Assembly (NCBI GenBank): GCA_964642385.1
Contig: CAZXON010000001.1
Coordinates: 150,532-214,531, forward strand
Length of the DNA: 64,000 bases
Direction: 5' to 3'
Source of the DNA: an uncultured Candidatus Peribacteria bacterium
GTDB taxonomy: Bacteria; Patescibacteriota; Gracilibacteria; Absconditabacterales; Absconditicoccaceae
The position numbers and the translations under genes are program-made. Below the pieces are notes generated by a model. That model saw only the letters and a program-made list of their open reading frames with translations, made no database searches and was not told the DNA's origin. This document shows, one piece after another, positions 1-64,000 of the stretch; positions within the stretch are counted from its first letter, which is position 1; every line of letters begins with the position of its first letter.

Positions 1-159
1 AACTGCCATCTTTATGAATAGGAATAAAAAAGTATCCTTGCGGATTAGGATAGTGTATTTTTTCGCTTATTAATTGCAATCAAAAATGAAAAAAATGCAG
101 GAAATTAGAATATATTAAATTGCACAAAAGGACTATAACAATAATCGAAAAAATAAAAA

Positions 160-2460
160 TTATTCTTCCTCATTTTCATGGATTAGGTTTACCTCGTTCT
201 CTTTTCAAACCTCATCATAAGCTATTGTTTGGATTCCCTCTGGGACATGTGCTAATTCTTTGAATTTTTTCTTACCCAAGTTCATGTAATCTAAAATCTC
301 CCACAATTTCATCCATCAAATATTTTCCGTATTTGGCATATAAATTCAAATTTTATCAGACCGGTTAGGTAACAAATATGAGTGTTGTTGCTTAGAAAGT
401 CAAAGATTTGAACAAATAAAAAGATTATCTGCAATATATGGGTCATGCAAGTTTTGGGCTATAAGCAAACCTTTTGGTAATTTTGATGTTTTTTGTTTAA
501 CATCCGCATAAAAAATAAATTTACCTTGCTTGATAAAATAATTAATAATTTCAACAATGGTTTTGTCGATATCGACAGAATTTCTTCTATCTCTACACAC
601 GAACTGTGATATGTCTTGCTTGATGCCATTTCAAAAATCAATAATAGAATATTTTTCCCCTTTCCCTGCGACCTGATTCGCCATTTTCTTAAGATGAGTT
701 TCAACCATCCTTGTAATTTGTCTTAGTGGTTTCATGAACATGCTGTTACTCGCTGTATTTATAGCTCTTTCTGCATTCCTAATATTATAATTTGCCAATC
801 ATACATTGTTTTCTAGATCATCAAATTGTAACTCAACTCCTTTTTGTCTAATCTCCCCATCTTGATCTACGTAGTTACAAATTATGTTTTCTTTGAAATC
901 TTTATAAGCACCATTATTTCATCTACTAGATCCCTTAGAAAAATTATCATAATGTTTGCATAGTATGCTCCATTTTTCTGTGTCGGAGTAAACCGTAGGA
1001 TAGTTTGTTTTCATAAGTTGAGTCCATTCTTCTTTTTTGATGTAAGGATTTTCTTTAGGCTGTCTTTTTTGCACTGTTGTTTCTGGCAACAATGTAGAAA
1101 TCGATTTTTGCAGTTCTTCTATTTGATTCTCGTCTAATACTGATTTATTGTCAAATACCACAGATTGAATCATAAATTTTTTCCCTTTAATATCTTGTAA
1201 TAGGTCACTTCAAAAAACATCAGAACTCATATTTACGTTTAATCTTGCCAATCGGTTTTCGCTAATTTCTTTTATGTCGTTAAAATGAGCAGTGTTTGCA
1301 TCTTCTATAGAAACACGAAAACCCATTATATCATTTAGTTTTTTTCCTTCTATAATTTTTTCTATGCATGAAGAAAGTGATTTTAATCTGGCGGTTATGA
1401 TAAAATTATTGCCCGTTTTTTGATTATATGTTTTTACTTCTGTTTTTAGTAACTCAACAGCTTTTTCAAACATTTTCCTGGTAGCAGTACTCCATTGGAA
1501 CGTGGTTGTATCTCTTGAAAGGAAAGCATCTGTATGAAACTCTAAAGATGGGTCTGTGCAAGCCCATAACATATCTGAATATTGTCATGTTTTTTTTGTC
1601 CATTCCGCATCTCAATCTTGTCATCATGTTGAAGATGGATTATGTTTTTTGTGAGAAAGCAGATAACAAAGCACATTCACATATGAGTCAAAAGATTTTA
1701 TTTCATCACTACCAATAAAAGGGAAATCTCCATCGTGAAAAACTTGATTTAGATCACCTCCTCGCTCTTTCCAAACGGTGTTTACGTTGCTAAAAATAGC
1801 CGATATATACTTAAGCGATTTTTGGGATATTGAAACTGTTTCTTTTCAATCTATTTCAACTAGATCAAACGCCTCGTTTCCCAATCTTTCTTGTAATATT
1901 TTTGCGACTTTTGAAATAACATTAAATTTTTCAAGAGAGATATCATCTTTGCTGTTTTTGTGTTCCTTGTGATATCCTCTCAAAAATTTTTCATAAAAAA
2001 GGTGGCTTCTTAGATATTCTATATTTGGTTTGCGTAAATATTCATCAAAAAAATGATTAATTCACTCCTTATATTTTATAAGAATAGTATCATCTGTAAT
2101 ATTCCTTTCAAGGAGATCAAAAAGTTGGTTTTTGACATTGTTTTCATTATATTCGACAGTCGCTCTTTTTATATTTGCTGGATTTGCCAAATACTTATCA
2201 TTTTCCTCTCTCATAAGTTCTCTAATTTTGAATTTTTTGGTGATAGATAATCCTCTGGAAGTCGCTTCTCTTGCCTTATGTATCCTATTTAAAAGCAAGA
2301 GTTCATTTAATGTACATTTAATCTCTTTTTCGAGTTTTCCATATTGTTTTTTTTCTTTTTCTGTGTGTAATATTAGATTGCTTTTATCAGAAAAATTCGA
2401 TTCTTGTGATCAAGGAGCGTCATGTAAGTGGTTTTTTATATTTTTTGGAAGATGGGACAC
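160..2460 (-). CDS. large (~765 aa) protein with a split RelA/SpoT-like nucleotidyltransferase core; no HD hydrolase, TGS or ACT region recognised
   Basis: Track fragments 400-600, 919-1173, 1210-1572 and 2062-2298 share one frame and are separated only by TGA. Hand translation with TGA=Gly is open from ~2550 down to TAA 160-162. Motifs ITARLKSLSSCIEKIIEGKKLNDIMGFRVSIED and GAYKDFKENIICNY..GVELQFDD resemble RSH synthetase strands. There is no in-frame ATG at the 5' end (candidates GTG 2458-2460 or TTG 2518-2520), so the start is uncertain. Confidence 0.55.
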
Positions 2461-2635
2461 TTTTATGCATTTGTAATATAAATAAACATGATTATTGCTA
2501 GTTTTATATATAATACACAAAACAGAGAAAATGTCAATAAAAAGATTCGATTATATAGATGAATAAGCTCAATATTTTTCGATTCTACAAAGAAATAACT
2601 ATACTATAAGTGTGTTTTATAAAAAAACAAAAAAA

Positions 2636-4672
2636 ATGTCATCACTACTCAACCAATATTTTGATACAAACTATACAAACGCCATAAAACAGGGCTGATT
2701 TCCAGAGTATGTTTTACCCAAAACAAATACTCCAACCGGCGAAAAATGATTTTTTAATGAATTTTTTTGATGGATTTTTGGTACAGTAAAAAAGGATAAT
2801 AAGAAGGATGAATTCAATCCAGAACAAGAAAAAACAGATGCAGAGAAATCTAATATTTCACTACAAGAACAACTCAGAGAAATTGTTCGCATACCAGATA
2901 AGGACTATTCGGACAAGATGCTCAGCTCTTCAATGAGAGCATATATACAAGGGGTTGAAAAGGAATATATCGCTTCTCTGTGAGATTATAAATCACACAT
3001 CGCGCCAAGTTATTGGGAAGTCAAAGGGAACATTGCAAACATTTCTGGTCTATATGGCAAAACATACTACGCTGAAAACTACCCTTCTTACATGGAAGCT
3101 CTCTGGACTAGAGACCTTTTTGGGTTTTATAGTAAGTGGGATATGACATGGTTTATTTATCCAGAAGACGACGCATCTATTCAATCAGTTCTAAAAAGAC
3201 GTGCGACACAACTTAAAGCTGAATTGAATGATCTAACAGCAAAAGGAATAACAGTAGATACAGACGTACAGCTAGAATATCGTGACGTGGAAGAGATTAG
3301 ACAAAAACTTGCTACTCGTGAAGAAAGATATTTTGAAGTGTCTCATTATTTTTCTCTCTATACGCCTGAGGAAAAAAAGATGGATGAGGAAGGGAAAAAG
3401 TATGAACAAAAGGCTTCTTGATATGGAATGAGAGTAAAACCAGCCACGCAACGTATGGATGAAGGGATAAAAAGTTGCACACCATTAGGGATTGATGACC
3501 TATGAATCACTAGAAGCATGGTAACCACCTCTCTAGCAGGAGCATTTCCTTTTATCGCAAACGATTTAATTGAACAAACTGGAATTCTGTATGGAATCAA
3601 CCAACAAACCTGATCACTTATTATTTTTGATAGATTTTCAGGTAAACTTCCGAATGCAAATAGTATCGTACTTGCAACATCAGGTGCAGGTAAATCATTT
3701 ACTGTAAAACTAGAAATCCTCAGATATCTATTGCTTGGAATTCCTACGATTGTAATCGATCCGGAGAACGAATACAAAGCGCTTTGTGACAAAGTAGGCG
3801 GTACGTATGTAAATATCGCAATGAACTCTTCGCAATATATAAACCCTTTTGATCTACCTCCGAAATTAGAAGACTCAGAATACTGACCTTGAGACCTATT
3901 AAGATCACAAATTGCAAGTTTAATCTGAATGATTTCAGTGCTAATCAACGGTTTGAATGCTGAAGAAGAAGCACTTCTGGATAAGGCATTACAATCAACG
4001 TATGCTTTGAAAGAGATCACTCTTGATCGCTCTGACTACTCTGACAAAAAACCACCATTGATGGAAGATCTAATAAATGTACTTGAAGGTATGGAATGAG
4101 GCAATCTCCTTGCGGTAAAATTAAGCAAATATTCTAGCGGAACATTTTGAAAACTCTTTAACAACCCGACAAACGTTAATCTAGATAGTCCTCTAACTGT
4201 TTTTAGTATAAGAGATATTGAAGAATCTCTAAAAACACCAGCGATGTACAACGTTCTTAATTATATCTGGGCAATGATTAGATCCAGAAAACAAAAAAGA
4301 TTGCTTGTGGTAGATGAGGCATGGATTATGATGAAAAACGAAATATCAGCCAGCTTTTTATTCGGTATGATAAAAAGAGCAAGGAAATATGGGCTCGGCA
4401 TCAGTACTATTTCACAAGACATTGAAGATTTCGCGAATTCCAACTATGGTAAACCGATTATTTCCAACTCAGCAACACAAATTTTGCTTAAACAATCAAC
4501 CGCTTCTATCAAAACATTAGATCAACTCATAGGGCTATCAGACGCAGAAAAAGAACGTCTTATATCAGCGTGAATTGGGGAAGGACTACTGTTTGCAGGG
4601 AGCCATCATATTGGAGCAAAGATTATCGCTTCAGCATATGAAAAAGAATTTATCACTACAAATGTAAAATAA
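2636..4672 (+). CDS. virB4: VirB4/TrbE-family type IV secretion/conjugation ATPase (678 aa)
   Basis: ATG 2636. Track pieces 3092-3421 and 4244-4573 are in the same frame and join across TGA. Walker A LATSGAGKSFT, Walker B RLLVVDEAW, STISQD. TAA 4670-4672 overlaps the next ATG. Confidence 0.85.
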
Positions 4673-5052
4673 TGAGTCCAGAAAATCAAAATAGTATGAT
4701 TGAGACCAAACAGTTGGTGGCTCTTGCCTCGGTGTTGTTTCTTGCTCCAGCGATAAAACCAACATTGGAAGCAAACAATATTACCTTTTCGGAACAAGAC
4801 AAACCTTTTATAGAAAGCTATCTTCAATATGGTAATTATCTATTGTATGCTCTTGGCGGTAGTCTATTCATGTTGCTACTAGGCAAGTATGTATTTCAAA
4901 ATAAAATTTTTGTTGATATCTCACAAGCAGTTGCTGCTTTTGTAATAATTGCTGTTTTGCTCGGTATCTTCGCAATCTTTCGCAAAAAACAAATAATTAT
5001 TGATAAAAAAATAACACGAAACAACATCATGTCACTTGTAGAAAAAAAATAA
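4672..5052 (+). CDS. small polytopic membrane protein (126 aa), function unknown
   Basis: Intact ORF in the track, translationally coupled to the VirB4 stop (TAATG). Three hydrophobic helices. No TGA codons. Confidence 0.6.
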   Translation: MSPENQNSMIETKQLVALASVLFLAPAIKPTLEANNITFSEQDKPFIESYLQYGNYLLYALGGSLFMLLLGKYVFQNKIFVDISQAVAAFVIIAVLLGIFAIFRKKQIIIDKKITRNNIMSLVEKK

Positions 5053-5080
5053 AAATATATTTAAAAATAACTTATCATCC

Positions 5081-6028
5081 ATGAAAAAAACAATCATTAC
5101 TCTTCTGGGAATCATAGCATTTGGAAGCATTTGACTACCAACTTTTGCGGTTAGTACATGATATCTAGAGGCACTTGATCTAAGCACATCATGATTAGAC
5201 AACACGCCCGTACAAACAACTTATGATTGAGCTGAGGAAGGTGGTAGAAGTGCTGTTACCAAGGTTATCATATCAGTGCTTACGAAGATACTTCTTCCTC
5301 TAATGATTTTCTTTGGTATTGCTCAGGCGATGTTTGGGTTTTATAGTATTATGACATCAACAAGCGACGATGCAAAAAAGAAAGGAATGAACTATATTAT
5401 ATGGGGTGTAGTAGGAATTATATTAATCAGCTCCGCAAGTTTCCTTGCATATACGCTCTATGGTTGAGCTGGTGGATGATGAATATTTAGAGACAATAAT
5501 TGATTGACACTTTCTTGACCGGAGATTGCTAGTAATCTGTACAGCAAAATGATATTCCCATTTGTTAGATTTTTGATGTATTTTATAATGGGCTTGTTGT
5601 TTGTTATCGCACTGGTGCGCGCAATCAATTTACTTTTAAGCAATAAAGACGAATGAGCGAAACAAGCAGGCGCCATCCTTAAGCGAAACGCATTTGGTCT
5701 TCTCGTTATCATTTTTTCAAAAGCTCTGATTGAGGCTGTTTATGGAAAAGAAGAAGAGGTGGTAAATTTATATGCTACAACACTTTCTTCTATATGATGA
5801 GGTGTGGATAAAAACGTTCCTTTCGTATTCACAATTATAAACTATTTAATGTGATTTATAGGGATTTTTCTCCTTGTGATGATTATCATTCAGGCAGTAC
5901 AAATACTGACAAAACCTACTGACGAAGCAATGCAAAAGAAACTGAGAAAAAATATTATTTATATTTTGATATGATTGGTTGTTATGTGACTTTCATATGT
6001 AATCACAAATGTGTTTATCGTCAGATAA
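5081..6028 (+). CDS. membrane protein made of three tandem VirB2/TrbC-pilin-like two-helix modules (315 aa)
   Basis: ATG 5081 with signal peptide MKKTIITLLGIIAFGS. Track piece 5276-5467 is in frame. Three repeats follow the pattern hydrophobic helix, short polar loop (..TSTSDDAKKKG.. / ..SNKDEGAKQAG.. / ..TKPTDEAMQKL..), hydrophobic helix. TAA 6026-6028. Confidence 0.6.
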
Positions 6029-6055
6029 ATATGTAGAATAATCTTATAGAAAAAA

Positions 6056-6083
6056 CCCCCGCAATATGTTCGGGGTTTTTTTT
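6056..6083 (+). terminator. intrinsic terminator after the VirB2-like gene
   Basis: CCCCG..(loop)..CGGGG stem followed by a T8 run (approximate coordinates). Confidence 0.7.
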
Positions 6084-6172
6084 AAACATACCTCTGAACG
6101 AGCCGCTTTTATCTGCTTGTAAAAAAAACGAAGCGGTGTGTTAGTTAATTATGAATCATTAATCATTAAACC
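6084..6172 (+). repeat. partial copy of the CTCTGAACGAG intergenic element plus TTAATCATTAA box
   Basis: acatacCTCTGAACGAGccgcttttatCTGCTTGtaaaaaaaaCGAAGcggtgtg followed by ttagttaattatgaatcattaatcattaaa. Aligns with the copies at 21733, 29842, 46283, 49175 and 61283. Confidence 0.6.
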
Positions 6173-6195
6173 AATCTATATACCCTATTCGCCTG

Positions 6196-7503
6196 TTAAG
6201 AAATTTTTTCAAAAGGGATTTTTTTGTGTCAAATAGGACGATATTCAGCATATCCCAAAGCCAATCATCGCGTTATAAAATATAGGTAGTTGACCATGCT
6301 ATCTTCTAACACATGCAAAAATAATCACTCTATCATCAAACCGATAAATCAAACGCTGAGAAAAAAGACCACATTACGATATTCTTTATTGTGTATATAC
6401 AAATCACGAGATTTATATAATAATACTATCCACATTACTCCCCAGAGGACAAATCCCAAAATTCCCATATCCATCATTATCTGTACAAAAAAATTCTCTG
6501 GTAGATATCATCATTGCGATAGAGAACTTGGTCAACTCGATCACAATCAAAACCCTCGTGGCGCATGAGAAACATACTGCAAGCTAGAAAATTTTGCTTG
6601 TAAGTGCGCTATAGTAGACTCTCGCTTCAGAAAACTTAGCATCCCAACGGTTGCGACTCAAGCAACAATAGCCCACGCAATAATTTTCCTCTCAGTGTGA
6701 TAAACAACATAACTAATCAAAATAACTTGTATCAACATTCACAATATCGCTCCCCTTGAAAATGTAGCTAAAAGCGTTGCTATATATAATGCCCACAACA
6801 GTACTTTTACATTTTTTTTGGAAACATAATGTCTAATTCCAAACCAATACAATCAAAAGAAAGCTACCAAAAAATATCCGTAATTATTTGGTCCCGAAAA
6901 AATTCCACTCAATCTTTGGAATCCCTGCGGTCAAGTTAGATAATACAAAGGTGGATTGCTTCCAAACACATAGTCACCCAAAGGACCATACCCAAATTGC
7001 ATAAAAAAATCAGGAAAAATATTTTTGGCAATCTGCCATATCCATCCAGCCACAATAATAACGATTGTACCAATTCGCACCAAATGAATAATCTTTTTGA
7101 AAGCAGTTCATCAAGATATCTCTGAGCTTTTTTTTAGATATAATCCCAGGTATATCGCACTAAAAAATGGTAGTAGATAATATAATGAGTATTTTATACC
7201 AACAAATATTTGATTAGTCAAAACACCAAGGCAAATTGAAACGATTATCCCCATCACTACCAACGCTAGTGCAATTACCAACGGCCATCCCCATCTATAA
7301 AAAAATTTATTCCAAATCTCTCTCCCCCATCATTTAGTCCAAAACCCATCTAGTAGAAAAACTCAGATCGCCACTATCCAACCTAAATCTCTTATAAGCA
7401 ACAGAACATACGGTGACAGCCACCCCTGGCCAAATGAAAAATATGTCACAAGAATGTGGTAAAGCGAGACAAATGAGAAAAAAAATATCAAAAACTTACG
7501 CAT
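6196..7503 (-). CDS. O-antigen ligase/Wzy_C-family polytopic membrane protein (435 aa)
   Basis: ATG at 7503. Code-25 translation is open to TAA 6196-6198, with the frame checked at three points. ATFSRGAILG and ENFFVQIMMDMGILGFVLWG match Wzy_C hallmarks. About 15 TGA codons explain its absence from the track. Confidence 0.75.
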
Positions 7504-7570
7504 GTGGGAAATGGTAGAGATTCAAGACAAAAATACAAGATGTTGCAAAAACAAAAAAAAACCGTAGATT

Positions 7571-8557
7571 ATGCCTATGACAATAAATATGTTCCTATTC
7601 TTAGCAATTTTTTTTGTACTAGGCTTGATCTTTGGATCGTTTGGCTCGGTTATTTCTAGCAGACTTGCGGATTTTTCGTTTAGCGACATTTTTGGAAGTG
7701 CAGAAAACAAAGCACACAAAAAACGGAAAGAAGCGATACAAACAATTCTTCGATGACGCTCTCAGTGTCCTAGCTGCAAACACACACTTCACACAAAAGA
7801 TCTAATCCCCTTGGTTAGCTATATAAGCACAGGAGGAAAATGTCGCTACTGTAAGAAAAAAATATCGCCAATATATGTTTGGCGAGAAATTGGATGTGGG
7901 TTACTATTTGTGGTGTTGGGTGGATTGGTTCTATCTCAAACCTGAGGTGTTTCACTCACAATTTGTATTTTGTGGTTATTACTTATTCGAACATCATATT
8001 TGTTGTTGATACATGACGTAGAAACGATGAACCTCCACGAACCATTGCGACTTCTAACCGCATTGCTTTCAGCGCTCTTTGTAGCAAATCTGCCTGGATC
8101 ATTTTTCTGACAAACCAATGCCGTAGCATGATTTGGTGGCCGATATTATGCGCTCGTTTTTGGATTAGTATTTTTAGGGTTTTTTCTCGCTTTCTACTGG
8201 TTCGCGAGATGGTATGTTGCGCGAAGATTGAAACGCGACAACGTATCATTATGATTTGATGGAGAATGATTTGGTTCTGGCGATGTATGGGTTGCACCTC
8301 TTTTGGGGATACAATTTGGCGCTCGAGAGTACTTTTTACAAGTTCAGTCAATTACGAATCTAGAAGGATTCTCACGAGTATTGGCAATAGAACATTTCAG
8401 TTACTATATCATCCTAGCTGGCGTATTGTGTCTCATATACGCAGGTTTACAAAAGCTCTATAAACCTAGTAAATCCATACGTCAATTGCCATTTTTTGCA
8501 GGCATGATAACTGCTATTTGGGCGATAATGATTTTGACACACACCTGAATGATATAA
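7571..8557 (+). CDS. pilD: prepilin peptidase (A24 family, PilD/ComC-like)
   Basis: Track ORFs 7571-7756 and 8303-8548 join across TGA. Zinc-ribbon region GRSQCPSCKHTL..LIPLVSYISTGGKCRYCKKKISPIY. Second catalytic region ..GFGSGDVWVAPLLG. TAA 8555-8557. Confidence 0.85.
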
Positions 8558-8612
8558 TTTTGTCCTAGTTTTTTCCCTTTCTTTATAGATAGTTTTTCGT
8601 ATATTTTTTTTA

Positions 8613-10292
8613 ATGAATTACAATATCCACTGTGAAAAAGAAGACAACAATATACCACTAAAAGAAAGATTATTAAAAGCAAGAAACATTTCTGACAGCC
8701 CAGATGATTTCTTTAATCCTACTTTTTCTCGTTATCGACAATCGCCACGAGAGATACATGACATGGAAAAAGCAGTTGCGAGAATCATACAATCGATTGA
8801 GAAAAAAGAAAAAATTATGATATTTGGAGACTACGATGTCGATGGCGTTTGTTCTAGTTTTTCACTGTACAAATTTTTCAAAGAATTCTTGCACTACCCC
8901 GACATAAGCATTAGACTCCCACATAGATTGGATGATGGATATGGGATAAAAACATACCATTTGGATGAAATCCACGCCGTAGGCGTCAACTTGGTTATCA
9001 CAGTGGACAACGGCATCACTGCGATACAAGAAGCGAAACATGCGAAAGAATTATGATTAGATTTGATTATTACCGACCATCACAAACAACTACAAGAAAT
9101 TCCTGATGCTCTTGCGGTGGTAAATCCACAAATATCCGAGAATGTCCGCTTCAAAGAAATATGCGGAACAACGGTAGCATTCAAAGTAATACAGGCCCTC
9201 ACCGAGCGTCTCATAACCGATCAAAAAGTGAAAAATAACATATTTCATTATTTTTTACCACTTGTGACGATCGCAACTGTCGCCGATTGTATGCCACTTC
9301 TTGACGAAAATAGGCTTCTTGTAAAATACTGATTACACTGTATCAACGCAAAAAAATGAATTCCTCCTTCTATCCAATGATTTATTGATTCGTTAAAAAT
9401 AAAATGACCACTTGAGACATATCATATAAGTTTCATGGTTGCGCCCAGGTTAAACGCATGATGAAGAGTGCAAACGCCATATGAAAGTTTGTACACATTG
9501 ATGTTTAGCTGAGAAAAACAAGCAACATACATTGAGAATTTAGAAAAGCTAAACACCCAAAGAAAAAAATTGCAAGAAGATAGCGCGAAAACCGCAGAAA
9601 CCATGATCAATCCAGAAGATCCGTTTATCCTTGTGTGAGACAAAACATTTCATGAAGGAATTATTTGAATTGTCGCAGGAAGACTCGCAGAAAAATACAA
9701 CAAACCAACCATCATCTATGCAGAAAACGAGGAAACCGGCTTCGCCGTGGCTTCGCTTCGCTCGCCAGAATACGCAAGCGTGATTGATTTACTCTATGCA
9801 AGTAGTGACCTCTTAGAGCGCTACGGTGGCCATAAACAAGCGGGTTGACTAACAATAAAAATAGAAAATATTCCTGCGTTTCATCAGACGATTACAACTT
9901 TTTCACAACAACGACTGTTGACCTCAAAAGAAAAAAAATATGAAATTGATAGCATCCTATATCCTCACGAATACACAAGTGAAAGTCTAGAAATAGCAAA
10001 CAGTTTCGCTCCATTCGGGGAAGGCAATAAGGAACCAACTTTTTTCTTTGAACATGTATTGGTAGAAAAAATAGAAAAAGTCGGCAAAAATGGAAATGGA
10101 CATTTGAAAATACACGCTCGCTATGAAGACACAGCAATCAACGCTCTTTTTCGATGAGCAGGAGCTGACGTTGAACAATTGAAACCATGAATGATTGTGA
10201 ATCTTATCGGGACGCTCCAAAAAGATGACTACCGTGGTGGTGTTTATATAAAAGGAACAGATTGGGAAATCGTATGAAGTGACGAACAATAA
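8613..10292 (+). CDS. recJ: single-stranded-DNA-specific exonuclease RecJ (559 aa)
   Basis: Track pieces 8613-9056, 9063-9332 and 9918-10157 are all in one frame. DHH motifs FGDYDVDG, ITVDNGI and ITDHH. APRLNAGGR and HEGIIGIVAGRL have Gly at TGA codons. TAA 10290-10292. Confidence 0.92.
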
Positions 10293-10445
10293 GACAGAGT
10301 TAGCCTTTTGTAGTGCACATTTTGCAGTACAATTTTGACTCTCCACAATTGAATAGTTTTTACAGATGACTTGACATTTGAAACAAAATAACTATGATAA
10401 TCAAGTAGTAAACAAAAAAATAACAAACAAATAAAAAAATTGACT

Positions 10446-10817
10446 ATGAAAAACAAACAGTATTATGCGTTGACAGAAAGCTGGCTACAAAATCCAGCAA
10501 ATGAAAAAATCGTTGCTGAATTACAAAGAAGATTCAATGACGAACTAATTGAAAATTTCATTCTTTTCTTCTTTGGCCCTCTTTTGAGAGCAGCACAAGA
10601 AAGCGGGATGCGAAAAACGGAATTTGAAAGGCCACTAAAAAGCATCATAGAACTTGCGAAAATTGCAGGGCTCTTTGATGTCTGCAGAGAAATCTTTCAG
10701 GAAATCAATGCATCAGCTATGTTGAGTGCTCTTGCTAGAGCAACGTACAACGAGTACAAAGCAAAAGGATCCAGCTTCACATACGAGAGGTTTCTAGCCT
10801 ATATCGGTGTGATCTAA
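10446..10817 (+). CDS. hypothetical protein (123 aa)
   Basis: Intact ORF (track 10440-10817; the first ATG is at 10446). A strong terminator follows. Confidence 0.55.
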   Translation: MKNKQYYALTESWLQNPANEKIVAELQRRFNDELIENFILFFFGPLLRAAQESGMRKTEFERPLKSIIELAKIAGLFDVCREIFQEINASAMLSALARATYNEYKAKGSSFTYERFLAYIGVI

Positions 10818-10838
10818 AACCACTGTAGCAAAAAATTT

Positions 10839-10870
10839 AGAACCGCGTTTTTTTAGCGGTTCTTTTTTTT
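10839..10870 (+). terminator. intrinsic terminator
   Basis: AGAACCGC..GCGGTTCT stem followed by a T8 run. Confidence 0.75.
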
Positions 10871-11037
10871 AACAAGAAATTATTTGTAAAATATATTAAG
10901 ATGTAATTTTTAGCGTCTTCTACTGCTATGACAGAACTTTTCTACTAGTATTTCCTCCTTTTCTGTATTATTTTGCTCACTTTTAACCGCCAGTTTCTTT
11001 CAATCTGCTGTTAATGCGGATATATTTTTTAAAAAAA

Positions 11038-13227
11038 CTACACCAACAACTCTCCTTCTATCTTTTCCATCTGAGCGGCTAACCCATCTAGTCATTCCAA
11101 TCAAGGATATTTTTCCAAAATCGAAATAGCTGTCTGCTGGATTTGTTCCAAAAATTTTGTATTTGCCATCATCTCATACGGTATATCAGTAATACCACTT
11201 TGGCGTGTTCCAAGGAACTCTCAGGCACCACGATACTGCAAGTCAAGCTCCGCAAGTTTGAAACCATCGGAATACTGCTCCATCGCACGCAAACGTTTGT
11301 AAGCATCGCCTGATTTATGTTTGGTTTCCAAAAAACAATATGATTGCACATCACTTCTTCCTACACGACCACGTAATTGATGCAATTGCGCCAAACCAAA
11401 TCTGTCAGCGTTTTTGATAATCATTATGGTCGCTTCTGGCACATCAATTCCCACCTCGATTACAGTAGTCGACACCAAAATCATATACTCACCTGATTTA
11501 AATTTTCTCATAACTTCTTGTTTTTCAGCAGGTTTCAATTTACCATGGAGCAATCAAATTTTTCATTCTAACTCTTTGTACAACTCTACCGTCTCTGCAT
11601 ATTCTTGTTTTGCGGATTTCAGTTCATGCATGATCTCACTCTCATCTATCAATGGTGTGACGATAAACAATCTCTGATTCTGTGATAATTTGGTAAGCAC
11701 TCGTTGTTTGAGCTTTTTAAATTCGCTCTCAGAGATAATTTTGGTGGTAATTACTTTCCTTCCCGCTGGCATTTCATCAATCGTACTGACATCAAACTCC
11801 CCGAAAAATGCTAATGCCATAGAACGAGGAATCGGCGTCGCTGTCATTTGTAAAATATGTGGTGAACCAAACTTCTTGAAAAATGCTCTTTGACGCACAC
11901 CAAATTTATGCTGTTCATCTATCACAACCAAAAATAGCTTGTGAAAATCAATACTATCTTGCAACAATGCATGGGTGCCTATTATAACGTCTATTGTTCA
12001 TTGCACCAATGCTATTTTGATTTTTTTCTTTTCTGCTGTTGGCGTAGAACCAGTAATACAAGCCACGCGAATACCTAAAGGAAGAAGTATTTTTGCAATG
12101 CTCGCGTAATGTTGCTGTGCAAGCACTTCAAGCGGCGCAAGAAATGCGACTTGTCAACCAAATTTCTTGATAACATAATACGCGGCAATCGCTGCGACAA
12201 CTGTTTTTCCACTTCCAACATCTCCTTGTAACAAACGCAACATTGGCTTGGTCTCATGGAGATTTTCTACAACTGCTTTGATAGATTTTTTTTGGGCTTT
12301 TGTCAGTTCAAAAGGTATCACATCAAGCATCTCTTTGACGACATCTCGATCCAATTCCTGTTTATGAAAAGTATGTCACTTCTGGTAGGAGTATTTTTGG
12401 ATCAATGAAGCAAGTTGCACAGTGAGAAGCGAATCAAAAGAGATACGATAGCGAGCTTCTTTTGCCTCTTCCATTGAATCAGGATAATGCATATTTTTGA
12501 CAGCAGTTGGATAGTCCATCAAAGCATTATCTTTTAAGATTTCGCTCGGTAGAAATTCACTAAATAAAGTTGGTATATGATGAAGGTTTTCTCGAATTTT
12601 TTTGGCGAACCATCAGGACCTAATTCATTGCATCTCCGAATAGACAGGATAGATGCGATTGACTTGGTACGATTCCTCTTGTTTTATCTCTTGTACACGA
12701 GCATCTGCAAGTGCTTTTTCATCCGAAATATCTGTTTTTTTCACTTTTTCTACGATCGCGCCACCTTCAAAAATCAACTCCTCTTCTTGCGCTTCATCAT
12801 TTTCTTCCTCGAGTATCTGTGTGGTATCTTCGGTGAGGATCATCTCTGGATGCCAAAACGACACCTTTCATTTGTCATTTTTCGGTTTTCAAATAACAAG
12901 ATACCGTTGGTGTACTCTGATATGAGCCAACAAAAAAGGCGCAAAGAAAAAATTCACTGTCGCTTTTTGCTCAGTTTCATCATGCGTTTGAAAGACAATT
13001 ATTTTTTTCCCTTTCCCAGTTCTAATAACACTCATTGAATCTATAAACAGTTTGACCGTATATTGTACTTGTTCACTTTGGATATCTTGTAGTAAAACAA
13101 TATTTTTTCTATCCTCATAGGTTCTAGGAAAATTCAGAAAAAAATCACGAATCGTAGTGATTCAATTGGTTGCAAGTAATTGCAAATATTTTGGCGTAGT
13201 TCTAAGATATTTTTTCAAATCCTCCAT
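11038..13227 (-). CDS. recG: ATP-dependent DNA helicase RecG (729 aa)
   Basis: Track pieces 11221-11553, 11563-11967, 12154-12354 and 12625-12864 are co-framed. Motifs GDVGSGKT, VIDEQHKFGV, MTATPIPR, LHGKLKPAEK and LHQLRGRVGR. ATG at 13227, TAG at 11038-11040. Confidence 0.92.
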
Positions 13228-13670
13228 ACTCTAGGTGTATCTTTTCAGACGCAGAAAAAAAGAGATTTATTCCAGATAGATACAGGGAGAAAATTGTTGA
13301 ATAAAATATTTAGGTGTAAACCGACGCCTTAAACAACGCCTGAACCTCGTACGATGTCCGATGGATATCGTTACAGGCTCTGTTAGGCGATTAGTCTCCT
13401 TTTTGTTTGTGAATTTTAGATACAGACCTTTCATTTCTATTCGTTCGCTTCTGTAGTTCCCAGAAACTTTTTTTGGTGGGTTTAGATTTGATTTGGGGAT
13501 AGAATTCATCTATTCATTTTTCATTAGGCTGTTTTTTAAGTTCCATTATCCCAGATATTTGTTTTTTAATGTTTTAAAATCAACTTTATACCAAACTTTA
13601 TTTTTTTATAAAACCAATATTCAAAATCTTTTACATCAAATCATTCTCTTAAATAACAGGAGAGCAAGAT

Positions 13671-13892
13671 TTAAATTTTTTGAATAGACGAAGTTTGTTC
13701 TGCTTCTAAAATCTTTTTTTTATTCATAATGACAATTAAATCTTTTTCATAAATATCAAGATATTTTTTATATTCAGGATTATTTACTTCTATCTTGGTC
13801 ATAGCATCTCATACTATGTTGACTCCTTCTACTTTGTCTTCAGACCTAATCGGTACTAGTAGGCTTCCGTCTTGTAATTTAGATATGTACAT
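13671..13892 (-). CDS. small hypothetical protein (73 aa) immediately downstream of the giant peptidase-domain gene
   Basis: ATG at 13892, one internal TGA, TAA at 13671-13673. Lies 37 nt after the giant gene's stop. Confidence 0.5.
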
Positions 13893-13929
13893 TTTGTTTC
13901 TTTAAAAGAATAAAACTATTTATCTTATA

Positions 13930-16900
13930 TTATTCTATATTAGCTTTGATATAATCTGTAAATTCCTGGTCATATATTTTAGTGAATTTTTTCTCTCAAT
14001 ATTTGTAAAATTGAGCTATAGATTCTGCTCGAAATTCTTGGCATCATGCATATCATCAAGGGCCATTTTGTTGAAAATAAGAGGTTAGATTGTTATAAAA
14101 TCTTTTATGAAATTCTTTAAATTTTGGGGAATTTGTAATATTAAAAATATTATCTATTGAATGTCATAATTCATGTAGGACAAGTGATTTACTACCATGT
14201 CTTCCTTCTCATGAATACACTCTATTTCATTTACTCGCTCAAGCAACACTATCTCGAGTATTTCATTTATCCCATCAACGTGGCTGGACTCATTTAAACT
14301 TTATGTTATCTTCTCGTCCAGTAAATGTTTGGTTTGATAAAAATATTACAATTTCACTTTTTCATATTTTTTTAAGGGTTTTATCTGATAATAAATTTAA
14401 GTCATCAAGATGCTCTTTCACTATTTTTTGCTCAAAGTTTCTAATGACCAAATTTTCTGAAATTACTCAAAGTCTAGGATATTCTATTATCACATCTTTT
14501 ATGGTTGATTGATCCTTTAATCATTCTACAAAGAGACTTCTTTTCTCAGATAAACCAAGATCATGTCATGGGATTTCTTTTTTCAAAAAAACTTTTTTTT
14601 CTAATCGCTTATTGTATATTTCTTTTTTTATCGACCTGCTTTCTTTTATCAAATCTTTATTTGACTTGTCAAAAATTAATTGACTTTCAATATCTTTTAT
14701 TTTTTTTTGAAGTATTATTATTTCTTCATTAATTTGTCTTATTTTTCTTTCTAATTCAGCATCTTTTAAAGCATTTTTCAAAGCATTACTTTTCAACTCC
14801 AATAACTTAATACTATTTTGATAATCAATTTCACTTATATTTAATTTTTTAAATCAAATTGGATTAATTTTCGGGTCATTTGCTTTCAGATGACTGAGCA
14901 TATCATCTACAGGTAACTTGGCATGAAATCATCATGACACCATGAAAAATACTGTTGCCATCATTCATCATGCTCTGATCATTTGCAAAATATCTACGTT
15001 TTCTTGTTTATCAAACAATTCATTTACTCACATTTGTCTTACTCATTCTGCTGTTGCTCATACGGTTACATCAAGAAGATTAATTCATAAATTGGAAGTT
15101 ATATATTTTACATCATTGAAAAATCAAGGACTTTTTTGGATAATTGGTCAAAAAACTTTCATACCAAGAAATGCCGTTGCTGTATCAAACACAAATTGAC
15201 TTGATATATCTACTGCTCACTCTGCGAAACTGTTATAATCCATTTTCTTATAAAGCATTTGTGTCAATATTCATTGCGTTACTCAAACAGCTATTGCTGA
15301 TGTTGTAACACTAGCAAGTGTCATTACTCATGCTGCACCAGCTGGCGGGAAAATCATCATAGATATCATTGTTCATCATAGCATAGCTCACATTTTTAAT
15401 CATTCTTTGATATATCAAGTATACTTCATAATCTCATCATCCACTTCATCAGATAATTGTCCTGCCCAAAAACTATTGACTGCAAAATCTCTATATAAAT
15501 TTAAAATTTCTGTGTCTGCTCATTGTAATCAGTATTCTTGTGCTGATTTTGCATAACTACTTAAATTATCCTTTCCCGCTTTCTTTATTTCTCCTTTAAA
15601 CTTCTTTTTTTGAGTTTCAAATTTTACTTGTTGCATTTTTGCTTCCTTTGTTCACAAGTTTTTCAGTTCTTGAATATATTTAGCTTCAAACGGAACTTGT
15701 TTAAGGTCAGATTTTATTTTTTCAGAGATTTTTTTGAGTACAATAGTCCTTGCTTGTAATGTTGGTGATAATTGGGATATTTTTGTTTTTTCATCGACAG
15801 ATATAAGATCTAAAATCCCAAATTCTCATGATAGTGGTCGTGGTATGTTTTGACTAACTTCCGCTATAAAACTTTCACATTTTTTATTTTTTAGAGTTGG
15901 TTCATCTTGCAATACATCTACTGGACTAATTTTATCTATTGTTCCGTTTATTTGCATCAAATTTTCTAAAATTTCTTTTGCTAATTCTGGATTATTAAAC
16001 TTTTTATCATTGTCTTTTTGCTTCATTCTACCTGCACCTGTGCTATTGAATCTTCAAGTTAAAATGTTACATAACTTTATTAAGCTCTTTTTTGCTGTTT
16101 CTGGGTTCGTTTGTAGTTCTCCAAATCATTTTGCTTGTGCAAGTAGATAACAAGTATTTATAATTTCAATTCTCATACCTTCTTGATTGTCTACTGCTAT
16201 TTTTAGTTCACTTCATTCTATTTTCTTTCAAGTTTTATTTGATCGTTTTTCATCTCATAAAGAACAATGAAACTTCCATACATAATTTATTACCTGAGTT
16301 GAATTGATGCTTGGATTACTAAAGACATTTTCGATAATTTTTTGTATTTTTTCTTTTTCGTTGTAGGTCATTTCTTTGATGTTATCGTTATATAGTATTC
16401 AATTTGGCACAGAAGTAAGTTCATCTAAAACACTAATTGTATTTTTGTTTTTCAATTCTTCTAATTTTTTAGATAAAGGTCTCGTAGTTATTTCTCTATT
16501 TTCTGTATGTTGTATTAATTTTTGTAAGGGGTTGTGTTTTTTTGCATTTTCTATTTGTTGAGGTATTTGCAATTGTTCACCATTCAATCGTTTTATATCT
16601 GGATGATTCATATTTATTGGTCAAGCAGGGTAGCTTATATCTTTCCCTTTGCTTTTATTGAAATTAAACATATTTCATTTGAATCATTTTTTGAATTCAT
16701 TCCATCAATCTTGTCATAATCCATACCAGATTCCTTTTGATTTCATATACTTTTCAGCCATTTTCTGATTTGTTGTTTTTTCTCGATCTCCACTTCTATT
16801 TGCATTCATACCATAACTCATGAAGTATAGTTTTACTATCTTCATTTCATTTACAGATAATGATTGCTTATTCAAAAGATCTTTTTTTTGTATATTCTCA

Positions 16901-17079
16901 AAAATTGGTTTTTGTAATAAAGTCAAAAAATGCTGATCTTTCGCTTCTAGTCATTCACTGATTTTTTTATAATCTATCTGATCTAATTTACCAAAATTAT
17001 CATTAAACTCTTTCTCAGAGATAACTCATTTTTGATTGTCAGTATCGAGTCTTGTTTTGATGGTATTGATGTCACTCAT
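13930..17079 (-). CDS. giant protein (1049 aa): N-terminal unknown region, Gly-rich membrane-helix region, coiled coil, C-terminal anthrax-LF/PPEP-like (ATLF) HExxH zinc peptidase domain
   Basis: Track pieces 14566-14802, 15826-16026, 16399-16611 and 16714-16926 share the frame of ATG 17079 and TAA 13930-13932. Codon-by-codon checks at 14161-14220 and 15181-15420. C-terminus reads ..KGVQPRGWDKGNTRDSVAGASKGNRVYSGEGRHGSKSLVLHELGHSIDN...EFRAESIAQFY. Dozens of TGA (Gly) codons. Confidence 0.75.
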
Positions 17080-17093
17080 GTAGTAATTTATTA

Positions 17094-17366
17094 TTAAATT
17101 TGTTCTAATATATCATCAATGTTCTTTATTTTTTCATTTTCTTCTTGTCCTTTAATTTTTTTAATTTTTTCTTTTATTAGTGTAAACTTCTGCTTACTTT
17201 TTTCAGTTGTTTGTTTTTTAACTTCATTTTCTATTAGTTTGATAATTCAATCTATAATATTATCATCTAATTCTGTTTCTTCTAATAACGCCAAAATCCC
17301 ATCAGCAAGAGATCGATATTCTTTTAGTTTTTCCAAGATTTTTATGAGATATTCTTTTTTTGTCAT
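17094..17366 (-). CDS. small acidic coiled-coil protein (90 aa), first gene of the giant-protein module
   Basis: ATG at 17366 (MTKKEYLIKILEKLKEY..), one TGA, TAA at 17094-17096, 14 nt before the giant gene's ATG. Confidence 0.5.
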
Positions 17367-17884
17367 ATAAATGTACAAATTTATAAAAAGTATGCATATA
17401 AATTATATTCAAAAGCTTATTATAACAAAAAAAATCTACTCTAAAGATAGAAGATCGTTTTGACATTTTGTTTTTTTGTTGTTTTTTTTGCTTATTTTTG
17501 AAAAAGAAGATTGCTCGATTTAAAAAAAACCTCACCATAATTGCCTCGAGGATGTGAAAAAAGTTTCTGTGTCTTGAATAAGGATATGACAAAAAGGAGA
17601 TTTTGCCTAATGACTGAATTGAGATGATGTGCGCAAGGGCTGATGCTTTGAACAAATTAATCAGCGCTAGGAGTTGCATCTCTTTTGGTATTCCAATTTT
17701 TTTCTTTTCTTGGATGAAATTATATAGGTTGAGATTCTCTTTCCTTTGTTTCGGCTCATTTATTGTTCATTTTTAGCTCAAGGGTTTGTCTAATTGTTTC
17801 ATAGAGAAAAATTTCCCTCAATTTGCTTCGGAGAGACAAAAAAAATATTTATTTTTTAAAAGAATGGAAAAAACCATATGTTGC

Positions 17885-17907
17885 AAAAAAAATTGCCCGA
17901 AGGGCAA
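17885..17907 (-). terminator. intrinsic terminator of the 18000-18557 methyltransferase gene
   Basis: On the minus strand, TTGCCC-ttc-GGGCAA followed by a T8 run. Confidence 0.65.
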
Positions 17908-17999
17908 CTTCCGAGAGGTCGTTGTATAGGTAGAAATGCACAGATAGGACGGAAGAAACAACAAATCACACTCATACAGAATAGCATAAAAAACTTTTT

Positions 18000-18557
18000 T
18001 TACTTGTGACTATAGAAATAAATTGTAGATCAAGTTTTCTCGTTGTGAATTTCTTTATCGGTTTTCCAATTAGAAAATGAAAACGTATTGCACACTATGA
18101 TAGCAGAATTTTTCATGTTTTTTTGTAGCCAATCTTGAATTTTGTCGAGGTGTTCTGGCAAGAGAAAAAGATAAATATAATCATATGAAGAAATATCTAT
18201 AGATTGCATATCTCAATAGATCAAATCAATCGAGTGGATTCCAAATAATTTGTTTTTTATTTTCCCCAAAAATATTGCCATACGATTGTTGTCTACTCAT
18301 ACAAGGGTGGAGAATGCATAATGTTTGTGTAAAAACCTCAATACTCAGCCACCTCCACATCACAAATCAATAAGCGACGTACCTGGTTCAAAATATATAT
18401 TTTGTTTGATAAGTTGAAAATGACGAGCATAGCTTCCAACTGTTGGTGCTTCATGATTGTGATAATGTTTATATTCAGCCCGAAGATACATTCACAAAAA
18501 AATCATAATGCTTATGCAAACGATCATACCAAAGATAGTGGCTACAAACTCTATCAT
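18000..18557 (-). CDS. class I SAM-dependent methyltransferase with N-terminal TM helix (185 aa)
   Basis: ATG at 18557. SAM motif I SLIDLGCGGGGVLRFL (two of the Gly are TGA). TAA at 18000-18002. Confidence 0.7.
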
Positions 18558-18665
18558 GCAAAACAACAAGTAATCTAAAACATGGGTATAGTATAGATTT
18601 TATCCGCGTAGTCAATCATATACAGTTCCACTTGCAAATCAGAGAGAAACAATCATTATAGAATC

Positions 18666-19943
18666 ATGCAAAAAATGCATGAACCTTACTACAAAACATA
18701 TTTTCCTGTTGTAGTAGTTGCGACTATTATTGCTTCTGTACTGCTCTTTTTGCTACCTTGGAAAACTATTGCAGAAAATAAATACGCACCAAAAAAAATC
18801 CCGAGCAACGCTTTTTCGTTCACACAAGAAACAAATCAAAAGCTTCCCGAAACGATTACACAACCGCCGAGTTTTCAAACGGTCGTTTTGATGTGAGATA
18901 TTATGCTCAGCAGATCGATCGGAGCATGGAATAAAAAAGAGTGATACGAGCGCGCATTTGGTATTCTATCAGGAGTAAATCATGCAAATGTCGTCGGTTC
19001 TTGAATCACCTGAAATATCTATTACAATCCGATAGAAAGTATTGCAAACTGCAAAAGTGGATGATGCTTACTTTTTGGAAATCTAGAAAGTCCATTTTCG
19101 CCAAATGATTTGGACAAACACGAAAGAACTATGCGATTTAGGGCAAACACAGGCAATGTGGAATTCCTGACAACTCTTCGTGGAAAAAATAATCTTGTCT
19201 TATCTGTTGCAAACAATCACCTAAATAACGCTTGATGATTGTGAATTCAAACGACTGCTAGTTTGCTGGATGCTCACAATATTTTGCATGTCGGGTGATG
19301 AGATACCGAAGAAACAGCTAGTAAAATCCTTGTATATACATGAAATGGTATATCTCGATGCATTGCATGATATTCTTATGACGGGAATGGAGGAAGGTAT
19401 TGATGAAAGCCACTCTACCGAAACAAAGTAGATCTAACAGGCATGGTCGCTGATTTATCAAAAATGAAAACCGAATTGAAATGCGATGTAAAAGCGATGA
19501 TGTTGCATTGGGGAAGCGAATATCATATCAATCCTAATGAAACTCAAATCTCGCAAGCACATACACTTATCGACAATTGATTGGATTTACTCATTTGATC
19601 ACACGCGCACATCCCATGAAAAATAGAAGTATATAGTGGCAAATATATATTTTATAGTTTGTGAAATGCGATATTTGATCAAGATCGAGGGATGCAAATG
19701 GGATCTGGAAAAGGCATGGACAGCATTTACGATGAGATACTATGAAAAAATGCAGTTCCAACATATATCGCTGTTTTCCCAGAGTTGCTCGTAGAAAAAA
19801 TGTACTCATGAAATAATAGCACTCAAACGACTATCACACTAAAGGGAATCCATGGAGCGAGAATACTCAAAGGCGTATACACATGATTAGACGATAAAAC
19901 ATTGTGAAATGTGGTTGAAAAGGTCATGCAACCAGCAAAATAG
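18666..19943 (+). CDS. CapA/PGA_cap-family metallophosphatase-like protein (425 aa)
   Basis: Track ORF 18666-18896 continues across TGA. Motifs VVLMGDIMLSRSIG, FGNLESPF, LSVANNHLNNAG, MLHWGSEYH, LLIGSHAHIPG and FYSLGNAIFDQ. TAG 19941-19943. Confidence 0.8.
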
Positions 19944-20035
19944 TCATTTTACAAACAACTAAAATACCATTGACTTATTTTAGAAAAAACATAAACTCTC
20001 AAAAGTAAACAAATAAATAAACAAATAAAAAGAAT

Positions 20036-20458
20036 ATGAAAAGCTCAAAAGATTTTTTAAAAAACATCACAAGAGGCCTATTGAATGATCTCTTATTCCA
20101 CTTCGTTCTTATGACATTTTTGATAGGAGTTGGAGTGTTTGTTGTTTATGTCTTGTACGCTACTGCGTCGGGAATATCATTGTTTCTTAGGGAAAACATG
20201 ATCATCCCCATCATCCTTTATTTCATTGCATTGTGTTCATCTTTTGCTTTCACCAAAATGGTGAAATTCAAAAAAATACAATTAAGAGCAAACACGATAG
20301 TAACTATGGTAGTAAGTTTTTTACTACTGTTTATCTGCGTGGATTATTGGTGGGTAGTACCACTGATAGCTCTGTTGATCACGCTTACCTGTATTAAAAA
20401 CAAATATACAGGAGTCGAAATCGAGGAATGCTATGTTACACCTACTGTTGAAGAGTAG
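20036..20458 (+). CDS. hypothetical membrane protein (140 aa)
   Basis: Intact track ORF with four hydrophobic helices. A terminator follows. Confidence 0.6.
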   Translation: MKSSKDFLKNITRGLLNDLLFHFVLMTFLIGVGVFVVYVLYATASGISLFLRENMIIPIILYFIALCSSFAFTKMVKFKKIQLRANTIVTMVVSFLLLFICVDYWWVVPLIALLITLTCIKNKYTGVEIEECYVTPTVEE

Positions 20459-20475
20459 GTAAATTATCTAAATAA

Positions 20476-20510
20476 GGGTTCTGTGTTTTCTATAGAACCT
20501 TTTGTTTTTT
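20476..20510 (+). terminator. intrinsic terminator
   Basis: GGGTTCT..AGAACC stem followed by a T-rich run. Confidence 0.6.
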
Positions 20511-20606
20511 ATGAAAACATGCGAATACTGCCATAGAAAGTGTCTCTTCTTTTATGCTTTCTTTTCTGTACACTTAGATACAAGCTTTAGTAAACACGAC
20601 CATATA

Positions 20607-21734
20607 ATGCAATACATCCTCACCTGTCCATTCAACACAACACAAATAGCGAAAAAAGAGTTAGAAATTTTGTGATACAAAGCCACTATCACCTCTCAAA
20701 GCACACTTTCATTTGAATGAGACGAAACCACAATAGCTCGTGTGAATATCAATTCTCGCGTAGGAAGCAAACTATACATTGTTCTTGGCACATGACGCGC
20801 AGATAATTTTGAAGAGCTTTTTACGATCGTTTCAAGCGTTAATCGAAGTTTTTACATTACCACAGGACAACGTATCCTTACAAGCGCTATTTCAAGACAA
20901 AGCAAACTAACTAGCACGCCAGCGATACAATCTATCACCAAAAAAGCTATCGTGCAAAAATTATCAGGCGTTGATCGACGAGCTGAGGACGAAGAAAAAC
21001 AAGCAATAGATATTCTGATCACTATCGATCGTGGGGTGTGTTTTGTCCTTTTGAACACGACTGGTGAGTGACTTCACCAACGCTGATATCGCCAGCATGC
21101 TGGCGCTGCACCGCTCAAAGAGAATCTCGCTGCAGCACTGGTGCTTTCGTCCGGCTGGAAGTTCGGCACTCCCTTCGTTGACCCATTTTGCGGTGCAGGA
21201 ACAATCGTAATCGAAGCAGCTCTTTTTGCAAAAAATATCGCTCCATGACTGATCCGTAATAAATATGTGTGATATGCTTTTTTGTGATTTGATCGGTTCG
21301 ATAAAAAACTCTATGACGCTGAATTACAGCTTGCAGAACAAAAAGTTATGCTAGATAAGGAACATACTATCATCGGATACGATATCGATCCTACGATGAT
21401 TGAAATTTCAAAAGACAATGCAAAAAATGCGTGAGTTGACGCGTATATACAATTTGAACAAAAAGACTTTCTACATACAGAAAACAATGTATATACAAAA
21501 GAGAAACATACAATTATAACCAATCCTCCCTATGGTGAAAGGATGAAAATCACAGAAAGCATAACGCTTTACAGAGAGCTTGTGTGAGTATTTGAAAACA
21601 ACGCCACCATCAATGGGTGATTTATCAGCAACGCACCTGATGTCATAGATCTATATGATTGGCACCTTTGGAAAGAAACAAAATATTTTAACTGACCACT
21701 TGAGTGTGTGTTTTATAAAATTTCTAGGTTATAA
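20607..21734 (+). CDS. THUMP-domain class I SAM-dependent RNA methyltransferase (UPF0020/RlmL-N-like, 375 aa)
   Basis: Motifs ..[11 protein letters not shown].., [17 protein letters not shown] and [11 protein letters not shown] 21732-21734. An in-frame ATG at 20511 sits inside the upstream terminator, so 20607 is preferred. Confidence 0.8.
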
Positions 21735-21848
21735 AAAATGCCTCTGAACGAGGCTATTTTCTCTGCTCGCAGAAAGAAAAGAGATGAAGTGAAGAGCATA
21801 GGTAGATTATAGACACCATTATATTTTAATTTTCCTATAATCTAAAAA
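21733..21848 (+). repeat. full-length copy of the CTCTGAACGAGG intergenic element
   Basis: aaaaaaTGCCTCTGAACGAGGCtattTTCTCTGCTCGCAGAAAGaaaagagatGAAGTGAAGAGCATAGgtagATTATAGACACCATTATATTTTaaTTTTCCTATAATc. Near-identical to 29842-29958. Confidence 0.8.
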
Positions 21849-21861
21849 ATTTCACAAAAAG

Positions 21862-21891
21862 AAAAACCCACTCTCGCAAGTAGGTTTTTTT
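21862..21891 (-). terminator. bidirectional-looking intrinsic terminator after the RRM gene
   Basis: CCTACT-tgcgag-AGTGGG stem flanked by A and T runs. Confidence 0.6.
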
Positions 21892-21919
21892 GATATTTCT
21901 ATATGTATATACTTCTATA

Positions 21920-22285
21920 TTATACTGCCTGGTCTTCATCAAATTTATTGTGAACGTTGTGAGATGGAGTATTTTGAAAGCGATCTTTGCGAGCGGCATA
22001 TCTCGCCTCTCTTTCTTCAGGATCTTCTGCTCTAGCCATTTCCACAGACATTTCCCTTTCCGTTCCATTGATTGATTTACCATTTGCCTCACTCAGAGCC
22101 TTTTCGGCTTCGCCATCGTTAACATACTCTACAAAGGCGAATCCTCTTCTTCTTTTGAATTTATCAAGAGGTAATTTAATTGATGCAATTTCTCCGAATT
22201 GTGAGAAATAGTCTTTTACATTGTCTTCTGTGAGATTCCAATCAAGGTTTTTCACATAGAGTTTTTTTGTTTCCAACTCTGCCAT
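21920..22285 (-). CDS. RRM (RNP-1/RNP-2) RNA-binding protein (121 aa)
   Basis: KLYVKNLDW (RNP-2) and RGFAFVEY (RNP-1). Corresponds to track ORF 21920-22387 with the internal ATG at 22285. No TGA codons. Confidence 0.85.
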   Translation of the reverse strand: MAELETKKLYVKNLDWNLTEDNVKDYFSQFGEIASIKLPLDKFKRRRGFAFVEYVNDGEAEKALSEANGKSINGTEREMSVEMARAEDPEEREARYAARKDRFQNTPSHNVHNKFDEDQAV

Positions 22286-22524
22286 CCTTTTTTGATAGTA
22301 GTGATAAAGAACTCTACAAATAGAGCACTGGTATGATACTGATGTAAAAAAAAGATGCAAGAGAGAGTGAGTGAGGCATATTGACATTTTTAATTAGCAC
22401 AAAGAAATCCTCTCTCTATCCATAATTTATCATCACCTCACCCCCTGCCCCTCTCCATCCCCTTGTAAAGCATTTTCACAAAAGTATAATTGAGCACATA
22501 AAAAATCACTAAGACTCTAGCGCC

Positions 22525-23167
22525 ATGGATACTATTCTTATCTGAGAAGAACAAGCAATCCAGGAACACTATGATAAAATACCCTATCATAATTTTGAGC
22601 ACGCACTGAAAGTAGCCGAAACTGCGATGAAAATCGCTGAAAAGGTCAAAAAAATTCTCCATCTCAGTGACGATGAGATCGAGCTTCTCAGAAAAGGCAG
22701 CTCTTTGGCACGATGCTTGATACAAAATCGATAGTAAAGAGCTGTTTTTTAAAACAAAGGAAGACTACTCAATCTATCTCATGAAGCAGTTTTACAAAAA
22801 CACTCTTTCGAAAGAAAACATCGCGAATATCGCTTCTCTCATACAAGCGACGAAAATTGATTTTAGCACATATACGAACCATTTACAAAAAATACTAAGA
22901 GCTTCAGATATTTCAAATTTGTGAGGACCCTATGATGAGTTTGAAGACAATACGCGAAAAATAAAACAGGAGTATGAACTACTCCACCACACACCAATTG
23001 ATGCAACAATATTTCTGAAAAAACAAATGGAAATACTATCTCACTTTTTACACCAAAAAGATGTCTTGAAAGAACTGTATTTCCAAAAAGAACATTATGA
23101 TTTCTACAAAAATTTAGCAGATAATATACAAAAATTACAAAAAAAATATCAACTATCAAAAATATAA
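22525..23167 (+). pseudogene. HD-domain phosphohydrolase with an apparent +1 frameshift near 22691-22698
   Basis: Frame 1 gives ..IPYHNFEHALKV...LSDDEIELLRK and then runs into TAG 22732. The next frame continues AALWHDAGYKID... to TAA 23165-23167. The H and HD halves of one domain are therefore in different frames. Confidence 0.6.
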
Positions 23168-23181
23168 TTTTTACTACGCAA

Positions 23182-24588
<1,407 letters not shown>

Positions 24589-24784
24589 TTCTTCCTCTTC
24601 ATACCTTGGATTTTTAAATTACATCAGCACGCATTAAAAGCTAAAACACCAACGACTAGGATAGGCTTTCAAAGATAATTTACAATAGATTTTCCTGAGA
24701 GTAAATATTTTTGGAAAAGAAGAAAATTGCTTCGCGTGTTTAAACAGCACAACTTATTACAGTTCAAAACGCAATCACTAACAT

Positions 24785-25279
24785 CTATATTATCTCTTTA
24801 TATAACTCCTTCAAAGATACCATTTTTTTACAAAGGATTGACTTGAGCTTTGGGTTATTCTCTATTTTTTTGAGAAAATCTTTCATTACAGCATCGGTTT
24901 CTCTTCACTCGCCACCTCAAGCATATCCAACAAAAGTCCTAGAAGCCCCATTTCCATACTTAAGAATATAATATCTCCGAGATGTATTCCAAGCTGGAGT
25001 TATATAACGGTCAATTTCTGTCGGCAAAACAGTTCTTTGTTTTTTAGATAATTCTGTATCATGTACAAGATTGATAACGAGGATTTCTTTAAGTTGATTG
25101 ATAGTCTTTCATTGACTTTCTGCCAGATTAATTTTCTGCATTTCTTGATCAACTAGGGATTGTGCAATTTGCTCACCTCCCATTCATGATCGCTGTGGAT
25201 CATTAAAATGTTCATGTGGCCATGCAGGAATCTCGTCTGCTAATTTCTTATTCTTTTTGTGTTGGTTCTCCGATGGCAT
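24785..25279 (-). CDS. hypothetical protein (164 aa), overlaps the 3' end of the upstream giant gene by 32 nt
   Basis: ATG at 25279 (MPSENQHKKNKK..), several TGA codons, TAG at 24785-24787. Confidence 0.5.
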
Positions 25280-28200
25280 CTTTTTTGAAAAATATGTTAT
25301 AAAAAACATCAACAAAATATCATATTTGTCTTACGTAAAGCATAATTGCAATAAGAATAACCCAGAAATCATAATTGTTAGATCTGTAATAAGGATATGG
25401 TGCACTACCTGCAGATACGTTAAAGCTTCTTTGTTGGTCAGTAAAGACAGTATTGGAGCGTTCTCAAACATTGTTATTTTGGTTAATAGGAGGAGCTGAA
25501 TCTCGCCTTGTAGCGCCCATCTCTACTCAATTAGTCTGGGAACGAGCTGAAACTTTCATCATAACACCTGGCTCCATTATATCTTCCGAGCTATTTGTGA
25601 AGGTATTTCTTGTAGGCGTGCTTTGTGTTACATCTTTAGAGTCATTATTTGAATATGTCGAATCATATTTGTTTTTTTGATTTTCATATCTTTCTAAATC
25701 TCTATACTGTTGAACAGTTTCAAGCGCTATCATACTATTGAACTGATTAACTATTTTGTGTTGCTTAGCAATTTTTGATTGGCTAAGAGCTACAGTTATC
25801 CAGTCATTTGTGTTTTCAACTCATCCCAATAGCTGGTTTCAAACATATCATGCTATGATTTTTTGTATTCCAGTATTTGTTGTTTGGGTTTTTTCTCAAA
25901 TATTTATTACTCAACCTGTTATCTGAGCATCTGACATAAATTTTTCTAAGCCCAAATCAAGAATAATTTTTTTGAATTCTGTCTTATCGTCTGGAGACAA
26001 AATACTATCTTGAGCCAAAAGCACATCTATATCTTCTTCTTCCAATGCACAGATCTCCATATATACAGGTTCATTCTCAAAAACATTTTCTAAGACAGAT
26101 TGAGCATTATTCAATTTTACATTATACGTATAGATATTTCATTTGGTTGCCGAAATAAGATTTGTGAAATCTGATTTATAGGTTTTTATATCATCGCCAA
26201 TCTTAATAACATCAATTTGATTGGAAAGTAGCAATTGAAAATTTCTATTTTTATTCTCCTCTACGGTCATATTAAAATTATCGTCATCAGTAAGAATTAT
26301 TATCCTTTGATTTGTTATGTTGTTTTTTTCAATAAAATCAACAATAGTATCAACATCGGAATATCCTCGGAATTTTAAATCATCGATAGAAGATATTTTT
26401 TCTACAGCGAAATTATATGTATACAAATCAACATCTTGGATTTTTCAACCATAATTTTTTATTGTGTCAAACAATCTTTGATATCAAGCGAGTGTGTTGT
26501 TTCTTTTCGCACTCATTGAATTATCAAAGAATAGTGCAATTTTGTTTTTTTCTGTTTGTGCTGGAGAAAGGATGCTTTTTAATCATTTTGGCAAAGCCAA
26601 ATTCCACTTATAAGAATTTTTTGATCATTCATATATAGGATAATTTTCTAGTAAACCACTAATAGTGCCTCTTCTTTTATTTGTAAGTTCATCATATATA
26701 GGATAATTTTCAAGCATACCATTGGTAGAGATGAATCTTCTATTTCCTAATTCATCATTATTGTTGCGAATAAGTCATTTAATTTCCAAATTAGCTATCA
26801 TGCTTATCGGTATACAGTAGTCAGACAAATTTTTTGCAACAGAATCTTCTAAAATATTCGTTGGTAAGAGATGATCAGAATCCAGATATATTGCAACTTC
26901 ATTTGATTTCGCTATGTCTTCTTTCAATAATGCATTGTTTTTATAGATCTTTGAAAGTAGTGTTGTCTCCTTTTCAACCTTTAGATTCGTCATTGAAATT
27001 TGTGGCGAATAGACAATTTTTGTTCACTTTTGCAATGGTGTTTGTATCGTCAACTGCACCAATTGCCTTCCTTGTGTCTTTGTGTCTTTCTTAGATAAAA
27101 TTGGGAAAACACTAAGAGAATACGTTTTTAAACCTACTTTTTGAATCAATGCTGGATCTCTATTTATTCTCAAACTATCTGCATAAACTTGCGCAGCAGC
27201 GCCACGAGAAGCTATTATGCCTTGCAATTCTCAGTATAATCACAACTTCAAATCAGAAACCACACTATACAAACTTGGTGTTTCAAAATTTATTTTAACT
27301 TCTTGATTTGTGGTTGTTGTGTTTGTAAAGTGGAATTTGTAAGTTGTTTCCATCACATCCATCTCTCCTCCTGTTGATATGATATTGTTCGTTACTTCTG
27401 CCAACTTTAGAATTACTTGGGCATTTTTTCATACTTTGGTTGCATTTGTGCCCATTGAGTTTCTAGTTGAAATGTTGACTAGTTTTTCTCCAAAATAATT
27501 TTCTGGCGTAGCATCAAAAATCTTTGTAAAATATCATGCCGAATTTAGATTTTTTGTTTCATTAAAATAATTCAAATACGCCTTTCCCAAAAAAATAGTT
27601 TCTGCTTTTTTGAATGTGGTGTAATTCAATCATCAATTTTCTATAATCCTGCTTGACCTTGTGATTTGTCAGTCCAAAAATCTATTATAAAACGCTGGTA
27701 CAAAAGTAGTTATTACAAACATTGCCACAAAAGCCAATACACCTGTCCAGATTTTTTTGTGATTTCTTTCTGATGCATTAAAATATGCTTTTAATGAAAA
27801 CAAAGGATAGGCAAATAGAACTAGTATAAATATCAAAGATAAAGCTGATAGGAAAAAACTGTCACCATCAGCATACCACTGTGACCAAAAACTCGGATAT
27901 ACAAAAACATAAATTGTTCAAACAATACTTAAGATAAAATAATATCACAAATTATATGTACAAAAAATATTTTTTATTTTTTCTAACCATCAGTAACTTT
28001 GTAGTTTGGTCCGAACAGTTTGAAGTGTATCAATAAGTGGATAGATTAATAAAGCGCCAAATCCTACCAAATAGATCCAAGTTCAACCATCTCATAAAAG
28101 TTTTGCTAACAACTCTCTTAATCGTCCATATCCAATATTTGAAAACCCACCGAACCCCTCTATTATTAGAGTAGAGATTGAAAGCGATATGACTATAGCT

Positions 28201-28541
28201 GGAATATAAATCAAATGTGAGTTAGCAAGAAAATTTTCTTGTGTTTTACGAGCTTTAAATTTTCTTATCAGAGAAACAATGAGTAATAAAGAAAATAGCA
28301 CAACAATTAGAGACATAACAAAGACTAGTATTCACTGAGTACTAAACGAACTTATACCAATACTACCTCTTCAAAAATCAGAAATAAAAAAGGACAATGT
28401 TGTCCTAAGACCAAAATAAGATAGAAAAATTAAAAACAAAAACAAAAGAACAAAAGTTGTATAGTCTGAAAATCATGATTTCTTTGAAGTCTGTCTCCTT
28501 GCCTTTAGTGTCTGGAAAAACGCGATGAAAAAATCTAGCAT
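25248..28541 (-). CDS. 1097-aa surface protein: N-terminal polytopic membrane domain, central vWA-like region, C-terminal TM anchor
   Basis: Six track pieces (25527-25733, 25911-26114, 26139-26426, 26775-26993, 27024-27227, 28092-28316) share the frame of ATG 28541 and TAA 25248-25250. vWA-like segment ..DVDTIVDFIEKNNITNQRIIILTDDDNFN... The tail ..YDFWVILIAIMLYVRQ.. is hydrophobic followed by basic residues. Confidence 0.7.
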
Positions 28542-28735
28542 ATGTGTATTATAACAAATAAAAAAGTCATACAATGTATGTATCAAAAAAAAAAGAATAT
28601 GCAAACAATTTTCCCGATATTCCCGCTGGATAAAAAATGATCTAAAAAATCAAAAATATGATTATTATACAGGTGGAAAAAAACAATGATTTATGTAAAA
28701 TACCCATACAATCACAATTTATAATTTATAATCAA

Positions 28736-29507
28736 AATGTACAACTCTCTCACTAAATCAGATTGGATAGCACATCTTTCTTTGCCGGAAGACTACAAAG
28801 TTGACGCCATGCTCTATTATGGTTGATACAATATACCAAAATATACCAAAATGTTTTTTGATACATTGGACAAATTAAACATTTCTTATGAAAAAGAAGA
28901 ACTCTCATACCCTTTTTTGTATACGATATCCTCTTTAAAAATCTGAAACAAAAGAATTCGATTTAGTGTAAATTATGGATCTACAATGATAAGCGAGCTT
29001 GTCCATATCGGTTGTGTTCTATGATCAGAAAAAAACATTCTTTTGTGAACATGTGGCTGATTAGGAAAAAATTTACAATCGTGAGATATTATTATTCCAC
29101 CATATACCTATGGAAATGAAAGCGCTATAAGAATGTATAATAGAACAGAAAATTATAAACAGTATAGTAATATTGGGCTTTCAGGCGCATTAAAAAACAG
29201 ACTTCTCTCGCAAGGAATAGAGTGTTTTGGTGGGCCTTTGATCACGTGTAATGGAATGCTGGGGGAAACACAAGAAGATATTCATTGATGGTCTGCTGAT
29301 GGATATTATTGAGTGGAAATGGAATCTGCAACGGTGTTTGCAGTTTCAAATCGCTTTTGAGTGCCTGCAAGTGCTATGGTATTTGTATCTGACAATCTCA
29401 TACAAAATCAACTAGTTGGAGATGAAACTCACAAAAATCAGATAGGATTAAGAAAAGAAAAACACAATCTTTTAATGGAAACCGCTATAAAAGAACTTTT
29501 ATCATAA
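28736..29507 (+). CDS. nucleoside phosphorylase superfamily (PNP_UDP_1) protein; 3' end needs a frame change in an A-run
   Basis: Codon-by-codon translation from ATG 28736 gives ..GGPLITCNGMLGETQEDIHGWSADGYYGVEMESATVFAVSNRFGVPASAMVFVSDN... A natural-looking C-terminus (..KHNLLMETAIKELLS, TAA 29505-29507) lies in the +1 frame after the A6 run at ~29457-29462. Confidence 0.65.
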
Positions 29508-29519
29508 GAAAACATACAT

Positions 29520-29909
29520 ATGAACAAGCCTACCAAAAAATTGTGACGGTGAGCTCTCTCTCTTCGGAGAGCAATAAAATCTGATGCGGTATTTTATTTC
29601 CGTGCTTTTTTACATAAAGATACGCCTTCTATTGCAAAAATTGCAATGATAGCAGTGATTTTTTATGCGCTGTCGCCGATTGATATTATTCCCGATCTCG
29701 TATTCGGACTTGGAATTATCGATGATGTTGGAATCATATTGCTTGCAGCAAAATATATAAAAACGCTAATTCCAGAGCGCGTGCAGATGTCTATTAACAA
29801 AAAAATTATCGATGCAGATGATCTTCCGTCTTCAAAAAATAAAAAATGCCTCTGAACGAGGCTCTTTTCTCTGCTTGCAGAAAGGAAAGAGACGAAGTGA
29901 AGAGCATAG
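29520..29909 (+). CDS. DUF1232 (YkvA-like) membrane protein
   Basis: Motif ..VIFYALSPIDIIPDLVFGLGIIDDVGII... The track ORF 29646-29855 ends at a TGA, which is sense in code 25. The first true stop is TAG 29907-29909, inside the repeat element. Confidence 0.7.
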
Positions 29910-29958
29910 AGTGGATTATAGACACCATTATATTTTGATTTTCCTATAATCCAAAAAA
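29842..29958 (+). repeat. full-length copy of the CTCTGAACGAGG intergenic element
   Basis: Aligns base-for-base with 21733-21848 apart from a few substitutions. Confidence 0.8.
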
Positions 29959-29974
29959 ATCATAACGCGGGATC

Positions 29975-30060
29975 TAGACAACGAAGTTGCATGCCCGTCC
30001 TGTCTACGGACAGCTAGTTGCACAACGATAGTACGGGCATCCCCCGACTTCGTCGGGGGG
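29975..30060 (+). repeat. GC-rich long-hairpin element, copy A
   Basis: TAGACAACGAAGTTG, then the GCCCGTCCTGTC..(loop with CTAG)..GATAGTACGGGC hairpin, then the CCCCCGAC-ttc-GTCGGGGGG hairpin. Matches 47724-47804. Confidence 0.75.
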
Positions 30061-30111
30061 ACAAAAAACTATCTACACACTATATCAACAAAGAAAAATT
30101 TTATTTTTTTA

Positions 30112-30798
30112 ATGCACAGCATGAAACTCCATCCTGCAACATTGCAGTTTCTGATAGCCATCAATGAGTATAACACGAGGAAGTATTTTGCAACAGTCAA
30201 AGATCTCTACCAAGAGATCCGAACAAATCTCCAAAATATAGTTACAGAATTGCTCGAAGAAGCAAAAGTATTCCACGATTGATATGAAGATGTACATCCA
30301 AGAGAGTATCTTTTCCGCATCTATCGCGACGCGAGAAGACTGAAAGAGTGAGATCAAATCTACAAATGAAACTTTGGAATGAGTATAGCGCCATGAGGAA
30401 AAAAATCCCAACTTCCAGCATACTACTTACATATCCAACCATGAAATGAATCACTTTTCTGTGCTGGTATTTATCGACCAGATGCAACGCAATTATGAAA
30501 CCTTAGGAGATATATTGCGAAACATGGTGATGTATATACAAAACTAATCAATGATAAAAAAATCAAAAAAGCTTTTGGTGGATTAGAGGGAACGTCTTTA
30601 GTGAAGCCACCAAGATGATTTTCAGAAGAAGACAAGCGAATTGACCTCATAAAACGCAAACAGCACATGCTAATCGTCGGGATTTCAGACAAAGAACTCC
30701 TAGAAACCGACATAACAGTATTGATAAAAAAATACATGCATCTTACACACGAGTGGATGGAGTTTTTATATGAGTGATTAGAATATGCAGGAAAATAA
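30112..30798 (+). CDS. DUF2461 (TIGR02453) family protein (228 aa)
   Basis: Motifs ..LFRIYRDARRLKEGDQIYKGNFG.. and ..PAYYLHIQPGNESLFCAGIYRPD... ATG 30112, TAA 30796-30798. Confidence 0.75.
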
Positions 30799-30890
30799 AA
30801 TATGCATCTGAACGAGACGAATTATTAATTATTAATTGTAAATTATTAATAAGAAAGGGACCATTAATCATTAATCATTAATAATTTATA
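30797..30890 (+). repeat. truncated CTGAACGAG box followed by an array of TTAAT(C/T)ATTAA boxes
   Basis: aaatatgCATCTGAACGAGacg followed by aattattaattattaattgtaaattattaat...ccattaatcattaatcattaataattt. Confidence 0.55.
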
Positions 30891-31028
30891 TTTAACAAAT
30901 TTAAAAAATCTCTTGCAATTGTATTTTTTTTGGGTAATAATCAAATCACATCCACAACGTAACCGATATAAAACATATGTTGCCTATGGAAAAATCGAAA
31001 TTCTAATCCGCGTTGTCACGCTGGTCTC

Positions 31029-31070
31029 GCAAGGTATCCCTTGCACCCATTCAAAAGCAAGGTTTCTTAT
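31029..31070 (+). promoter_or_regulatory. three-segment mutually exclusive hairpin (attenuator/terminator-like) upstream of the cyclophilin gene
   Basis: GCAAGG-tatc-CCTTGC-acccattcaaaa-GCAAGG-TTTCTTAT. The middle segment can pair with either flank. The downstream pairing is followed by a T-rich run. Confidence 0.35.
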
Positions 31071-31182
31071 AGACTTTGCTTTTTCTTATTCCAAAATTTA
31101 TATTTTCATATTTGATTGTCTATTGTAAAATGGAACAGAAAAAGTACATTAGTAGATAAGTTTTATTTGACAAATATGATTC

Positions 31183-31698
31183 ATGGAAAAACAACATCAC
31201 GCAACAATTCAGACGAACAAATGATCAATTCGCGTTATTTTGTACCACGAAGAAGCACCACATACGGTCGCTAATTTTATTGCTCTTTCAAACAATAAGT
31301 TTTATGATGGACTATCATTCCACCGCGTAATAGATGATTTTATGATACAAGCATGATGCCCACATTGAGATGGAACTGGATGACCATGATATCACTTTCC
31401 AGATGAGTTTCACCCATCGCTAAAACATTCATGACCAGGTGTCCTCTCTATGGCAAATTCATGACCGAACACCAATGGTAGCCAATTTTTCATCACGCAT
31501 ATAGAAACTCCTCGGCTAGATGCTAGACACAGCGTCTTTGGGAAAATCGTTGATGAAACTGATCTAGAAATCGTAAATAATATCGTGCAGTGAGACACGA
31601 TAGAAACAATTGAAATTCACGACATCCCAAAACTTCCAGAACAAGCAGAAAAATTTATGGAAGAAATAAACCAATTCCTACAAAGTAGCACCAATTAA
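31183..31698 (+). CDS. ppiB: peptidyl-prolyl cis-trans isomerase, cyclophilin type (171 aa)
   Basis: Motifs [49 protein letters not shown] and HSVFGKIV. Eight of 14 Gly positions are TGA. TAA 31696-31698. Confidence 0.92.
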
Positions 31699-31732
31699 CA
31701 ATTAACTATTTACAATTTATAATTAATAATTA

Positions 31733-32383
31733 ATGATGTCACAATTGATTGATTTTATAATGCATATTGATGTTCATCTAGCAAACCTCATCGCATCATA
31801 CGGCGGTCGAGTATACGGTATATTATTTGCGATCATATTCATTGAAACAGGGCTTGTGATCATGCCATTTTTGCCTGGAGACAGTCTTTTGTTCGCTGCG
31901 GGATCCTTTGCTGCTATTGGCTCTTTGAATATACGGTTGCTTGTATGATTACTTATGGTTGCAGCAATTTTATGAGACAATGTCAATTTTTACATCGGAA
32001 GATATTTTGGCGACAAGCTAACAAACCGAAAGATCAAATGACGCAAACTTATCAAACCTGAACACCTAGAAAAGACACATACTTTTTTCCAGAAGCATTG
32101 AGATATATCTATCGTTTTAGCCCGCTTCGTCCCTATCGTAAGGACGCTTGCTCCTTTTGTAGCTTGAATCGGGAAAATGAATCATATCAAATTTTTCATC
32201 TATAATATCGTTGGTTGAATTGTGTGGATTTCGCTTCTCACTTTTGCTGGTTATTTCTTTTGACAAAATCCACGAGTTCAACACAATTTTGAATTTGTCG
32301 TCATAGGTATAGTTTTCGTATCTATCCTCCCAATGATTATACCATATTTCATACACAAAATCAAAGAACGAAGGAAAAAATAA
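31733..32383 (+). CDS. DedA/VTT-domain membrane protein (216 aa)
   Basis: Motifs ..[22 protein letters not shown].. and ..[16 protein letters not shown]... Track ORF 31733-31948 extends across TGA to TAA 32381-32383. Confidence 0.85.
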
Positions 32384-32486
32384 ATAATTTTTGTTGATAC
32401 GCCGAACGATCGTAGATAAAACTATGTCTTGTTTTACACTCAAGAAACCGTAGAAAAAGGAATGATTTTACATTTTTGTATATGGG

Positions 32487-33824
32487 ATGAAAAAACATTT
32501 ACAAATAAAAACATTCATTATTATTTTTCTAGGTGCATTATTTGTTTGGGCTGTTCCGCAAACGCACGCATACTCACTTGGATTAAAATCTCGAGACAAT
32601 TCTATTACAAATATTCAACGAGTTGAAAAAACGCTCAAAACAGAGCTTCCGCTTGTATCTTTTATTTTCCATACGTGGGATGAGTTTGCTTATAATACGG
32701 TTGCAAAATTTCCATATGATTTAGGAAGAGAAAGAATTTACCATATAACATTGGCTCCAGAGCATTATACCGCTCAAGAAGTGGCAGATGGAAAAGCAGA
32801 TGAAATATATAGCAATTTTTTTCTCCTAATAAAAGAAAATCGCCTAAAAGTAATTTTTAGAACGATGCATGAAATGAACTGATGATGGTATCCTCGATCA
32901 TCCGACCCAACAGCATTTAAAAAAGCACGAATTCGCATCCGAGATCTTTCTAGAAAAGCATGATTGACCAAAAAGGAAATTCTTTTTGATATGTCACTAA
33001 ACGCTTGGGATATGCCAACAAAAGATGCTAGACCAAATCAAAGTTCACCACTTATGTATTGTTATCCGGTGCAAAAACAGAAACTAAATTGCCCAACATT
33101 TGAGGACTACTATCCATGAGATGAGTATGTAGACATTCTTGGAGTCTCTTTTTATAATCGATGAAAAGGTAACACAAATCGTCTACGACAAGCTCCATAT
33201 GAGATCATAAACAATTCACAATGGAAAACTCTTGATAGGATGAAAACGTTTAACAAACCTTTGTTCGTGGATGAAGTTGGGACAACAGCAGTGCGATATG
33301 ATGAACAATATAATCAACAAAAGTCTATTGAAACATACCAGACAGATGCCCGAAGAAAAGATGCATGGCTAGATAGTTTAGGCGAGTTTTTGCAAAACGA
33401 ATCAGATATCATTGGTAGTGTCTATTTCAATGTCGATCTCACCTATTGACTAACAAATCGAATTGTTGGGGAAGCAGATCGATCTATTTTCGATCCAGCG
33501 ACAGGCAAAATCTATGAATGATGAAGGCGTCTTTTGAATAACGCCAACCACAATAAAGCTAACTACTCAGCACTTTTCAATGCTTTCTGAGTTCACAAAG
33601 CAAATCGATGATCTTGAAAAGTTTTTGTTTGAAACGCATACGGGAACAAAGCTCTTTCTCTTCTAAAAACACTTTCTATCACTGCCACTACCCCATTTGC
33701 AAACGCAAAAAAGAAACTTGAAAACTACAAACAATCGATAGACGCCTCTACGACACTCTCACGTTCACAAAAAGCAATCCTACGCAATATTATTTGAGAA
33801 GCTATGCGTATTATTTGAGGGTAA
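32487..33824 (+). CDS. secreted GH26-like glycoside hydrolase (445 aa)
   Basis: Signal peptide present. Motifs ..VIFRTMHEMNGWWYP.. and ..KPLFVDEVGT... Track pieces 32487-32882 and 33240-33449 are co-framed. TAA 33822-33824. Confidence 0.65.
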
Positions 33825-33906
33825 ATCATACTCAATCCGACCTCATCGAAATTGTCTTTTAAAACTAGGATTCCTTTAAAAAATTTTGTATGTATTTGAA
33901 CATCAA

Positions 33907-34554
33907 TTATTCTTTTTCGTCAAAATAATTTTCTAGTTTTTCTTTTCATGCAACAGAATCAACAAAAACAACAGTTGCGTCGTCTCCATGGTGAGCGAGA
34001 ATTGAGTCTAGCATATCATCAAAACTCATTTGATCTTTTTGCGCATTTAAAATATACGGTACGATAGACACATTTTTGTATGCTCTTATGTATGGAATCT
34101 GCGATTCTATATCTTTTGCGTACAGGGAAAACATATCAGCACTTTGTAAAAATCACGATGCATAGTTATTTTGTGCAATTGGAAGTACTCCAAAAAACGA
34201 ATGCAATCACTCATGTGTTGTAATTATTCAATTAATATCTGGCGCGAATGAATCGATACTTATCAAAACAATTTCATCAGCATCGGGGGCGTTTGAAAAA
34301 ACATATTTCCAGATCAGCGCTAACTCTCATCATACTCTAAATACAGGTCAGCTTGGAACAAACATAAATCATTCCTCAAAAATCGGCAAAATCCCAGCTG
34401 TGCGCACATACAACTCGAGCATCAATTGATGTAAAATTTGCGGATGCGTTGGGTACAGATGAAAATGAGGTAGATATATATTGTCTCTAGATATCACTTC
34501 GGTATTGAGTAATTGCAATAAGTTTTTGTCATTAGAATTATTAGATAGAACCAT
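33907..34554 (-). CDS. hypothetical protein (215 aa)
   Basis: Track pieces 33946-34134 and 34369-34563 are co-framed and join across TGA. ATG at 34554 (an alternative GTG is at 34563). TAA at 33907-33909. Confidence 0.55.
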
Positions 34555-35080
34555 TTTGAGCACGCATTAATTGCAAAACAAATTTATCTGCTAGTCTGTA
34601 ACGTCTTTGGAACTCATCAGTACTCATAAATGCAATCTGCGCAGTTGTGATGAAATATCACTCAAAAAGTTTTGTTATGCCTTCTTTGATTGCTTCTAGA
34701 GTAGGTTTTTCACAGTTTTTATGAATCACAACGAGATCAAGATCCATATTCTTTCCAAAGATGCGTCATAAAAAATGCTTTTCCAACACAAATTCATATT
34801 GCAAAAACAGCGCATTCAAGTCTGTTTCAAGCGCATATAGTAAAAGAGACTTAATATAAGGACTCGCAGAAGGATTAATAGTAATCGATCGTTTATTCGC
34901 ATCCTTGTCTATTAGCACAATCTGGGCTTCTTCCAGCGAATCAACTTGTTTTTTGATTGCAGGGAAAGTCCACGGTATCTCATGGTCTAATGCTCTTATT
35001 GAAACGCCTTGTCTACGGAATACAAGGTATTTCAATATATCCACCTTTGCCTTACTTCATAAAAATTTATCAAGATTCAT
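34541..35080 (-). CDS. winged-helix plus nucleotidyltransferase-like protein (179 aa)
   Basis: ATG at 35080 (MNLDKFLGSKAKVDILKYLVF..), extending track ORF 34766-35044. The C-terminal part reads ..MDLDLVVIHKNCEK... TAA at 34541-34543 overlaps the next gene's start. Confidence 0.55.
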
Positions 35081-35195
35081 ACTGTCAATATGTATAAATG
35101 TGATATCAATTTGCAACTAGAAATGCAAAAATAGAAAAATCATCATTATTTGAAAATATGTTTGCAAGTTACTGGTAGTTGATTATAGTGATTAT

Positions 35196-35831
35196 ATGCT
35201 TACAAAGGTGGCTCGTATTGTAAAAAACATTTGAATCATTCTCACGACATTGATAGCACTTAGTATCATCTCCTTTTTGATCATCAATTTTGCCATCATT
35301 CAAACTTCAAAAGATGATATATTTCAGATTCAAACAATTAACACTCCTCTTGAGATAGCAATCGTACTTGGTGCAAGTGTTGAGTGATTACAACTCAGCC
35401 CAATTCTGCAAGACAGGATTGAAACAGCTATCGAACTCTACCAAGGCAAAAAAGTTAAAAAAATTTTTGTTAGCTGAGACAACGGGAAAAAATATTATAA
35501 TGAAGTAGACGCTATGCACAACTATCTACGCAATCGTGGAATCCCAGAAGAAGACATCATTACCGACACAAAATGATTCACAACATATGAAAGCCTCAAA
35601 AATTTCAATATATATTTACAACAAAATAATTTTTCACAAGTTGGAATTATCACTCAAGCGTTTCACCTACCTAGAGCAATTTTTATAGCAAAATCTATTT
35701 GAATTGACGCAACCGGAATAATAAGTGACCGCGCAATTTATAAGGAAGAAAAATATTACGAAAAAAGAGAAAGTCTCGCTCGTATCAAAGCAATTTATGA
35801 CATTCTAGTACACCACTTAATCAAAAAATAA
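35196..35831 (+). CDS. SanA/YdcF (DUF218) family protein (211 aa)
   Basis: N-terminal TM helix. Motif ..FVSGDNGKKYYNEVDAMHNYLRNRGIPEEDIITDTKGFTTYES... TAA 35829-35831. Confidence 0.8.
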
Positions 35832-35865
35832 ATATATAACTTATTTATTCCTTATCCCAATATAC

Positions 35866-37725
35866 ATGTCTCGCATACAAAAATTCTTTTCACAACGAAG
35901 TGCTTCACTAGGACAATTTCCTATCGCTCACGTCTTGTTAGCGTTTTTGACTACATTAGTCATCACCAATATTTATATCGGATACGACAATGCGTTTGAA
36001 GCAGAATCAAATAGACTTATGATTGCATCGTTTTTTGCACTGTCGCTCACGCTGATACCTGGTGTTTTGCAATGAATCATGAAAAAAAACATCGCAAAAC
36101 CCATGAATTCATGACACACTATTGCAAATGAATGAGATCCAGTACCAATACCTAACCCAAAAAAACCTGCTGCAATATCAGCGGCTTTTCTATTACAGAT
36201 ATGTGGACTGGCAGTAGGTTTTTTATATTACACTCTCTTGCCAAATAATTTTGAAAACAGTCCTTATGCAAGTCGAGTTTGGATGATAGGAAGCATAATT
36301 CTTGGATATCTACTAATATTTTTTAGTATTGCTCGGACCAAAAAAAGCAATGAGGCATTTACCTGGACGCGGCGAAAAGGGATAATAGAATCAGTTCTTA
36401 TTGGTTGAATTGCAGGGGCAATTATCTGGGGAGGTGTTTCTGCGTGTATCAAATCAATAGAGTTTTTATTCAACGTTGAATTTTCTTCAGGAAATATTTA
36501 TGAGTATGTGGGAACCGTTTCAATGATTTTTATAACAGGTTCTATTGCGCTATTATACTTCACCAATCAAGAAAATGAGATGCCTGTATATACACGTCTT
36601 AATCGTATATTTTGACAATATATTTTTCTTCCTTTAACGATCGTCTACTGACTAATTCTAATAAGCTATGGTGTGAAAATCTTGCTTACCTGAATACGAC
36701 CAACATGAACAGTGATTTATATGGTTATGGGATATATCGCTTTTGGGCTGCTTACTCGATTAACCACATACCCAGCGCTTCCCAATTCATTTATTAGTAG
36801 ATCCCATTTCATTTTATTTGGTAGTTTCGTGCTAACTTCTTTGCTTATGATTCCAGCAATTCAAATGAGGATAGACCAATATGGGTGGACGATTGACAGA
36901 TATTTTATTTGTGCAATCATTGTTCGGATTATACTCTTTAGTATTGGGGGGATGTTGTTCAGCAAACACAGGATGATAATCATCATATCGCTTCTGATTG
37001 TGTTGTGAGGATTTAGTGTATATTGAGGAAAATGGAATGCTAGTAGTATGAGTGCGAATAGTCAAAAAAATAAATTATTAACAGTGTTACATGAATACAA
37101 CATTTCTCTTCCGCTTAATTCTTGATCAATTAGCAATCTAGGATATGAACAAAAAGAAACATTACTTAGTTCACTACAATATCTCACAAATTCAGTTGAT
37201 ACAAGCCGATTAGAAGGAATTTTAACACAAAAAGATCTCATCGAAATAAGAAACGCTGAAACGAGTTGGGAGAGAGAATGAATCATGTGTAAAGCAATCG
37301 GATTGTCATCATGCTACGAGATGAAAAACGCAGATCGGAACAGATGATATTTTAATTATTTTATTAAACAAAGACCAGCATCGATCGACGTAAATGGCTA
37401 TTTAACACTTCATAACTTTAATTGTGTGAATTTAAATAACAGTGTAAAAATTGGCGATATCTCATTTGATTTTACTCCATATATGTCTGGAATTTATTTG
37501 CATGCCAACACACAAAAAAATAACAATATTCAACCTATGGTAACAAAAATGGATAGTTCAACCCAAATTTCCGAAGAAGATAAAACCAATAATAATGTAT
37601 ATACAATTGAAACAGATACTATAAAATTATACCTGTACGAAATGGGATGAAGACAAAACCAAAATGAAGATAATTCTATCTCTTACAAAATAGAATATTG
37701 TGACGGCATTGCGCTTGTTAAATAA
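35866..37725 (+). CDS. large polytopic membrane protein (619 aa), possibly DUF4153-like
   Basis: Track pieces 35866-36075, 36712-37008 and 37426-37650 are co-framed. At least 10 hydrophobic helices followed by a soluble C-terminal third. TAA 37723-37725. Confidence 0.6.
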
Positions 37726-37855
37726 TATATACCACCAAAAGTATCTGTCTTAACAAAACAATTATCAGATGTATATACAAGACATATTACAATTTTTTTA
37801 CGTGGACAATTAATCATTAATTATTACCAATCAATAGTTAGTTATTTAAAAAAAT

Positions 37856-37917
37856 GCCCGCCCTGTCGTAGCATAACTAGCTAACCACAGATAGGACGGG
37901 CAACCCGGCTTCGCCGG
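37856..37917 (+). repeat. GC-rich long-hairpin element, copy C (between convergent genes)
   Basis: GCCCGCCCTGTC..(loop with CTAG)..GATAGGACGGGC followed by CCGGC-ttc-GCCGG. On the minus strand a T8 run follows, so it can terminate the ABC gene. Confidence 0.7.
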
Positions 37918-37945
37918 AAGAGTTGACTCTCTTGTGTGATAAATT

Positions 37946-39784
37946 TTATACAATATCTATTTCCGACTCCATTGAAACAGTGTACTCTCTTCGCATTTTT
38001 CTAAATACATTATCATTTGCAATAAGCGCATCAAACGAACCATGTTCCACTATACGTCATGCTTCGAAAACATAAATATGATCAAACAAAGGCAACAAGT
38101 GTAATTTGTGGATTGCCGCAATGATAGTTTTCTCATGAAATGCTTGAAATATATTTGTATAGATCTTTTTTTCATTGATACTATCTACGCTACTTGTTGA
38201 CTCATCTAACAACAAAATCTCACTTTTTTCAGCTGCGAGCAACCCACGCGCCAATGCTAAACGTTGTTTTTGCCCTCATGAAAGGTTTACTCACTTTTCT
38301 TTTATGCTTGTTTGATACTCGTTTGGCAGACTCAATGCTATATCATGAAACAACGCAATTTTTGCATATTTTTCTATCGTTTCTTGGGATACGTCTGTTC
38401 ACATTGCGATATTAAAAAGCATGGTTTCTTCAAATATTTCTGGTTCTTGTGGGACAAGAGATGTCTTATCTGATAAGACCTGGAGAGTATCAAAACCGCG
38501 ACCATCTATACTCACCCTGACACTATCAACATCATACAATCCACGCATCAACGAAAGAAAGGTCGATTTTCCACTTCCCGATTCGCCAATTAGAGCTATC
38601 TTGTCACCAACATTCCATTGCAAAGAAATATCACTAAGGATCAATGCTGGCTTTTGAAGCGTTTTTGCTCATGGGTCTTCGTGCGATTCATTATTTTCTA
38701 GATCATCATTTACATGTTGGTCATCATAAGAGAAAAACAAATTATCAATGTTCACAAAATCTTTGGCTGAAACAGATCTATAATCTTTTATGTTTTTGGT
38801 ATAAAGATTGTGCTCAGCTTCTATCGATTCAATAGCACTAATATTTGCACTAAATGTTAGGAGCTCTGAATACGACCAAGTTAGGTTATAAAAAGTATTT
38901 GCAAGACGTCCAGTATACCCAGAAATCATCGTCAAAACTCCAATCATAACAACTCCCTTACTTTGCCATTGTATAAGAACATATGCAATGATGATAGCAG
39001 CAGTAATGAATTCTAGTCATGAATCAGTCACAAACCACTTTTGTTCATTTCTTAGAATATGTTTTTTGAATGGCTCTTTTTGCTCTTGCATTGCCTTTGA
39101 AAGAGACATTTCGGTCGGTGAGAGAAATCTAAGTGTTATTAACGTTCTAATATTTGAAAGATAATCAAACAACAATCAACTTACTTTGTGCGCTAGTGTG
39201 TTTTCTTCTTTAATCCATGCAACAATTTTTTTATCAAATCGATTTATCACAAAAATCATACATATAAAAAGTACAAACATTCCAACGCTTAAAATGGGCC
39301 ACAAAAGGATCAATGCAATTAATGCTCAAATAAATGATACGAATGTGCCTAGATTCTGTGATATATTTGAACCAAAACTTTTCAATGCACTGACTGCTTT
39401 ATTTATTCTATCAATTGTTTCTCCCGAATGATTATTGGTATGCCAAACCATAGGAAGAACAATTGTTTTGTGATACAGATCTTCTCTGTATCTTTTTGCG
39501 GTATCAAAAGCTAGATTTTCCTCTCTCACACGTGCTGGGCCATGAAAAGCCCATTCCATAAATGGCAAAATTAATGTTGCAATGGCATAGGGCAACAAAT
39601 TATGTATCATATTTTCTCATCCCTCTTGCACAATGACTAAAGACTTACCAAAAAGATATGGTCATAAAAGAGATATGGCACGCGAAGTAAACTGCATCAG
39701 CATGAATACAATCGCCTTCCTCTTAGAAGGAACATAGCGTCGATATTGGCGCAATAAAATTATATATGGGTTATTTTTTATCAT
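37946..39784 (-). CDS. ABC exporter, fused permease/ATPase (612 aa)
   Basis: Track pieces 38057-38254, 38399-38644, 38669-38947 and 39326-39610 are co-framed. Walker A GESGSGKST, signature LSGGQKQR (first Gly is TGA 38276-38278), Walker B ILLLDEST. Confidence 0.9.
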
Positions 39785-39973
39785 TGATGTTTTTTACAAA
39801 TAAAAATTCTTACCAAAAAATTGATGCTCATGCATCCTCCCTGAGTAGTAGCGAATTGCTACTAGTGCGTTTTTGTTCTCATTGTAATAAAAAACATCAT
39901 AAAAATTGTTTGCTACAATAAGTTTACGAATATCTTGACATTTTGTGACAAATAAAGTCGCGAGACCGGTCTC

Positions 39974-40624
39974 TTATTTTTTTCTTCGCAGAGCATAACA
40001 AATCTTTCTTCATTCACCAATTGCTAGATTTTCATAGTGTGTCTGGATACCGAAATGGTCAGCGAGTAATTTTTCATCAGCATGTAAATCAATTGTTTTT
40101 TCAACCAATGTTCGTTGATCCTTTTGTAGATCAACCTGAGCAAGTGAATACGCAAACAACTCACTGTCATCAGTTTTCAATCTTAGGGATCATCAGCTTT
40201 TCAAAACAGAATGATACATTTGTAGAAATCTTGGATGTGTCAAACGTCTCTTTTCATCGCGTCATTTTGGTCTTGGATCTGGATGAACTATCCGAATTTC
40301 ATCAATACTATTTGGCATAAACCATCTATCAAGATGATGTACGATACCACAGACAAAACGAACATTTTGCAACCCCAATGCATGTGTATTATCTAATCAC
40401 ACGCCAATTCTATCTCACTTACTATCAATACCGACGAAGAGAGTGTCTAGAAAATATTGCGCTAGTCACACAGTATACTCTCACCTTCCACAAGCAATTT
40501 CCAGAACCACACCAGCGTACTGTTTTTGCTCTTCTACAAAAATTTTATGTGGTTTATCTATCCCCTTTATCACCCGAGGATCAGCACTAATACGAGCATA
40601 TCTATGTAATTTTTGACGAGGCAT
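39974..40624 (-). CDS. trmB: tRNA (guanine-N7)-methyltransferase (216 aa)
   Basis: Motifs VLEIACGRGEYTV, FVGIDSKG and RIVHPDPRPKGRDEKRRL. ATG at 40624, TAA at 39974-39976. Confidence 0.85.
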
Positions 40625-40633
40625 AATCGCAAT

Positions 40634-42082
40634 CTAAACATACCATAAAGGAAATTTTTTGCATAATTCTTGTACTTCTAGAAGCAACGTAGACAGCATA
40701 TTTTCATCACCATAATTTTCCCGTGCACGCGAAATGATAGATGCAATCTGCTTCATCTCAGCTTCTCACAATCATCTTGATGTAATTGCTGGCGTACCAA
40801 TTCTCACTCAACTTGGATCCATTGGCGTGCGTTGATCAAATGGTAACAGATTTTTATTTATAGAAATACCAACTTTTTCTAGCGTTTGTTCTGCTATTTT
40901 CCCAGTTAATGGAGTGGGTTCCCATCCAGCTGCTGGTACTCTTTTCCTTGTCACATCAATCAATATCATATGATTTTCCGTAGTATCACTCAAGACATCC
41001 CATCCAAAAGCTCTTAGATAATCTGCCAATAATTTTGCGTTCTGTACAACTTTTTTGGCGTAACTCTTGAAAGTTGGTTGCAAAACTTCTTCTAGCGCGA
41101 CTGCTTTTGCGTACATTTCATGTACATGTGGTCATCATTGCAATCATGGAAACACGCCGCGATTTATGGATTTTTCCAGATCTTTTTGTTCTACCGACAT
41201 TTTTCATCATTGCAAAAAGTCCACTCCTATATTGTATTCTCATTCTACATTTCTTCGTCATCTTCTCATATAAATCATCGCTCCTCTTGGTCCACGAAGT
41301 GTTTTGTGTGTTGTTGTCGTAATAATATCAAAATATGGAAAAGGAGAAGATAAGACCTCCCCAGCGATCAGGCCAGCGATATGCGAGATATCAGCCATCA
41401 GAAGCGGACGGTACCCATGAATATTGCTGACTTCGTCAGCAATCGCAGCAAAGTTTTGCCAATCTATGTTTTTAGGGTATGCACTGAATCACGCAACTAT
41501 CATTGCTGGTTTCTCTTGCAATGCTTTGCTGCGAAGTTCGTCATAATCTATCTGGAACGTTTCTGGTTTCACTCCATAGGGAATAAAATTGTAGTAAATT
41601 GTAGATGAATTTAATGGATGTCCATGTGAGAGATGTCAACCTGCATTTAATGACATCGCAAGGACGGTATCTCATGGTTTGAGAACTCACATATAGACAG
41701 CAAGATTAGCGGGAGAGCCACTCAGTGGTTGTACATTCACTCCCCACGTTTGCGTAAAAGCGTCAAACGCATTTGTTGTATGTATATCTTGAAAAATATT
41801 TTCTAGAGCCGTCGATTCTGGTTTTTCAAATGGATTTTCTTTCCATAGACCAAAAACTTGAAGTGCCAATTTCTGTGTATAACGCTCCAATTCATCAACA
41901 TTTATCTGTCATCCATAATAACGGGCTCATGGATATCCTTCAGAGTATTTGTTGGTAAAAACATTTGCATATGCGCGCAGAACATCATCAGAAACATAGT
42001 TTTCTGAGGCAATCATTTCCAATTCATTTTCTTGGCGATTGCGCTCATTTGAAAGAATATGTGTTAGTTTATCTGAAACCAT
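40634..42082 (-). CDS. glyA: serine hydroxymethyltransferase (482 aa)
   Basis: Motif [45 protein letters not shown]. Track pieces 40808-41116 and 41687-41890 are co-framed. TAG at 40634-40636. Confidence 0.92.
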
Positions 42083-42211
42083 AGAAAAAATATTATTAGA
42101 TAAAAATCCATTGAAAGAAAATGGAAAAGGTTGTTATATCATCATATTTTTTGAAAAATAAATATTTTCTGAGTATATCATTTATTCTGTTGATTTCCAC
42201 CAAAAGCAATA

Positions 42212-43225
42212 TTAAAAACGCAAATGTATCTTTTTGCCTTTCACGGTCACTGTTCTCTCCTTTTCCAATCAAGTCACAATTTTTACAATATCTTTTTCTG
42301 GAAAGTGAGTTTGAATTGCATCAAGAGAAAGTGATTTTGATTTTTTTCATTTTATTCCGATCGTCTTTAGCGTTTTATCGTCTACGAGTTGCTTCAAGAT
42401 CCAGCCTCTCACCTCACGATCCGAACCGGTAAACGGCGATTGTTTTGCAGATTGGATTCCTGTTACTTTACTGTGTAAAACCATTGATCCATAATCCATT
42501 AAGGCATTGTGTCGCTCACGAGATCTTCAAAAGGGAACGAGCGATAGAGCAAACACTTGTAAATCAAACAACGAAATATTTTCTGCTAACCCAAAAGCAT
42601 GGATAAGCACTCTTTTTATGTTAATATCTATCACAGGCACCTCAAAATTGTATGAGAAAGCCAAAATCGCATTCGCTGTATATTCACCAACTCATGGCAA
42701 AGTGCGCAAATATGAGTAATCTTGCATACTTTGAGCTATTAATTGTTCACATTTATCCCACATTTTGTCGGAAACTTGTGGAAAACTAGCTTGGTATAGG
42801 GATTTTTTAGAAACGATTGGGCGATTTACAGCTCTATTCATTCAATTATCAACTCAATTATTTTGAATGCGATTGTATCAAGCCACAGATAAAGCATCGT
42901 CAATTATTTTTTTACTCGCTTCATGGAGGTATATGGCTCTACGATTAAATCCCAACCCAGACCACTCTGACAGGACTTCTACGCGACTCGATTGCGCAAG
43001 CGCCAAAACAGTTGGCCATTTTTTCATCCATCCATTAAACTTTTGTATCACCCTTGATACTTGTGTTTGTTGTAACATTATCTCTGAAACAAGAATTTTA
43101 TATGGATCTTGCGTTTTCCTCCACGGCAAATCTCTCTTGTTTTTCTCATACCATCCAAGAATTTTTTGTTGAAATTCTTTTTTCTCTACAGACGAGATAG
43201 TTTCTCATATATTCTGTTTTCTCAT
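42212..43225 (-). CDS. MutY-like HhH-GPD DNA glycosylase (337 aa); no 4Fe-4S Cys motif seen
   Basis: Motif ..WYEKNKRDLPWRKTQDPYKILVSEIMLQQTQVSRV...WSGLGFNRRA..LPGVGEYTANAI... Track ORF 42878-43129 is in frame. TAA at 42212-42214. Confidence 0.8.
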
Positions 43226-43490
43226 AAAATGGATAGTAGAAAAATGAATACAGAAAGCAATATAAGAACATACTTGATTTTTACACTACCAACAAGAAAA
43301 CAATCCAAAAAAGTAGATTTACTTGATTTTATCATATGTGTTCTTATATATATCTGATGGTAAAAAAAATAACATGTACAATACGAGTTAATTAATGCTG
43401 TCTGAAAAAAATAGTGTTTCTATTTAGGTAAGACGGGGGAATGACGAATCTGGCAACAGAAAGATGTCAAACAACTAAAATAAAAATAAA

Positions 43491-44000
43491 ATGAAAACAA
43501 TTAAAATTTTATTACTAATTATTCTTTGTCTTGGAGGAATTGCAAAAACCTATTCTCAGAGTACTAATTTCCCAACATGTAGTTTCCCTTTCTCTGGGAT
43601 ACAAAAAAGTTGGGTTAGTGCAACTAGCTTGGCGCTGCCATTAGACAAAACGCATGATAAAAAGTATTATTGGAGGGGGCTAGTTGACAGACAAAATGCT
43701 GCTGGCAATATCACTTTCCAAGTGCGAATTACAAATAAGGTAAATTATCCTACAACAGTACGGGTTATTAAAGTAACTAGAAATCTATTAGGACAAGAAT
43801 CGTATTTGGTATATCAATCATGTACAGATATAAATTCTACTGGTTCTTCTAAGTACTATGACTTTACTGTACCAGCAAACTGTTATGCCTATGATTTTGA
43901 GGTAATATATCCCAACACGACATCAGCAGGACAAACGGCGAGAATAAACGGAGTTATTGACATTACTGTTTGTAGATCGATAGGATCTGGGTGCTATTAA
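43491..44000 (+). CDS. secreted Cys-rich hypothetical protein (169 aa), free of TGA codons
   Basis: Intact in the standard-code track. Signal peptide MKTIKILLLIILCLGGIAKTYSQ. All 11 Gly residues are GGN codons. Confidence 0.65.
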   Translation: MKTIKILLLIILCLGGIAKTYSQSTNFPTCSFPFSGIQKSWVSATSLALPLDKTHDKKYYWRGLVDRQNAAGNITFQVRITNKVNYPTTVRVIKVTRNLLGQESYLVYQSCTDINSTGSSKYYDFTVPANCYAYDFEVIYPNTTSAGQTARINGVIDITVCRSIGSGCY

Positions 44001-44022
44001 AATTAACTAAGTTTACATTATA

Positions 44023-44053
44023 AAATGATCCTATTTTTATGGGGTCATTTTTT
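44023..44053 (+). terminator. intrinsic terminator-like hairpin
   Basis: ATGATCC..GGGGTCAT imperfect stem followed by a T7 run. Confidence 0.45.
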
Positions 44054-44111
44054 TATTGATTTATGAACCAGAAAAGCATATATATAAACTTGTTTAAACT
44101 TATTTACTATA

Positions 44112-44576
44112 ATGAAGTGGTATAAATTTATTTTACTCATATGTATCTTCTTAATCTTTGTTGGTTATCTCATTTTGTTATATGGATTTAAAATTAGTAT
44201 ACTAGCAGTAGAAGATAAATTTTTTCATAGAGAAGACAATTATCAATTTGCTCATATTGATAAAAACAATAGCAACATTTGAAATCTTATCTTTAAAACC
44301 GATAGTAGCGCCCCATCTATAATTTATCGTTTTCAGAGTTGAGTTAATAATGTATTAATACCTTCTAGCAAAAATAGCAATGTCTCAATTAGTGTTTGTG
44401 ATTCACTATTTATTGAACGAATTTGATATAACTGTAAGACAAAAAAATACCCTTTAAGTCAATGTCTAGAGCTCAAGTTGCATGATACTTGAGTAAGTAC
44501 AAACAGCTGTAATATAGTAGATGTTTCATGATGAAAACGAGAGAAAATATATTATATAGTTAAAAAACAACCCTAG
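44112..44576 (+). CDS. membrane-anchored hypothetical protein (154 aa)
   Basis: ATG 44112, N-terminal TM helix, six in-frame TGA codons, TAG 44574-44576. Checked codon by codon. Confidence 0.5.
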
Positions 44577-44579
44577 AAA

Positions 44580-44736
44580 CCTGCGTTTGTTGTAGCATCA
44601 CCTCTGAAACAAGAATTTTATATGGATCGATGGTTTCTCTCCATGGCAAATCTCTCTTGTTCTGTTCGTATCGAGCAAGTACTTTTTGTTGAAATTGTTT
44701 TTTTTCTGCAGATCAGATAGAATCTCCTGTTTTCAT
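44580..44736 (-). pseudogene. truncated duplicate of the mutY-like 5' end
   Basis: About 155 nt that align with 43060-43225, about 80 percent identical by eye. Encodes MKTGDSIGSAEKKQFQQKVLARYEQNKRDLPWRETIDPYKILVSEVMLQQTQVSR and then stops. Confidence 0.75.
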
Positions 44737-44826
44737 GAAAAAAATAGTAGAGAATTTGACTCAAAAAGCAAAAGAAAAACCCGTCATAAAGACGAATCTC
44801 TCAGTTAAAAAAAAGCACGAATATTA

Positions 44827-45546
44827 TTAAAACCCTGTCCCAAAATCCATTCCTCCACTCATAATAACATCAGTTCATGAAAGGACAAAATTCATATTTC
44901 ATGTTAAATTTTGAAGTTGATTCATAAGTTCAGATGTTGGGAAGTTACCCAAAAGAGATGAAAACATCGCGATCATTGCAATCATCGGAATCGCCACCAA
45001 AGCCAACAACACAAAGAATATTAATGCTTGTATAAGACCATAATATCGTTTTACGCCACCAAGCTTTTTGTAATCATTATTTACATCAGCTCCATAGTTA
45101 TTTGATCACTTCGTTCCTCATGCAAATAATAGGATAAGAAGAAAGACGATATTTACGAAAGGAATAATCAAGATCAAAAGCAACCAAGGATTCCAATTCA
45201 TATCCTTCATCCTACCAATTCGCAATTTTACTGATACCACAAGAGAAAAGATTCCAAAGAGGGAACCAATATCTTGACCAAGAAAAAACACTCAGAACTG
45301 AAGGATCAACAATGTTATTAGGACATACTGATACTCGCTTACTGAGATCCTCCTTTTAAAATCCCAATTTGTAAAAATAGCTTTTAAGAGATTTAATTGA
45401 AAATCCCAAAAAGACTTATGTTTTAGTGTGGTGGTTGGTGCTGTTTGTTCAGTTTGCACTATTTCTGTAGGTTGAGTTGGCACCGAATGAATAGGTTCTA
45501 ATGGATTAATTTGTTGTTCTGGAGTTTGGTTAGGTAAGTCTGTCAT
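44827..45546 (-). CDS. DUF805 family membrane protein with Pro/Thr/Gln-rich N-terminus (239 aa)
   Basis: Track ORF 45292-45546 continues across TGA. Motifs ..FKRRISVSEYQYVLITLL.. and ..GTKGSNNYGADVN... TAA at 44827-44829. Confidence 0.75.
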
Positions 45547-45578
45547 TTTGTTTGTGTTTAATAGTAAAATATATTTTT

Positions 45579-46133
45579 TTACTTCCCAATTACTACTTCA
45601 ATAGCCGCAAATGCGCTATCTTCTGTCGCATTTACAATAATTGTTATTTCATTACCAATCATTCCCTTGAAGAAAGAAACAGCAGCTTGATTTAATGCGT
45701 ATGTTTTGTTGTCCTCTGTAAGCGCAATAAACTTGCCATCTTCTGTTTTCGTGAGTTTGGCTTTGAGAAATTTTCTTGCAACAGGACCGATTACCTTATA
45801 GATGAGCTTTCCATCTTCCATGATTCTCAATTTGAGCATATCACCAGGGATAAGCTTAGTTTTGGAAGCATAGTTCATAGGAACAGGATACATTTTCCCA
45901 TCTCCGGCTACCATAAAAGTACCATCGAACTTCCCTTCTACGGTTTGCATTCCTTCATCATTATCTTCAGAAGGATGATTTTGAGATACTGCTTCTGGGA
46001 TAGATTGGAATGGTGATGGCGCTCCCGTTTCTTCAAACATTTTTTGTACCATAGCTTTTGCTTTGATAACATCATTTTCCAATTTATTTAATGTGTGAAG
46101 CAAAGAAATGAGTAAATCGTTGTTTTGAGTCAT
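45579..46133 (-). CDS. hypothetical protein (184 aa), free of TGA codons
   Basis: Intact track ORF. All 13 Gly residues are GGN codons. Confidence 0.65.
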   Translation of the reverse strand: MTQNNDLLISLLHTLNKLENDVIKAKAMVQKMFEETGAPSPFQSIPEAVSQNHPSEDNDEGMQTVEGKFDGTFMVAGDGKMYPVPMNYASKTKLIPGDMLKLRIMEDGKLIYKVIGPVARKFLKAKLTKTEDGKFIALTEDNKTYALNQAAVSFFKGMIGNEITIIVNATEDSAFAAIEVVIGK

Positions 46134-46282
46134 TTTGTTTTTGTATATGAGATAAATATGTTTTTATTATACTCTTTTTGTCAGGGAAAGCAAAAAAAAC
46201 AGAATATTTTTCCACAGTATATCGATTCAAATGAAATGACTTTTAAACACTTCATATGGAATAAGGAATTTTTTTGGCAAAA

Positions 46283-46472
46283 ATAAAATATGCCTGTGAG
46301 CGAGGCCCAGTTCTTTGTTCTCAAAAAGAAAAGAAACGAAGTGTGTGAATATGGGTAGATTTCTATATTATCCAAGGACTAGCTCTTCTCATATCACCAG
46401 CTTTGCTGATACAATTAATCATTAATCATTAACAATTTATAATTAATCATTATATCTTGATTTTCCTATGAT
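46283..46472 (+). repeat. CTCTGAACGAGG-family element (diverged) with an internal TTAATCATTAA-box insertion
   Basis: aatatGCCTGTGAGCGAGGCccagTTCTTTGTTC..GAAGTGtGtGAatATgGGTAGAT.. then ..acaattaatcattaatcattaacaatttataattaatcatta..TTTTCCTATGATc. Confidence 0.65.
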
Positions 46473-46629
46473 CCAAGTAAACAGGTTATTAGAGATTATG
46501 AGGATAGATTGGCTCTACACAGAAATACAATCAGACATAACTTCCTCTTGCAAAATCCTATGGTATTTGGTATTCTTTAAGTGCTGTTTTTCTTTTATTT
46601 TTCTTTTATTTTTCTTGTATTTTACTTCT

Positions 46630-47043
46630 ATGATACCAACTATTATTGTTTCAGTGCTCCTTTGAGTTGTTGTGGGTTATGCAGTATTTTACTTTAGATA
46701 TGACAACAGGCATTTCATAGATGAATTAAGGAACAACCTCACCAACACAAGACAAGACTTAGAGACAGCAAGTGCTGATGCAGCCGAGTTTGAACAGCAA
46801 AATATTATCCTAAGAGATAAAGTAACAACTCTTATTTCCAAAAATGACGATCTTTCCAAAATTGTTTCTGAGCTCAGTAGATGATACTTCCGTATGAAAC
46901 AAGCATCTGAAAAAGCCCAAGAGCTATCGACGCTCCTGAAAGTAAATGATAGTCAACTTGAAGAGAAGATACAATCGATGAGTATTGGCGAAAGGCTTGA
47001 AGAGAAAATGCACCCAGAAAACTCTTCCAACAAAAAACGATAA
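46630..47043 (+). CDS. TM-anchored coiled-coil protein (137 aa from ATG 46630; an in-frame ATG at 46468 is an alternative)
   Basis: Track pieces 46468-46665 and 46672-46884 are co-framed. The ATG at 46468 lies inside the -10-like box of the repeat, so the downstream ATG is preferred. TAA 47041-47043. Confidence 0.5.
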
Positions 47044-47084
47044 GAAACGTACACACTCTTACATTTATTATTTCAACTACGGTT

Positions 47085-47699
47085 ATGTCTTACAAGAAAA
47101 CCAAAATAGCTGTCGTTGATCCCAAAACCTGATACAATAAGGCAGCTAAGATATACAAAACTTTTCACCAGGGACTAGCGAGTTACGACAAGTGATTATT
47201 CCAAAGATTTCTTCCTAGAGACCTACAATCCAAAACAATTCTAGACGTATGATCTGGTGATGCAAGAATGCATTCGTATTTTGCAGATAAATGAATTGAG
47301 AAATATATTGGTTTTGATATCGCAGACGAACTGCTCAAACGCGCACCTTCTCGTGTTGAAAGAGTCATTGGTGATATTGAAGAAGAGCGACCTTTCCCAG
47401 ATAATAGTGTTGACATCATCCTATGTTTCTTTGTTGTTCTTCACATTCGCGACATCAAACATCTTTTTGAAGAGGCACACAGAGTCCTGAAGGATGGCGG
47501 AACGATGGTTGTACTCCACAATGCTCAAAGACGTTCCTTTATATATACGCTTCCTTCAGACACATTTAAGATTGAAGACTATCATCGAAGAGACGCCGAG
47601 GTTGAAGAATCAGCATCAAATGCGTGATTTTCTATTGATAGCATCATCCTAGAAGAAGATTCTACACATATAGCAACATTATATAATATGAAAACATAA
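47085..47699 (+). CDS. class I SAM-dependent methyltransferase (204 aa)
   Basis: Motifs ..TILDVGSGDARM.. and ..VLKDGGTMVVLH... ATG 47085, TAA 47697-47699. Confidence 0.75.
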
Positions 47700-47723
47700 A
47701 AATAAATTTCACCTAGGCAACTG

Positions 47724-47804
47724 TAGACAACGAAGTTGTTGCCCGTCCTATCATTGCGCAACTAGCCAACCAAAGATAGTACGGGCACCCCGACTTCGTC
47801 GGGG
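47724..47804 (+). repeat. GC-rich long-hairpin element, copy B
   Basis: TAGACAACGAAGTTG, then GCCCGTCCTATC..(loop with CTAG)..GATAGTACGGGC, then CCCCGAC-ttc-GTCGGGG. Confidence 0.75.
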
Positions 47805-48087
47805 AAAAAAGGCAAAGAAAAAAATATTTTATCTGCTTTTATTGTGGACCATGACCGATTCCTTAAACGAGAATCATAACTGAAACAAAACAATAAACGT
47901 AATGGAACTTATGCGTTCTTTGAAACATTGGATTTTGACCTTTTTAAGAAATGAGCATCCATGGAATTTAATTCTCGTAGACCACAATGCAAATAAACAA
48001 ATAATTAAAAACGAATAAATATTTGAAAATAAAATCAAAAACATAAAACATTTCCTATCAAAACTATATTATCATTGAACAGCTTCG

Positions 48088-48663
48088 ATGAAAGAATATT
48101 CAAAACAATTCCTTACAATATTAAAAAAACAAGATGCGTCTGCATTTTGAGAAATCTATGATACATATGTAGATGTCTTTTATCGTTACATAAAAGCCCA
48201 TTATAAGATAGATGAAAATGATGCACAAGATATTCTTAGTGATATTTTTGTGAAAATATGGCAAACACTCCCTCGCATTGATCTAGATTGATCACTATCG
48301 TGATTTTTACGAACCATTGCGAAAAACCACATCATCGATCACTTCAAACGTCACAAAGAAATTCCATTCTGATCGCTTAGCGCAAGAAACACTGATACAG
48401 AAAAAGAAGAGCGTTGGGAGCTTACACTGCAAGACCCAGCAGACGTTCTTGAATCATGCAATATTTCTTTCACACATGAAAAAATTCAAGAAGCCCTAGA
48501 AAGATTAGATGAGAACTATAGAGATCCACTAGTGTTAAAATTCGTAGAAGATTTGTCATATGAAGAAATATCGCAAACATTAAATATTTCACAAGATACA
48601 GTGAGACAAAGAATTTCAAGATGACTCAAAAAGCTTATTGAAACCGCATGAAATATACAATAA
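48088..48663 (+). CDS. sigma-70 family (ECF-like) RNA polymerase sigma factor (191 aa)
   Basis: Region 2 reads ..DAQDILSDIFVKIWQ..FLRTIAKNHIIDHFKR... Region 4 reads ..YRDPLVLKFVEDLSYEEISQTLNISQDTVRQRISRG... TAA 48661-48663. Confidence 0.8.
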
Positions 48664-48840
48664 TTTCTCATTATGTCAACCCAAAAACAATAGGTCCCAC
48701 CTACATTTAGCGACTTATTGGCTTTCTTAAGCTATTTTAAGAGGTTTGCGCAAAAGAATGGCTTATGTAAGTTTCTCTTGAAAACGGATTTCTAACGATT
48801 ACATTGGTGGTACATTTATATCTTTACTTCTTTGTATAAC

Positions 48841-49116
48841 ATGACAAAGACACAACTTATTGCTCACCTAGCGAGCAAACTTGGTATCTCTAAGAGATTA
48901 TCAAACGACGCAATCAAAGTACTAGTAGACGGAATCATCGCAACTGTTAAAAAAGGTGGTGAAGTAAGAATTCAAGGATTTGGTACATTCAAGAGTTCTA
49001 AAAGAGCTGCTAGAATGGGTGTTAATCCAAGAAATCCTTCTCAAAAAATCAAAATCCCTGCAATGAGAGTTGTTTCTTTCAAAGCTGGATCTGATTTCAA
49101 AAAGGCTGTTAGATAA
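48841..49116 (+). CDS. hup: HU/IHF-family DNA-binding protein (91 aa)
   Basis: Motif MTKTQLIAHLA...VRIQGFGTFKSSKRAARMGVNPRNPSQKIKIPAMRVVSFKAG. Corresponds to track ORF 48832-49116. Confidence 0.9.
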   Translation: MTKTQLIAHLASKLGISKRLSNDAIKVLVDGIIATVKKGGEVRIQGFGTFKSSKRAARMGVNPRNPSQKIKIPAMRVVSFKAGSDFKKAVR

Positions 49117-49145
49117 TTCAATATCTCACTATAGCCTTCCTAAAG

Positions 49146-49167
49146 CCCTTCTTCGGAAGGGTTTTTT
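49146..49167 (+). terminator. intrinsic terminator after the HU gene
   Basis: CCCTTC-ttcg-GAAGGG followed by a T6 run. Confidence 0.8.
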
Positions 49168-49174
49168 GGTAATT

Positions 49175-49235
49175 AAATCTGCTTCTGAACGAGGCTCAAT
49201 TCTTTGTTCGCAGAAAGAAAAAAAGTTTTGTATCT
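49175..49235 (+). repeat. short copy of the CTCTGAACGAGG element
   Basis: aaatctGCTTCTGAACGAGGCtcaaTTCTTTGTTCGCAGAAAGaaaaaaag. Confidence 0.65.
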
Positions 49236-49283
49236 GTCAATCAAAAAGATATATATGATAGTATATTTATTTTGTCTTCTTCG

Positions 49284-50597
49284 ATGATGATCTCCATAAT
49301 CAAAAAAATTATCTTGTACAAGTATCGATTCCCATCTTTCTCTCAATCAACCATCTATCAGTGGTGGAAAAAAATGTATGCGAAGGTCGCCTGTGCATAT
49401 TATGGAAATCCTGCAAAAAATATGTTTATCATAGGAGTAACAGGGACCGATGGTAAAACAACAACCTGTAACATCATCCATCACCTACTACAAAGCAATC
49501 TTGGCAATACCGCAATGATTAGCACTGCAACAATTAAAATAGGAACAGAAACTTTTCCTAACACATATAAAATGACGTCGTTGGATCCAATGAAAATGTG
49601 GAACATTATTGAAATAGCCAAAAACGCTTGATGTGAGTATTTGATTCTTGAAGTAGCTTCTCACGCACTTCATCAACACAGATTTGAAAACATAGATTTC
49701 GATATGGCAGTTCTAACGAATATCACGCCCGAACACCTCGATTATCACAAAACAATGGAACAATATGCCAGAACGAAATTACAACTCTTCATGCAAGTTA
49801 TGAAAAATAAAAAACCAACGAAAATGGCTATTTTACCAAAAGATGATGAGTTCGGAAGAAAATGGATTGAAGAATTATTTTTTGACAAAATGCTTACATA
49901 CAGCATAAATACATCATCAATGATCAAGTGAGAACACATTGAATTAAAATATAATCACACAACTTTTTCGTTCAACTATTTGGGAAATGAAACCACCATT
50001 CAGATGGATCTTCCAGGTGTTTACAATGTTTACAATACTCTTGCAGCAACAGGCGTAGCTCTTCTTTTATGAATACCACAAGAAAAAATTGCAAAAGATA
50101 TGGCGGTTTTCCAACCCGTAGTATGACGTATGGAACCGATTGTACACAACAATGTTCGTTATTTTGTAGATTTCGCTCACACGCCAAATGCTCTCAAATC
50201 AGCACTCAACTATATAAACGCAATAAAAGAAAAATGAAGAACAATTTTGGTCTTTGGCGCACCGGGAAATAGAGATACATTTAAAAGACCAGAAATGTGA
50301 AGATTGGCTGATCAACTAGCTGATATTGTTATAGTAACTGATGACGACCCAGATACAGAACTTCGTTTGAATATCATCAAAGATATTAAAGCTGGAATAG
50401 GTAGACCTTTGGGTGAATCTTTTATGATTTTACCTGAAAGAGAAGAAGCTTTACGCATGGCATGTGAAATTGCACAAGCATGAGATATAGTACTCTGTGC
50501 AGGTAAGTGACATGAAAATATCCAACTCACGAACCAATGAAAAAGGCCTTGGAATGACAAAAAAAAGTTAGAAGAGATACTAAAAAGTTTGAAATAG
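49284..50597 (+). CDS. murE: Mur ligase, MurE-type (UDP-MurNAc-L-Ala-D-Glu:diamino-acid ligase)
   Basis: Motifs GVTGTDGKTTT, LEVASHAL, TNITPEHLDYH, VVGRME and VDFAHTPNAL. Track pieces 49272-49631 and 49641-49931 are co-framed. TAG 50595-50597. The start may be TTG 49272 or ATG 49284. Confidence 0.85.
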
Positions 50598-50699
50598 CTT
50601 CTCGTATATACAATGTGTATACAACAGAATAAATAATTGTTTATCCTCTCTATAATGACTAAACGGCCACAGGTAAATTTTTATTGTTTTAAATCTTAG

Positions 50700-51239
50700 A
50701 TGCTTGTCAAACAAATACTTTCTTTTTTTTCAACATCTAATTCGTACAGCATAGCTAGAGAAGAGTTACACGATATTAGAAACTATCAAAGCGGTGATGG
50801 CTTACGCGACATAAATTGGAAAAAAACTGCCACATTTGATTCGCTCATGACAAATACATTTGATGACGAAAATAAAATAGCATGATGCGTGGTTTTTGTT
50901 ATAAATCAAAACATGAAAAAATGACTATATAAATCAACGGTAAAGCGACATAAAGAACTCATCGAACAAATCTCGACCAGTGCGAGGAAAGCTGAAGTTG
51001 GTACTATTAGAACGAAAATTCTATCCAAGCCACCAAGGGGATCAGATTATCAACTGGAAAAACAGGTTGTTATTAGTGATTTTTTTTGGGACTCCTCTGC
51101 GCTCCGTGACTTTCTTCAAGCATGCCAAAAATGAGTAGCGAGGGGTATCATACCGCAGTTATATACACAAACAGGAGCGTTTTTTCATCCATTACTCATT
51201 AAATATCCTCATTATTTTTTCTCTCAAGATCTTACCTAA
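50700..51239 (+). CDS. short DUF58-like protein (179 aa)
   Basis: Motif ..DIRNYQSGDGLRDINWKKTA... Track ORF 50700-50885 extends across TGA to TAA 51237-51239. Confidence 0.55.
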
Positions 51240-51304
51240 GTTTTTTATCTAAAATTTTTGCAGAATTATAATGTAAAAAACACTACCCTTGCGAGTAATG
51301 TTTT

Positions 51305-51391
51305 TGGTGCCTGAAGGGGGAATCGAACCCCCACTCCCTTGCAGGAACCAGATTTTGAGTCTAGCGCGTCTACCAGTTCCGCCATCCAGGC
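51305..51391 (-). tRNA. tRNA-Leu (anticodon CAA), class II with long variable arm, CCA encoded
   Basis: Minus-strand sequence is GCCTGGA-TG-GCGG..-CTAGA-CTCAAAA-TCTGG-TTCCTGCAAGGGAGT-GGGGG-TTCGATT-CCCCC-TTCAGGC-ACCA. All four stems pair, and the anticodon loop is C-U-CAA-A-A. Confidence 0.9.
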
Positions 51392-51566
51392 ATATATATT
51401 TCATAGATTTTTCTTGGTTTTGTCTTTGAGTTTTCATTTTTTTTCAGTACACTTCAGACACAACTGTGTTTAAACCTACTGAAATTGGAGGAAAAATCAA
51501 TTGATTTTTCGATACAATCTGAGTATATAGACTATGTTGTGTGTTTTATTCGTTATTTAAGCAAAA

Positions 51567-51989
51567 ATGGCAATTGATCTTAACAGAGTGATGATCCTTG
51601 GGAGATGCGCAAGTGACCTAGAAGTGAAAAAGATTGAATCAACTGGTTCTTCTGTTGTAAACTTCACAGTCGCAACAAACAGAAAGTACAAAAACAAAGA
51701 TGGTAATCTTTTAGAAGAAGCTGAATATCATAGATGTGTAGCCTATGCCAATAGCGCTGATGTGCTTGGAAAATATCTTGTAAAAGGCAAAAAAATTTAT
51801 GTAGAAGGTAGATTGAAAACCAGAAAACGACAAGATAGCAATGGTGCTGACAGATACTCAACTGAAATTATCGTTGAAAACTTCATCTTCTTAGATCCTA
51901 AGTGACCTCAAGGAGAAACCGAAACATTTGTAGCAGAACACGAAGAAGAAATTGCACATGATATCCCTACCGACGATCTACCATTCTAG
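51567..51989 (+). CDS. ssb: single-stranded DNA-binding protein (140 aa)
   Basis: OB-fold reads ..NRVMILGRCASDLEVKK...AEYHRCVAY..KGKKIYVEGRLKTRK... The acidic tail ..DIPTDDLPF is reached only by reading through TGA 51903-51905. TAG 51987-51989. Confidence 0.9.
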
Positions 51990-52074
51990 TCTATGAAAAC
52001 GGGAATTAACCGCTAATAACGGCATACCTGAAAAACAACCATAATGATCATTTATCTTACTATGCCAGATAGGT

Positions 52075-52728
52075 ATGACCTCATTTATTTTTAAGACCTC
52101 AAATGAAAATCTCTGAGGACGGAAACGCTCTGTCCTTGAGATTTTTGATATATTTGCATTTCTCGTATTTATTGCAGGTGCCGCTTGAATCGTAAGGTTT
52201 TTTGTATTCATGCCATATACAGTGGAATGATCAAGCATGGCGAGTACTTTTCACAATAAAGACTTCATCCTTGTGGACAAAATAACACCAAGATATGGCA
52301 CGCTCAATAGAGGAGATGTTATTGTTTTCATACCGCCATGAAAAGATGTACCTTTCATAAAAAGAATCGTTTGATTACCTGGAGAAAAAATTAAAATATT
52401 CGGAGGGAATGTATATATTTGCCCTAGCGGAACAGGAAACAATAATGATTGTATAGAACTCCCTGAGGGCTACCTTATCAATGAATGATGAAAAAAAAGT
52501 GAAACCGAAGCTAGATGCTGAATTTCCTCATTTGAAATAACTGGTGGATATTTCGTAATGTGAGACAATAGATGATACAGCACAGATTCCCGCTGTTGTT
52601 TTGGTTTATGATGTACAGCCAACAGTCAATATGTTGTAGCGACGGATCATATTATAGGCAAGGTATTTGCAAGAGTATTACCTACTCTTACTTCTTTCAC
52701 AAATCAATCCATTTGGTATACTAAATAA
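52075..52728 (+). CDS. lepB: signal peptidase I (217 aa)
   Basis: Motifs PYTVEGSSMASTF, GDVIVF, IKRIVGLPGEKI and VMGDNRGYSTDSR. ATG 52075, TAA 52726-52728. Confidence 0.88.
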
Positions 52729-52784
52729 TCTACGTCATGTTCACAATCGCACATTATACATTCATAGAATATCTGAGAAAAAAA

Positions 52785-53495
52785 ATGCTCTATATCATTG
52801 TGTGACTTGGAGCTCTTTTGATGGTTGGAACAGTACTAGCTGGATCTCTAGCTCTCTCAGAACAAACAAAAGTAATTAGAGATTTTAGTATTGGTCTGAT
52901 AGAAATCGCCGGGCTAATTTTAGTTTTATTCTTCTGATCAAGCGTCTTACAACAAGAAATTTCTAATAACACTATTTTTCTTCTCAATGCAAAAAACGTT
53001 AAAAGAAGCAATATAATTTTAGGCAAATTTTTGGGATTCAGCTTGGTAATATGGATTTTTATCGCTCTTATGACAGCGGTTTTTCTGATCATATCGTTTT
53101 TGTACAAAGTACCACTTACCTGAATGTATTTTTTGGCGATAATTGGTATTGGTATAAAATTAGAAGTGCTCCTTGCGATTTGTTTGTTTTTTTCTTCGTT
53201 TGTTTCATCTTTCGTAAGTTTGTTAGTCTCTCTTCTCATATATTTTCTAGCACATACGCTAAGTTTTGTCGTGTATTATACAACCGTTCTAAAAAAAGAA
53301 AATTATGGTCCTGTATTCACTCTTGCTATACAATGATTTTATCATATCTTCCCAAACTTTACTGCGTTAAGTATTCAGGATTTTTTTGATGTGCCGTTTC
53401 TCCCTACTGCACTATCGGGATCTTTTGCATGGACGGTCGCATTTCACATTATCTATATAATCATTCTCTTGTTTCTGACTGTCCGTATTTTTAAC
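52785..53495 (+). CDS. polytopic membrane protein (236 aa), ABC-2-permease-like
   Basis: ATG 52785. Track ORF 53124-53336 is in frame. Six hydrophobic helices. TAA 53493-53495. Confidence 0.55.
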
Positions 53496-53564
53496 AAAAA
53501 ACAATTTTAATAGAAGATTTTTTTTATATACTTAAAAGTGATTTTATAAGATAACATACCTTGT

Positions 53565-54161
53565 ATGGTAAAAGTATTCTCTAATTTTGACACCAAGGCA
53601 CCAATCAAAAATTACGCAAATGCCGTACAGGAATATGGTTTTGATAGGGTCGTGTTTGTGCGTAGATATGGCATATATCTTTTACTTCATGTGTTTGTTC
53701 CTATTATTGGTGCTTTATTAAGCGGGTTTTGAGCCATCAATTTTTTTCTTCAAACATGAGATGAAGGAGTATCTAGACTACTAAACACAGCTACTGGCAT
53801 ATTTTTGTCTGTTATAACACTAGTTCTTTTGTTTTTTGCTCTAGCAAGATATTTAAATTATCTCTTGGATTACACTATAATCACTCCTGAATTTGTAGCT
53901 GAATACAATCAATCAGGGATTCTCCATAGAACTATCACAACAATTGAAATAGACAAGATCAAAACTATTAACTTTTCAAGTGGCGGATTGTTATGAAGTC
54001 TTTTTAACTATTGAAGAGTGGATATTCTTTTGGAATGAGATGAATCAGGGAGAGGCGACCTAACTATTGATTTCGTATTCAATCCTGAAGAAATAAAGTA
54101 TAAAATATTGGATATGATGGGAAGGGTTGAGTATAAAAAAACGACAGAGAAAGAAGCATAG
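53565..54161 (+). CDS. membrane protein with bacterial PH (YdbS/YdbT-like) domain (198 aa)
   Basis: Motif ..LDYTIITPEFVAEYNQSGILHRTITTIEIDKIKTINFSSGGLLGSLFNYGRVDIL... Track ORF 53805-53996 is in frame. TAG 54159-54161. Confidence 0.7.
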
Positions 54162-54249
54162 GATTTTTTTGCAATTATGTGGATGAGAAAAAAACGTATT
54201 TCCTATTAAATGAATGAGATTTTTAAGCAAGTCTTGGGTCTGATTTTTT

Positions 54250-54645
54250 TTAATTATATTGGCTGAATGTTGGCATAATAGAAAAAAAGAGGTCAAGATA
54301 TGTTTCTTGCCTCAATTTCGGTAAATACCCGATTATTTGTTTTCTTTGATTGTTACCGTACCATTTAGCATTCCGAAGGAAGATATCTTCCTGTAACGTG
54401 TAGGTTTCTACATCTTCACCCTCTTTCATTGGTCGCGACAAATACCAAAGATTATCTTCTTTCCACGTTACCATGACCAATTTTTGTCCTTTAGGTAGTG
54501 TGTAAGTTGCATTTCCACCGAAGTTTCTTGCCCTTTGATTTTGAGTGCAACTTACGGTAAGAACAACACAAAGAAACATAAATCCTGCAATTAGCAGGTT
54601 GTGGCCTCTATTAATAATAGTGAGCCAACTTGATTTCGTATTCAT
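54250..54645 (-). CDS. lipoprotein (131 aa), free of TGA codons
   Basis: Intact track ORF. Lipobox ..VVLTVSC-TQ.. follows a hydrophobic helix. Confidence 0.65.
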   Translation of the reverse strand: MNTKSSWLTIINRGHNLLIAGFMFLCVVLTVSCTQNQRARNFGGNATYTLPKGQKLVMVTWKEDNLWYLSRPMKEGEDVETYTLQEDIFLRNAKWYGNNQRKQIIGYLPKLRQETYLDLFFSIMPTFSQYN

Positions 54646-54924
54646 TTTGTTATGTTTTATGTGTTTATAATATATGCTTAATGCAAAAAGTCAACACATT
54701 TTGGCTTCAAGCTAGAAAAAAACGAGGTATAATCTAACTATCTTTCTGTCTACGTTCTTTATCTAGAAAAAATTTATTCTATTTTTCTATCATATAATTC
54801 TTTAAAAATTTTTGATCAATCGCCGACGCATTTTTTGTTTAAAAAAACTAGGAAATCCAATCGGGTAAAGATAATTCTTATGAGTCGTAATTTTTATGAA
54901 AATCAAGATTTACCAAAATTTTAT

Positions 54925-54995
54925 ACATACATGAGCGCATCATCGCTACTCGCCTTATTTCGTTGCATTTTACCACATGTTTGATTGGCAAATAG
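54925..54995 (-). pseudogene. degenerate duplicate of the RNHCP gene's 3' part
   Basis: Encodes FANQTCGKMQRNKASSDDALMYV-stop, versus the real FVCEKCGKQHWNKASVDDELMNLD at ~55060-55135. The nucleotide similarity is visible by eye. Confidence 0.55.
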
Positions 54996-55034
54996 TATTT
55001 TGTTATGCTATTTTAGGCGCTTATTTTAAAAATT

Positions 55035-55352
55035 TTAACTTTTTTGTAAATTTGGATTTACCAAAGAAGCATCTAAATTCATTAGTTCGTCATCGACGCT
55101 CGCTTTATTCCAATGTTGTTTGCCACATTTTTCGCACACAAACAATATCTTTGTCATACCATTTTTGATCTCATACATTTTGGGATTCATTTTTCATCCA
55201 CAACTCTCTTGTGCTTTCCTATCTCAAGGAATATCCGCATCTACATGTTGTGATACAAAACAGAAGGGACAGTGATTGCGACAGGTTTTATCTGCTAGTG
55301 GTACCTTTTTCCCACATCCCAAACATATAAATGCTTCGTTAATTTTTTGCAT
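55035..55352 (-). CDS. RNHCP domain-containing zinc-ribbon protein (105 aa)
   Basis: Motif ..FICLGCGKKVPLADKTCRNHCPFCFVSQHVD.. followed by a second CxxC pair, ..VCEKCGKQHW... ATG at 55352, TAA at 55035-55037. Confidence 0.8.
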
Positions 55353-55410
55353 CTTTCACATCCTATATGATTTTTTAATCTAAAATAATTTTTTATAAAA
55401 AAAATCCAAA

Positions 55411-55531
55411 GTGCCGTGGAAGCGGAGATCTCTACCCCCTGAAGCTTAAGTGGTAGGCTCAGCATCATCCGAACGATGACACATAATCAGCCCCCTAGCG
55501 AATACGATGGGAAGGAGATGAAGGTTCTCAC
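55411..55531. ncRNA. GC-rich structured island (candidate small RNA, 3'-UTR element or leader); family not recognised
   Basis: About 120 nt that is far more GC-rich than its surroundings. Contains a nested hairpin GGCTCAGCATCATCC-gaac-GATGA..CAGCC, two G5 blocks and two CT-rich blocks (ATCTCC..TTCC). On the minus strand a T8 run follows (55400-55393). Confidence 0.35.
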
Positions 55532-55695
55532 AAACATCTTAGATTTATGCCTACCTTATAAAGAAATTTTTTGGATTTGCAAGAGACAAAATTTCAAATC
55601 ATCCAACCAAATGTTATCGCAATAAGTGCATTTTAACAAAAAACATGATGACAAATTTCAAAAAAAAGATAATTTAAAAAAATGACGAAATAATA

Positions 55696-56358
55696 TTATT
55701 TGTGAATATATGTTACTCTATGCTCTTTTGAGAGTCAATATTTTTGTATGGCTTGAAAGTGCCCTTTGGTTCAATAACCTTTATGAAGATGGAAATCATA
55801 CTGTGGTAAACGCTTTGCTACACGATACATGTACGCATCACGTTCGACCTTCGCAATAATAGAAGCCGCAGAAATCATTGGTATCTTTGCATCGCCATCT
55901 ATCACGGGGACAACGGTAATTCAAAGGGCCTTTTTTAATCCAAAATCACTTGGTCCATCAATAACGAGTGTTATCTGGTATTCTATGGTTTGTATCCATT
56001 GGGTAAGCGAAATTACGCTATATTTTCCACCCACGAAATGTGCGTGCAAAGCACGCATTATCCCCTGGCGTAACGCCCAAACTATTCAATACCTATCGAT
56101 ATCTTTGGCTGAAATCTTCGCGGTGGATCGTTGAATTTTTTTGTTATCCTGTAATTCTTTAAAAAGTCTATTTCTTGCGCCCTCAGACAGTATTTTGCTG
56201 TCCTTATATGAAATATAATCAGCAATATCGCGAGCTGGGAAAACATGTCAAATATTCCAAACAGTAATCTTCGCGGGAACGTTTTCAATAATCAACCCCA
56301 CTTGGACTGGTCAAGCCAAAGGTCCACGACCGGCTTCATCTATGTAGATGTAATACAT
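55696..56358 (-). CDS. rnhB: ribonuclease HII (220 aa)
   Basis: Motifs [43 protein letters not shown] and HKGYGTKGH. Six Gly positions are TGA. TAA at 55696-55698. Confidence 0.92.
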
Positions 56359-56367
56359 GGTAATATG

Positions 56368-57189
56368 TTATCAAATAGATTGCAATTGCACCAAATTCCA
56401 AAACAAACTTGCTACCGTAACTGGTCAAACCCCTCATGGAACAGGAGTCAATGCTTGCACTTTTCATATAACCTTTTCTGTATACACATCTCATGCTGGT
56501 TTGCCTTCTCGTATACCCCATCACGCATCCACAATAATTTGATTTTTTCACAAAAACCTTTCATCTACTAGGTGTAAACTTCCTGTACAAGCCATGATAT
56601 AATCGCTTTTTCTGCAAATTTCGCGCATATCTTCTTGATTTGAAAACTCGTTAAATGTATATACATTTGCTCATAGATCGTGAAGTTTTTGTGCCAATGG
56701 TTTTCAAATCAATCAACTTTCTCCAAGTACTGCAATATTTTTGCCCACGTACTTACCGTATCAATAAAATGATAATATTGTCATTATCGCACTTGGCGTT
56801 GCAGGAAGTAACAAAGCATGATCTGATAAACCGTCTGTATCTTTTTTCGGTGAAACAGCGTTCAATATTTCTGTTTGATGTTCTTGTAAATCTGCTGGCA
56901 ATGGAAGTTGCACGATAACTCCAAGGCACATTTCATCGTGATTACATACCGCAATTTGTGCAAGAACATCTGAAAGATTTGCGTAATCTGTGTATACTTG
57001 CGCACTCAGTCACAACTTCTGTGCATACTCTATTTTTTTGCGAACATAGACCATAGATGGATGATCGAGACCACTTTCTCTTAGCGCGAAAATTGCAAGA
57101 TATCAAGCAACTTGATTATCTAGGATATATTGGTGTGTTTTCAAAAACAATTGTTCTGCAACCGGTGCGCCGTATAGTAGTTGAGTCAT
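56368..57189 (-). CDS. folD: bifunctional methylene-THF dehydrogenase/methenyl-THF cyclohydrolase (273 aa)
   Basis: Motifs LAIFALRESGLDHPSMVYVRKK, VIVQLPLP, KDTDG, ATPSAIM, VLGESGLIGKPLA and TPVPGGVGPVTVA. ATG at 57189. TAA at 56368-56370, 9 nt before the rnhB start. Confidence 0.92.
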
Positions 57190-57371
57190 CTATCTTATGT
57201 AAAAAAACATATATTCTTGCTCTATTTTGGACAACAATACCACAAGAAGTATATATTTCCAAGTATGATTTTCCATAGATTAAAGAAACAATAAAATAAT
57301 CCGTTTCTTCCAAAGATATTATGATTACAAGATTTATTGCAAATGAAATCGCGTTTGGTATACTTTAACGT

Positions 57372-58589
57372 ATGCAATCATACAAACCAGACTTCCCTAT
57401 CTTTGCACAAGATCCATGATTAATTTTTTTGGATTCTGCGGCTTCCACACAAAAACCATCGTATGTGATAGACAACATGGCGGATTTTTTGCGTAGATCA
57501 TATGCAAATATTCATCGTGGTTCGTACTCTTTGAGCGAGAAAGCAGAAGACATATACTATAAATCAAAAGAAAAGTATGCGAGTGTTGTGTGATTTTCAA
57601 GCGATGAAATCATCTATACATACAATGCTACATATGCCTATAATTTATTGACACAAACATTGCGATACTCAGGAGTTTTGAAAGAAGGAGATGTTGTGCT
57701 TGTGGATATCGCAGAACATCATGCAAATCTAGTGCCATGGCAAATGCTTTCGGAGCGCCATGGAATTATCATTGAATGGATTGATCTAGACGCAAATTTC
57801 GAGTATGATATGGACGATTTCAAAAAAAAATACATCCATGCCTCAGATGCTAATCGTGTAAAAGTTGTTTCAATAAGCGCCGCCTCAAACGTCACTGGAA
57901 GAATCTACAATCTTGAAGGCATTGCTAGTTTGCTTCGTCCTGAAACATTTTTTGTCGTTGATGGATCACAGGCAATTCCTCACGTATCAGTTGCAGATTA
58001 CGCTTGTAATGCTCGTATTGATGCACTGATTGCAACAGGACACAAAATAATGAGCGACACAGGCATCGGCATGTTAGCTCTTAGAAAGCCACATATCAAA
58101 GCTCTCAAACCAGCTCGAGGAGGATGAGGAATGATAGATAATGTAACGACGCAAGGCTACACGCTCACGAGCGGTTGGGAAAAATTCGAACCAGGAACGC
58201 CTCACATAGTTGGCTCTGCTTCGTTACTATTCGCATTGGAATACATAGAATCAATCGGCGGATATCCAGCGATGCAAAAACACGAAAATCAGCTTATTGA
58301 ATACGCATTGGATCGCATTCACCAAAACAATAATATTGATTTATTTGGTCCAACGACTACAAAAAACAGACTTGGCATATTTTCTTTTCGTCTCAAAAAC
58401 CAAGGAAATGCAAAAAGAATTTGAGAAATGTTAGCCAACGAAAATATCTGTATCAGATGCTGATGACACTGTACTCATCCGCTCTTTCAGTCGCATGGAT
58501 GAAAAGGCGCATGTAGAATATCCACATACATATACAATGATATTGCTGATCTAGAAAAAACATTTGATGCACTAGAAAATATTACATAA
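57372..58589 (+). CDS. class V aminotransferase, SufS/CsdA-like cysteine desulfurase (405 aa)
   Basis: Motifs ..IFLDSAASTQKP.., AEHHANLVPWQ, SAASNVTG, ATGHKIMSDTGIG and RCGGHCTHPL. Track pieces 57648-58127 and 58131-58424 are co-framed. Confidence 0.88.
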
Positions 58590-58748
58590 AACTATTTTTT
58601 TAATTTCACACTCTAAAAAACAGACTCAGCAAAATCATTTATCTAATTGGAAGTTGGTTGTAGTTTTGGTATAATTTTGTGGTAGAAAAACCTAATCTAA
58701 CTGGTAAAAAAACTGCATTTTAATAAATAAATATTATATTAGCCAATA

Positions 58749-58776
58749 TTGACTTGTTTATATAAATGTTTATAAT
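58749..58776 (+). promoter_or_regulatory. sigma-70-like promoter candidate
   Basis: TTGACT, a 16-nt spacer, then TATAAT, ending 34 nt upstream of ATG 58810. Confidence 0.4.
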
Positions 58777-58809
58777 ATATAATATATTTATTCGTTTTTT
58801 TTGTTACCT

Positions 58810-58974
58810 ATGAATAGGAAAATTATTTGAACTGCTTTGATCGTGGGAAGTGTTTTATGATGTTCACCAAGCACACCAAATACCAAATCTGCACCACCTA
58901 GGGAAACAGTTGAAACGACGATTTCTGGAGATTCGGCAAAAGAAAAGAAAAAGATACCACAGCTCGTGAAATAA
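58810..58974 (+). CDS. short lipoprotein ORF (54 aa), probably the displaced 5' end of the downstream L,D-transpeptidase gene
   Basis: MNRKIIGTALIVGSVLGCS.. (the lipobox Gly is TGA). TAA 58972-58974 follows an A-rich run. The protein-like sequence continues in another frame. Confidence 0.45.
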
Positions 58975-59230
58975 CAAAGACAATCGACGAGGAAGTTTTT
59001 TCTTACAATATCAAAGATCTTATCAAAAAAAATGACCCATTAATAACAACATCAAAAAGTTATAGTATGATTTACGCCTTGGGGACACAAGACTTAGAAC
59101 CAATATTAAAAAATTACAATCCTCACTTGATGAAAAAAGGTAAAACAATTGAGCAACAAAAGAGACAAGTTATAAAAACATAGATAAATTAGAGGTACCA
59201 TCAATCTTTCCTAGTGTAAAAGAGTTTTTC

Positions 59231-60088
59231 TTGCCCAATATAGATAATTTCCTAGCTGACAAGCCACATATCCAACAAATTATGAGGGATTTTTTCAGCA
59301 AATATCCAGAAGCCAAAAAAAAGTTTGATATAGACAAAACATGCGTAATCACAACCAAGCTACCAAACGGGAAAATGGGAACTGCCTATTATGAAAATGG
59401 TCAAGTACAACTTGCTTGACCAACATCAATTGGCAATGGAAAGCGATATAGAAACAAATACAGAAATGGTTGAGAAGATAGTTATTTTCACGCACGCTCA
59501 CCACAAGGATGATTCTTTTTTAGAACATATGTACCAAAAAAAAGGAACAAAGATAGAGATGCCATGACAAACTATTTGGAATTAAACGCGACAAATAAAC
59601 ATGGAAATATGCGTGGGTTGTGATATCACTGATGACAAAGAGTGACTGGAGATCCAGCGTCTCATGGTTGTTTTAGATTTATCAATATGCTGAGTGATCA
59701 ACTTACAAAAAAAGTAAAAATAACAAAATGGGAAAATGGTGAAATAAAAACTTATGGAACACCATGCTTTGCTGGATGGGAACCATATACGCAAGAGCTT
59801 GACAGCGTTGACTATTATACAAAGTGGCATCCGAATCTCGCGAAAAATCGGCTAGAAAAACAAGATAAGATTGCACTAAAAGATAAAAGCAAAGTCAATC
59901 CGTATAAAGAAAAAATAGAAAAAATTATAAAGTGACAAACTACTATCCAAAAAGAAACCACAAAAAATGTATGAATAGACTCTAGAAAGATAGAAGACGA
60001 AAAAAAAGATACTATCAAGAAAAAGGAAATTGATAGCATCGTAACAAACGCTTTTTTAAATGATACTACACAAGGTGTTTCAAAATAA
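59231..60088 (+). CDS. L,D-transpeptidase (YkuD) domain protein, 5' boundary unresolved
   Basis: Track ORFs 59231-59419 and 59642-59935 are co-framed and join across TGA. Motifs ..YYENGQVQLAGPTSIGNG.. and the catalytic ..GDPASHGCFRF... TAA 60086-60088. The frame is open from 59144. Confidence 0.75.
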
Positions 60089-61262
60089 TTTTCTTTAGGT
60101 CTTCTACGCCCTCGCTTGTGATAGCTGAAACAAAAAATGGATTCAAATGAGCATAGTTTTCTTGTATCGCTGTTTTTTGTTCCTCACTAATAGCGTCAAT
60201 TTTGTTGAAAACATAGAGCTTTGGTTGGTCGGCATGAATGCTTTTGAGTATCTCATCAACGATGTCAATTTTTTCTGAAAAATGTGGATCAGACGCATCA
60301 ACAACATGCAACAGAAGTTGCGAATAAATACTATCTTCCAGCGTTGACCTAAAAGCTTCAATCAGCTCAGGTGGCAATTCGCGGATAAATCAAATAGTAT
60401 CATTCACAAGAATTTTTTGATGTACATACGGCGTATGCGCGAAAACATTATCTGTTGTAGTTTGTCAATATTTCTCATCATCTAGGTGAGGTGGTTTCAT
60501 CTCTCCTACCGATGTTCCTAGCGTCGCAAACAATTTGTTCTCGATCAATATATCTTTTCCTGTTAGATTGTGCATCAGTGCGGATTTCCCAGCATTTGTA
60601 TATCCTACGATTCCAACAGTAAATAAATCTTTGCGAGCTCTTCACGCACGATGCAATCAACGAGTTTTTTGGTATTTCTCTAACTCTTTTTTGATAACTA
60701 GCGTTTTGTCTTTTAGATGTCTACGCATACGCTCCGTATTAGTTTCACCGATTCATCTTCCCGCTCTTCAACCAGCTCATCATGTTCATCATCACTGACG
60801 CGATAACTCCATCCCCATACCAAAAATACGAGGTCACATATGGTGAATCGCTGCGAGTTCTATTTGCAATCTGGCTTCAGTGCTTTGTGCATGACGTTCA
60901 AATATCTTCAAAATAAGATCTACACGATCCCATACTTGAATATTGTCTTTACGAAACAATTCTGAAACATTATAAACCTGTCATGGTTTCATGATATTTC
61001 AAATAATGAGCAGATGAGCATCGTTTGCAATCATATCTTCCCTGATTTCTTCTAGTTTTCCTTTTCACACATAGGTACGATAATCGGGTTGCGTGCGCTT
61101 TTGCAATGTTTTGACAATCACTACTCATTTGTATGTCGTAACCAAACTTTCTAACTCTATTAAACGAGTTTCAATTTGTTCAGCAGGAAATGTTGGCGGA
61201 ACTATATCAACTATGTATACACGGAGTTGATCAGAAATTTTGGATGTATCTTTTTCTATCAT
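60066..61262 (-). CDS. hflX: GTPase HflX (398 aa)
   Basis: Motifs GIVGYTNAGKSALMNxLTG-like G1, DTIGFIRELP and FNKID. N-terminal HflX domain reads ..ARLQIELA... Track ORF 60066-60377 is in frame with ATG 61262. TAG at 60066-60068. Confidence 0.9.
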
Positions 61263-61282
61263 ATGAAGATGAGATATCTAGT

Positions 61283-61405
61283 AAAATATGCCTCTAAACA
61301 ATGCTCTTTTTTCTGCTTACAGAAAGAAAAAAAAAAAACAAAGCGAAGAGTATAGACAGATTATAGACACCATTAGATGTTGACTTTTCTACAATCTTAA
61401 TAAAA
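61283..61405 (+). repeat. diverged copy of the CTCTGAACGAGG element
   Basis: aaaatatGCCTCTaAACaAtGCtcttTTtTCTGCTtaCAGAAAGaaaa..cGAAGaGtATAGacAGATTATAGACACCATTAgATgTT..TTTTCTACAATc. Confidence 0.7.
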
Positions 61406-61471
61406 TCTATTGTATATGCACAGTATATACAAGCAGCTACTAGAATCTCATTTATTTTCAGCTAGAGAATA

Positions 61472-61762
61472 TTATTTTACTTTTTTGAGTATCCACTTCC
61501 CTATCATTGTCTGATATGGAACACCCTTTTTTTCTGCTTTCGCTTTTACACGCTGAAGTGTCTTTGATGAGATTCTTATGCTAATCACTGCGTCTTTAAC
61601 CTCTTCTGGTTTAGAATCTGTCACTTTAGTCACTGGAAGTTTTTTTGTTACAGAGCTTTTCGCTACTAATTTTTTTGCAGGTTTTTTTGCAGGTTTTTTC
61701 GCTACTAATTTTTTTGCAGGCTTTTTTGTTGTAATTTTTTTGGTAGGTTTTTTGGTTTTCAT
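61472..61762 (-). CDS. Lys-rich (histone H1-like repeats) protein with C-terminal BrnA/ribbon-helix-helix antitoxin-like domain (96 aa)
   Basis: MKTKKPTKKITTKKPAKKLVAKKPAKKPAKKLVAK.. followed by ..VISIRISSKTLQRVKAKAEKKGVPYQTMIGKWILKKV. Corresponds to track ORF 61472-61804 with the internal ATG at 61762. Confidence 0.6.
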   Translation of the reverse strand: MKTKKPTKKITTKKPAKKLVAKKPAKKPAKKLVAKSSVTKKLPVTKVTDSKPEEVKDAVISIRISSKTLQRVKAKAEKKGVPYQTMIGKWILKKVK

Positions 61763-61925
61763 TGGTATAGTATAAATAATTAAAAGATAACTGTTCGTAA
61801 ACATAATGCCAAAAATTTTTAATGTAGTACCGATATATTATACAAAGATTATATGTATATACAAGAGATTTTTATAATAAAAAACTCTCATGTTACAAAA
61901 ACACAAGAGTTAAATTCGATTCGTT

Positions 61926-62705
61926 TTACGGATGCAAAACCCAATCGTTTTGAAAAATGTTTTCAACTGTATCCTCATATTTTGCAAGATAATATTCCAT
62001 TATCTCTTCTTTTGTAAGGACGGTTTTTTGTACAGGCGTTGTCGGTACTGTGATTGTTTCTAGAGCAACAAAGTACTCTATACTGAATCTTTTTTTTAGT
62101 GCCGGAACGAAATCTTCGGATTTTTTCACAAGGCCAATTGTGAGCGTATCCGGCGTGACAATATAAACCACTTTTTCTTTTATTCCATTTGGTGGATATA
62201 AAATGTTGAGACGCTTTTCAAAGCCAATCATGAGTGGCTTAATTTCATCGCCAAAAACTTCTGTTTTGTACAACCAGTGCACATAGCTAAACGGCCATGT
62301 AGAATAAATTAGGTCATAGTCGTGCCTAAATTTCCTTACGTGCATAATCTGGTCGTATGGAAATCTTTCATAGTACATCGCATACGGGATGGTTTTTTCA
62401 TCCTGTTGACATAGTGAGTGCAACAACTGATACGGTAGCCACCACAAGCCATCATTTTCACGACAGATTTTTTGCCCCTCCTTCTCGATAGCCTCAGCCA
62501 CCACACGATACCCCGTACAGTTTTTACTGTACCAACAAGTTGTTTTCAACCGCCGGTATGCCGTTGGAAGAAGCTCAATCAACGCATTGTAATAGTAGTT
62601 TTCTTCAACTACTTTGGTGGCGGCTCCATTTGTGGATTGGGAGCGTACTTGTGAAAGACCATCAATTTCCGATTTTTTCTTTTTTTTCCAAAATGTTGTT
62701 TTCAT
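61926..62705 (-). CDS. hypothetical Trp/Tyr-rich protein (259 aa), free of TGA codons
   Basis: The longest intact ORF in the standard-code track. All 9 Gly residues are GGN codons. ATG at 62705, TAA at 61926-61928. No family recognised. Confidence 0.65.
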   Translation of the reverse strand: MKTTFWKKKKKSEIDGLSQVRSQSTNGAATKVVEENYYYNALIELLPTAYRRLKTTCWYSKNCTGYRVVAEAIEKEGQKICRENDGLWWLPYQLLHSLCQQDEKTIPYAMYYERFPYDQIMHVRKFRHDYDLIYSTWPFSYVHWLYKTEVFGDEIKPLMIGFEKRLNILYPPNGIKEKVVYIVTPDTLTIGLVKKSEDFVPALKKRFSIEYFVALETITVPTTPVQKTVLTKEEIMEYYLAKYEDTVENIFQNDWVLHP

Positions 62706-62998
62706 AGTCAATTTTTTTATTTATTTGTTTATTGTTTGTTTACTTATGCGATTTTCTATTCCCTAAACGAAACACCAAAAACGCAGTATGTCAAGTATAC
62801 CAAAATACAATTGTTTTGCAAGATAGATTTGTAGTCAAATTCGCACTTAAAATTCTCTCCCAAACAAGCGGAATCGTGCTTTTATGATTAGAATTGGCCT
62901 GTTGATCGTGGTATAAGTAAAACATTTCTAATACAAAATTTTGTCCGGAAAAAGAACTAGCAAAAAACCTAATAAGCACAAAGAACTACCAAGAAATA

Positions 62999-64000
62999 TT
63001 ACAGCGCCGTATAATCCACGAGATTGCTCTCTCCGGTTGCTCTTTTGACAACCTCTACCATATTTTCTCCTTCTGCAAGAGTTTTATCAGAGATAATTAT
63101 TTGATATGCATATCCTATCAAGTCAGCATCTTTCAATTTCATTCATGGAGAAATCGCTCTATCGTCAAGCATCACTTGATCACTTTCAGAACCAACTTCC
63201 ACTCAGTGTAATAAATGGTCATATATCTCTTGTGCTTTCTGAGTCGCTTTTTCGCCGATAGGGATGATGATATATGTAAATGGCGCAAGTGCTTCTGGCC
63301 AACAAATTCCTTTTTCATCGTGATACGCTTCTACAACCGTTCCCATCAATCTGCCAATACCGATACCATAACATCCCATGTAAACATGGTTTTTTTCGCC
63401 TTGCGAGTTTGTATATACAACATCAAACGGTTGAGAAAATTTGGTATTTAATTTAAATATATTTCCCACTTCGATAGTTTTGAGCTCTTTGAGTTGTTTA
63501 GCGTCAAGGTCGAACTCTACTCTTACTTCTGGGTCGTTGATTATCTCATCATTGAAAGCAATATTGGTAGTTTCATCCAAATAGATAGTATCCTCTCATG
63601 CAGCACATACTGTTTGAAATTCATGAGAAAATTTGCTAAAAGTTCATCCAGATGCATATGTCAAAAATGTTCTATCTGCAATTCACATCTTGTCAAAAAT
63701 ATTGATATATGCTTGCTTTTGGATTTCATAGTATCTATCAAGATCTTCAGCTGATGTATGAAAACTATAACAATCTTTCATCAAAAACTCACGTCCTCTC
63801 AACAATCACGACTTCGCTCTTTTTTCGTCACGAAATTTGCTTTGAAACTGATAGACAGCAAGTGGCAAATCTTGATACGATCAAATAAATTTTTTGATAA
63901 GCGGAGTTACAACCTCCTCATGCGTAGGGCCCAATGCGTACTCTATTTTAGAATAAAACGACGTAAATTTAAAAAGATTGTCCATATTATCCCAACGATC
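62999..64000 (-). CDS. proS: prolyl-tRNA synthetase, C-terminal part (gene runs off the window)
   Basis: Motif ..[36 protein letters not shown]... Track ORF 63203-63580 extends across TGA. TAA at 62999-63001. Confidence 0.88.

Follow-up and report, generated by a model that had tools for sequence, protein, structure and literature searches.

Evidence for glycine at UGA and tryptophan at CGA and CGG in a 64-kb chromosomal stretch from the Absconditabacteria (SR1) lineage

Described codes closest to that of the window

For the Absconditabacteria (SR1), a genetic code in which UGA stands for glycine and both CGA and CGG stand for tryptophan was inferred by Codetta, with accompanying evidence on tRNAs and RF2 (Shulgina and Eddy, 2021; PMC8629427), and restated in later studies (PMC13092985; bioRxiv 10.64898/2026.04.02.715157). 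Current pipelines nevertheless handle the lineage with NCBI table 25 (gTranslate preprint), which keeps CGA and CGG as arginine codons. In the sister Gracilibacteria, CGG has been ascribed a “complicated history” (PMC8629427), and CGG is read as tryptophan in Anaerococcus, Onthovivens and RFN20 Bacilli (PMC8629427; PMC13092985).

Here, we analyzed a stretch of 64 kb, called the window in the following, and derived codon meanings by aligning it with standard-code homologues and by following the codon exchange between orthologues. Three codons very probably differ from the standard code, namely UGA, read as glycine, and CGA as well as CGG, both read as tryptophan, and the window would be chromosomal DNA from an uncultured bacterium of the Absconditabacteria (SR1)/GTDB class JAEDAM01 lineage. 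Only UAA and UAG are stops, AGA, AGG, CGU and CGC are still arginine, and UGG is still tryptophan (Table 1). The combined code is already known and not new, since it was predicted for the Absconditabacteria in 2021 (Shulgina and Eddy) and accepted in later papers.

Like the Absconditabacteria code, that of the window combines all three reassignments with a low GC content (34%) and an arginine usage dominated by AGA (182 per 10,000 codons versus 69 for CGT, 51 for AGG and 45 for CGC). Its CGA usage, however, is heavier than the reported “<37 per 10,000 in all species”, amounting to 52–54 per 10,000 codons in the ORFs and 45 in Pfam-supported genes, although the published rate refers to aligned Pfam columns and ours to whole ORFs; in close relatives it ranges from 42 to 104. 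About 44% of the tryptophan codons are CGA or CGG (83 CGA and 22 CGG versus 132 TGG in 52 confident genes), and this share, which reaches 34–76% in close relatives, suggests that the reassignment is further advanced. With table 25 the window has UGA as glycine and UAA/UAG as sole stops in common, but not the meaning of CGA and CGG; table 4 (Mycoplasma/Spiroplasma) likewise makes UGA a sense codon in small bacterial genomes of low GC content, but the window reads it as glycine instead of tryptophan. The takeover of a codon of the arginine CGN box for tryptophan at low GC is likewise found in Anaerococcus, Onthovivens and the RFN20 Bacilli, where, in contrast, CGG alone has changed, CGA remains arginine and UGA a stop, whereas in the window CGA, the commoner one, is reassigned too.

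Table 1. Positions in the window of the features on which the codon readings are based.
Feature	Coordinates	Strand	Remarks
Uniform recoding	1..64000	.	TGA = Gly, CGA/CGG = Trp, TAA/TAG sole stops
RecJ	8613..10292	+	14 TGA
Giant 1049-aa ORF	13930..17079	-	C-terminal HELGH
IMPDH/GMP-reductase family	23182..24471	-	10 TGA
Cyclophilin	31183..31698	+	8 in-frame TGA and 6 GGN, 14 Gly positions
DedA/VTT membrane protein	31733..32383	+	CGG 31934-31936 (residue 68)
GH26 glycosyl hydrolase	32487..33824	+	14 TGA, 12 CGA, 6 TGG
GH26 CGA sites on conserved Trp/aromatic columns	32895-32897, 32928-32930	+	
ABC exporter	37946..39784	-	TGA 38276-38278, first Gly of the LSGGQ signature
TrmB	39974..40624	-	CGG 40574-40576, CGG 40292-40294, CGA 39986-39988
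Serine hydroxymethyltransferase (SHMT)	40634..42082	-	16 TGA
HhH-GPD glycosylase	42212..43225	-	CGA 42512-42514, TGG in relatives
tRNA-Leu(CAA)	51305..51391	-	Sole tRNA of the window; not a recoding tRNA
SSB	51567..51989	+	TGA 51903-51905; CGA 51828-51830
Signal peptidase I	52075..52728	+	11 TGA
RNase HII	55696..56358	-	6 TGA
FolD	56368..57189	-	13 TGA

UGA as a glycine codon

Under the standard code, the window contains no ORF of at least 300 aa, and only one is obtained when either TAG or TAA is taken as sense, versus 22 with TGA as sense. Only the last option brings back long ORFs, a pattern well outside what chance could produce, and the earlier note was right that standard-code gene calls fail on this DNA. 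With TGA as sense, 62 non-overlapping ORFs, whose lengths agree with public calls and homologues, cover 86% of the window, and in-frame TGA occurs at 1.8–4.2 per 100 codons in each 4-kb bin. The ORFs end at TAA (49) or TAG (13), as the note had also stated, which follows automatically when TGA is treated as sense.

The alignments show that UGA encodes glycine, and neither tryptophan nor stop, across the window. In comparison to sequences of solved structures, glycine was found at 44 of 64 TGA positions and tryptophan at none, and among 255 orthologue substitutions of TGA, 167 were exchanges with GGN and none with TGG; for 349 of 437 aligned TGA codons, the orthologous partner was TGA or GGN. 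With 477 in-frame occurrences, TGA is the most frequent “Gly” codon and raises the glycine content from 4.1% (GGN alone) to 6.7%. Moreover, replacing X by G at TGA increased the Pfam scores in all families that could be compared. At the level of single proteins, glycine is present at 11 of 13 aligned TGA positions of SHMT in 1kkj (tryptophan at none), at 9 of 10 positions of the IMPDH/GMP-reductase-family gene in 7oy9 and at 7 of 11 aligned positions of FolD. Six of the eight TGA columns of cyclophilin show at least 88% glycine (120 homologues), and in GH26, compared to an outgroup of 67 standard-code sequences, glycine occupies 49/58 at TGA132, 35/45 at TGA159 and 12/12 at TGA211, the conserved TGA columns of both families being 84–100% glycine. 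The highest TGA load of the window is carried by the giant ORF (52 TGA versus 23 GGN, p = 1.6e-7).

The motifs quoted in the earlier note for cyclophilin, the ABC exporter, SSB, RNase HII, RecJ, the IMPDH-like protein, signal peptidase and the HEL-G-H site are all present at the coordinates given there, and SSB indeed reaches its acidic tail, ...DIPTDDLPF, only with read-through of the TGA listed in Table 1. Signal peptidase I aligns with glycine of 4nv4 at its TGAs in VE-G-SSM and IV-G-LPG as well as at the G of GDNR. The assertion that the TGAs fall on invariant glycines does not apply to all motifs: the HS-G-PG column of cyclophilin varies (G 39, K 32, R 23 of 120), 4nv4 has L at the second X of GDNR-G-Y, E. 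coli RNase HII carries P at the TGA of GY-G-T, solved RecJ sequences show V or A at the first G of APRLNA-GG-R, and the x of HExxH is an unconstrained position.

Two other readings of the in-frame TGAs were considered. Table 4, with UGA as tryptophan as in Mycoplasmatales and some endosymbionts, would fit the low GC content and the in-frame TGA, and the deposited record of one public homologue carries the label “gcode 4”; it is refuted, however, by the solved-structure alignments, by the codon exchange and by an implausible composition, with 3.5% tryptophan (TGG+TGA) next to only 4.1% glycine, and we regard its probability as practically nil. A standard code, in which the TGAs would reflect pseudogenisation, sequencing error, selenocysteine, programmed read-through or a recoded phage window, has the presence of in-frame TGA in its favor and nothing further. 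The TGAs, however, occur in essentially all genes and are concentrated on conserved glycine columns, syntenic relatives keep the same pattern, and the window harbors housekeeping genes (SHMT, FolD, MurE-like, RecJ, RecG, SSB, ProRS and HflX) and no phage signature. This spread, the syntenic conservation and the housekeeping content refute such explanations, which must be considered extremely improbable.

CGA and CGG as tryptophan codons

From sequence comparison, CGA and CGG are to be seen as synonyms of TGG and not as arginine codons. Counted over loci of 14 relatives, CGA was exchanged 42 times with TGG and four times with AGA/AGG, versus 0 and 23 times for CGT (Fisher p = 1.5e-14, CGA vs CGT). 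The partner was TGG, CGA or CGG for 144 of 213 aligned CGA codons, 17 of 25 CGG codons and 125 of 173 TGG codons, and a true arginine codon (AGA/AGG/CGT/CGC) in 6, 0 and 0 cases, respectively. For AGA (251 aligned) and CGT (122 aligned), the corresponding counts were 6 and 0 for the tryptophan-type codons and 165 and 82 for the true arginine codons. With 25 aligned codons, the evidence on CGG is smaller than that on CGA.

Conserved tryptophan positions are occupied by CGA or CGG in five proteins. The CGA of SSB (residue 88) is the tryptophan of the conserved “TRKW”, with W in all four solved SSB sequences shown, and CGG 31513-31515 of cyclophilin (residue 111) lies on the sole Trp-dominated column of the family (W 74, H 42, R 0 of 119), where the relatives L006 and L004 carry TGG and CGA, respectively. 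In RNase HII, CGA 56128-56130 (residue 77) stands opposite W of the E. coli enzyme, and in RecJ, CGA 10152-10154 (residue 514) opposite W of the solved RecJ 8y30. For GH26, the standard-code outgroup shows W 44, Y 11 and R 0 at CGA137 and W 28, Y 13, F 9 and R 1 at CGA148, with W in 51/58 at TGG134 and R in 43/58 at AGA125. In a site-by-site comparison, ten CGA/CGG sites were TGG in at least one relative. TrmB has TGG in relatives at the CGG residues 17 and 111, and all three of its CGA/CGG sites are TGG or CGA/CGG there, while its AGA 40271-40273 is a conserved true arginine; the CGG of the DedA/VTT protein, located within a hydrophobic helix, is TGG in relatives, and CGG454 of SHMT is TGG in L004. 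CGA/CGG at FolD 227 (V in 6v6y), RecJ 434 (L) and SHMT 454 (L) occupy variable, uninformative positions in the protein alignments.

Replacing R by W at CGA/CGG resulted in a net Pfam gain of about +17.5 bits, including RecJ_OB (+7.7), SSB (+4.9) and VTT (+3.3), with mixed outcomes across families (DUF2461 -3.7 bits, Aminotran_5 -2.8 bits). In the machine-translated GH26 proteins of lineage relatives, the columns in which the window has TGG contain 60% R and 27% W, and the CGA columns of the window are likewise W/R-only, whereas its AGA, AGG and CGT columns contain either R alone or a mix of R and K, without any W.

The earlier note had described the window as written in genetic code 25, which holds for UGA and for the ORF boundaries, but would misread about 44% of the tryptophan positions as arginine. 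In favor of plain table 25, with UGA alone reassigned and CGA and CGG as ordinary arginine, are its fully supported UGA part, the current handling of the lineage and two Pfam families in which R scores slightly above W. It is contradicted, however, by the codon exchange spectrum at CGA/CGG and by the conserved tryptophan columns, where R is found in 0–1 of 52–119 standard-code homologues, and real Arg/Trp substitution cannot account for the W/R-only columns of the relatives; we therefore consider it highly unlikely. An ambiguous decoding of CGA and/or CGG as arginine and tryptophan, or a reassignment still in transition here, could draw on the six of 213 CGA exchanges with true arginine codons, the mixed Pfam changes, the history of CGG in the Gracilibacteria (PMC8629427) and an Arg-like CGA usage in the distant relatives L017 and L018. 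But CGA/CGG make up about 44% of the tryptophan-type codons and stand at strictly conserved sites, where arginine would be damaging, and the exchange spectra of CGA and TGG are indistinguishable, so that we see only a small chance for this option. Ambiguous decoding at a low level would escape a sequence comparison.

Lineage, decoding and practical consequences

Those GH26 homologues that carry a taxon name belong to Absconditabacterales, SR1, Absconditicoccaceae and Absconditabacteria, and recoded MAGs make up the syntenic relatives (loci L004, L006 and L008–L015). Both agree with the attribution to SR1/Absconditabacteria and Gracilibacteria proposed earlier, and by these similarities the window is assigned to the Absconditabacterales/GTDB class JAEDAM01, a placement to class level.

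As to the machinery, a tRNA-Gly carrying the anticodon UCA would decode UGA and release factor 2 would be missing, as expected from the lineage literature, while CGA and CGG might be decoded by tRNA(UCG) and tRNA(CCG) of tryptophan rather than arginine identity, and a separate tRNA-Arg(GCG) could keep CGU and CGC as arginine (PMC8629427). In the relative L012, we found a 74-nt tRNA(UCA) (12129-12202, minus strand) with the glycine identity elements G1:C72, C2:G71, G3:C70 and U73. The tRNA search detected no tRNA(UCA), tRNA(UCG) or tRNA(CCG) in the window and about 6 kb of recovered flank, and neither tRNA(UCG), tRNA(CCG) nor tRNA-Arg(GCG) in the window or the examined lineage loci. An RF2 domain is missing from the Pfam matches within these ~70 kb, which says nothing about the whole genome.

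The value of these findings is practical, not conceptual. Interpretation of the window hinges on the code: table 11 breaks up every gene, table 4 would write tryptophan at about 440–477 glycine sites, and table 25, as used by NCBI, GTDB-based tools and gTranslate for this lineage, still gives arginine at about 44% of the tryptophan sites. Thereby, about 105–123 residues are miswritten (the lower count refers to the 52 confident genes, the upper one to all 62 ORFs), including the critical W88 of SSB and tryptophan residues following the HEMNG motif of GH26. Public protein sets show the same error, with “R” at about 60% of the conserved tryptophan positions in the relatives' GH26, and consequently homology scores are lowered, family profiles corrupted, and structure prediction for the lineage would be misled. 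Other findings from the window should be re-evaluated with UGA as glycine and CGA/CGG as tryptophan.

A rather unlikely, albeit conceivable, idea is that this clade is actively replacing UGG by CGA/CGG as its tryptophan codons and thereby avoids misreading. The UGA-reading tRNA-Gly, with U34 in its anticodon UCA, could wobble onto UGG and insert glycine at tryptophan sites, and the capture of CGA/CGG for tryptophan might then be a compensatory second step and not an independent accident. The share of CGA/CGG among the tryptophan codons of the window and its close relatives, which lies above the level reported for the lineage, would fit such a shift. Likewise, among the GH26 relatives, whose counts are not phylogenetically independent, the most conserved tryptophan columns of the catalytic site are most often CGA/CGG, with “R” at 86–87% in columns 134 and 137 versus 35% in column 148.

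Open reading frames and the meaning of UGA

When TAA, TAG and TGA are all taken as stops, the window (GC content 34%) contains no ORF of at least 300 aa, the longest reaching 264 aa. With TGA as a sense codon there are 22 ORFs of this size, up to 1137 aa long, whereas TAG or TAA read as sense gives one each, so that long frames are restored by TGA only, in line with the earlier note. With TAA and TAG as sole stops, the window holds 62 non-overlapping ORFs that together span 86% of its length; they carry 477 in-frame TGA codons and end at TAA (49) or TAG (13). Every 4-kb bin holds 1.8–4.2 in-frame TGA per 100 codons and the recoding is thus uniform across the window. Even with TGA masked as X, 28 of the 62 ORFs match Pfam families, including RecJ, RecG, an IMPDH-family enzyme, cyclophilin, SHMT, FolD, a SufS-like aminotransferase, a MurE-like ligase, SSB, signal peptidase I, RNase HII, TrmB, an ABC exporter, HU and a sigma-70 factor. 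The motifs and coordinates given in the earlier note were correct without exception. On short Logan contigs from this organism, the public gene predictions already translate across TGA and yield proteins of the same lengths. One 107-codon ORF was judged spurious, because a tRNA-Leu(CAA) gene overlaps it on the other strand.

Glycine makes up 4.1% of the residues in the window ORFs if only GGN is counted and 6.7% with TGA included, while tryptophan, at 0.9% from TGG, would rise to 3.5% if TGA were added. Eight window proteins with TGA masked as X were aligned to PDB sequences, for which the genetic code is certain; of 64 TGA positions, 44 coincided with Gly and none with Trp (cyclophilin 6/7, SHMT 11/13, IMPDH-family enzyme 9/10, RNase HII 1/4, signal peptidase 3/5, FolD 7/11, SSB 1/1, RecJ 6/13). 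Among the 120 cyclophilin matches listed, which were obtained with a concatenated five-protein query and are all multi-domain cyclophilins, Gly reaches 88–100% in six of eight columns with TGA, a pattern shared with the GGN-encoded columns. A standard-code outgroup of 67 GH26 sequences recovered from GTDB genomes has Gly at TGA132 (49/58), TGA159 (35/45) and TGA211 (12/12) of the window protein. In orthologues from 14 related loci, TGA or GGN matched 349 of 437 aligned TGA codons, and TGA was exchanged for GGN 167 times but never for TGG. Replacing X by G raised the Pfam score in every comparable family, e.g., by 32 bits for PGA_cap, 21 for the FolD C-terminal domain and 13 for cyclophilin. 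The glycine meaning of UGA put forward in the earlier note is therefore upheld; Trp (table 4) was rejected on the absence of TGA from Trp positions in the PDB alignments and of TGG exchanges, and tables 11 and 4 are both excluded for the window.

Four small genes contain 8–13 GGN glycine codons each and no TGA. We considered them as standard-code islands, but the departure was not significant after correction (nominal p = 0.003–0.015 for three of them, HU lying above the reporting cut of 0.02); it could reflect chance or an avoidance of TGA where expression is high, as in HU. The sole gene departing significantly from the window's mean TGA share of Gly codons is the first giant ORF, with 52 TGA vs. 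23 GGN (p = 1.6e-7).

CGA and CGG as tryptophan codons

Since Absconditabacteria were predicted computationally to use not only UGA for Gly but also CGA and CGG for Trp (Shulgina and Eddy, 2021; PMC8629427), the 98 CGA and 25 CGG codons of the window were tested for this meaning. CGG111 of cyclophilin occupies the sole Trp-dominated column of the family (W 74, H 42, R 0 of 119 among the matches listed), CGA88 of SSB is the conserved Trp of the ‘TRKW’ motif (W in 4/4 solved SSB sequences), and CGA77 of RNase HII and CGA514 of RecJ lie opposite W of the E. coli RNase HII and of the solved RecJ 8y30, respectively. At the remaining alignable positions the column is variable (V or L) and in no case a conserved Arg. 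The GH26 gene carries 12 CGA, and in its standard-code outgroup CGA137 corresponds to W 44, Y 11, R 0 and CGA148 to W 28, Y 13, F 9, R 1, with TGG134 (W 51/58) and AGA125 (R 43/58) as control columns. Pfam scoring of W for R at these codons was supportive but mixed, with gains for RecJ_OB (+7.7 bits), SSB (+4.9), GH26 (+4.5), VTT (+3.3) and cyclophilin (+2.4), losses for DUF2461 (–3.7) and Aminotran_5 (–2.8) and a net change of about +17.5 bits, as would be expected if many CGA/CGG sites are lineage-specific. The Arg of the TrmB motif ‘PDP-R-PK’ was rejected as a counter-example, as its codon is AGA, kept as AGA in relatives, and thus a genuine Arg. Many bacterial TrmBs have Trp at this position; AGA being one nucleotide from CGA, it may derive from a Trp(CGA) codon by a change to Arg(AGA) that became fixed.

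Codon exchange was followed in the syntenic loci L004 (81% amino-acid identity) and L006 (GCA_965188785.1, 57%) and in twelve GTDB loci.

Codons of relatives aligned with selected window codons
Window codon	Aligned	With TGG/CGA/CGG	With AGA/AGG/CGT/CGC
CGA	213	144	6
CGG	25	17	0
TGG	173	125	0
AGA	251	6	165
CGT	122	0	82

Partners were TGG rather than AGA/AGG in a ratio of 42:4 for CGA vs. 0:23 for CGT (Fisher p = 1.5e-14). Sites with CGA or CGG in the window and TGG in at least one relative include TrmB 17, 111 and 213, cyclophilin 111, SHMT 454, DedA 68, HhH-GPD 238 and DUF2461 122, and variable sites alternate with codons for Leu, Phe, His or Thr rather than Arg or Lys. The synonym groups shown by this sequence comparison are {UGA, GGN} for Gly, {UGG, CGA, CGG} for Trp and {AGA, AGG, CGU, CGC} for Arg, and translation stops at UAA and UAG; low-level ambiguous decoding may exist beside this three-codon code. 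In 52 confident genes we counted 440 TGA, 83 CGA, 22 CGG and 132 TGG, so that CGA and CGG represent about 44% of the Trp codons and would be mistranslated as Arg under table 25. Of the proposal that the window is written in code 25, the UGA assignment and the UAA/UAG stops consequently stand, but the table, in which CGA and CGG remain Arg, is incomplete.

Relation to known codes and the tRNA complement

UGA has been known to encode Gly in SR1 and Gracilibacteria since 2013. The window shares its three reassignments with the code inferred for Absconditabacteria in 2021 (PMC8629427), which was given as fact in 2026 (PMC13092985; bioRxiv 10.64898/2026.04.02.715157), and its code is therefore already known. 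Table 25 is still the one that mainstream tools use for the lineage (gTranslate preprint). CGA usage, at 52–54 per 10,000 codons here and 42–104 in the closest relatives, exceeds the reported ‘<37 per 10,000’ (PMC8629427), although the measures are not identical. The lineage named in the earlier note agrees with the synteny to L004 and L006 and with 119 machine-translated GH26 relatives (P0121–P0240), named Absconditabacterales, SR1, Absconditicoccaceae or ‘Peribacteria’; below class level, these homologue names and the synteny suggest the placement.

Following the literature (PMC8629427; gTranslate preprint), UGA would be decoded by a tRNA-Gly(UCA), and RF2 would be lost. In CPR bacteria, which have no tRNA-Arg(ACG), CGU/CGC are read by tRNA(GCG) and CGA/CGG by tRNA(UCG)/tRNA(CCG) (same sources), so that an identity change of the latter pair would move both codons to Trp together. 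The sole tRNA of the window is Leu(CAA), an Rfam scan giving nothing else, and no tRNA gene was found in the flanking DNA added by Logan/ENA contigs of up to 19 kb, roughly 5.3 kb on the left side (with L33, S16, EF-G and GatC) and 0.9 kb on the right. Among 16 lineage loci scanned, none held tRNA(UCG) or tRNA(CCG), and only L012, from a recoded MAG, held tRNA(UCA). This 74-nt class-I tRNA has G1:C72, C2:G71, G3:C70 and U73, which is the glycine identity set, and it provides the only direct tRNA evidence, from a relative. ARAGORN labels it SeC. It lies with tRNAs Ala-UGC, Arg-UCU and Tyr-GUA in a cluster directly downstream of a GH26 gene that itself lacks TGA, flanked by small lineage-specific hypotheticals; the equivalent window position, downstream of GH26, has no tRNA.

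Public sequences and further features of the window

The three-codon code should be applied before any other gene of the window is interpreted, and its value is mainly practical. Trp-to-Arg errors have already entered public protein sets. At the window's TGG columns, the 119 GH26 relatives have ‘R’ in 60% and ‘W’ in 27%; the Trp column of HEMNGGW reads R 102, W 17, and the conserved CGA columns are W/R-only mixtures too, in contrast to AGA125, AGA156, AGG251 and CGT232, which are R-only. Such W/R-only columns are unlike real protein evolution and point to synonymous TGG and CGA/CGG translated with the wrong table, a systematic error visible in the lineage's public protein sets. L017 and L018, two more distant loci of Gracilibacteria type, have low AGA, high CGA and TGG at window CGA sites, which fits CGA still being Arg there.

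Contig L016 (JAEEHF010000115.1) was assigned to the bin ‘Bacillota bacterium Tb.RUG.116’. Its ORFs contain 17–19 in-frame TGA and carry CGA where Trp belongs, so that it is DNA of the recoded lineage placed in the wrong bin. Several of the recoded MAGs (L008, L010, L012, L013, L015, L019) are labelled ‘Candidatus Peribacteria’, which looks wrong because NCBI puts Peribacteria in Peregrinibacteriota. By exact look-up, the window's proteins lie on an NCBI contig of 215,427 bp. The same organism (identical HU and neighbours) occurs in at least five runs belonging to a single SRA series (SRR8925725, SRR8925755, SRR8925788, SRR8925813, SRR8925824) and in ENA ERZ28614736, on short contigs in every case, and an 81%-identical relative lies on a 188-kb ENA contig (ERZ15185023 NODE_45).

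Coordinates of features in the window and in L012
Feature	Position	Strand	Remark
VirB4/TraG-like ATPase	2636–4672		cluster 2636–8557
Small membrane protein	4672–5052		cluster 2636–8557
Protein with faint T4SS-pilin match (public calls)	5081–6028		cluster 2636–8557
Prepilin-peptidase-like gene	~7577–8557	+	cluster 2636–8557
Single greedy ORF	6196–8463		rejected
First giant ORF	13930–17079	–	1049 aa; C-terminal HELGH; GC 28%; no Pfam match
IMPDH-family gene	23182–24471	–
Second giant ORF	25248–28541	–	1097 aa; no Pfam match
Cyclophilin CGG111	31513–31515
GH26 gene	32487–33824	+
TrmB gene	39974–40624	–
TrmB ‘PDP-R-PK’ codon	40271–40273	–	AGA
TGA-free gene	43491–44000
TGA-free gene	45579–46133
TGA-free gene (HU)	48841–49116
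TGA-free gene	61926–62705
107-codon ORF	51298–51621	+	spurious
tRNA-Leu(CAA)	51305–51391	–
SSB CGA88	51828–51830
L012 tRNA cluster	11507–12202	–
L012 tRNA(UCA)	12129–12202	–

The gene called IMPDH in the earlier note carries the motif and belongs to that family, but its match to 7oy9, a GMP reductase from mycobacteria (E = 6e-113), is far stronger than that to the best solved IMPDH (~1e-62), and by this similarity it may encode a GuaB1-type GMP reductase. Near the left end of the window, a gene cluster resembles a type IV secretion or pilus system; the single greedy ORF within it was rejected, since, according to the public calls on contig L002, this stretch holds the peptidase and a minus-strand gene of 452 aa.

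Follow-up and report, generated by a model that had tools for sequence, protein, structure and literature searches.

The locus examined here raises the question of what kind of system is encoded by three closely spaced open reading frames, specifying proteins of 90, 1049 and 73 residues, in a 64,000-nucleotide stretch of DNA (the window) from an uncultured Gracilibacteria-type bacterium. The central frame runs through 1049 codons in code-25 translation, contains 52 in-frame TGA codons and no TAG, and is closed by one TAA, so that the sequence-only reading was right in describing an uninterrupted gene with dozens of TGA-coded glycines. The probability of a TAA/TAG-free frame of this length is ~4e-35 at the local base composition. 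Alignment of GlyA (serine hydroxymethyltransferase) showed TGA at invariant Gly positions, which proves that the code in use is 25 and not 4. TGA makes up 69% of the Gly codons in the 1049-aa gene, compared with 39% in 14 other genes pooled.

The features of the module are collected in Table 1. As had been noted from the sequence, it lies between recG and a methyltransferase gene, in DNA of lower GC content (27-30% across 13-18 kb vs 34-39% in the flanks), and gaps of 14 nt and 37 nt separate the large gene from its small neighbors. A single transcription unit appears to yield the 90-aa helper, the large carrier and the small downstream protein, and a -35/-10-like pair upstream of the helper gene is kept across seven aligned loci, including the divergent L002. 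An Rfam search of 12.8-18.8 kb gave no match. T4SS-like genes are present ~9 kb from the module, a link of proximity only; a VirB4/T4SS-pilin cluster lies at 2.6-6.0 kb.

Table 1. Features of the three-gene module and its surroundings (nucleotide positions in the window).
Feature	Position	Strand	Remarks
recG	11038-13227		One side of the three-gene module
Conserved 3' arm, ~160 nt	13329..13493	-	Closes the variable cassette; homology resumes here
Hairpin inside 3' arm	13342-13380	-	5 compensatory pairs in L003
Frameshifted relic of displaced L005-type C-terminal domain	13558..13677	-	Just past the 73-aa gene
73-aa ORF in immunity-gene position	13671..13892	-	Candidate peptidase inhibitor; 37 nt past toxin stop codon
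Putative polymorphic toxin gene, 1049 aa, code 25	13930..17079	-	52 TGA = Gly codons
ATLF/PPEP-type zinc metallopeptidase domain, aa 876-1029	13993..14454	-	PF07737, PPEP-1 match
Glu1019	within 14005-14034	-	Third zinc ligand by alignment
Tyr1010	within 14044-14058	-	Catalytic Tyr by alignment
HELGH, aa 969-973	14161-14175	-	HExxH motif
Long helical, coiled-coil-like linker, aa 770-834	14578..14772	-	Cassette-specific; heptad scan, AF2 helices
Junction motif IDYQNSIKLLELKSNALK, aa 751-768	14776..14829	-	Last conserved residues before the variable cassette
Hydrophobic core rich in Gly/Ala/Ser/Thr, aa 556-720	14920..15414	-	Predicted membrane-insertion hairpins; invariant MIFPPAG turn
N-terminal body, predicted alpha-helical, constant, aa 1-550	15430..17079	-	~80-90% identity, six loci
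Helper gene, 90 aa	17094..17366	-	Predicted chaperone or targeting factor; invariant core YR-LA-GILAL-E
Conserved non-coding 5' arm, 5' of helper gene	17367..17610	-	blastn homology among loci starts ~17603-17611
Promoter-like pair TTGTTA / 17 nt spacer / TATAAT	17402-17428	-	Inside 5' arm
SAM methyltransferase gene	18000-18557		Other side of the three-gene module

Sequence comparison identifies the C-terminus of the carrier as an ATLF/PPEP-type zincin with the full set of catalytic residues, in agreement with the earlier assignment. It matched PF07737 with 52.9 bits (gathering cutoff 27.4), aa 876-1029 corresponding to positions 13-174 of the 193-position profile, and phmmer gave an E-value of 1.5e-8 to PPEP-1/Zmp1, with KGVxPRGW, HExxH, the Tyr and the Glu of AES aligned. 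In this alignment Y1010 and E1019 pair with PPEP-1 Tyr178 and Glu185, the catalytic Tyr and the Glu that is the third zinc ligand. The quoted motifs HELGH and FRAESIAQFY are present, the latter at aa 1016-1025. A search against PHROGs returned a peptidase match (E 6e-9) limited to the peptidase domain, and a word-index search with the C-terminal domain alone returned none. AF2 gave pLDDT <50 over aa 834-1049 for the database sequence, in which Gly is substituted by Trp.

Comparison with 14 relatives showed that they share only the first ~74% of the 1049-aa protein. They retain the helper gene and residues 1-~767 at about 80% identity, and their C-termini beyond are unrelated; protein conservation is 80-90% as far as aa ~765 and at chance level past it. 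The junction sequence ends in LLELKSNALK, and DNA homology stops at codon ~769 (14772-14786) in 5/5 loci compared. The long coiled coil that had been read after the hydrophobic middle corresponds to long helices at aa ~750-834 in a heptad scan and in AF2, and the helices at 750-803 and 808-834 are the sole part of the model of the Trp-substituted sequence with pLDDT 70-78. Because the helical linker sits past the recombination junction, it is part of the variable cassette.

The other C-termini of the relatives include RelA_SpoT (29.5 bits), Zeta_toxin (46.6 bits), a second HExxH type and, in L005, a weakly kinase-like domain, besides types without an assigned domain. RelA_SpoT and Zeta_toxin act on cytoplasmic targets. 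The 3' arm is 79-91% identical 3' of the cassette in L003, L004, L005, L006 and L007 and was found nowhere else in the window or the loci, and the DNA homology arms around the cassette span 17610-14772 and 13329-13493. The relic between the 73-aa gene and the 3' arm showed 90% identity by blastn to L005 3392-3513, within the C-terminal coding region of L005, and blastx gave two HSPs in different frames against aa 944-977 of the L005 protein. Modules of this kind also occur in tandem arrays. The gene is one allele of a polymorphic-toxin family, marked by a recombination junction at a constant place, by the conserved 3' arm and by the relic of a displaced C-terminus.

Among the sister loci, the gene that comes next changes together with the C-terminal domain: after the RelA_SpoT allele it codes for an HD_4 hydrolase (50.3 bits). 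L009_186 and the L015 downstream protein are related (E 4e-28) where a C-terminus is shared on unrelated bodies, and the same holds for L009_253 and L013_248 (E 1e-8), again a related downstream protein beside a shared C-terminus on unrelated bodies. The downstream gene of the module is probably an antidote. For the 73-aa protein itself, a database search returned only the query, its occurrence on three contigs represents the same locus in sister samples, and comparison with NCBIfam, PHROGs and PADLOC gave no match; the relatives offered no second allele with an ATLF domain for comparison. ORFs of at least 73 aa arose in 76% of shuffles of the region, so that ORFs of 73-90 aa are not beyond chance by length alone, and AF2 gave pLDDT 63.7 and pTM 0.33. 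The sequence-only reading had proposed a chaperone, effector and immunity layout; co-variation in the sister loci and the presence of the 90-aa helper in all loci bear this out in part, but the 73-aa ORF is an orphan.

The upstream helper is well supported as a real gene. It lies 14-15 nt 5' of the large gene in every related locus, with dN/dS of 0.16-0.20. Homologues at 42-49% identity lie directly 5' of other giant ORFs, always immediately upstream of 1000-2300-aa proteins and in TGA-recoded contigs. The family is a marker of giant proteins beyond this toxin family in genomes with recoded TGA. These giant partners have a short N-terminal motif in common. Its reading as an EF-hand was discarded, since hits stayed below threshold in three other giants and were absent from the 1049-aa protein. 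The helper had been called acidic, which is true only mildly (pI 5.6), and it matched nothing in Pfam, NCBIfam, PHROGs or PADLOC.

The N-terminal body of the carrier evolves with dN/dS of 0.15-0.22 and has just 6 relatives among 1.84 billion representative proteins, with no match in Pfam, NCBIfam, PHROGs, PDB or PADLOC. When profiles of the body and helper families were compared with PDB sequences, DNA polymerase I was returned with E 0.006, a match that spans one helix pair and is not credible. AF2 of the 1049-aa protein, using the Trp-substituted database copy and a 12-sequence alignment, gave a mean pLDDT of 45.7 and pTM of 0.31.

The hydrophobic core that follows contains segments at aa ~563-609, 629-647 and 697-718 (hydropathy windows 1.3-1.66), with three strict GxxxG and ~10 small-xxx-small motifs over aa 556-720, and 19/21 of its Gly codons are TGA. 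The glycine-zipper region described earlier is thus present as small-residue/Gly-rich hydrophobic segments with GxxxG motifs, but the protein matched none of the Pfam glycine-zipper families. Similar hydrophobic clusters are present in all helper-linked giants; profile-profile comparison of the core with them gave a probability of 12%. The first hydrophobic window of the protein is at aa 563, and the N-terminus carries no signal peptide-like segment. LXG, WXG100, PAAR, TPS/FHA, MuF and Rhs domains were not found in the module proteins using Pfam and NCBIfam, and the neighbors of the modules in other loci are housekeeping genes, with no recurring secretion apparatus. The hydrophobicity of the core segments is only moderate, so that they could be helices buried in the protein instead of membrane ones, and their number (~4, an even number) is also compatible with an intracellular membrane-anchored protein.

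Our main hypothesis is that this Gracilibacteria-type genome encodes here a polymorphic toxin module with a swappable C-terminus, whose product is exported and delivered into target cells; we assign this a probability of about 0.65. The helper would keep the carrier export-competent or direct its export without a Sec signal. When the producer touches another bacterium, be it a competitor or the cell that hosts this epibiotic lineage, the hairpins would enter the target membrane, and the C-terminal enzyme would then pass into the target cell and cleave target proteins, the producer being protected by the 73-aa downstream protein. Strains may diversify by exchange of the toxin-plus-immunity cassette with the constant 5' part and the conserved 3' element as the sites of homologous recombination. 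A broader and more doubtful proposal is that the helper and the N-terminal motif of the giants define an unrecognised delivery route specific to TGA-recoded candidate-phyla bacteria, in which self-translocating Gly-rich hairpins inject interchangeable enzymes into host or rival cells without canonical toxin secretion systems.

The missing signal peptide, secretion domain and linked apparatus would also suit an intracellular toxin-antitoxin or abortive-infection defence, in which nothing is exported and a sensor or scaffold associated with the membrane bears an exchangeable suicide effector, restrained by the downstream antitoxin. Classic toxin-antitoxin pairs, too, include the Zeta toxin and the combination of RelA_SpoT with an HD hydrolase, as in the epsilon/zeta and toxSAS systems with their zeta and RelA_SpoT-type toxins, and effector domains on constant sensors are shuffled in defence systems as well. 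However, no PADLOC model matched any of the three proteins, and a 770-aa constant region, dedicated helper, fixed junction, 3' arm and displaced relics together form the polymorphic-toxin signature (PMC3482391). Tandem module arrays also suit toxin arsenals, and we consider an intracellular defence function unlikely. The peptidase itself points to another possibility, because the known PPEPs are extracellular enzymes acting on surface adhesins, for which translocation is unneeded. The carrier could accordingly be a self-anchored surface protease in the producer membrane, cutting, like PPEP-1, extracellular proteins (adhesins of its own or of the host) where the cells attach, with the 73-aa ORF being irrelevant or non-coding. 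Its closest solved relatives are secreted Pro-Pro endopeptidases that cleave surface adhesins (PMC11460543, PMC12828418), the 73-aa ORF has no homologue and a length compatible with chance, and giant surface proteins are typical of the lineage (PMC8080830). Yet the same scaffold bears RelA_SpoT and Zeta_toxin domains with cytoplasmic substrates and matching cytoplasmic antidotes, which suggests a scaffold built to reach a cytoplasm, and there is no signal peptide to export either the 560-aa N-terminus or the C-terminus; a surface role is, in our estimate, distinctly unlikely.

A structural protein of a prophage or mobile element, such as a tape-measure or ejection protein tipped with a lytic peptidase, would explain the low-GC island, the size and helical character of the protein, its hydrophobic Gly-rich segments, its C-terminal peptidase and the PHROG match. 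That match is confined to the peptidase, no phage or integrase genes were found near the module, 2.9 million viral contigs contained no member of the helper family, and the other loci sit among housekeeping genes. The module lies consistently in chromosomal surroundings free of phage genes, which counts against a phage origin, and this origin was rejected as highly improbable.

The Gracilibacteria and related lineages consist of uncultured, ultra-small bacteria that are believed to live attached to other bacteria or to prey on them, and to our knowledge little has been learned about their means of attack or competition. If delivery of a polymorphic toxin is the correct reading, the locus belongs to a modular arsenal in which one carrier is combined with many warheads (protease, alarmone synthetase, zeta kinase and others). 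Judged by sequence, the carrier and helper appear to match nothing described to date, and no description of this module was found in the literature searched. The module is hidden from standard annotation because the organism reads TGA as glycine. Public protein databases translate these codons as Trp, which erases domain matches and blocks structure prediction; the RelA_SpoT and Zeta_toxin C-termini carried no Pfam label until re-translated. The helper family could serve as a simple marker for a census of such weapons in recoded genomes, which would open the delivery question to experiment.

Among known enzymes, PPEP-1/Zmp1 of C. difficile and anthrax lethal factor (PF07737, MEROPS M34) align with the C-terminal domain over ~140 residues. 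PPEP-1 is a free secreted enzyme and lethal factor an AB-toxin subunit, whereas here the domain tips a 1049-aa carrier, and the His-to-Glu spacing is 46 residues, compared with 39 in PPEP-1. Zhang, Aravind et al. 2012 (PMC3482391) gave the definition of polymorphic toxin systems and counted RelA/SpoT and lethal-factor-like peptidases among their toxin domains. These systems share with this locus a constant N-terminal/central region with hypervariable C-terminal toxin domains, an immunity gene directly 3' that changes with the toxin, and recombination with toxin cassettes that leaves displaced remnants; unlike them, the carrier has no detected catalogued trafficking domain. A further difference is that neither the constant region nor the 90-aa helper belongs to an annotated family, and both were found here only in sequences with recoded TGA (Gracilibacteria-type).

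The layout is similar to that of T7SSb LXG toxins with Lap proteins and of M. tuberculosis EsxE/EsxF-CpnT-IFT, in which small helical helper genes lie directly 5' of a large Sec-independent toxin with a polymorphic C-terminus and immunity 3', and CpnT has a membrane-active N-terminal domain as well. The module differs in having one helper, not two or three, and in lacking LXG (PF04740) and WXG100 (PF06013), with no Pfam match to these when the toxin was searched at E <= 1 and the helper at E <= 0.1; the window showed no ATPase of the EssC/EccC type. T6SS prePAAR effectors with Eag chaperones (Tse6-EagT6-Tsi6; Tas1, a RelA/SpoT-type enzyme) are encoded in the order chaperone, effector, immunity, and their marginally hydrophobic TM helices are thought to enter the target membrane, carrying a cytoplasm-acting toxin across. 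The gene order here is alike, but Pfam revealed no PAAR/prePAAR domain or DUF1795 chaperone, the hydrophobic segments are central rather than N-terminal, and no T6SS was seen. CdiA/CdiI differs in its signal peptide, TPS/FHA repeats and CdiB partner, none of which is present here. It shares the sharp junction motif before the variable C-terminus, with LLELKSNALK playing the role of VENN, and in both the immunity gene is linked and C-terminal fragments, orphans or relics, follow downstream.

In the 1050-codon frame of the 1049-aa toxin gene, TGA occurs 52 times, TAG never, and TAA only as the last codon, so the uninterrupted code-25 ORF of the sequence-only reading held on recounting. A TAA/TAG-free run of this length has P ~4e-35 at the region's base composition. 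In-frame TGA is present in every gene of the window, and in serine hydroxymethyltransferase the TGA sites (x) fall opposite invariant Gly residues (EGYPxARYYGx vs EGYPGRRYYGG; FPxLQxxP vs FPGIQGGP); the genome therefore uses code 25, not code 4. Of the Gly codons in the toxin gene, 69% are TGA, as are 19 of 21 in its hydrophobic core (aa 556–720); 14 other genes taken together have 39%. A tRNA-Gly(UCA), expected for TGA decoding, was not found within the 64-kb window. The previously claimed setting was recovered: recG and a SAM methyltransferase gene flank the module, whose DNA has 27–30% GC (34–39% in the flanks), and gaps of 14 and 37 nt separate the toxin gene from the small ORFs.

A protein search returned a mistranslated copy of the toxin itself (P0001) together with 13 relatives of ~65–77% identity. 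The relatives aligned with only the initial ~74% of the query, and ATLF matched none of them. Their sequences run parallel as far as ...NISEIDYQNSIKLLELKSNALK and diverge completely thereafter. For six loci re-translated with code 25, per-position identity was 0.8–0.9 to aa ~765 and dropped to chance beyond it. The alternative C-termini include RelA_SpoT (locus L006; 29.5 bits, cutoff 27), Zeta_toxin (46.6 bits, cutoff 22.3, with Trp reverted to Gly), a second HExxH type unrelated to the first, a weak kinase-like type, and two further types without a family name. By these comparisons, the toxin gene is one allele of a polymorphic family. In public protein collections, the genes of P0001–P0015 are translated with TGA as Trp (code 4), not Gly; the RelA_SpoT and Zeta_toxin C-termini carried no Pfam label ('-') until re-translation, and word-index searches and structure prediction fail on the Trp versions as well.

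In the window's allele, PF07737 (ATLF) matched aa 876–1029 with 52.9 bits (Pfam cutoff 27.4). Among PDB sequences, phmmer found Clostridioides difficile PPEP-1/Zmp1 (E 1.5e-8), in whose alignment KGVxPRGW, HExxH, the catalytic Tyr and the ...AES-motif Glu are kept; the toxin equivalents of the zincin residues are H969, E970, H973, Y1010 and E1019. The match and the conserved residues uphold, at the sequence level, the earlier assignment of a predicted ATLF/PPEP-type zincin. A model of P0001 with Trp at all 52 TGA sites had a mean pLDDT of 45.7, and <50 at the C-terminus, too low to be of use.

Cassette boundaries were obtained by blastn of the window against five other loci. A 5' homology block begins at ~17610, which is 245 nt before the 90-aa helper gene, ends at 14772–14786 (codon ~766–769), and carries a conserved promoter-like -35/-10 pair ~35–60 nt ahead of the helper start codon. 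The C-terminus and downstream gene gave no match, and homology returns as a ~150–165-nt element, single-copy in the window and with no Rfam match, which may act as an RNA element or as a terminator or stability signal, or may be no more than the 3' recombination arm. A 23-nt copy of its hairpin occurs at positions 20–42 of locus L005, upstream of the module. Between the 73-aa gene and the 3' element, 13558–13677 shares 90% identity with part of the L005 C-terminal coding region and translates, across a frameshift, as residues 944–977 of the L005 protein; it is the decayed relic of a cassette that has been displaced. L005 and the window's own contigs belong to the same sample series.

The downstream gene varies with the C-terminus. 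In L006, the gene after the RelA_SpoT allele encodes a 327-aa HD_4 protein (50.3 bits); HD_4 is a hydrolase family expected to reverse alarmone synthetase action. Large ORFs preceded by helper homologues (giants) that share a C-terminus on different bodies also share the downstream protein: L009_1331 and L015 match with E 2e-19 in their C-termini and E 4e-28 (39% identity) in their downstream proteins, and L009_1647 and L013 with E 5e-37 and E 1e-8 (27.5% identity). The downstream gene is tied to C-terminal type, as expected of toxin-immunity cassettes. The 73-aa ORF is a candidate immunity gene by position; its length is within chance at the region's base composition, its predicted structure is weak, a search of 5.8 billion clusters gave no homologue of it, and the three recorded contigs containing it are the same locus in sister samples.

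In all loci of the family, the helper gene precedes the large gene by 14–15 nt. The helper (dN/dS 0.16–0.20, similar to 0.15–0.22 for the body) had no match in Pfam, NCBIfam, PHROGs, PADLOC or PDB sequences. A metagenome scan with its alignment gave nine loci, all TGA-recoded, with a giant ORF directly downstream in eight, i.e. wherever the contig was long enough; complete ones have 1754–2267 aa, and contig ends truncate several of the rest. The L009 contig holds a 38%-identical relative and tandem trios, which suggest module arrays in some genomes; both small upstream proteins there are 42–43% identical to the window's helper, and BLAST detected no relatedness of the 1331-aa body to the window's. 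The giants have in common a short related N-terminus and Gly/Ala-rich hydrophobic segments clustered in the centre, and their C-terminal regions show a mosaic pattern of exchange. The N-terminal motif (aa ~10–30; D-x-N-x-N/D-x-x-I-S/D-x-x-E-L...A-L-x-x-G) is single EF-hand-like; Pfam EF-hand models scored only 12–18 bits (cutoff 25.4) in three giants and did not match the window's protein. Two otherwise different contigs encode, upstream of the helper-giant module, related proteins of ~380 aa that look secreted (MK...C(Q/E)E..FTVTAYYSP..SGQ.FYYK).

An exhaustive HMMER search found six body relatives among 1.84 billion representative proteins, and the family occurs in one GTDB genome, labelled Candidatus Gracilibacteria. 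Library and PDB profile searches (Pfam, NCBIfam, PHROGs, PDB) did not identify the body. The toxin has no N-terminal hydrophobic signal, its first hydrophobic window being at aa 563. The core consists of moderately hydrophobic, small-residue-rich segments with an invariant MIFPPAG turn, and seems closer to insertion hairpins of translocation domains than to ordinary anchors; hhalign gave 12% probability against the cores of other giants. In the second large low-GC gene of the window, a VIT domain scores 26.5 bits, equal to the Pfam cutoff; the gene has no helper homologue ahead of it.

Features of the window and of related loci (coordinates of the window unless a locus is named)
Feature	Position	Strand	Remarks
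Large ORF	160-2214	-	684 aa; no Pfam match at E <= 0.01
VirB4/TraG-type ATPase	2636-4672	+	PF19044, 93 bits
ORF beside the ATPase	4672-5052	+	126 aa; no named function
Multi-TM protein	5081-6028	+	two T4SS_pilin stretches
Prepilin peptidase	7571-8557	+	
3' element	13329-13493	-	conserved, non-coding, ~160 nt; closes variable cassette in five loci
Hairpin in 3' element	13342-13380	-	pairing kept via five compensatory changes in L003
Downstream ORF	13671-13892	-	73 aa
Toxin gene	13930-17079	-	1049 aa
N-terminal motif of giants	17005-17049; L013 7280-; L015 7263-; L017 465-		
Helper	17094-17366	-	90 aa
Second large gene	25248-28541	-	1097 aa; 30 TGA; multi-TM N-terminus; low-GC DNA
Large ORF	35866-37725	+	619 aa; multi-TM; no Pfam match at E <= 0.01
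tRNA-Leu(CAA)	51305-51391	-	sole tRNA in 64 kb
Two complete helper/giant/downstream trios	L009 2671-13740		78/1331/186 + 94/1647/253 aa; tandem; beside ribosomal protein genes
~380-aa protein	L012 5203-6345; L013 3652-4821		

By sequence comparison, the loci are built from helper, carrier and cassette, show toxin/immunity co-variation and have recombination arms. We propose that the helper would assist Sec-independent export of the carrier, the hydrophobic hairpins would insert into a target membrane, the C-terminal enzyme would enter the target, and the downstream protein would protect the producer itself. Because the RelA_SpoT and Zeta_toxin enzymes of sister alleles have cytoplasmic substrates and signal-less antidotes, the scaffold is arguably built to reach a cytoplasm. 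A self-anchored surface protease, which agrees with PPEP biology, does not agree with these sister alleles and is improbable. The main alternative, an intracellular toxin-antitoxin or defence module, draws on the missing secretion link, but given the polymorphic-toxin hallmarks and the lack of PADLOC matches we consider it unlikely, if slightly less so. Type IV secretion-like genes ~9 kb from the module are, by proximity only, a candidate exporter; this neighbourhood did not recur at other modules. A phage structural protein is very improbable, as it is contradicted by the PHROGs results, the genomic contexts and the absence of the helper from viral contigs.

The module fits the definition of polymorphic toxin systems, among whose toxin domains RelA/SpoT and lethal-factor-like peptidases are already listed (PMC3482391). 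Its gene order and logic resemble those of Eag-prePAAR effector-immunity (T6SS), Lap-LXG toxin-immunity (T7SS), EsxE/F-CpnT-IFT and CdiA/CdiI; the defining domains of each are absent here (Pfam). For this lineage, giant surface proteins are mentioned (PMC8080830), and the literature searched on it contains no mention of a helper-toxin-immunity cassette system. We therefore regard the module as a familiar strategy that uses a carrier and helper not described before, within a recoded lineage of the candidate phyla.
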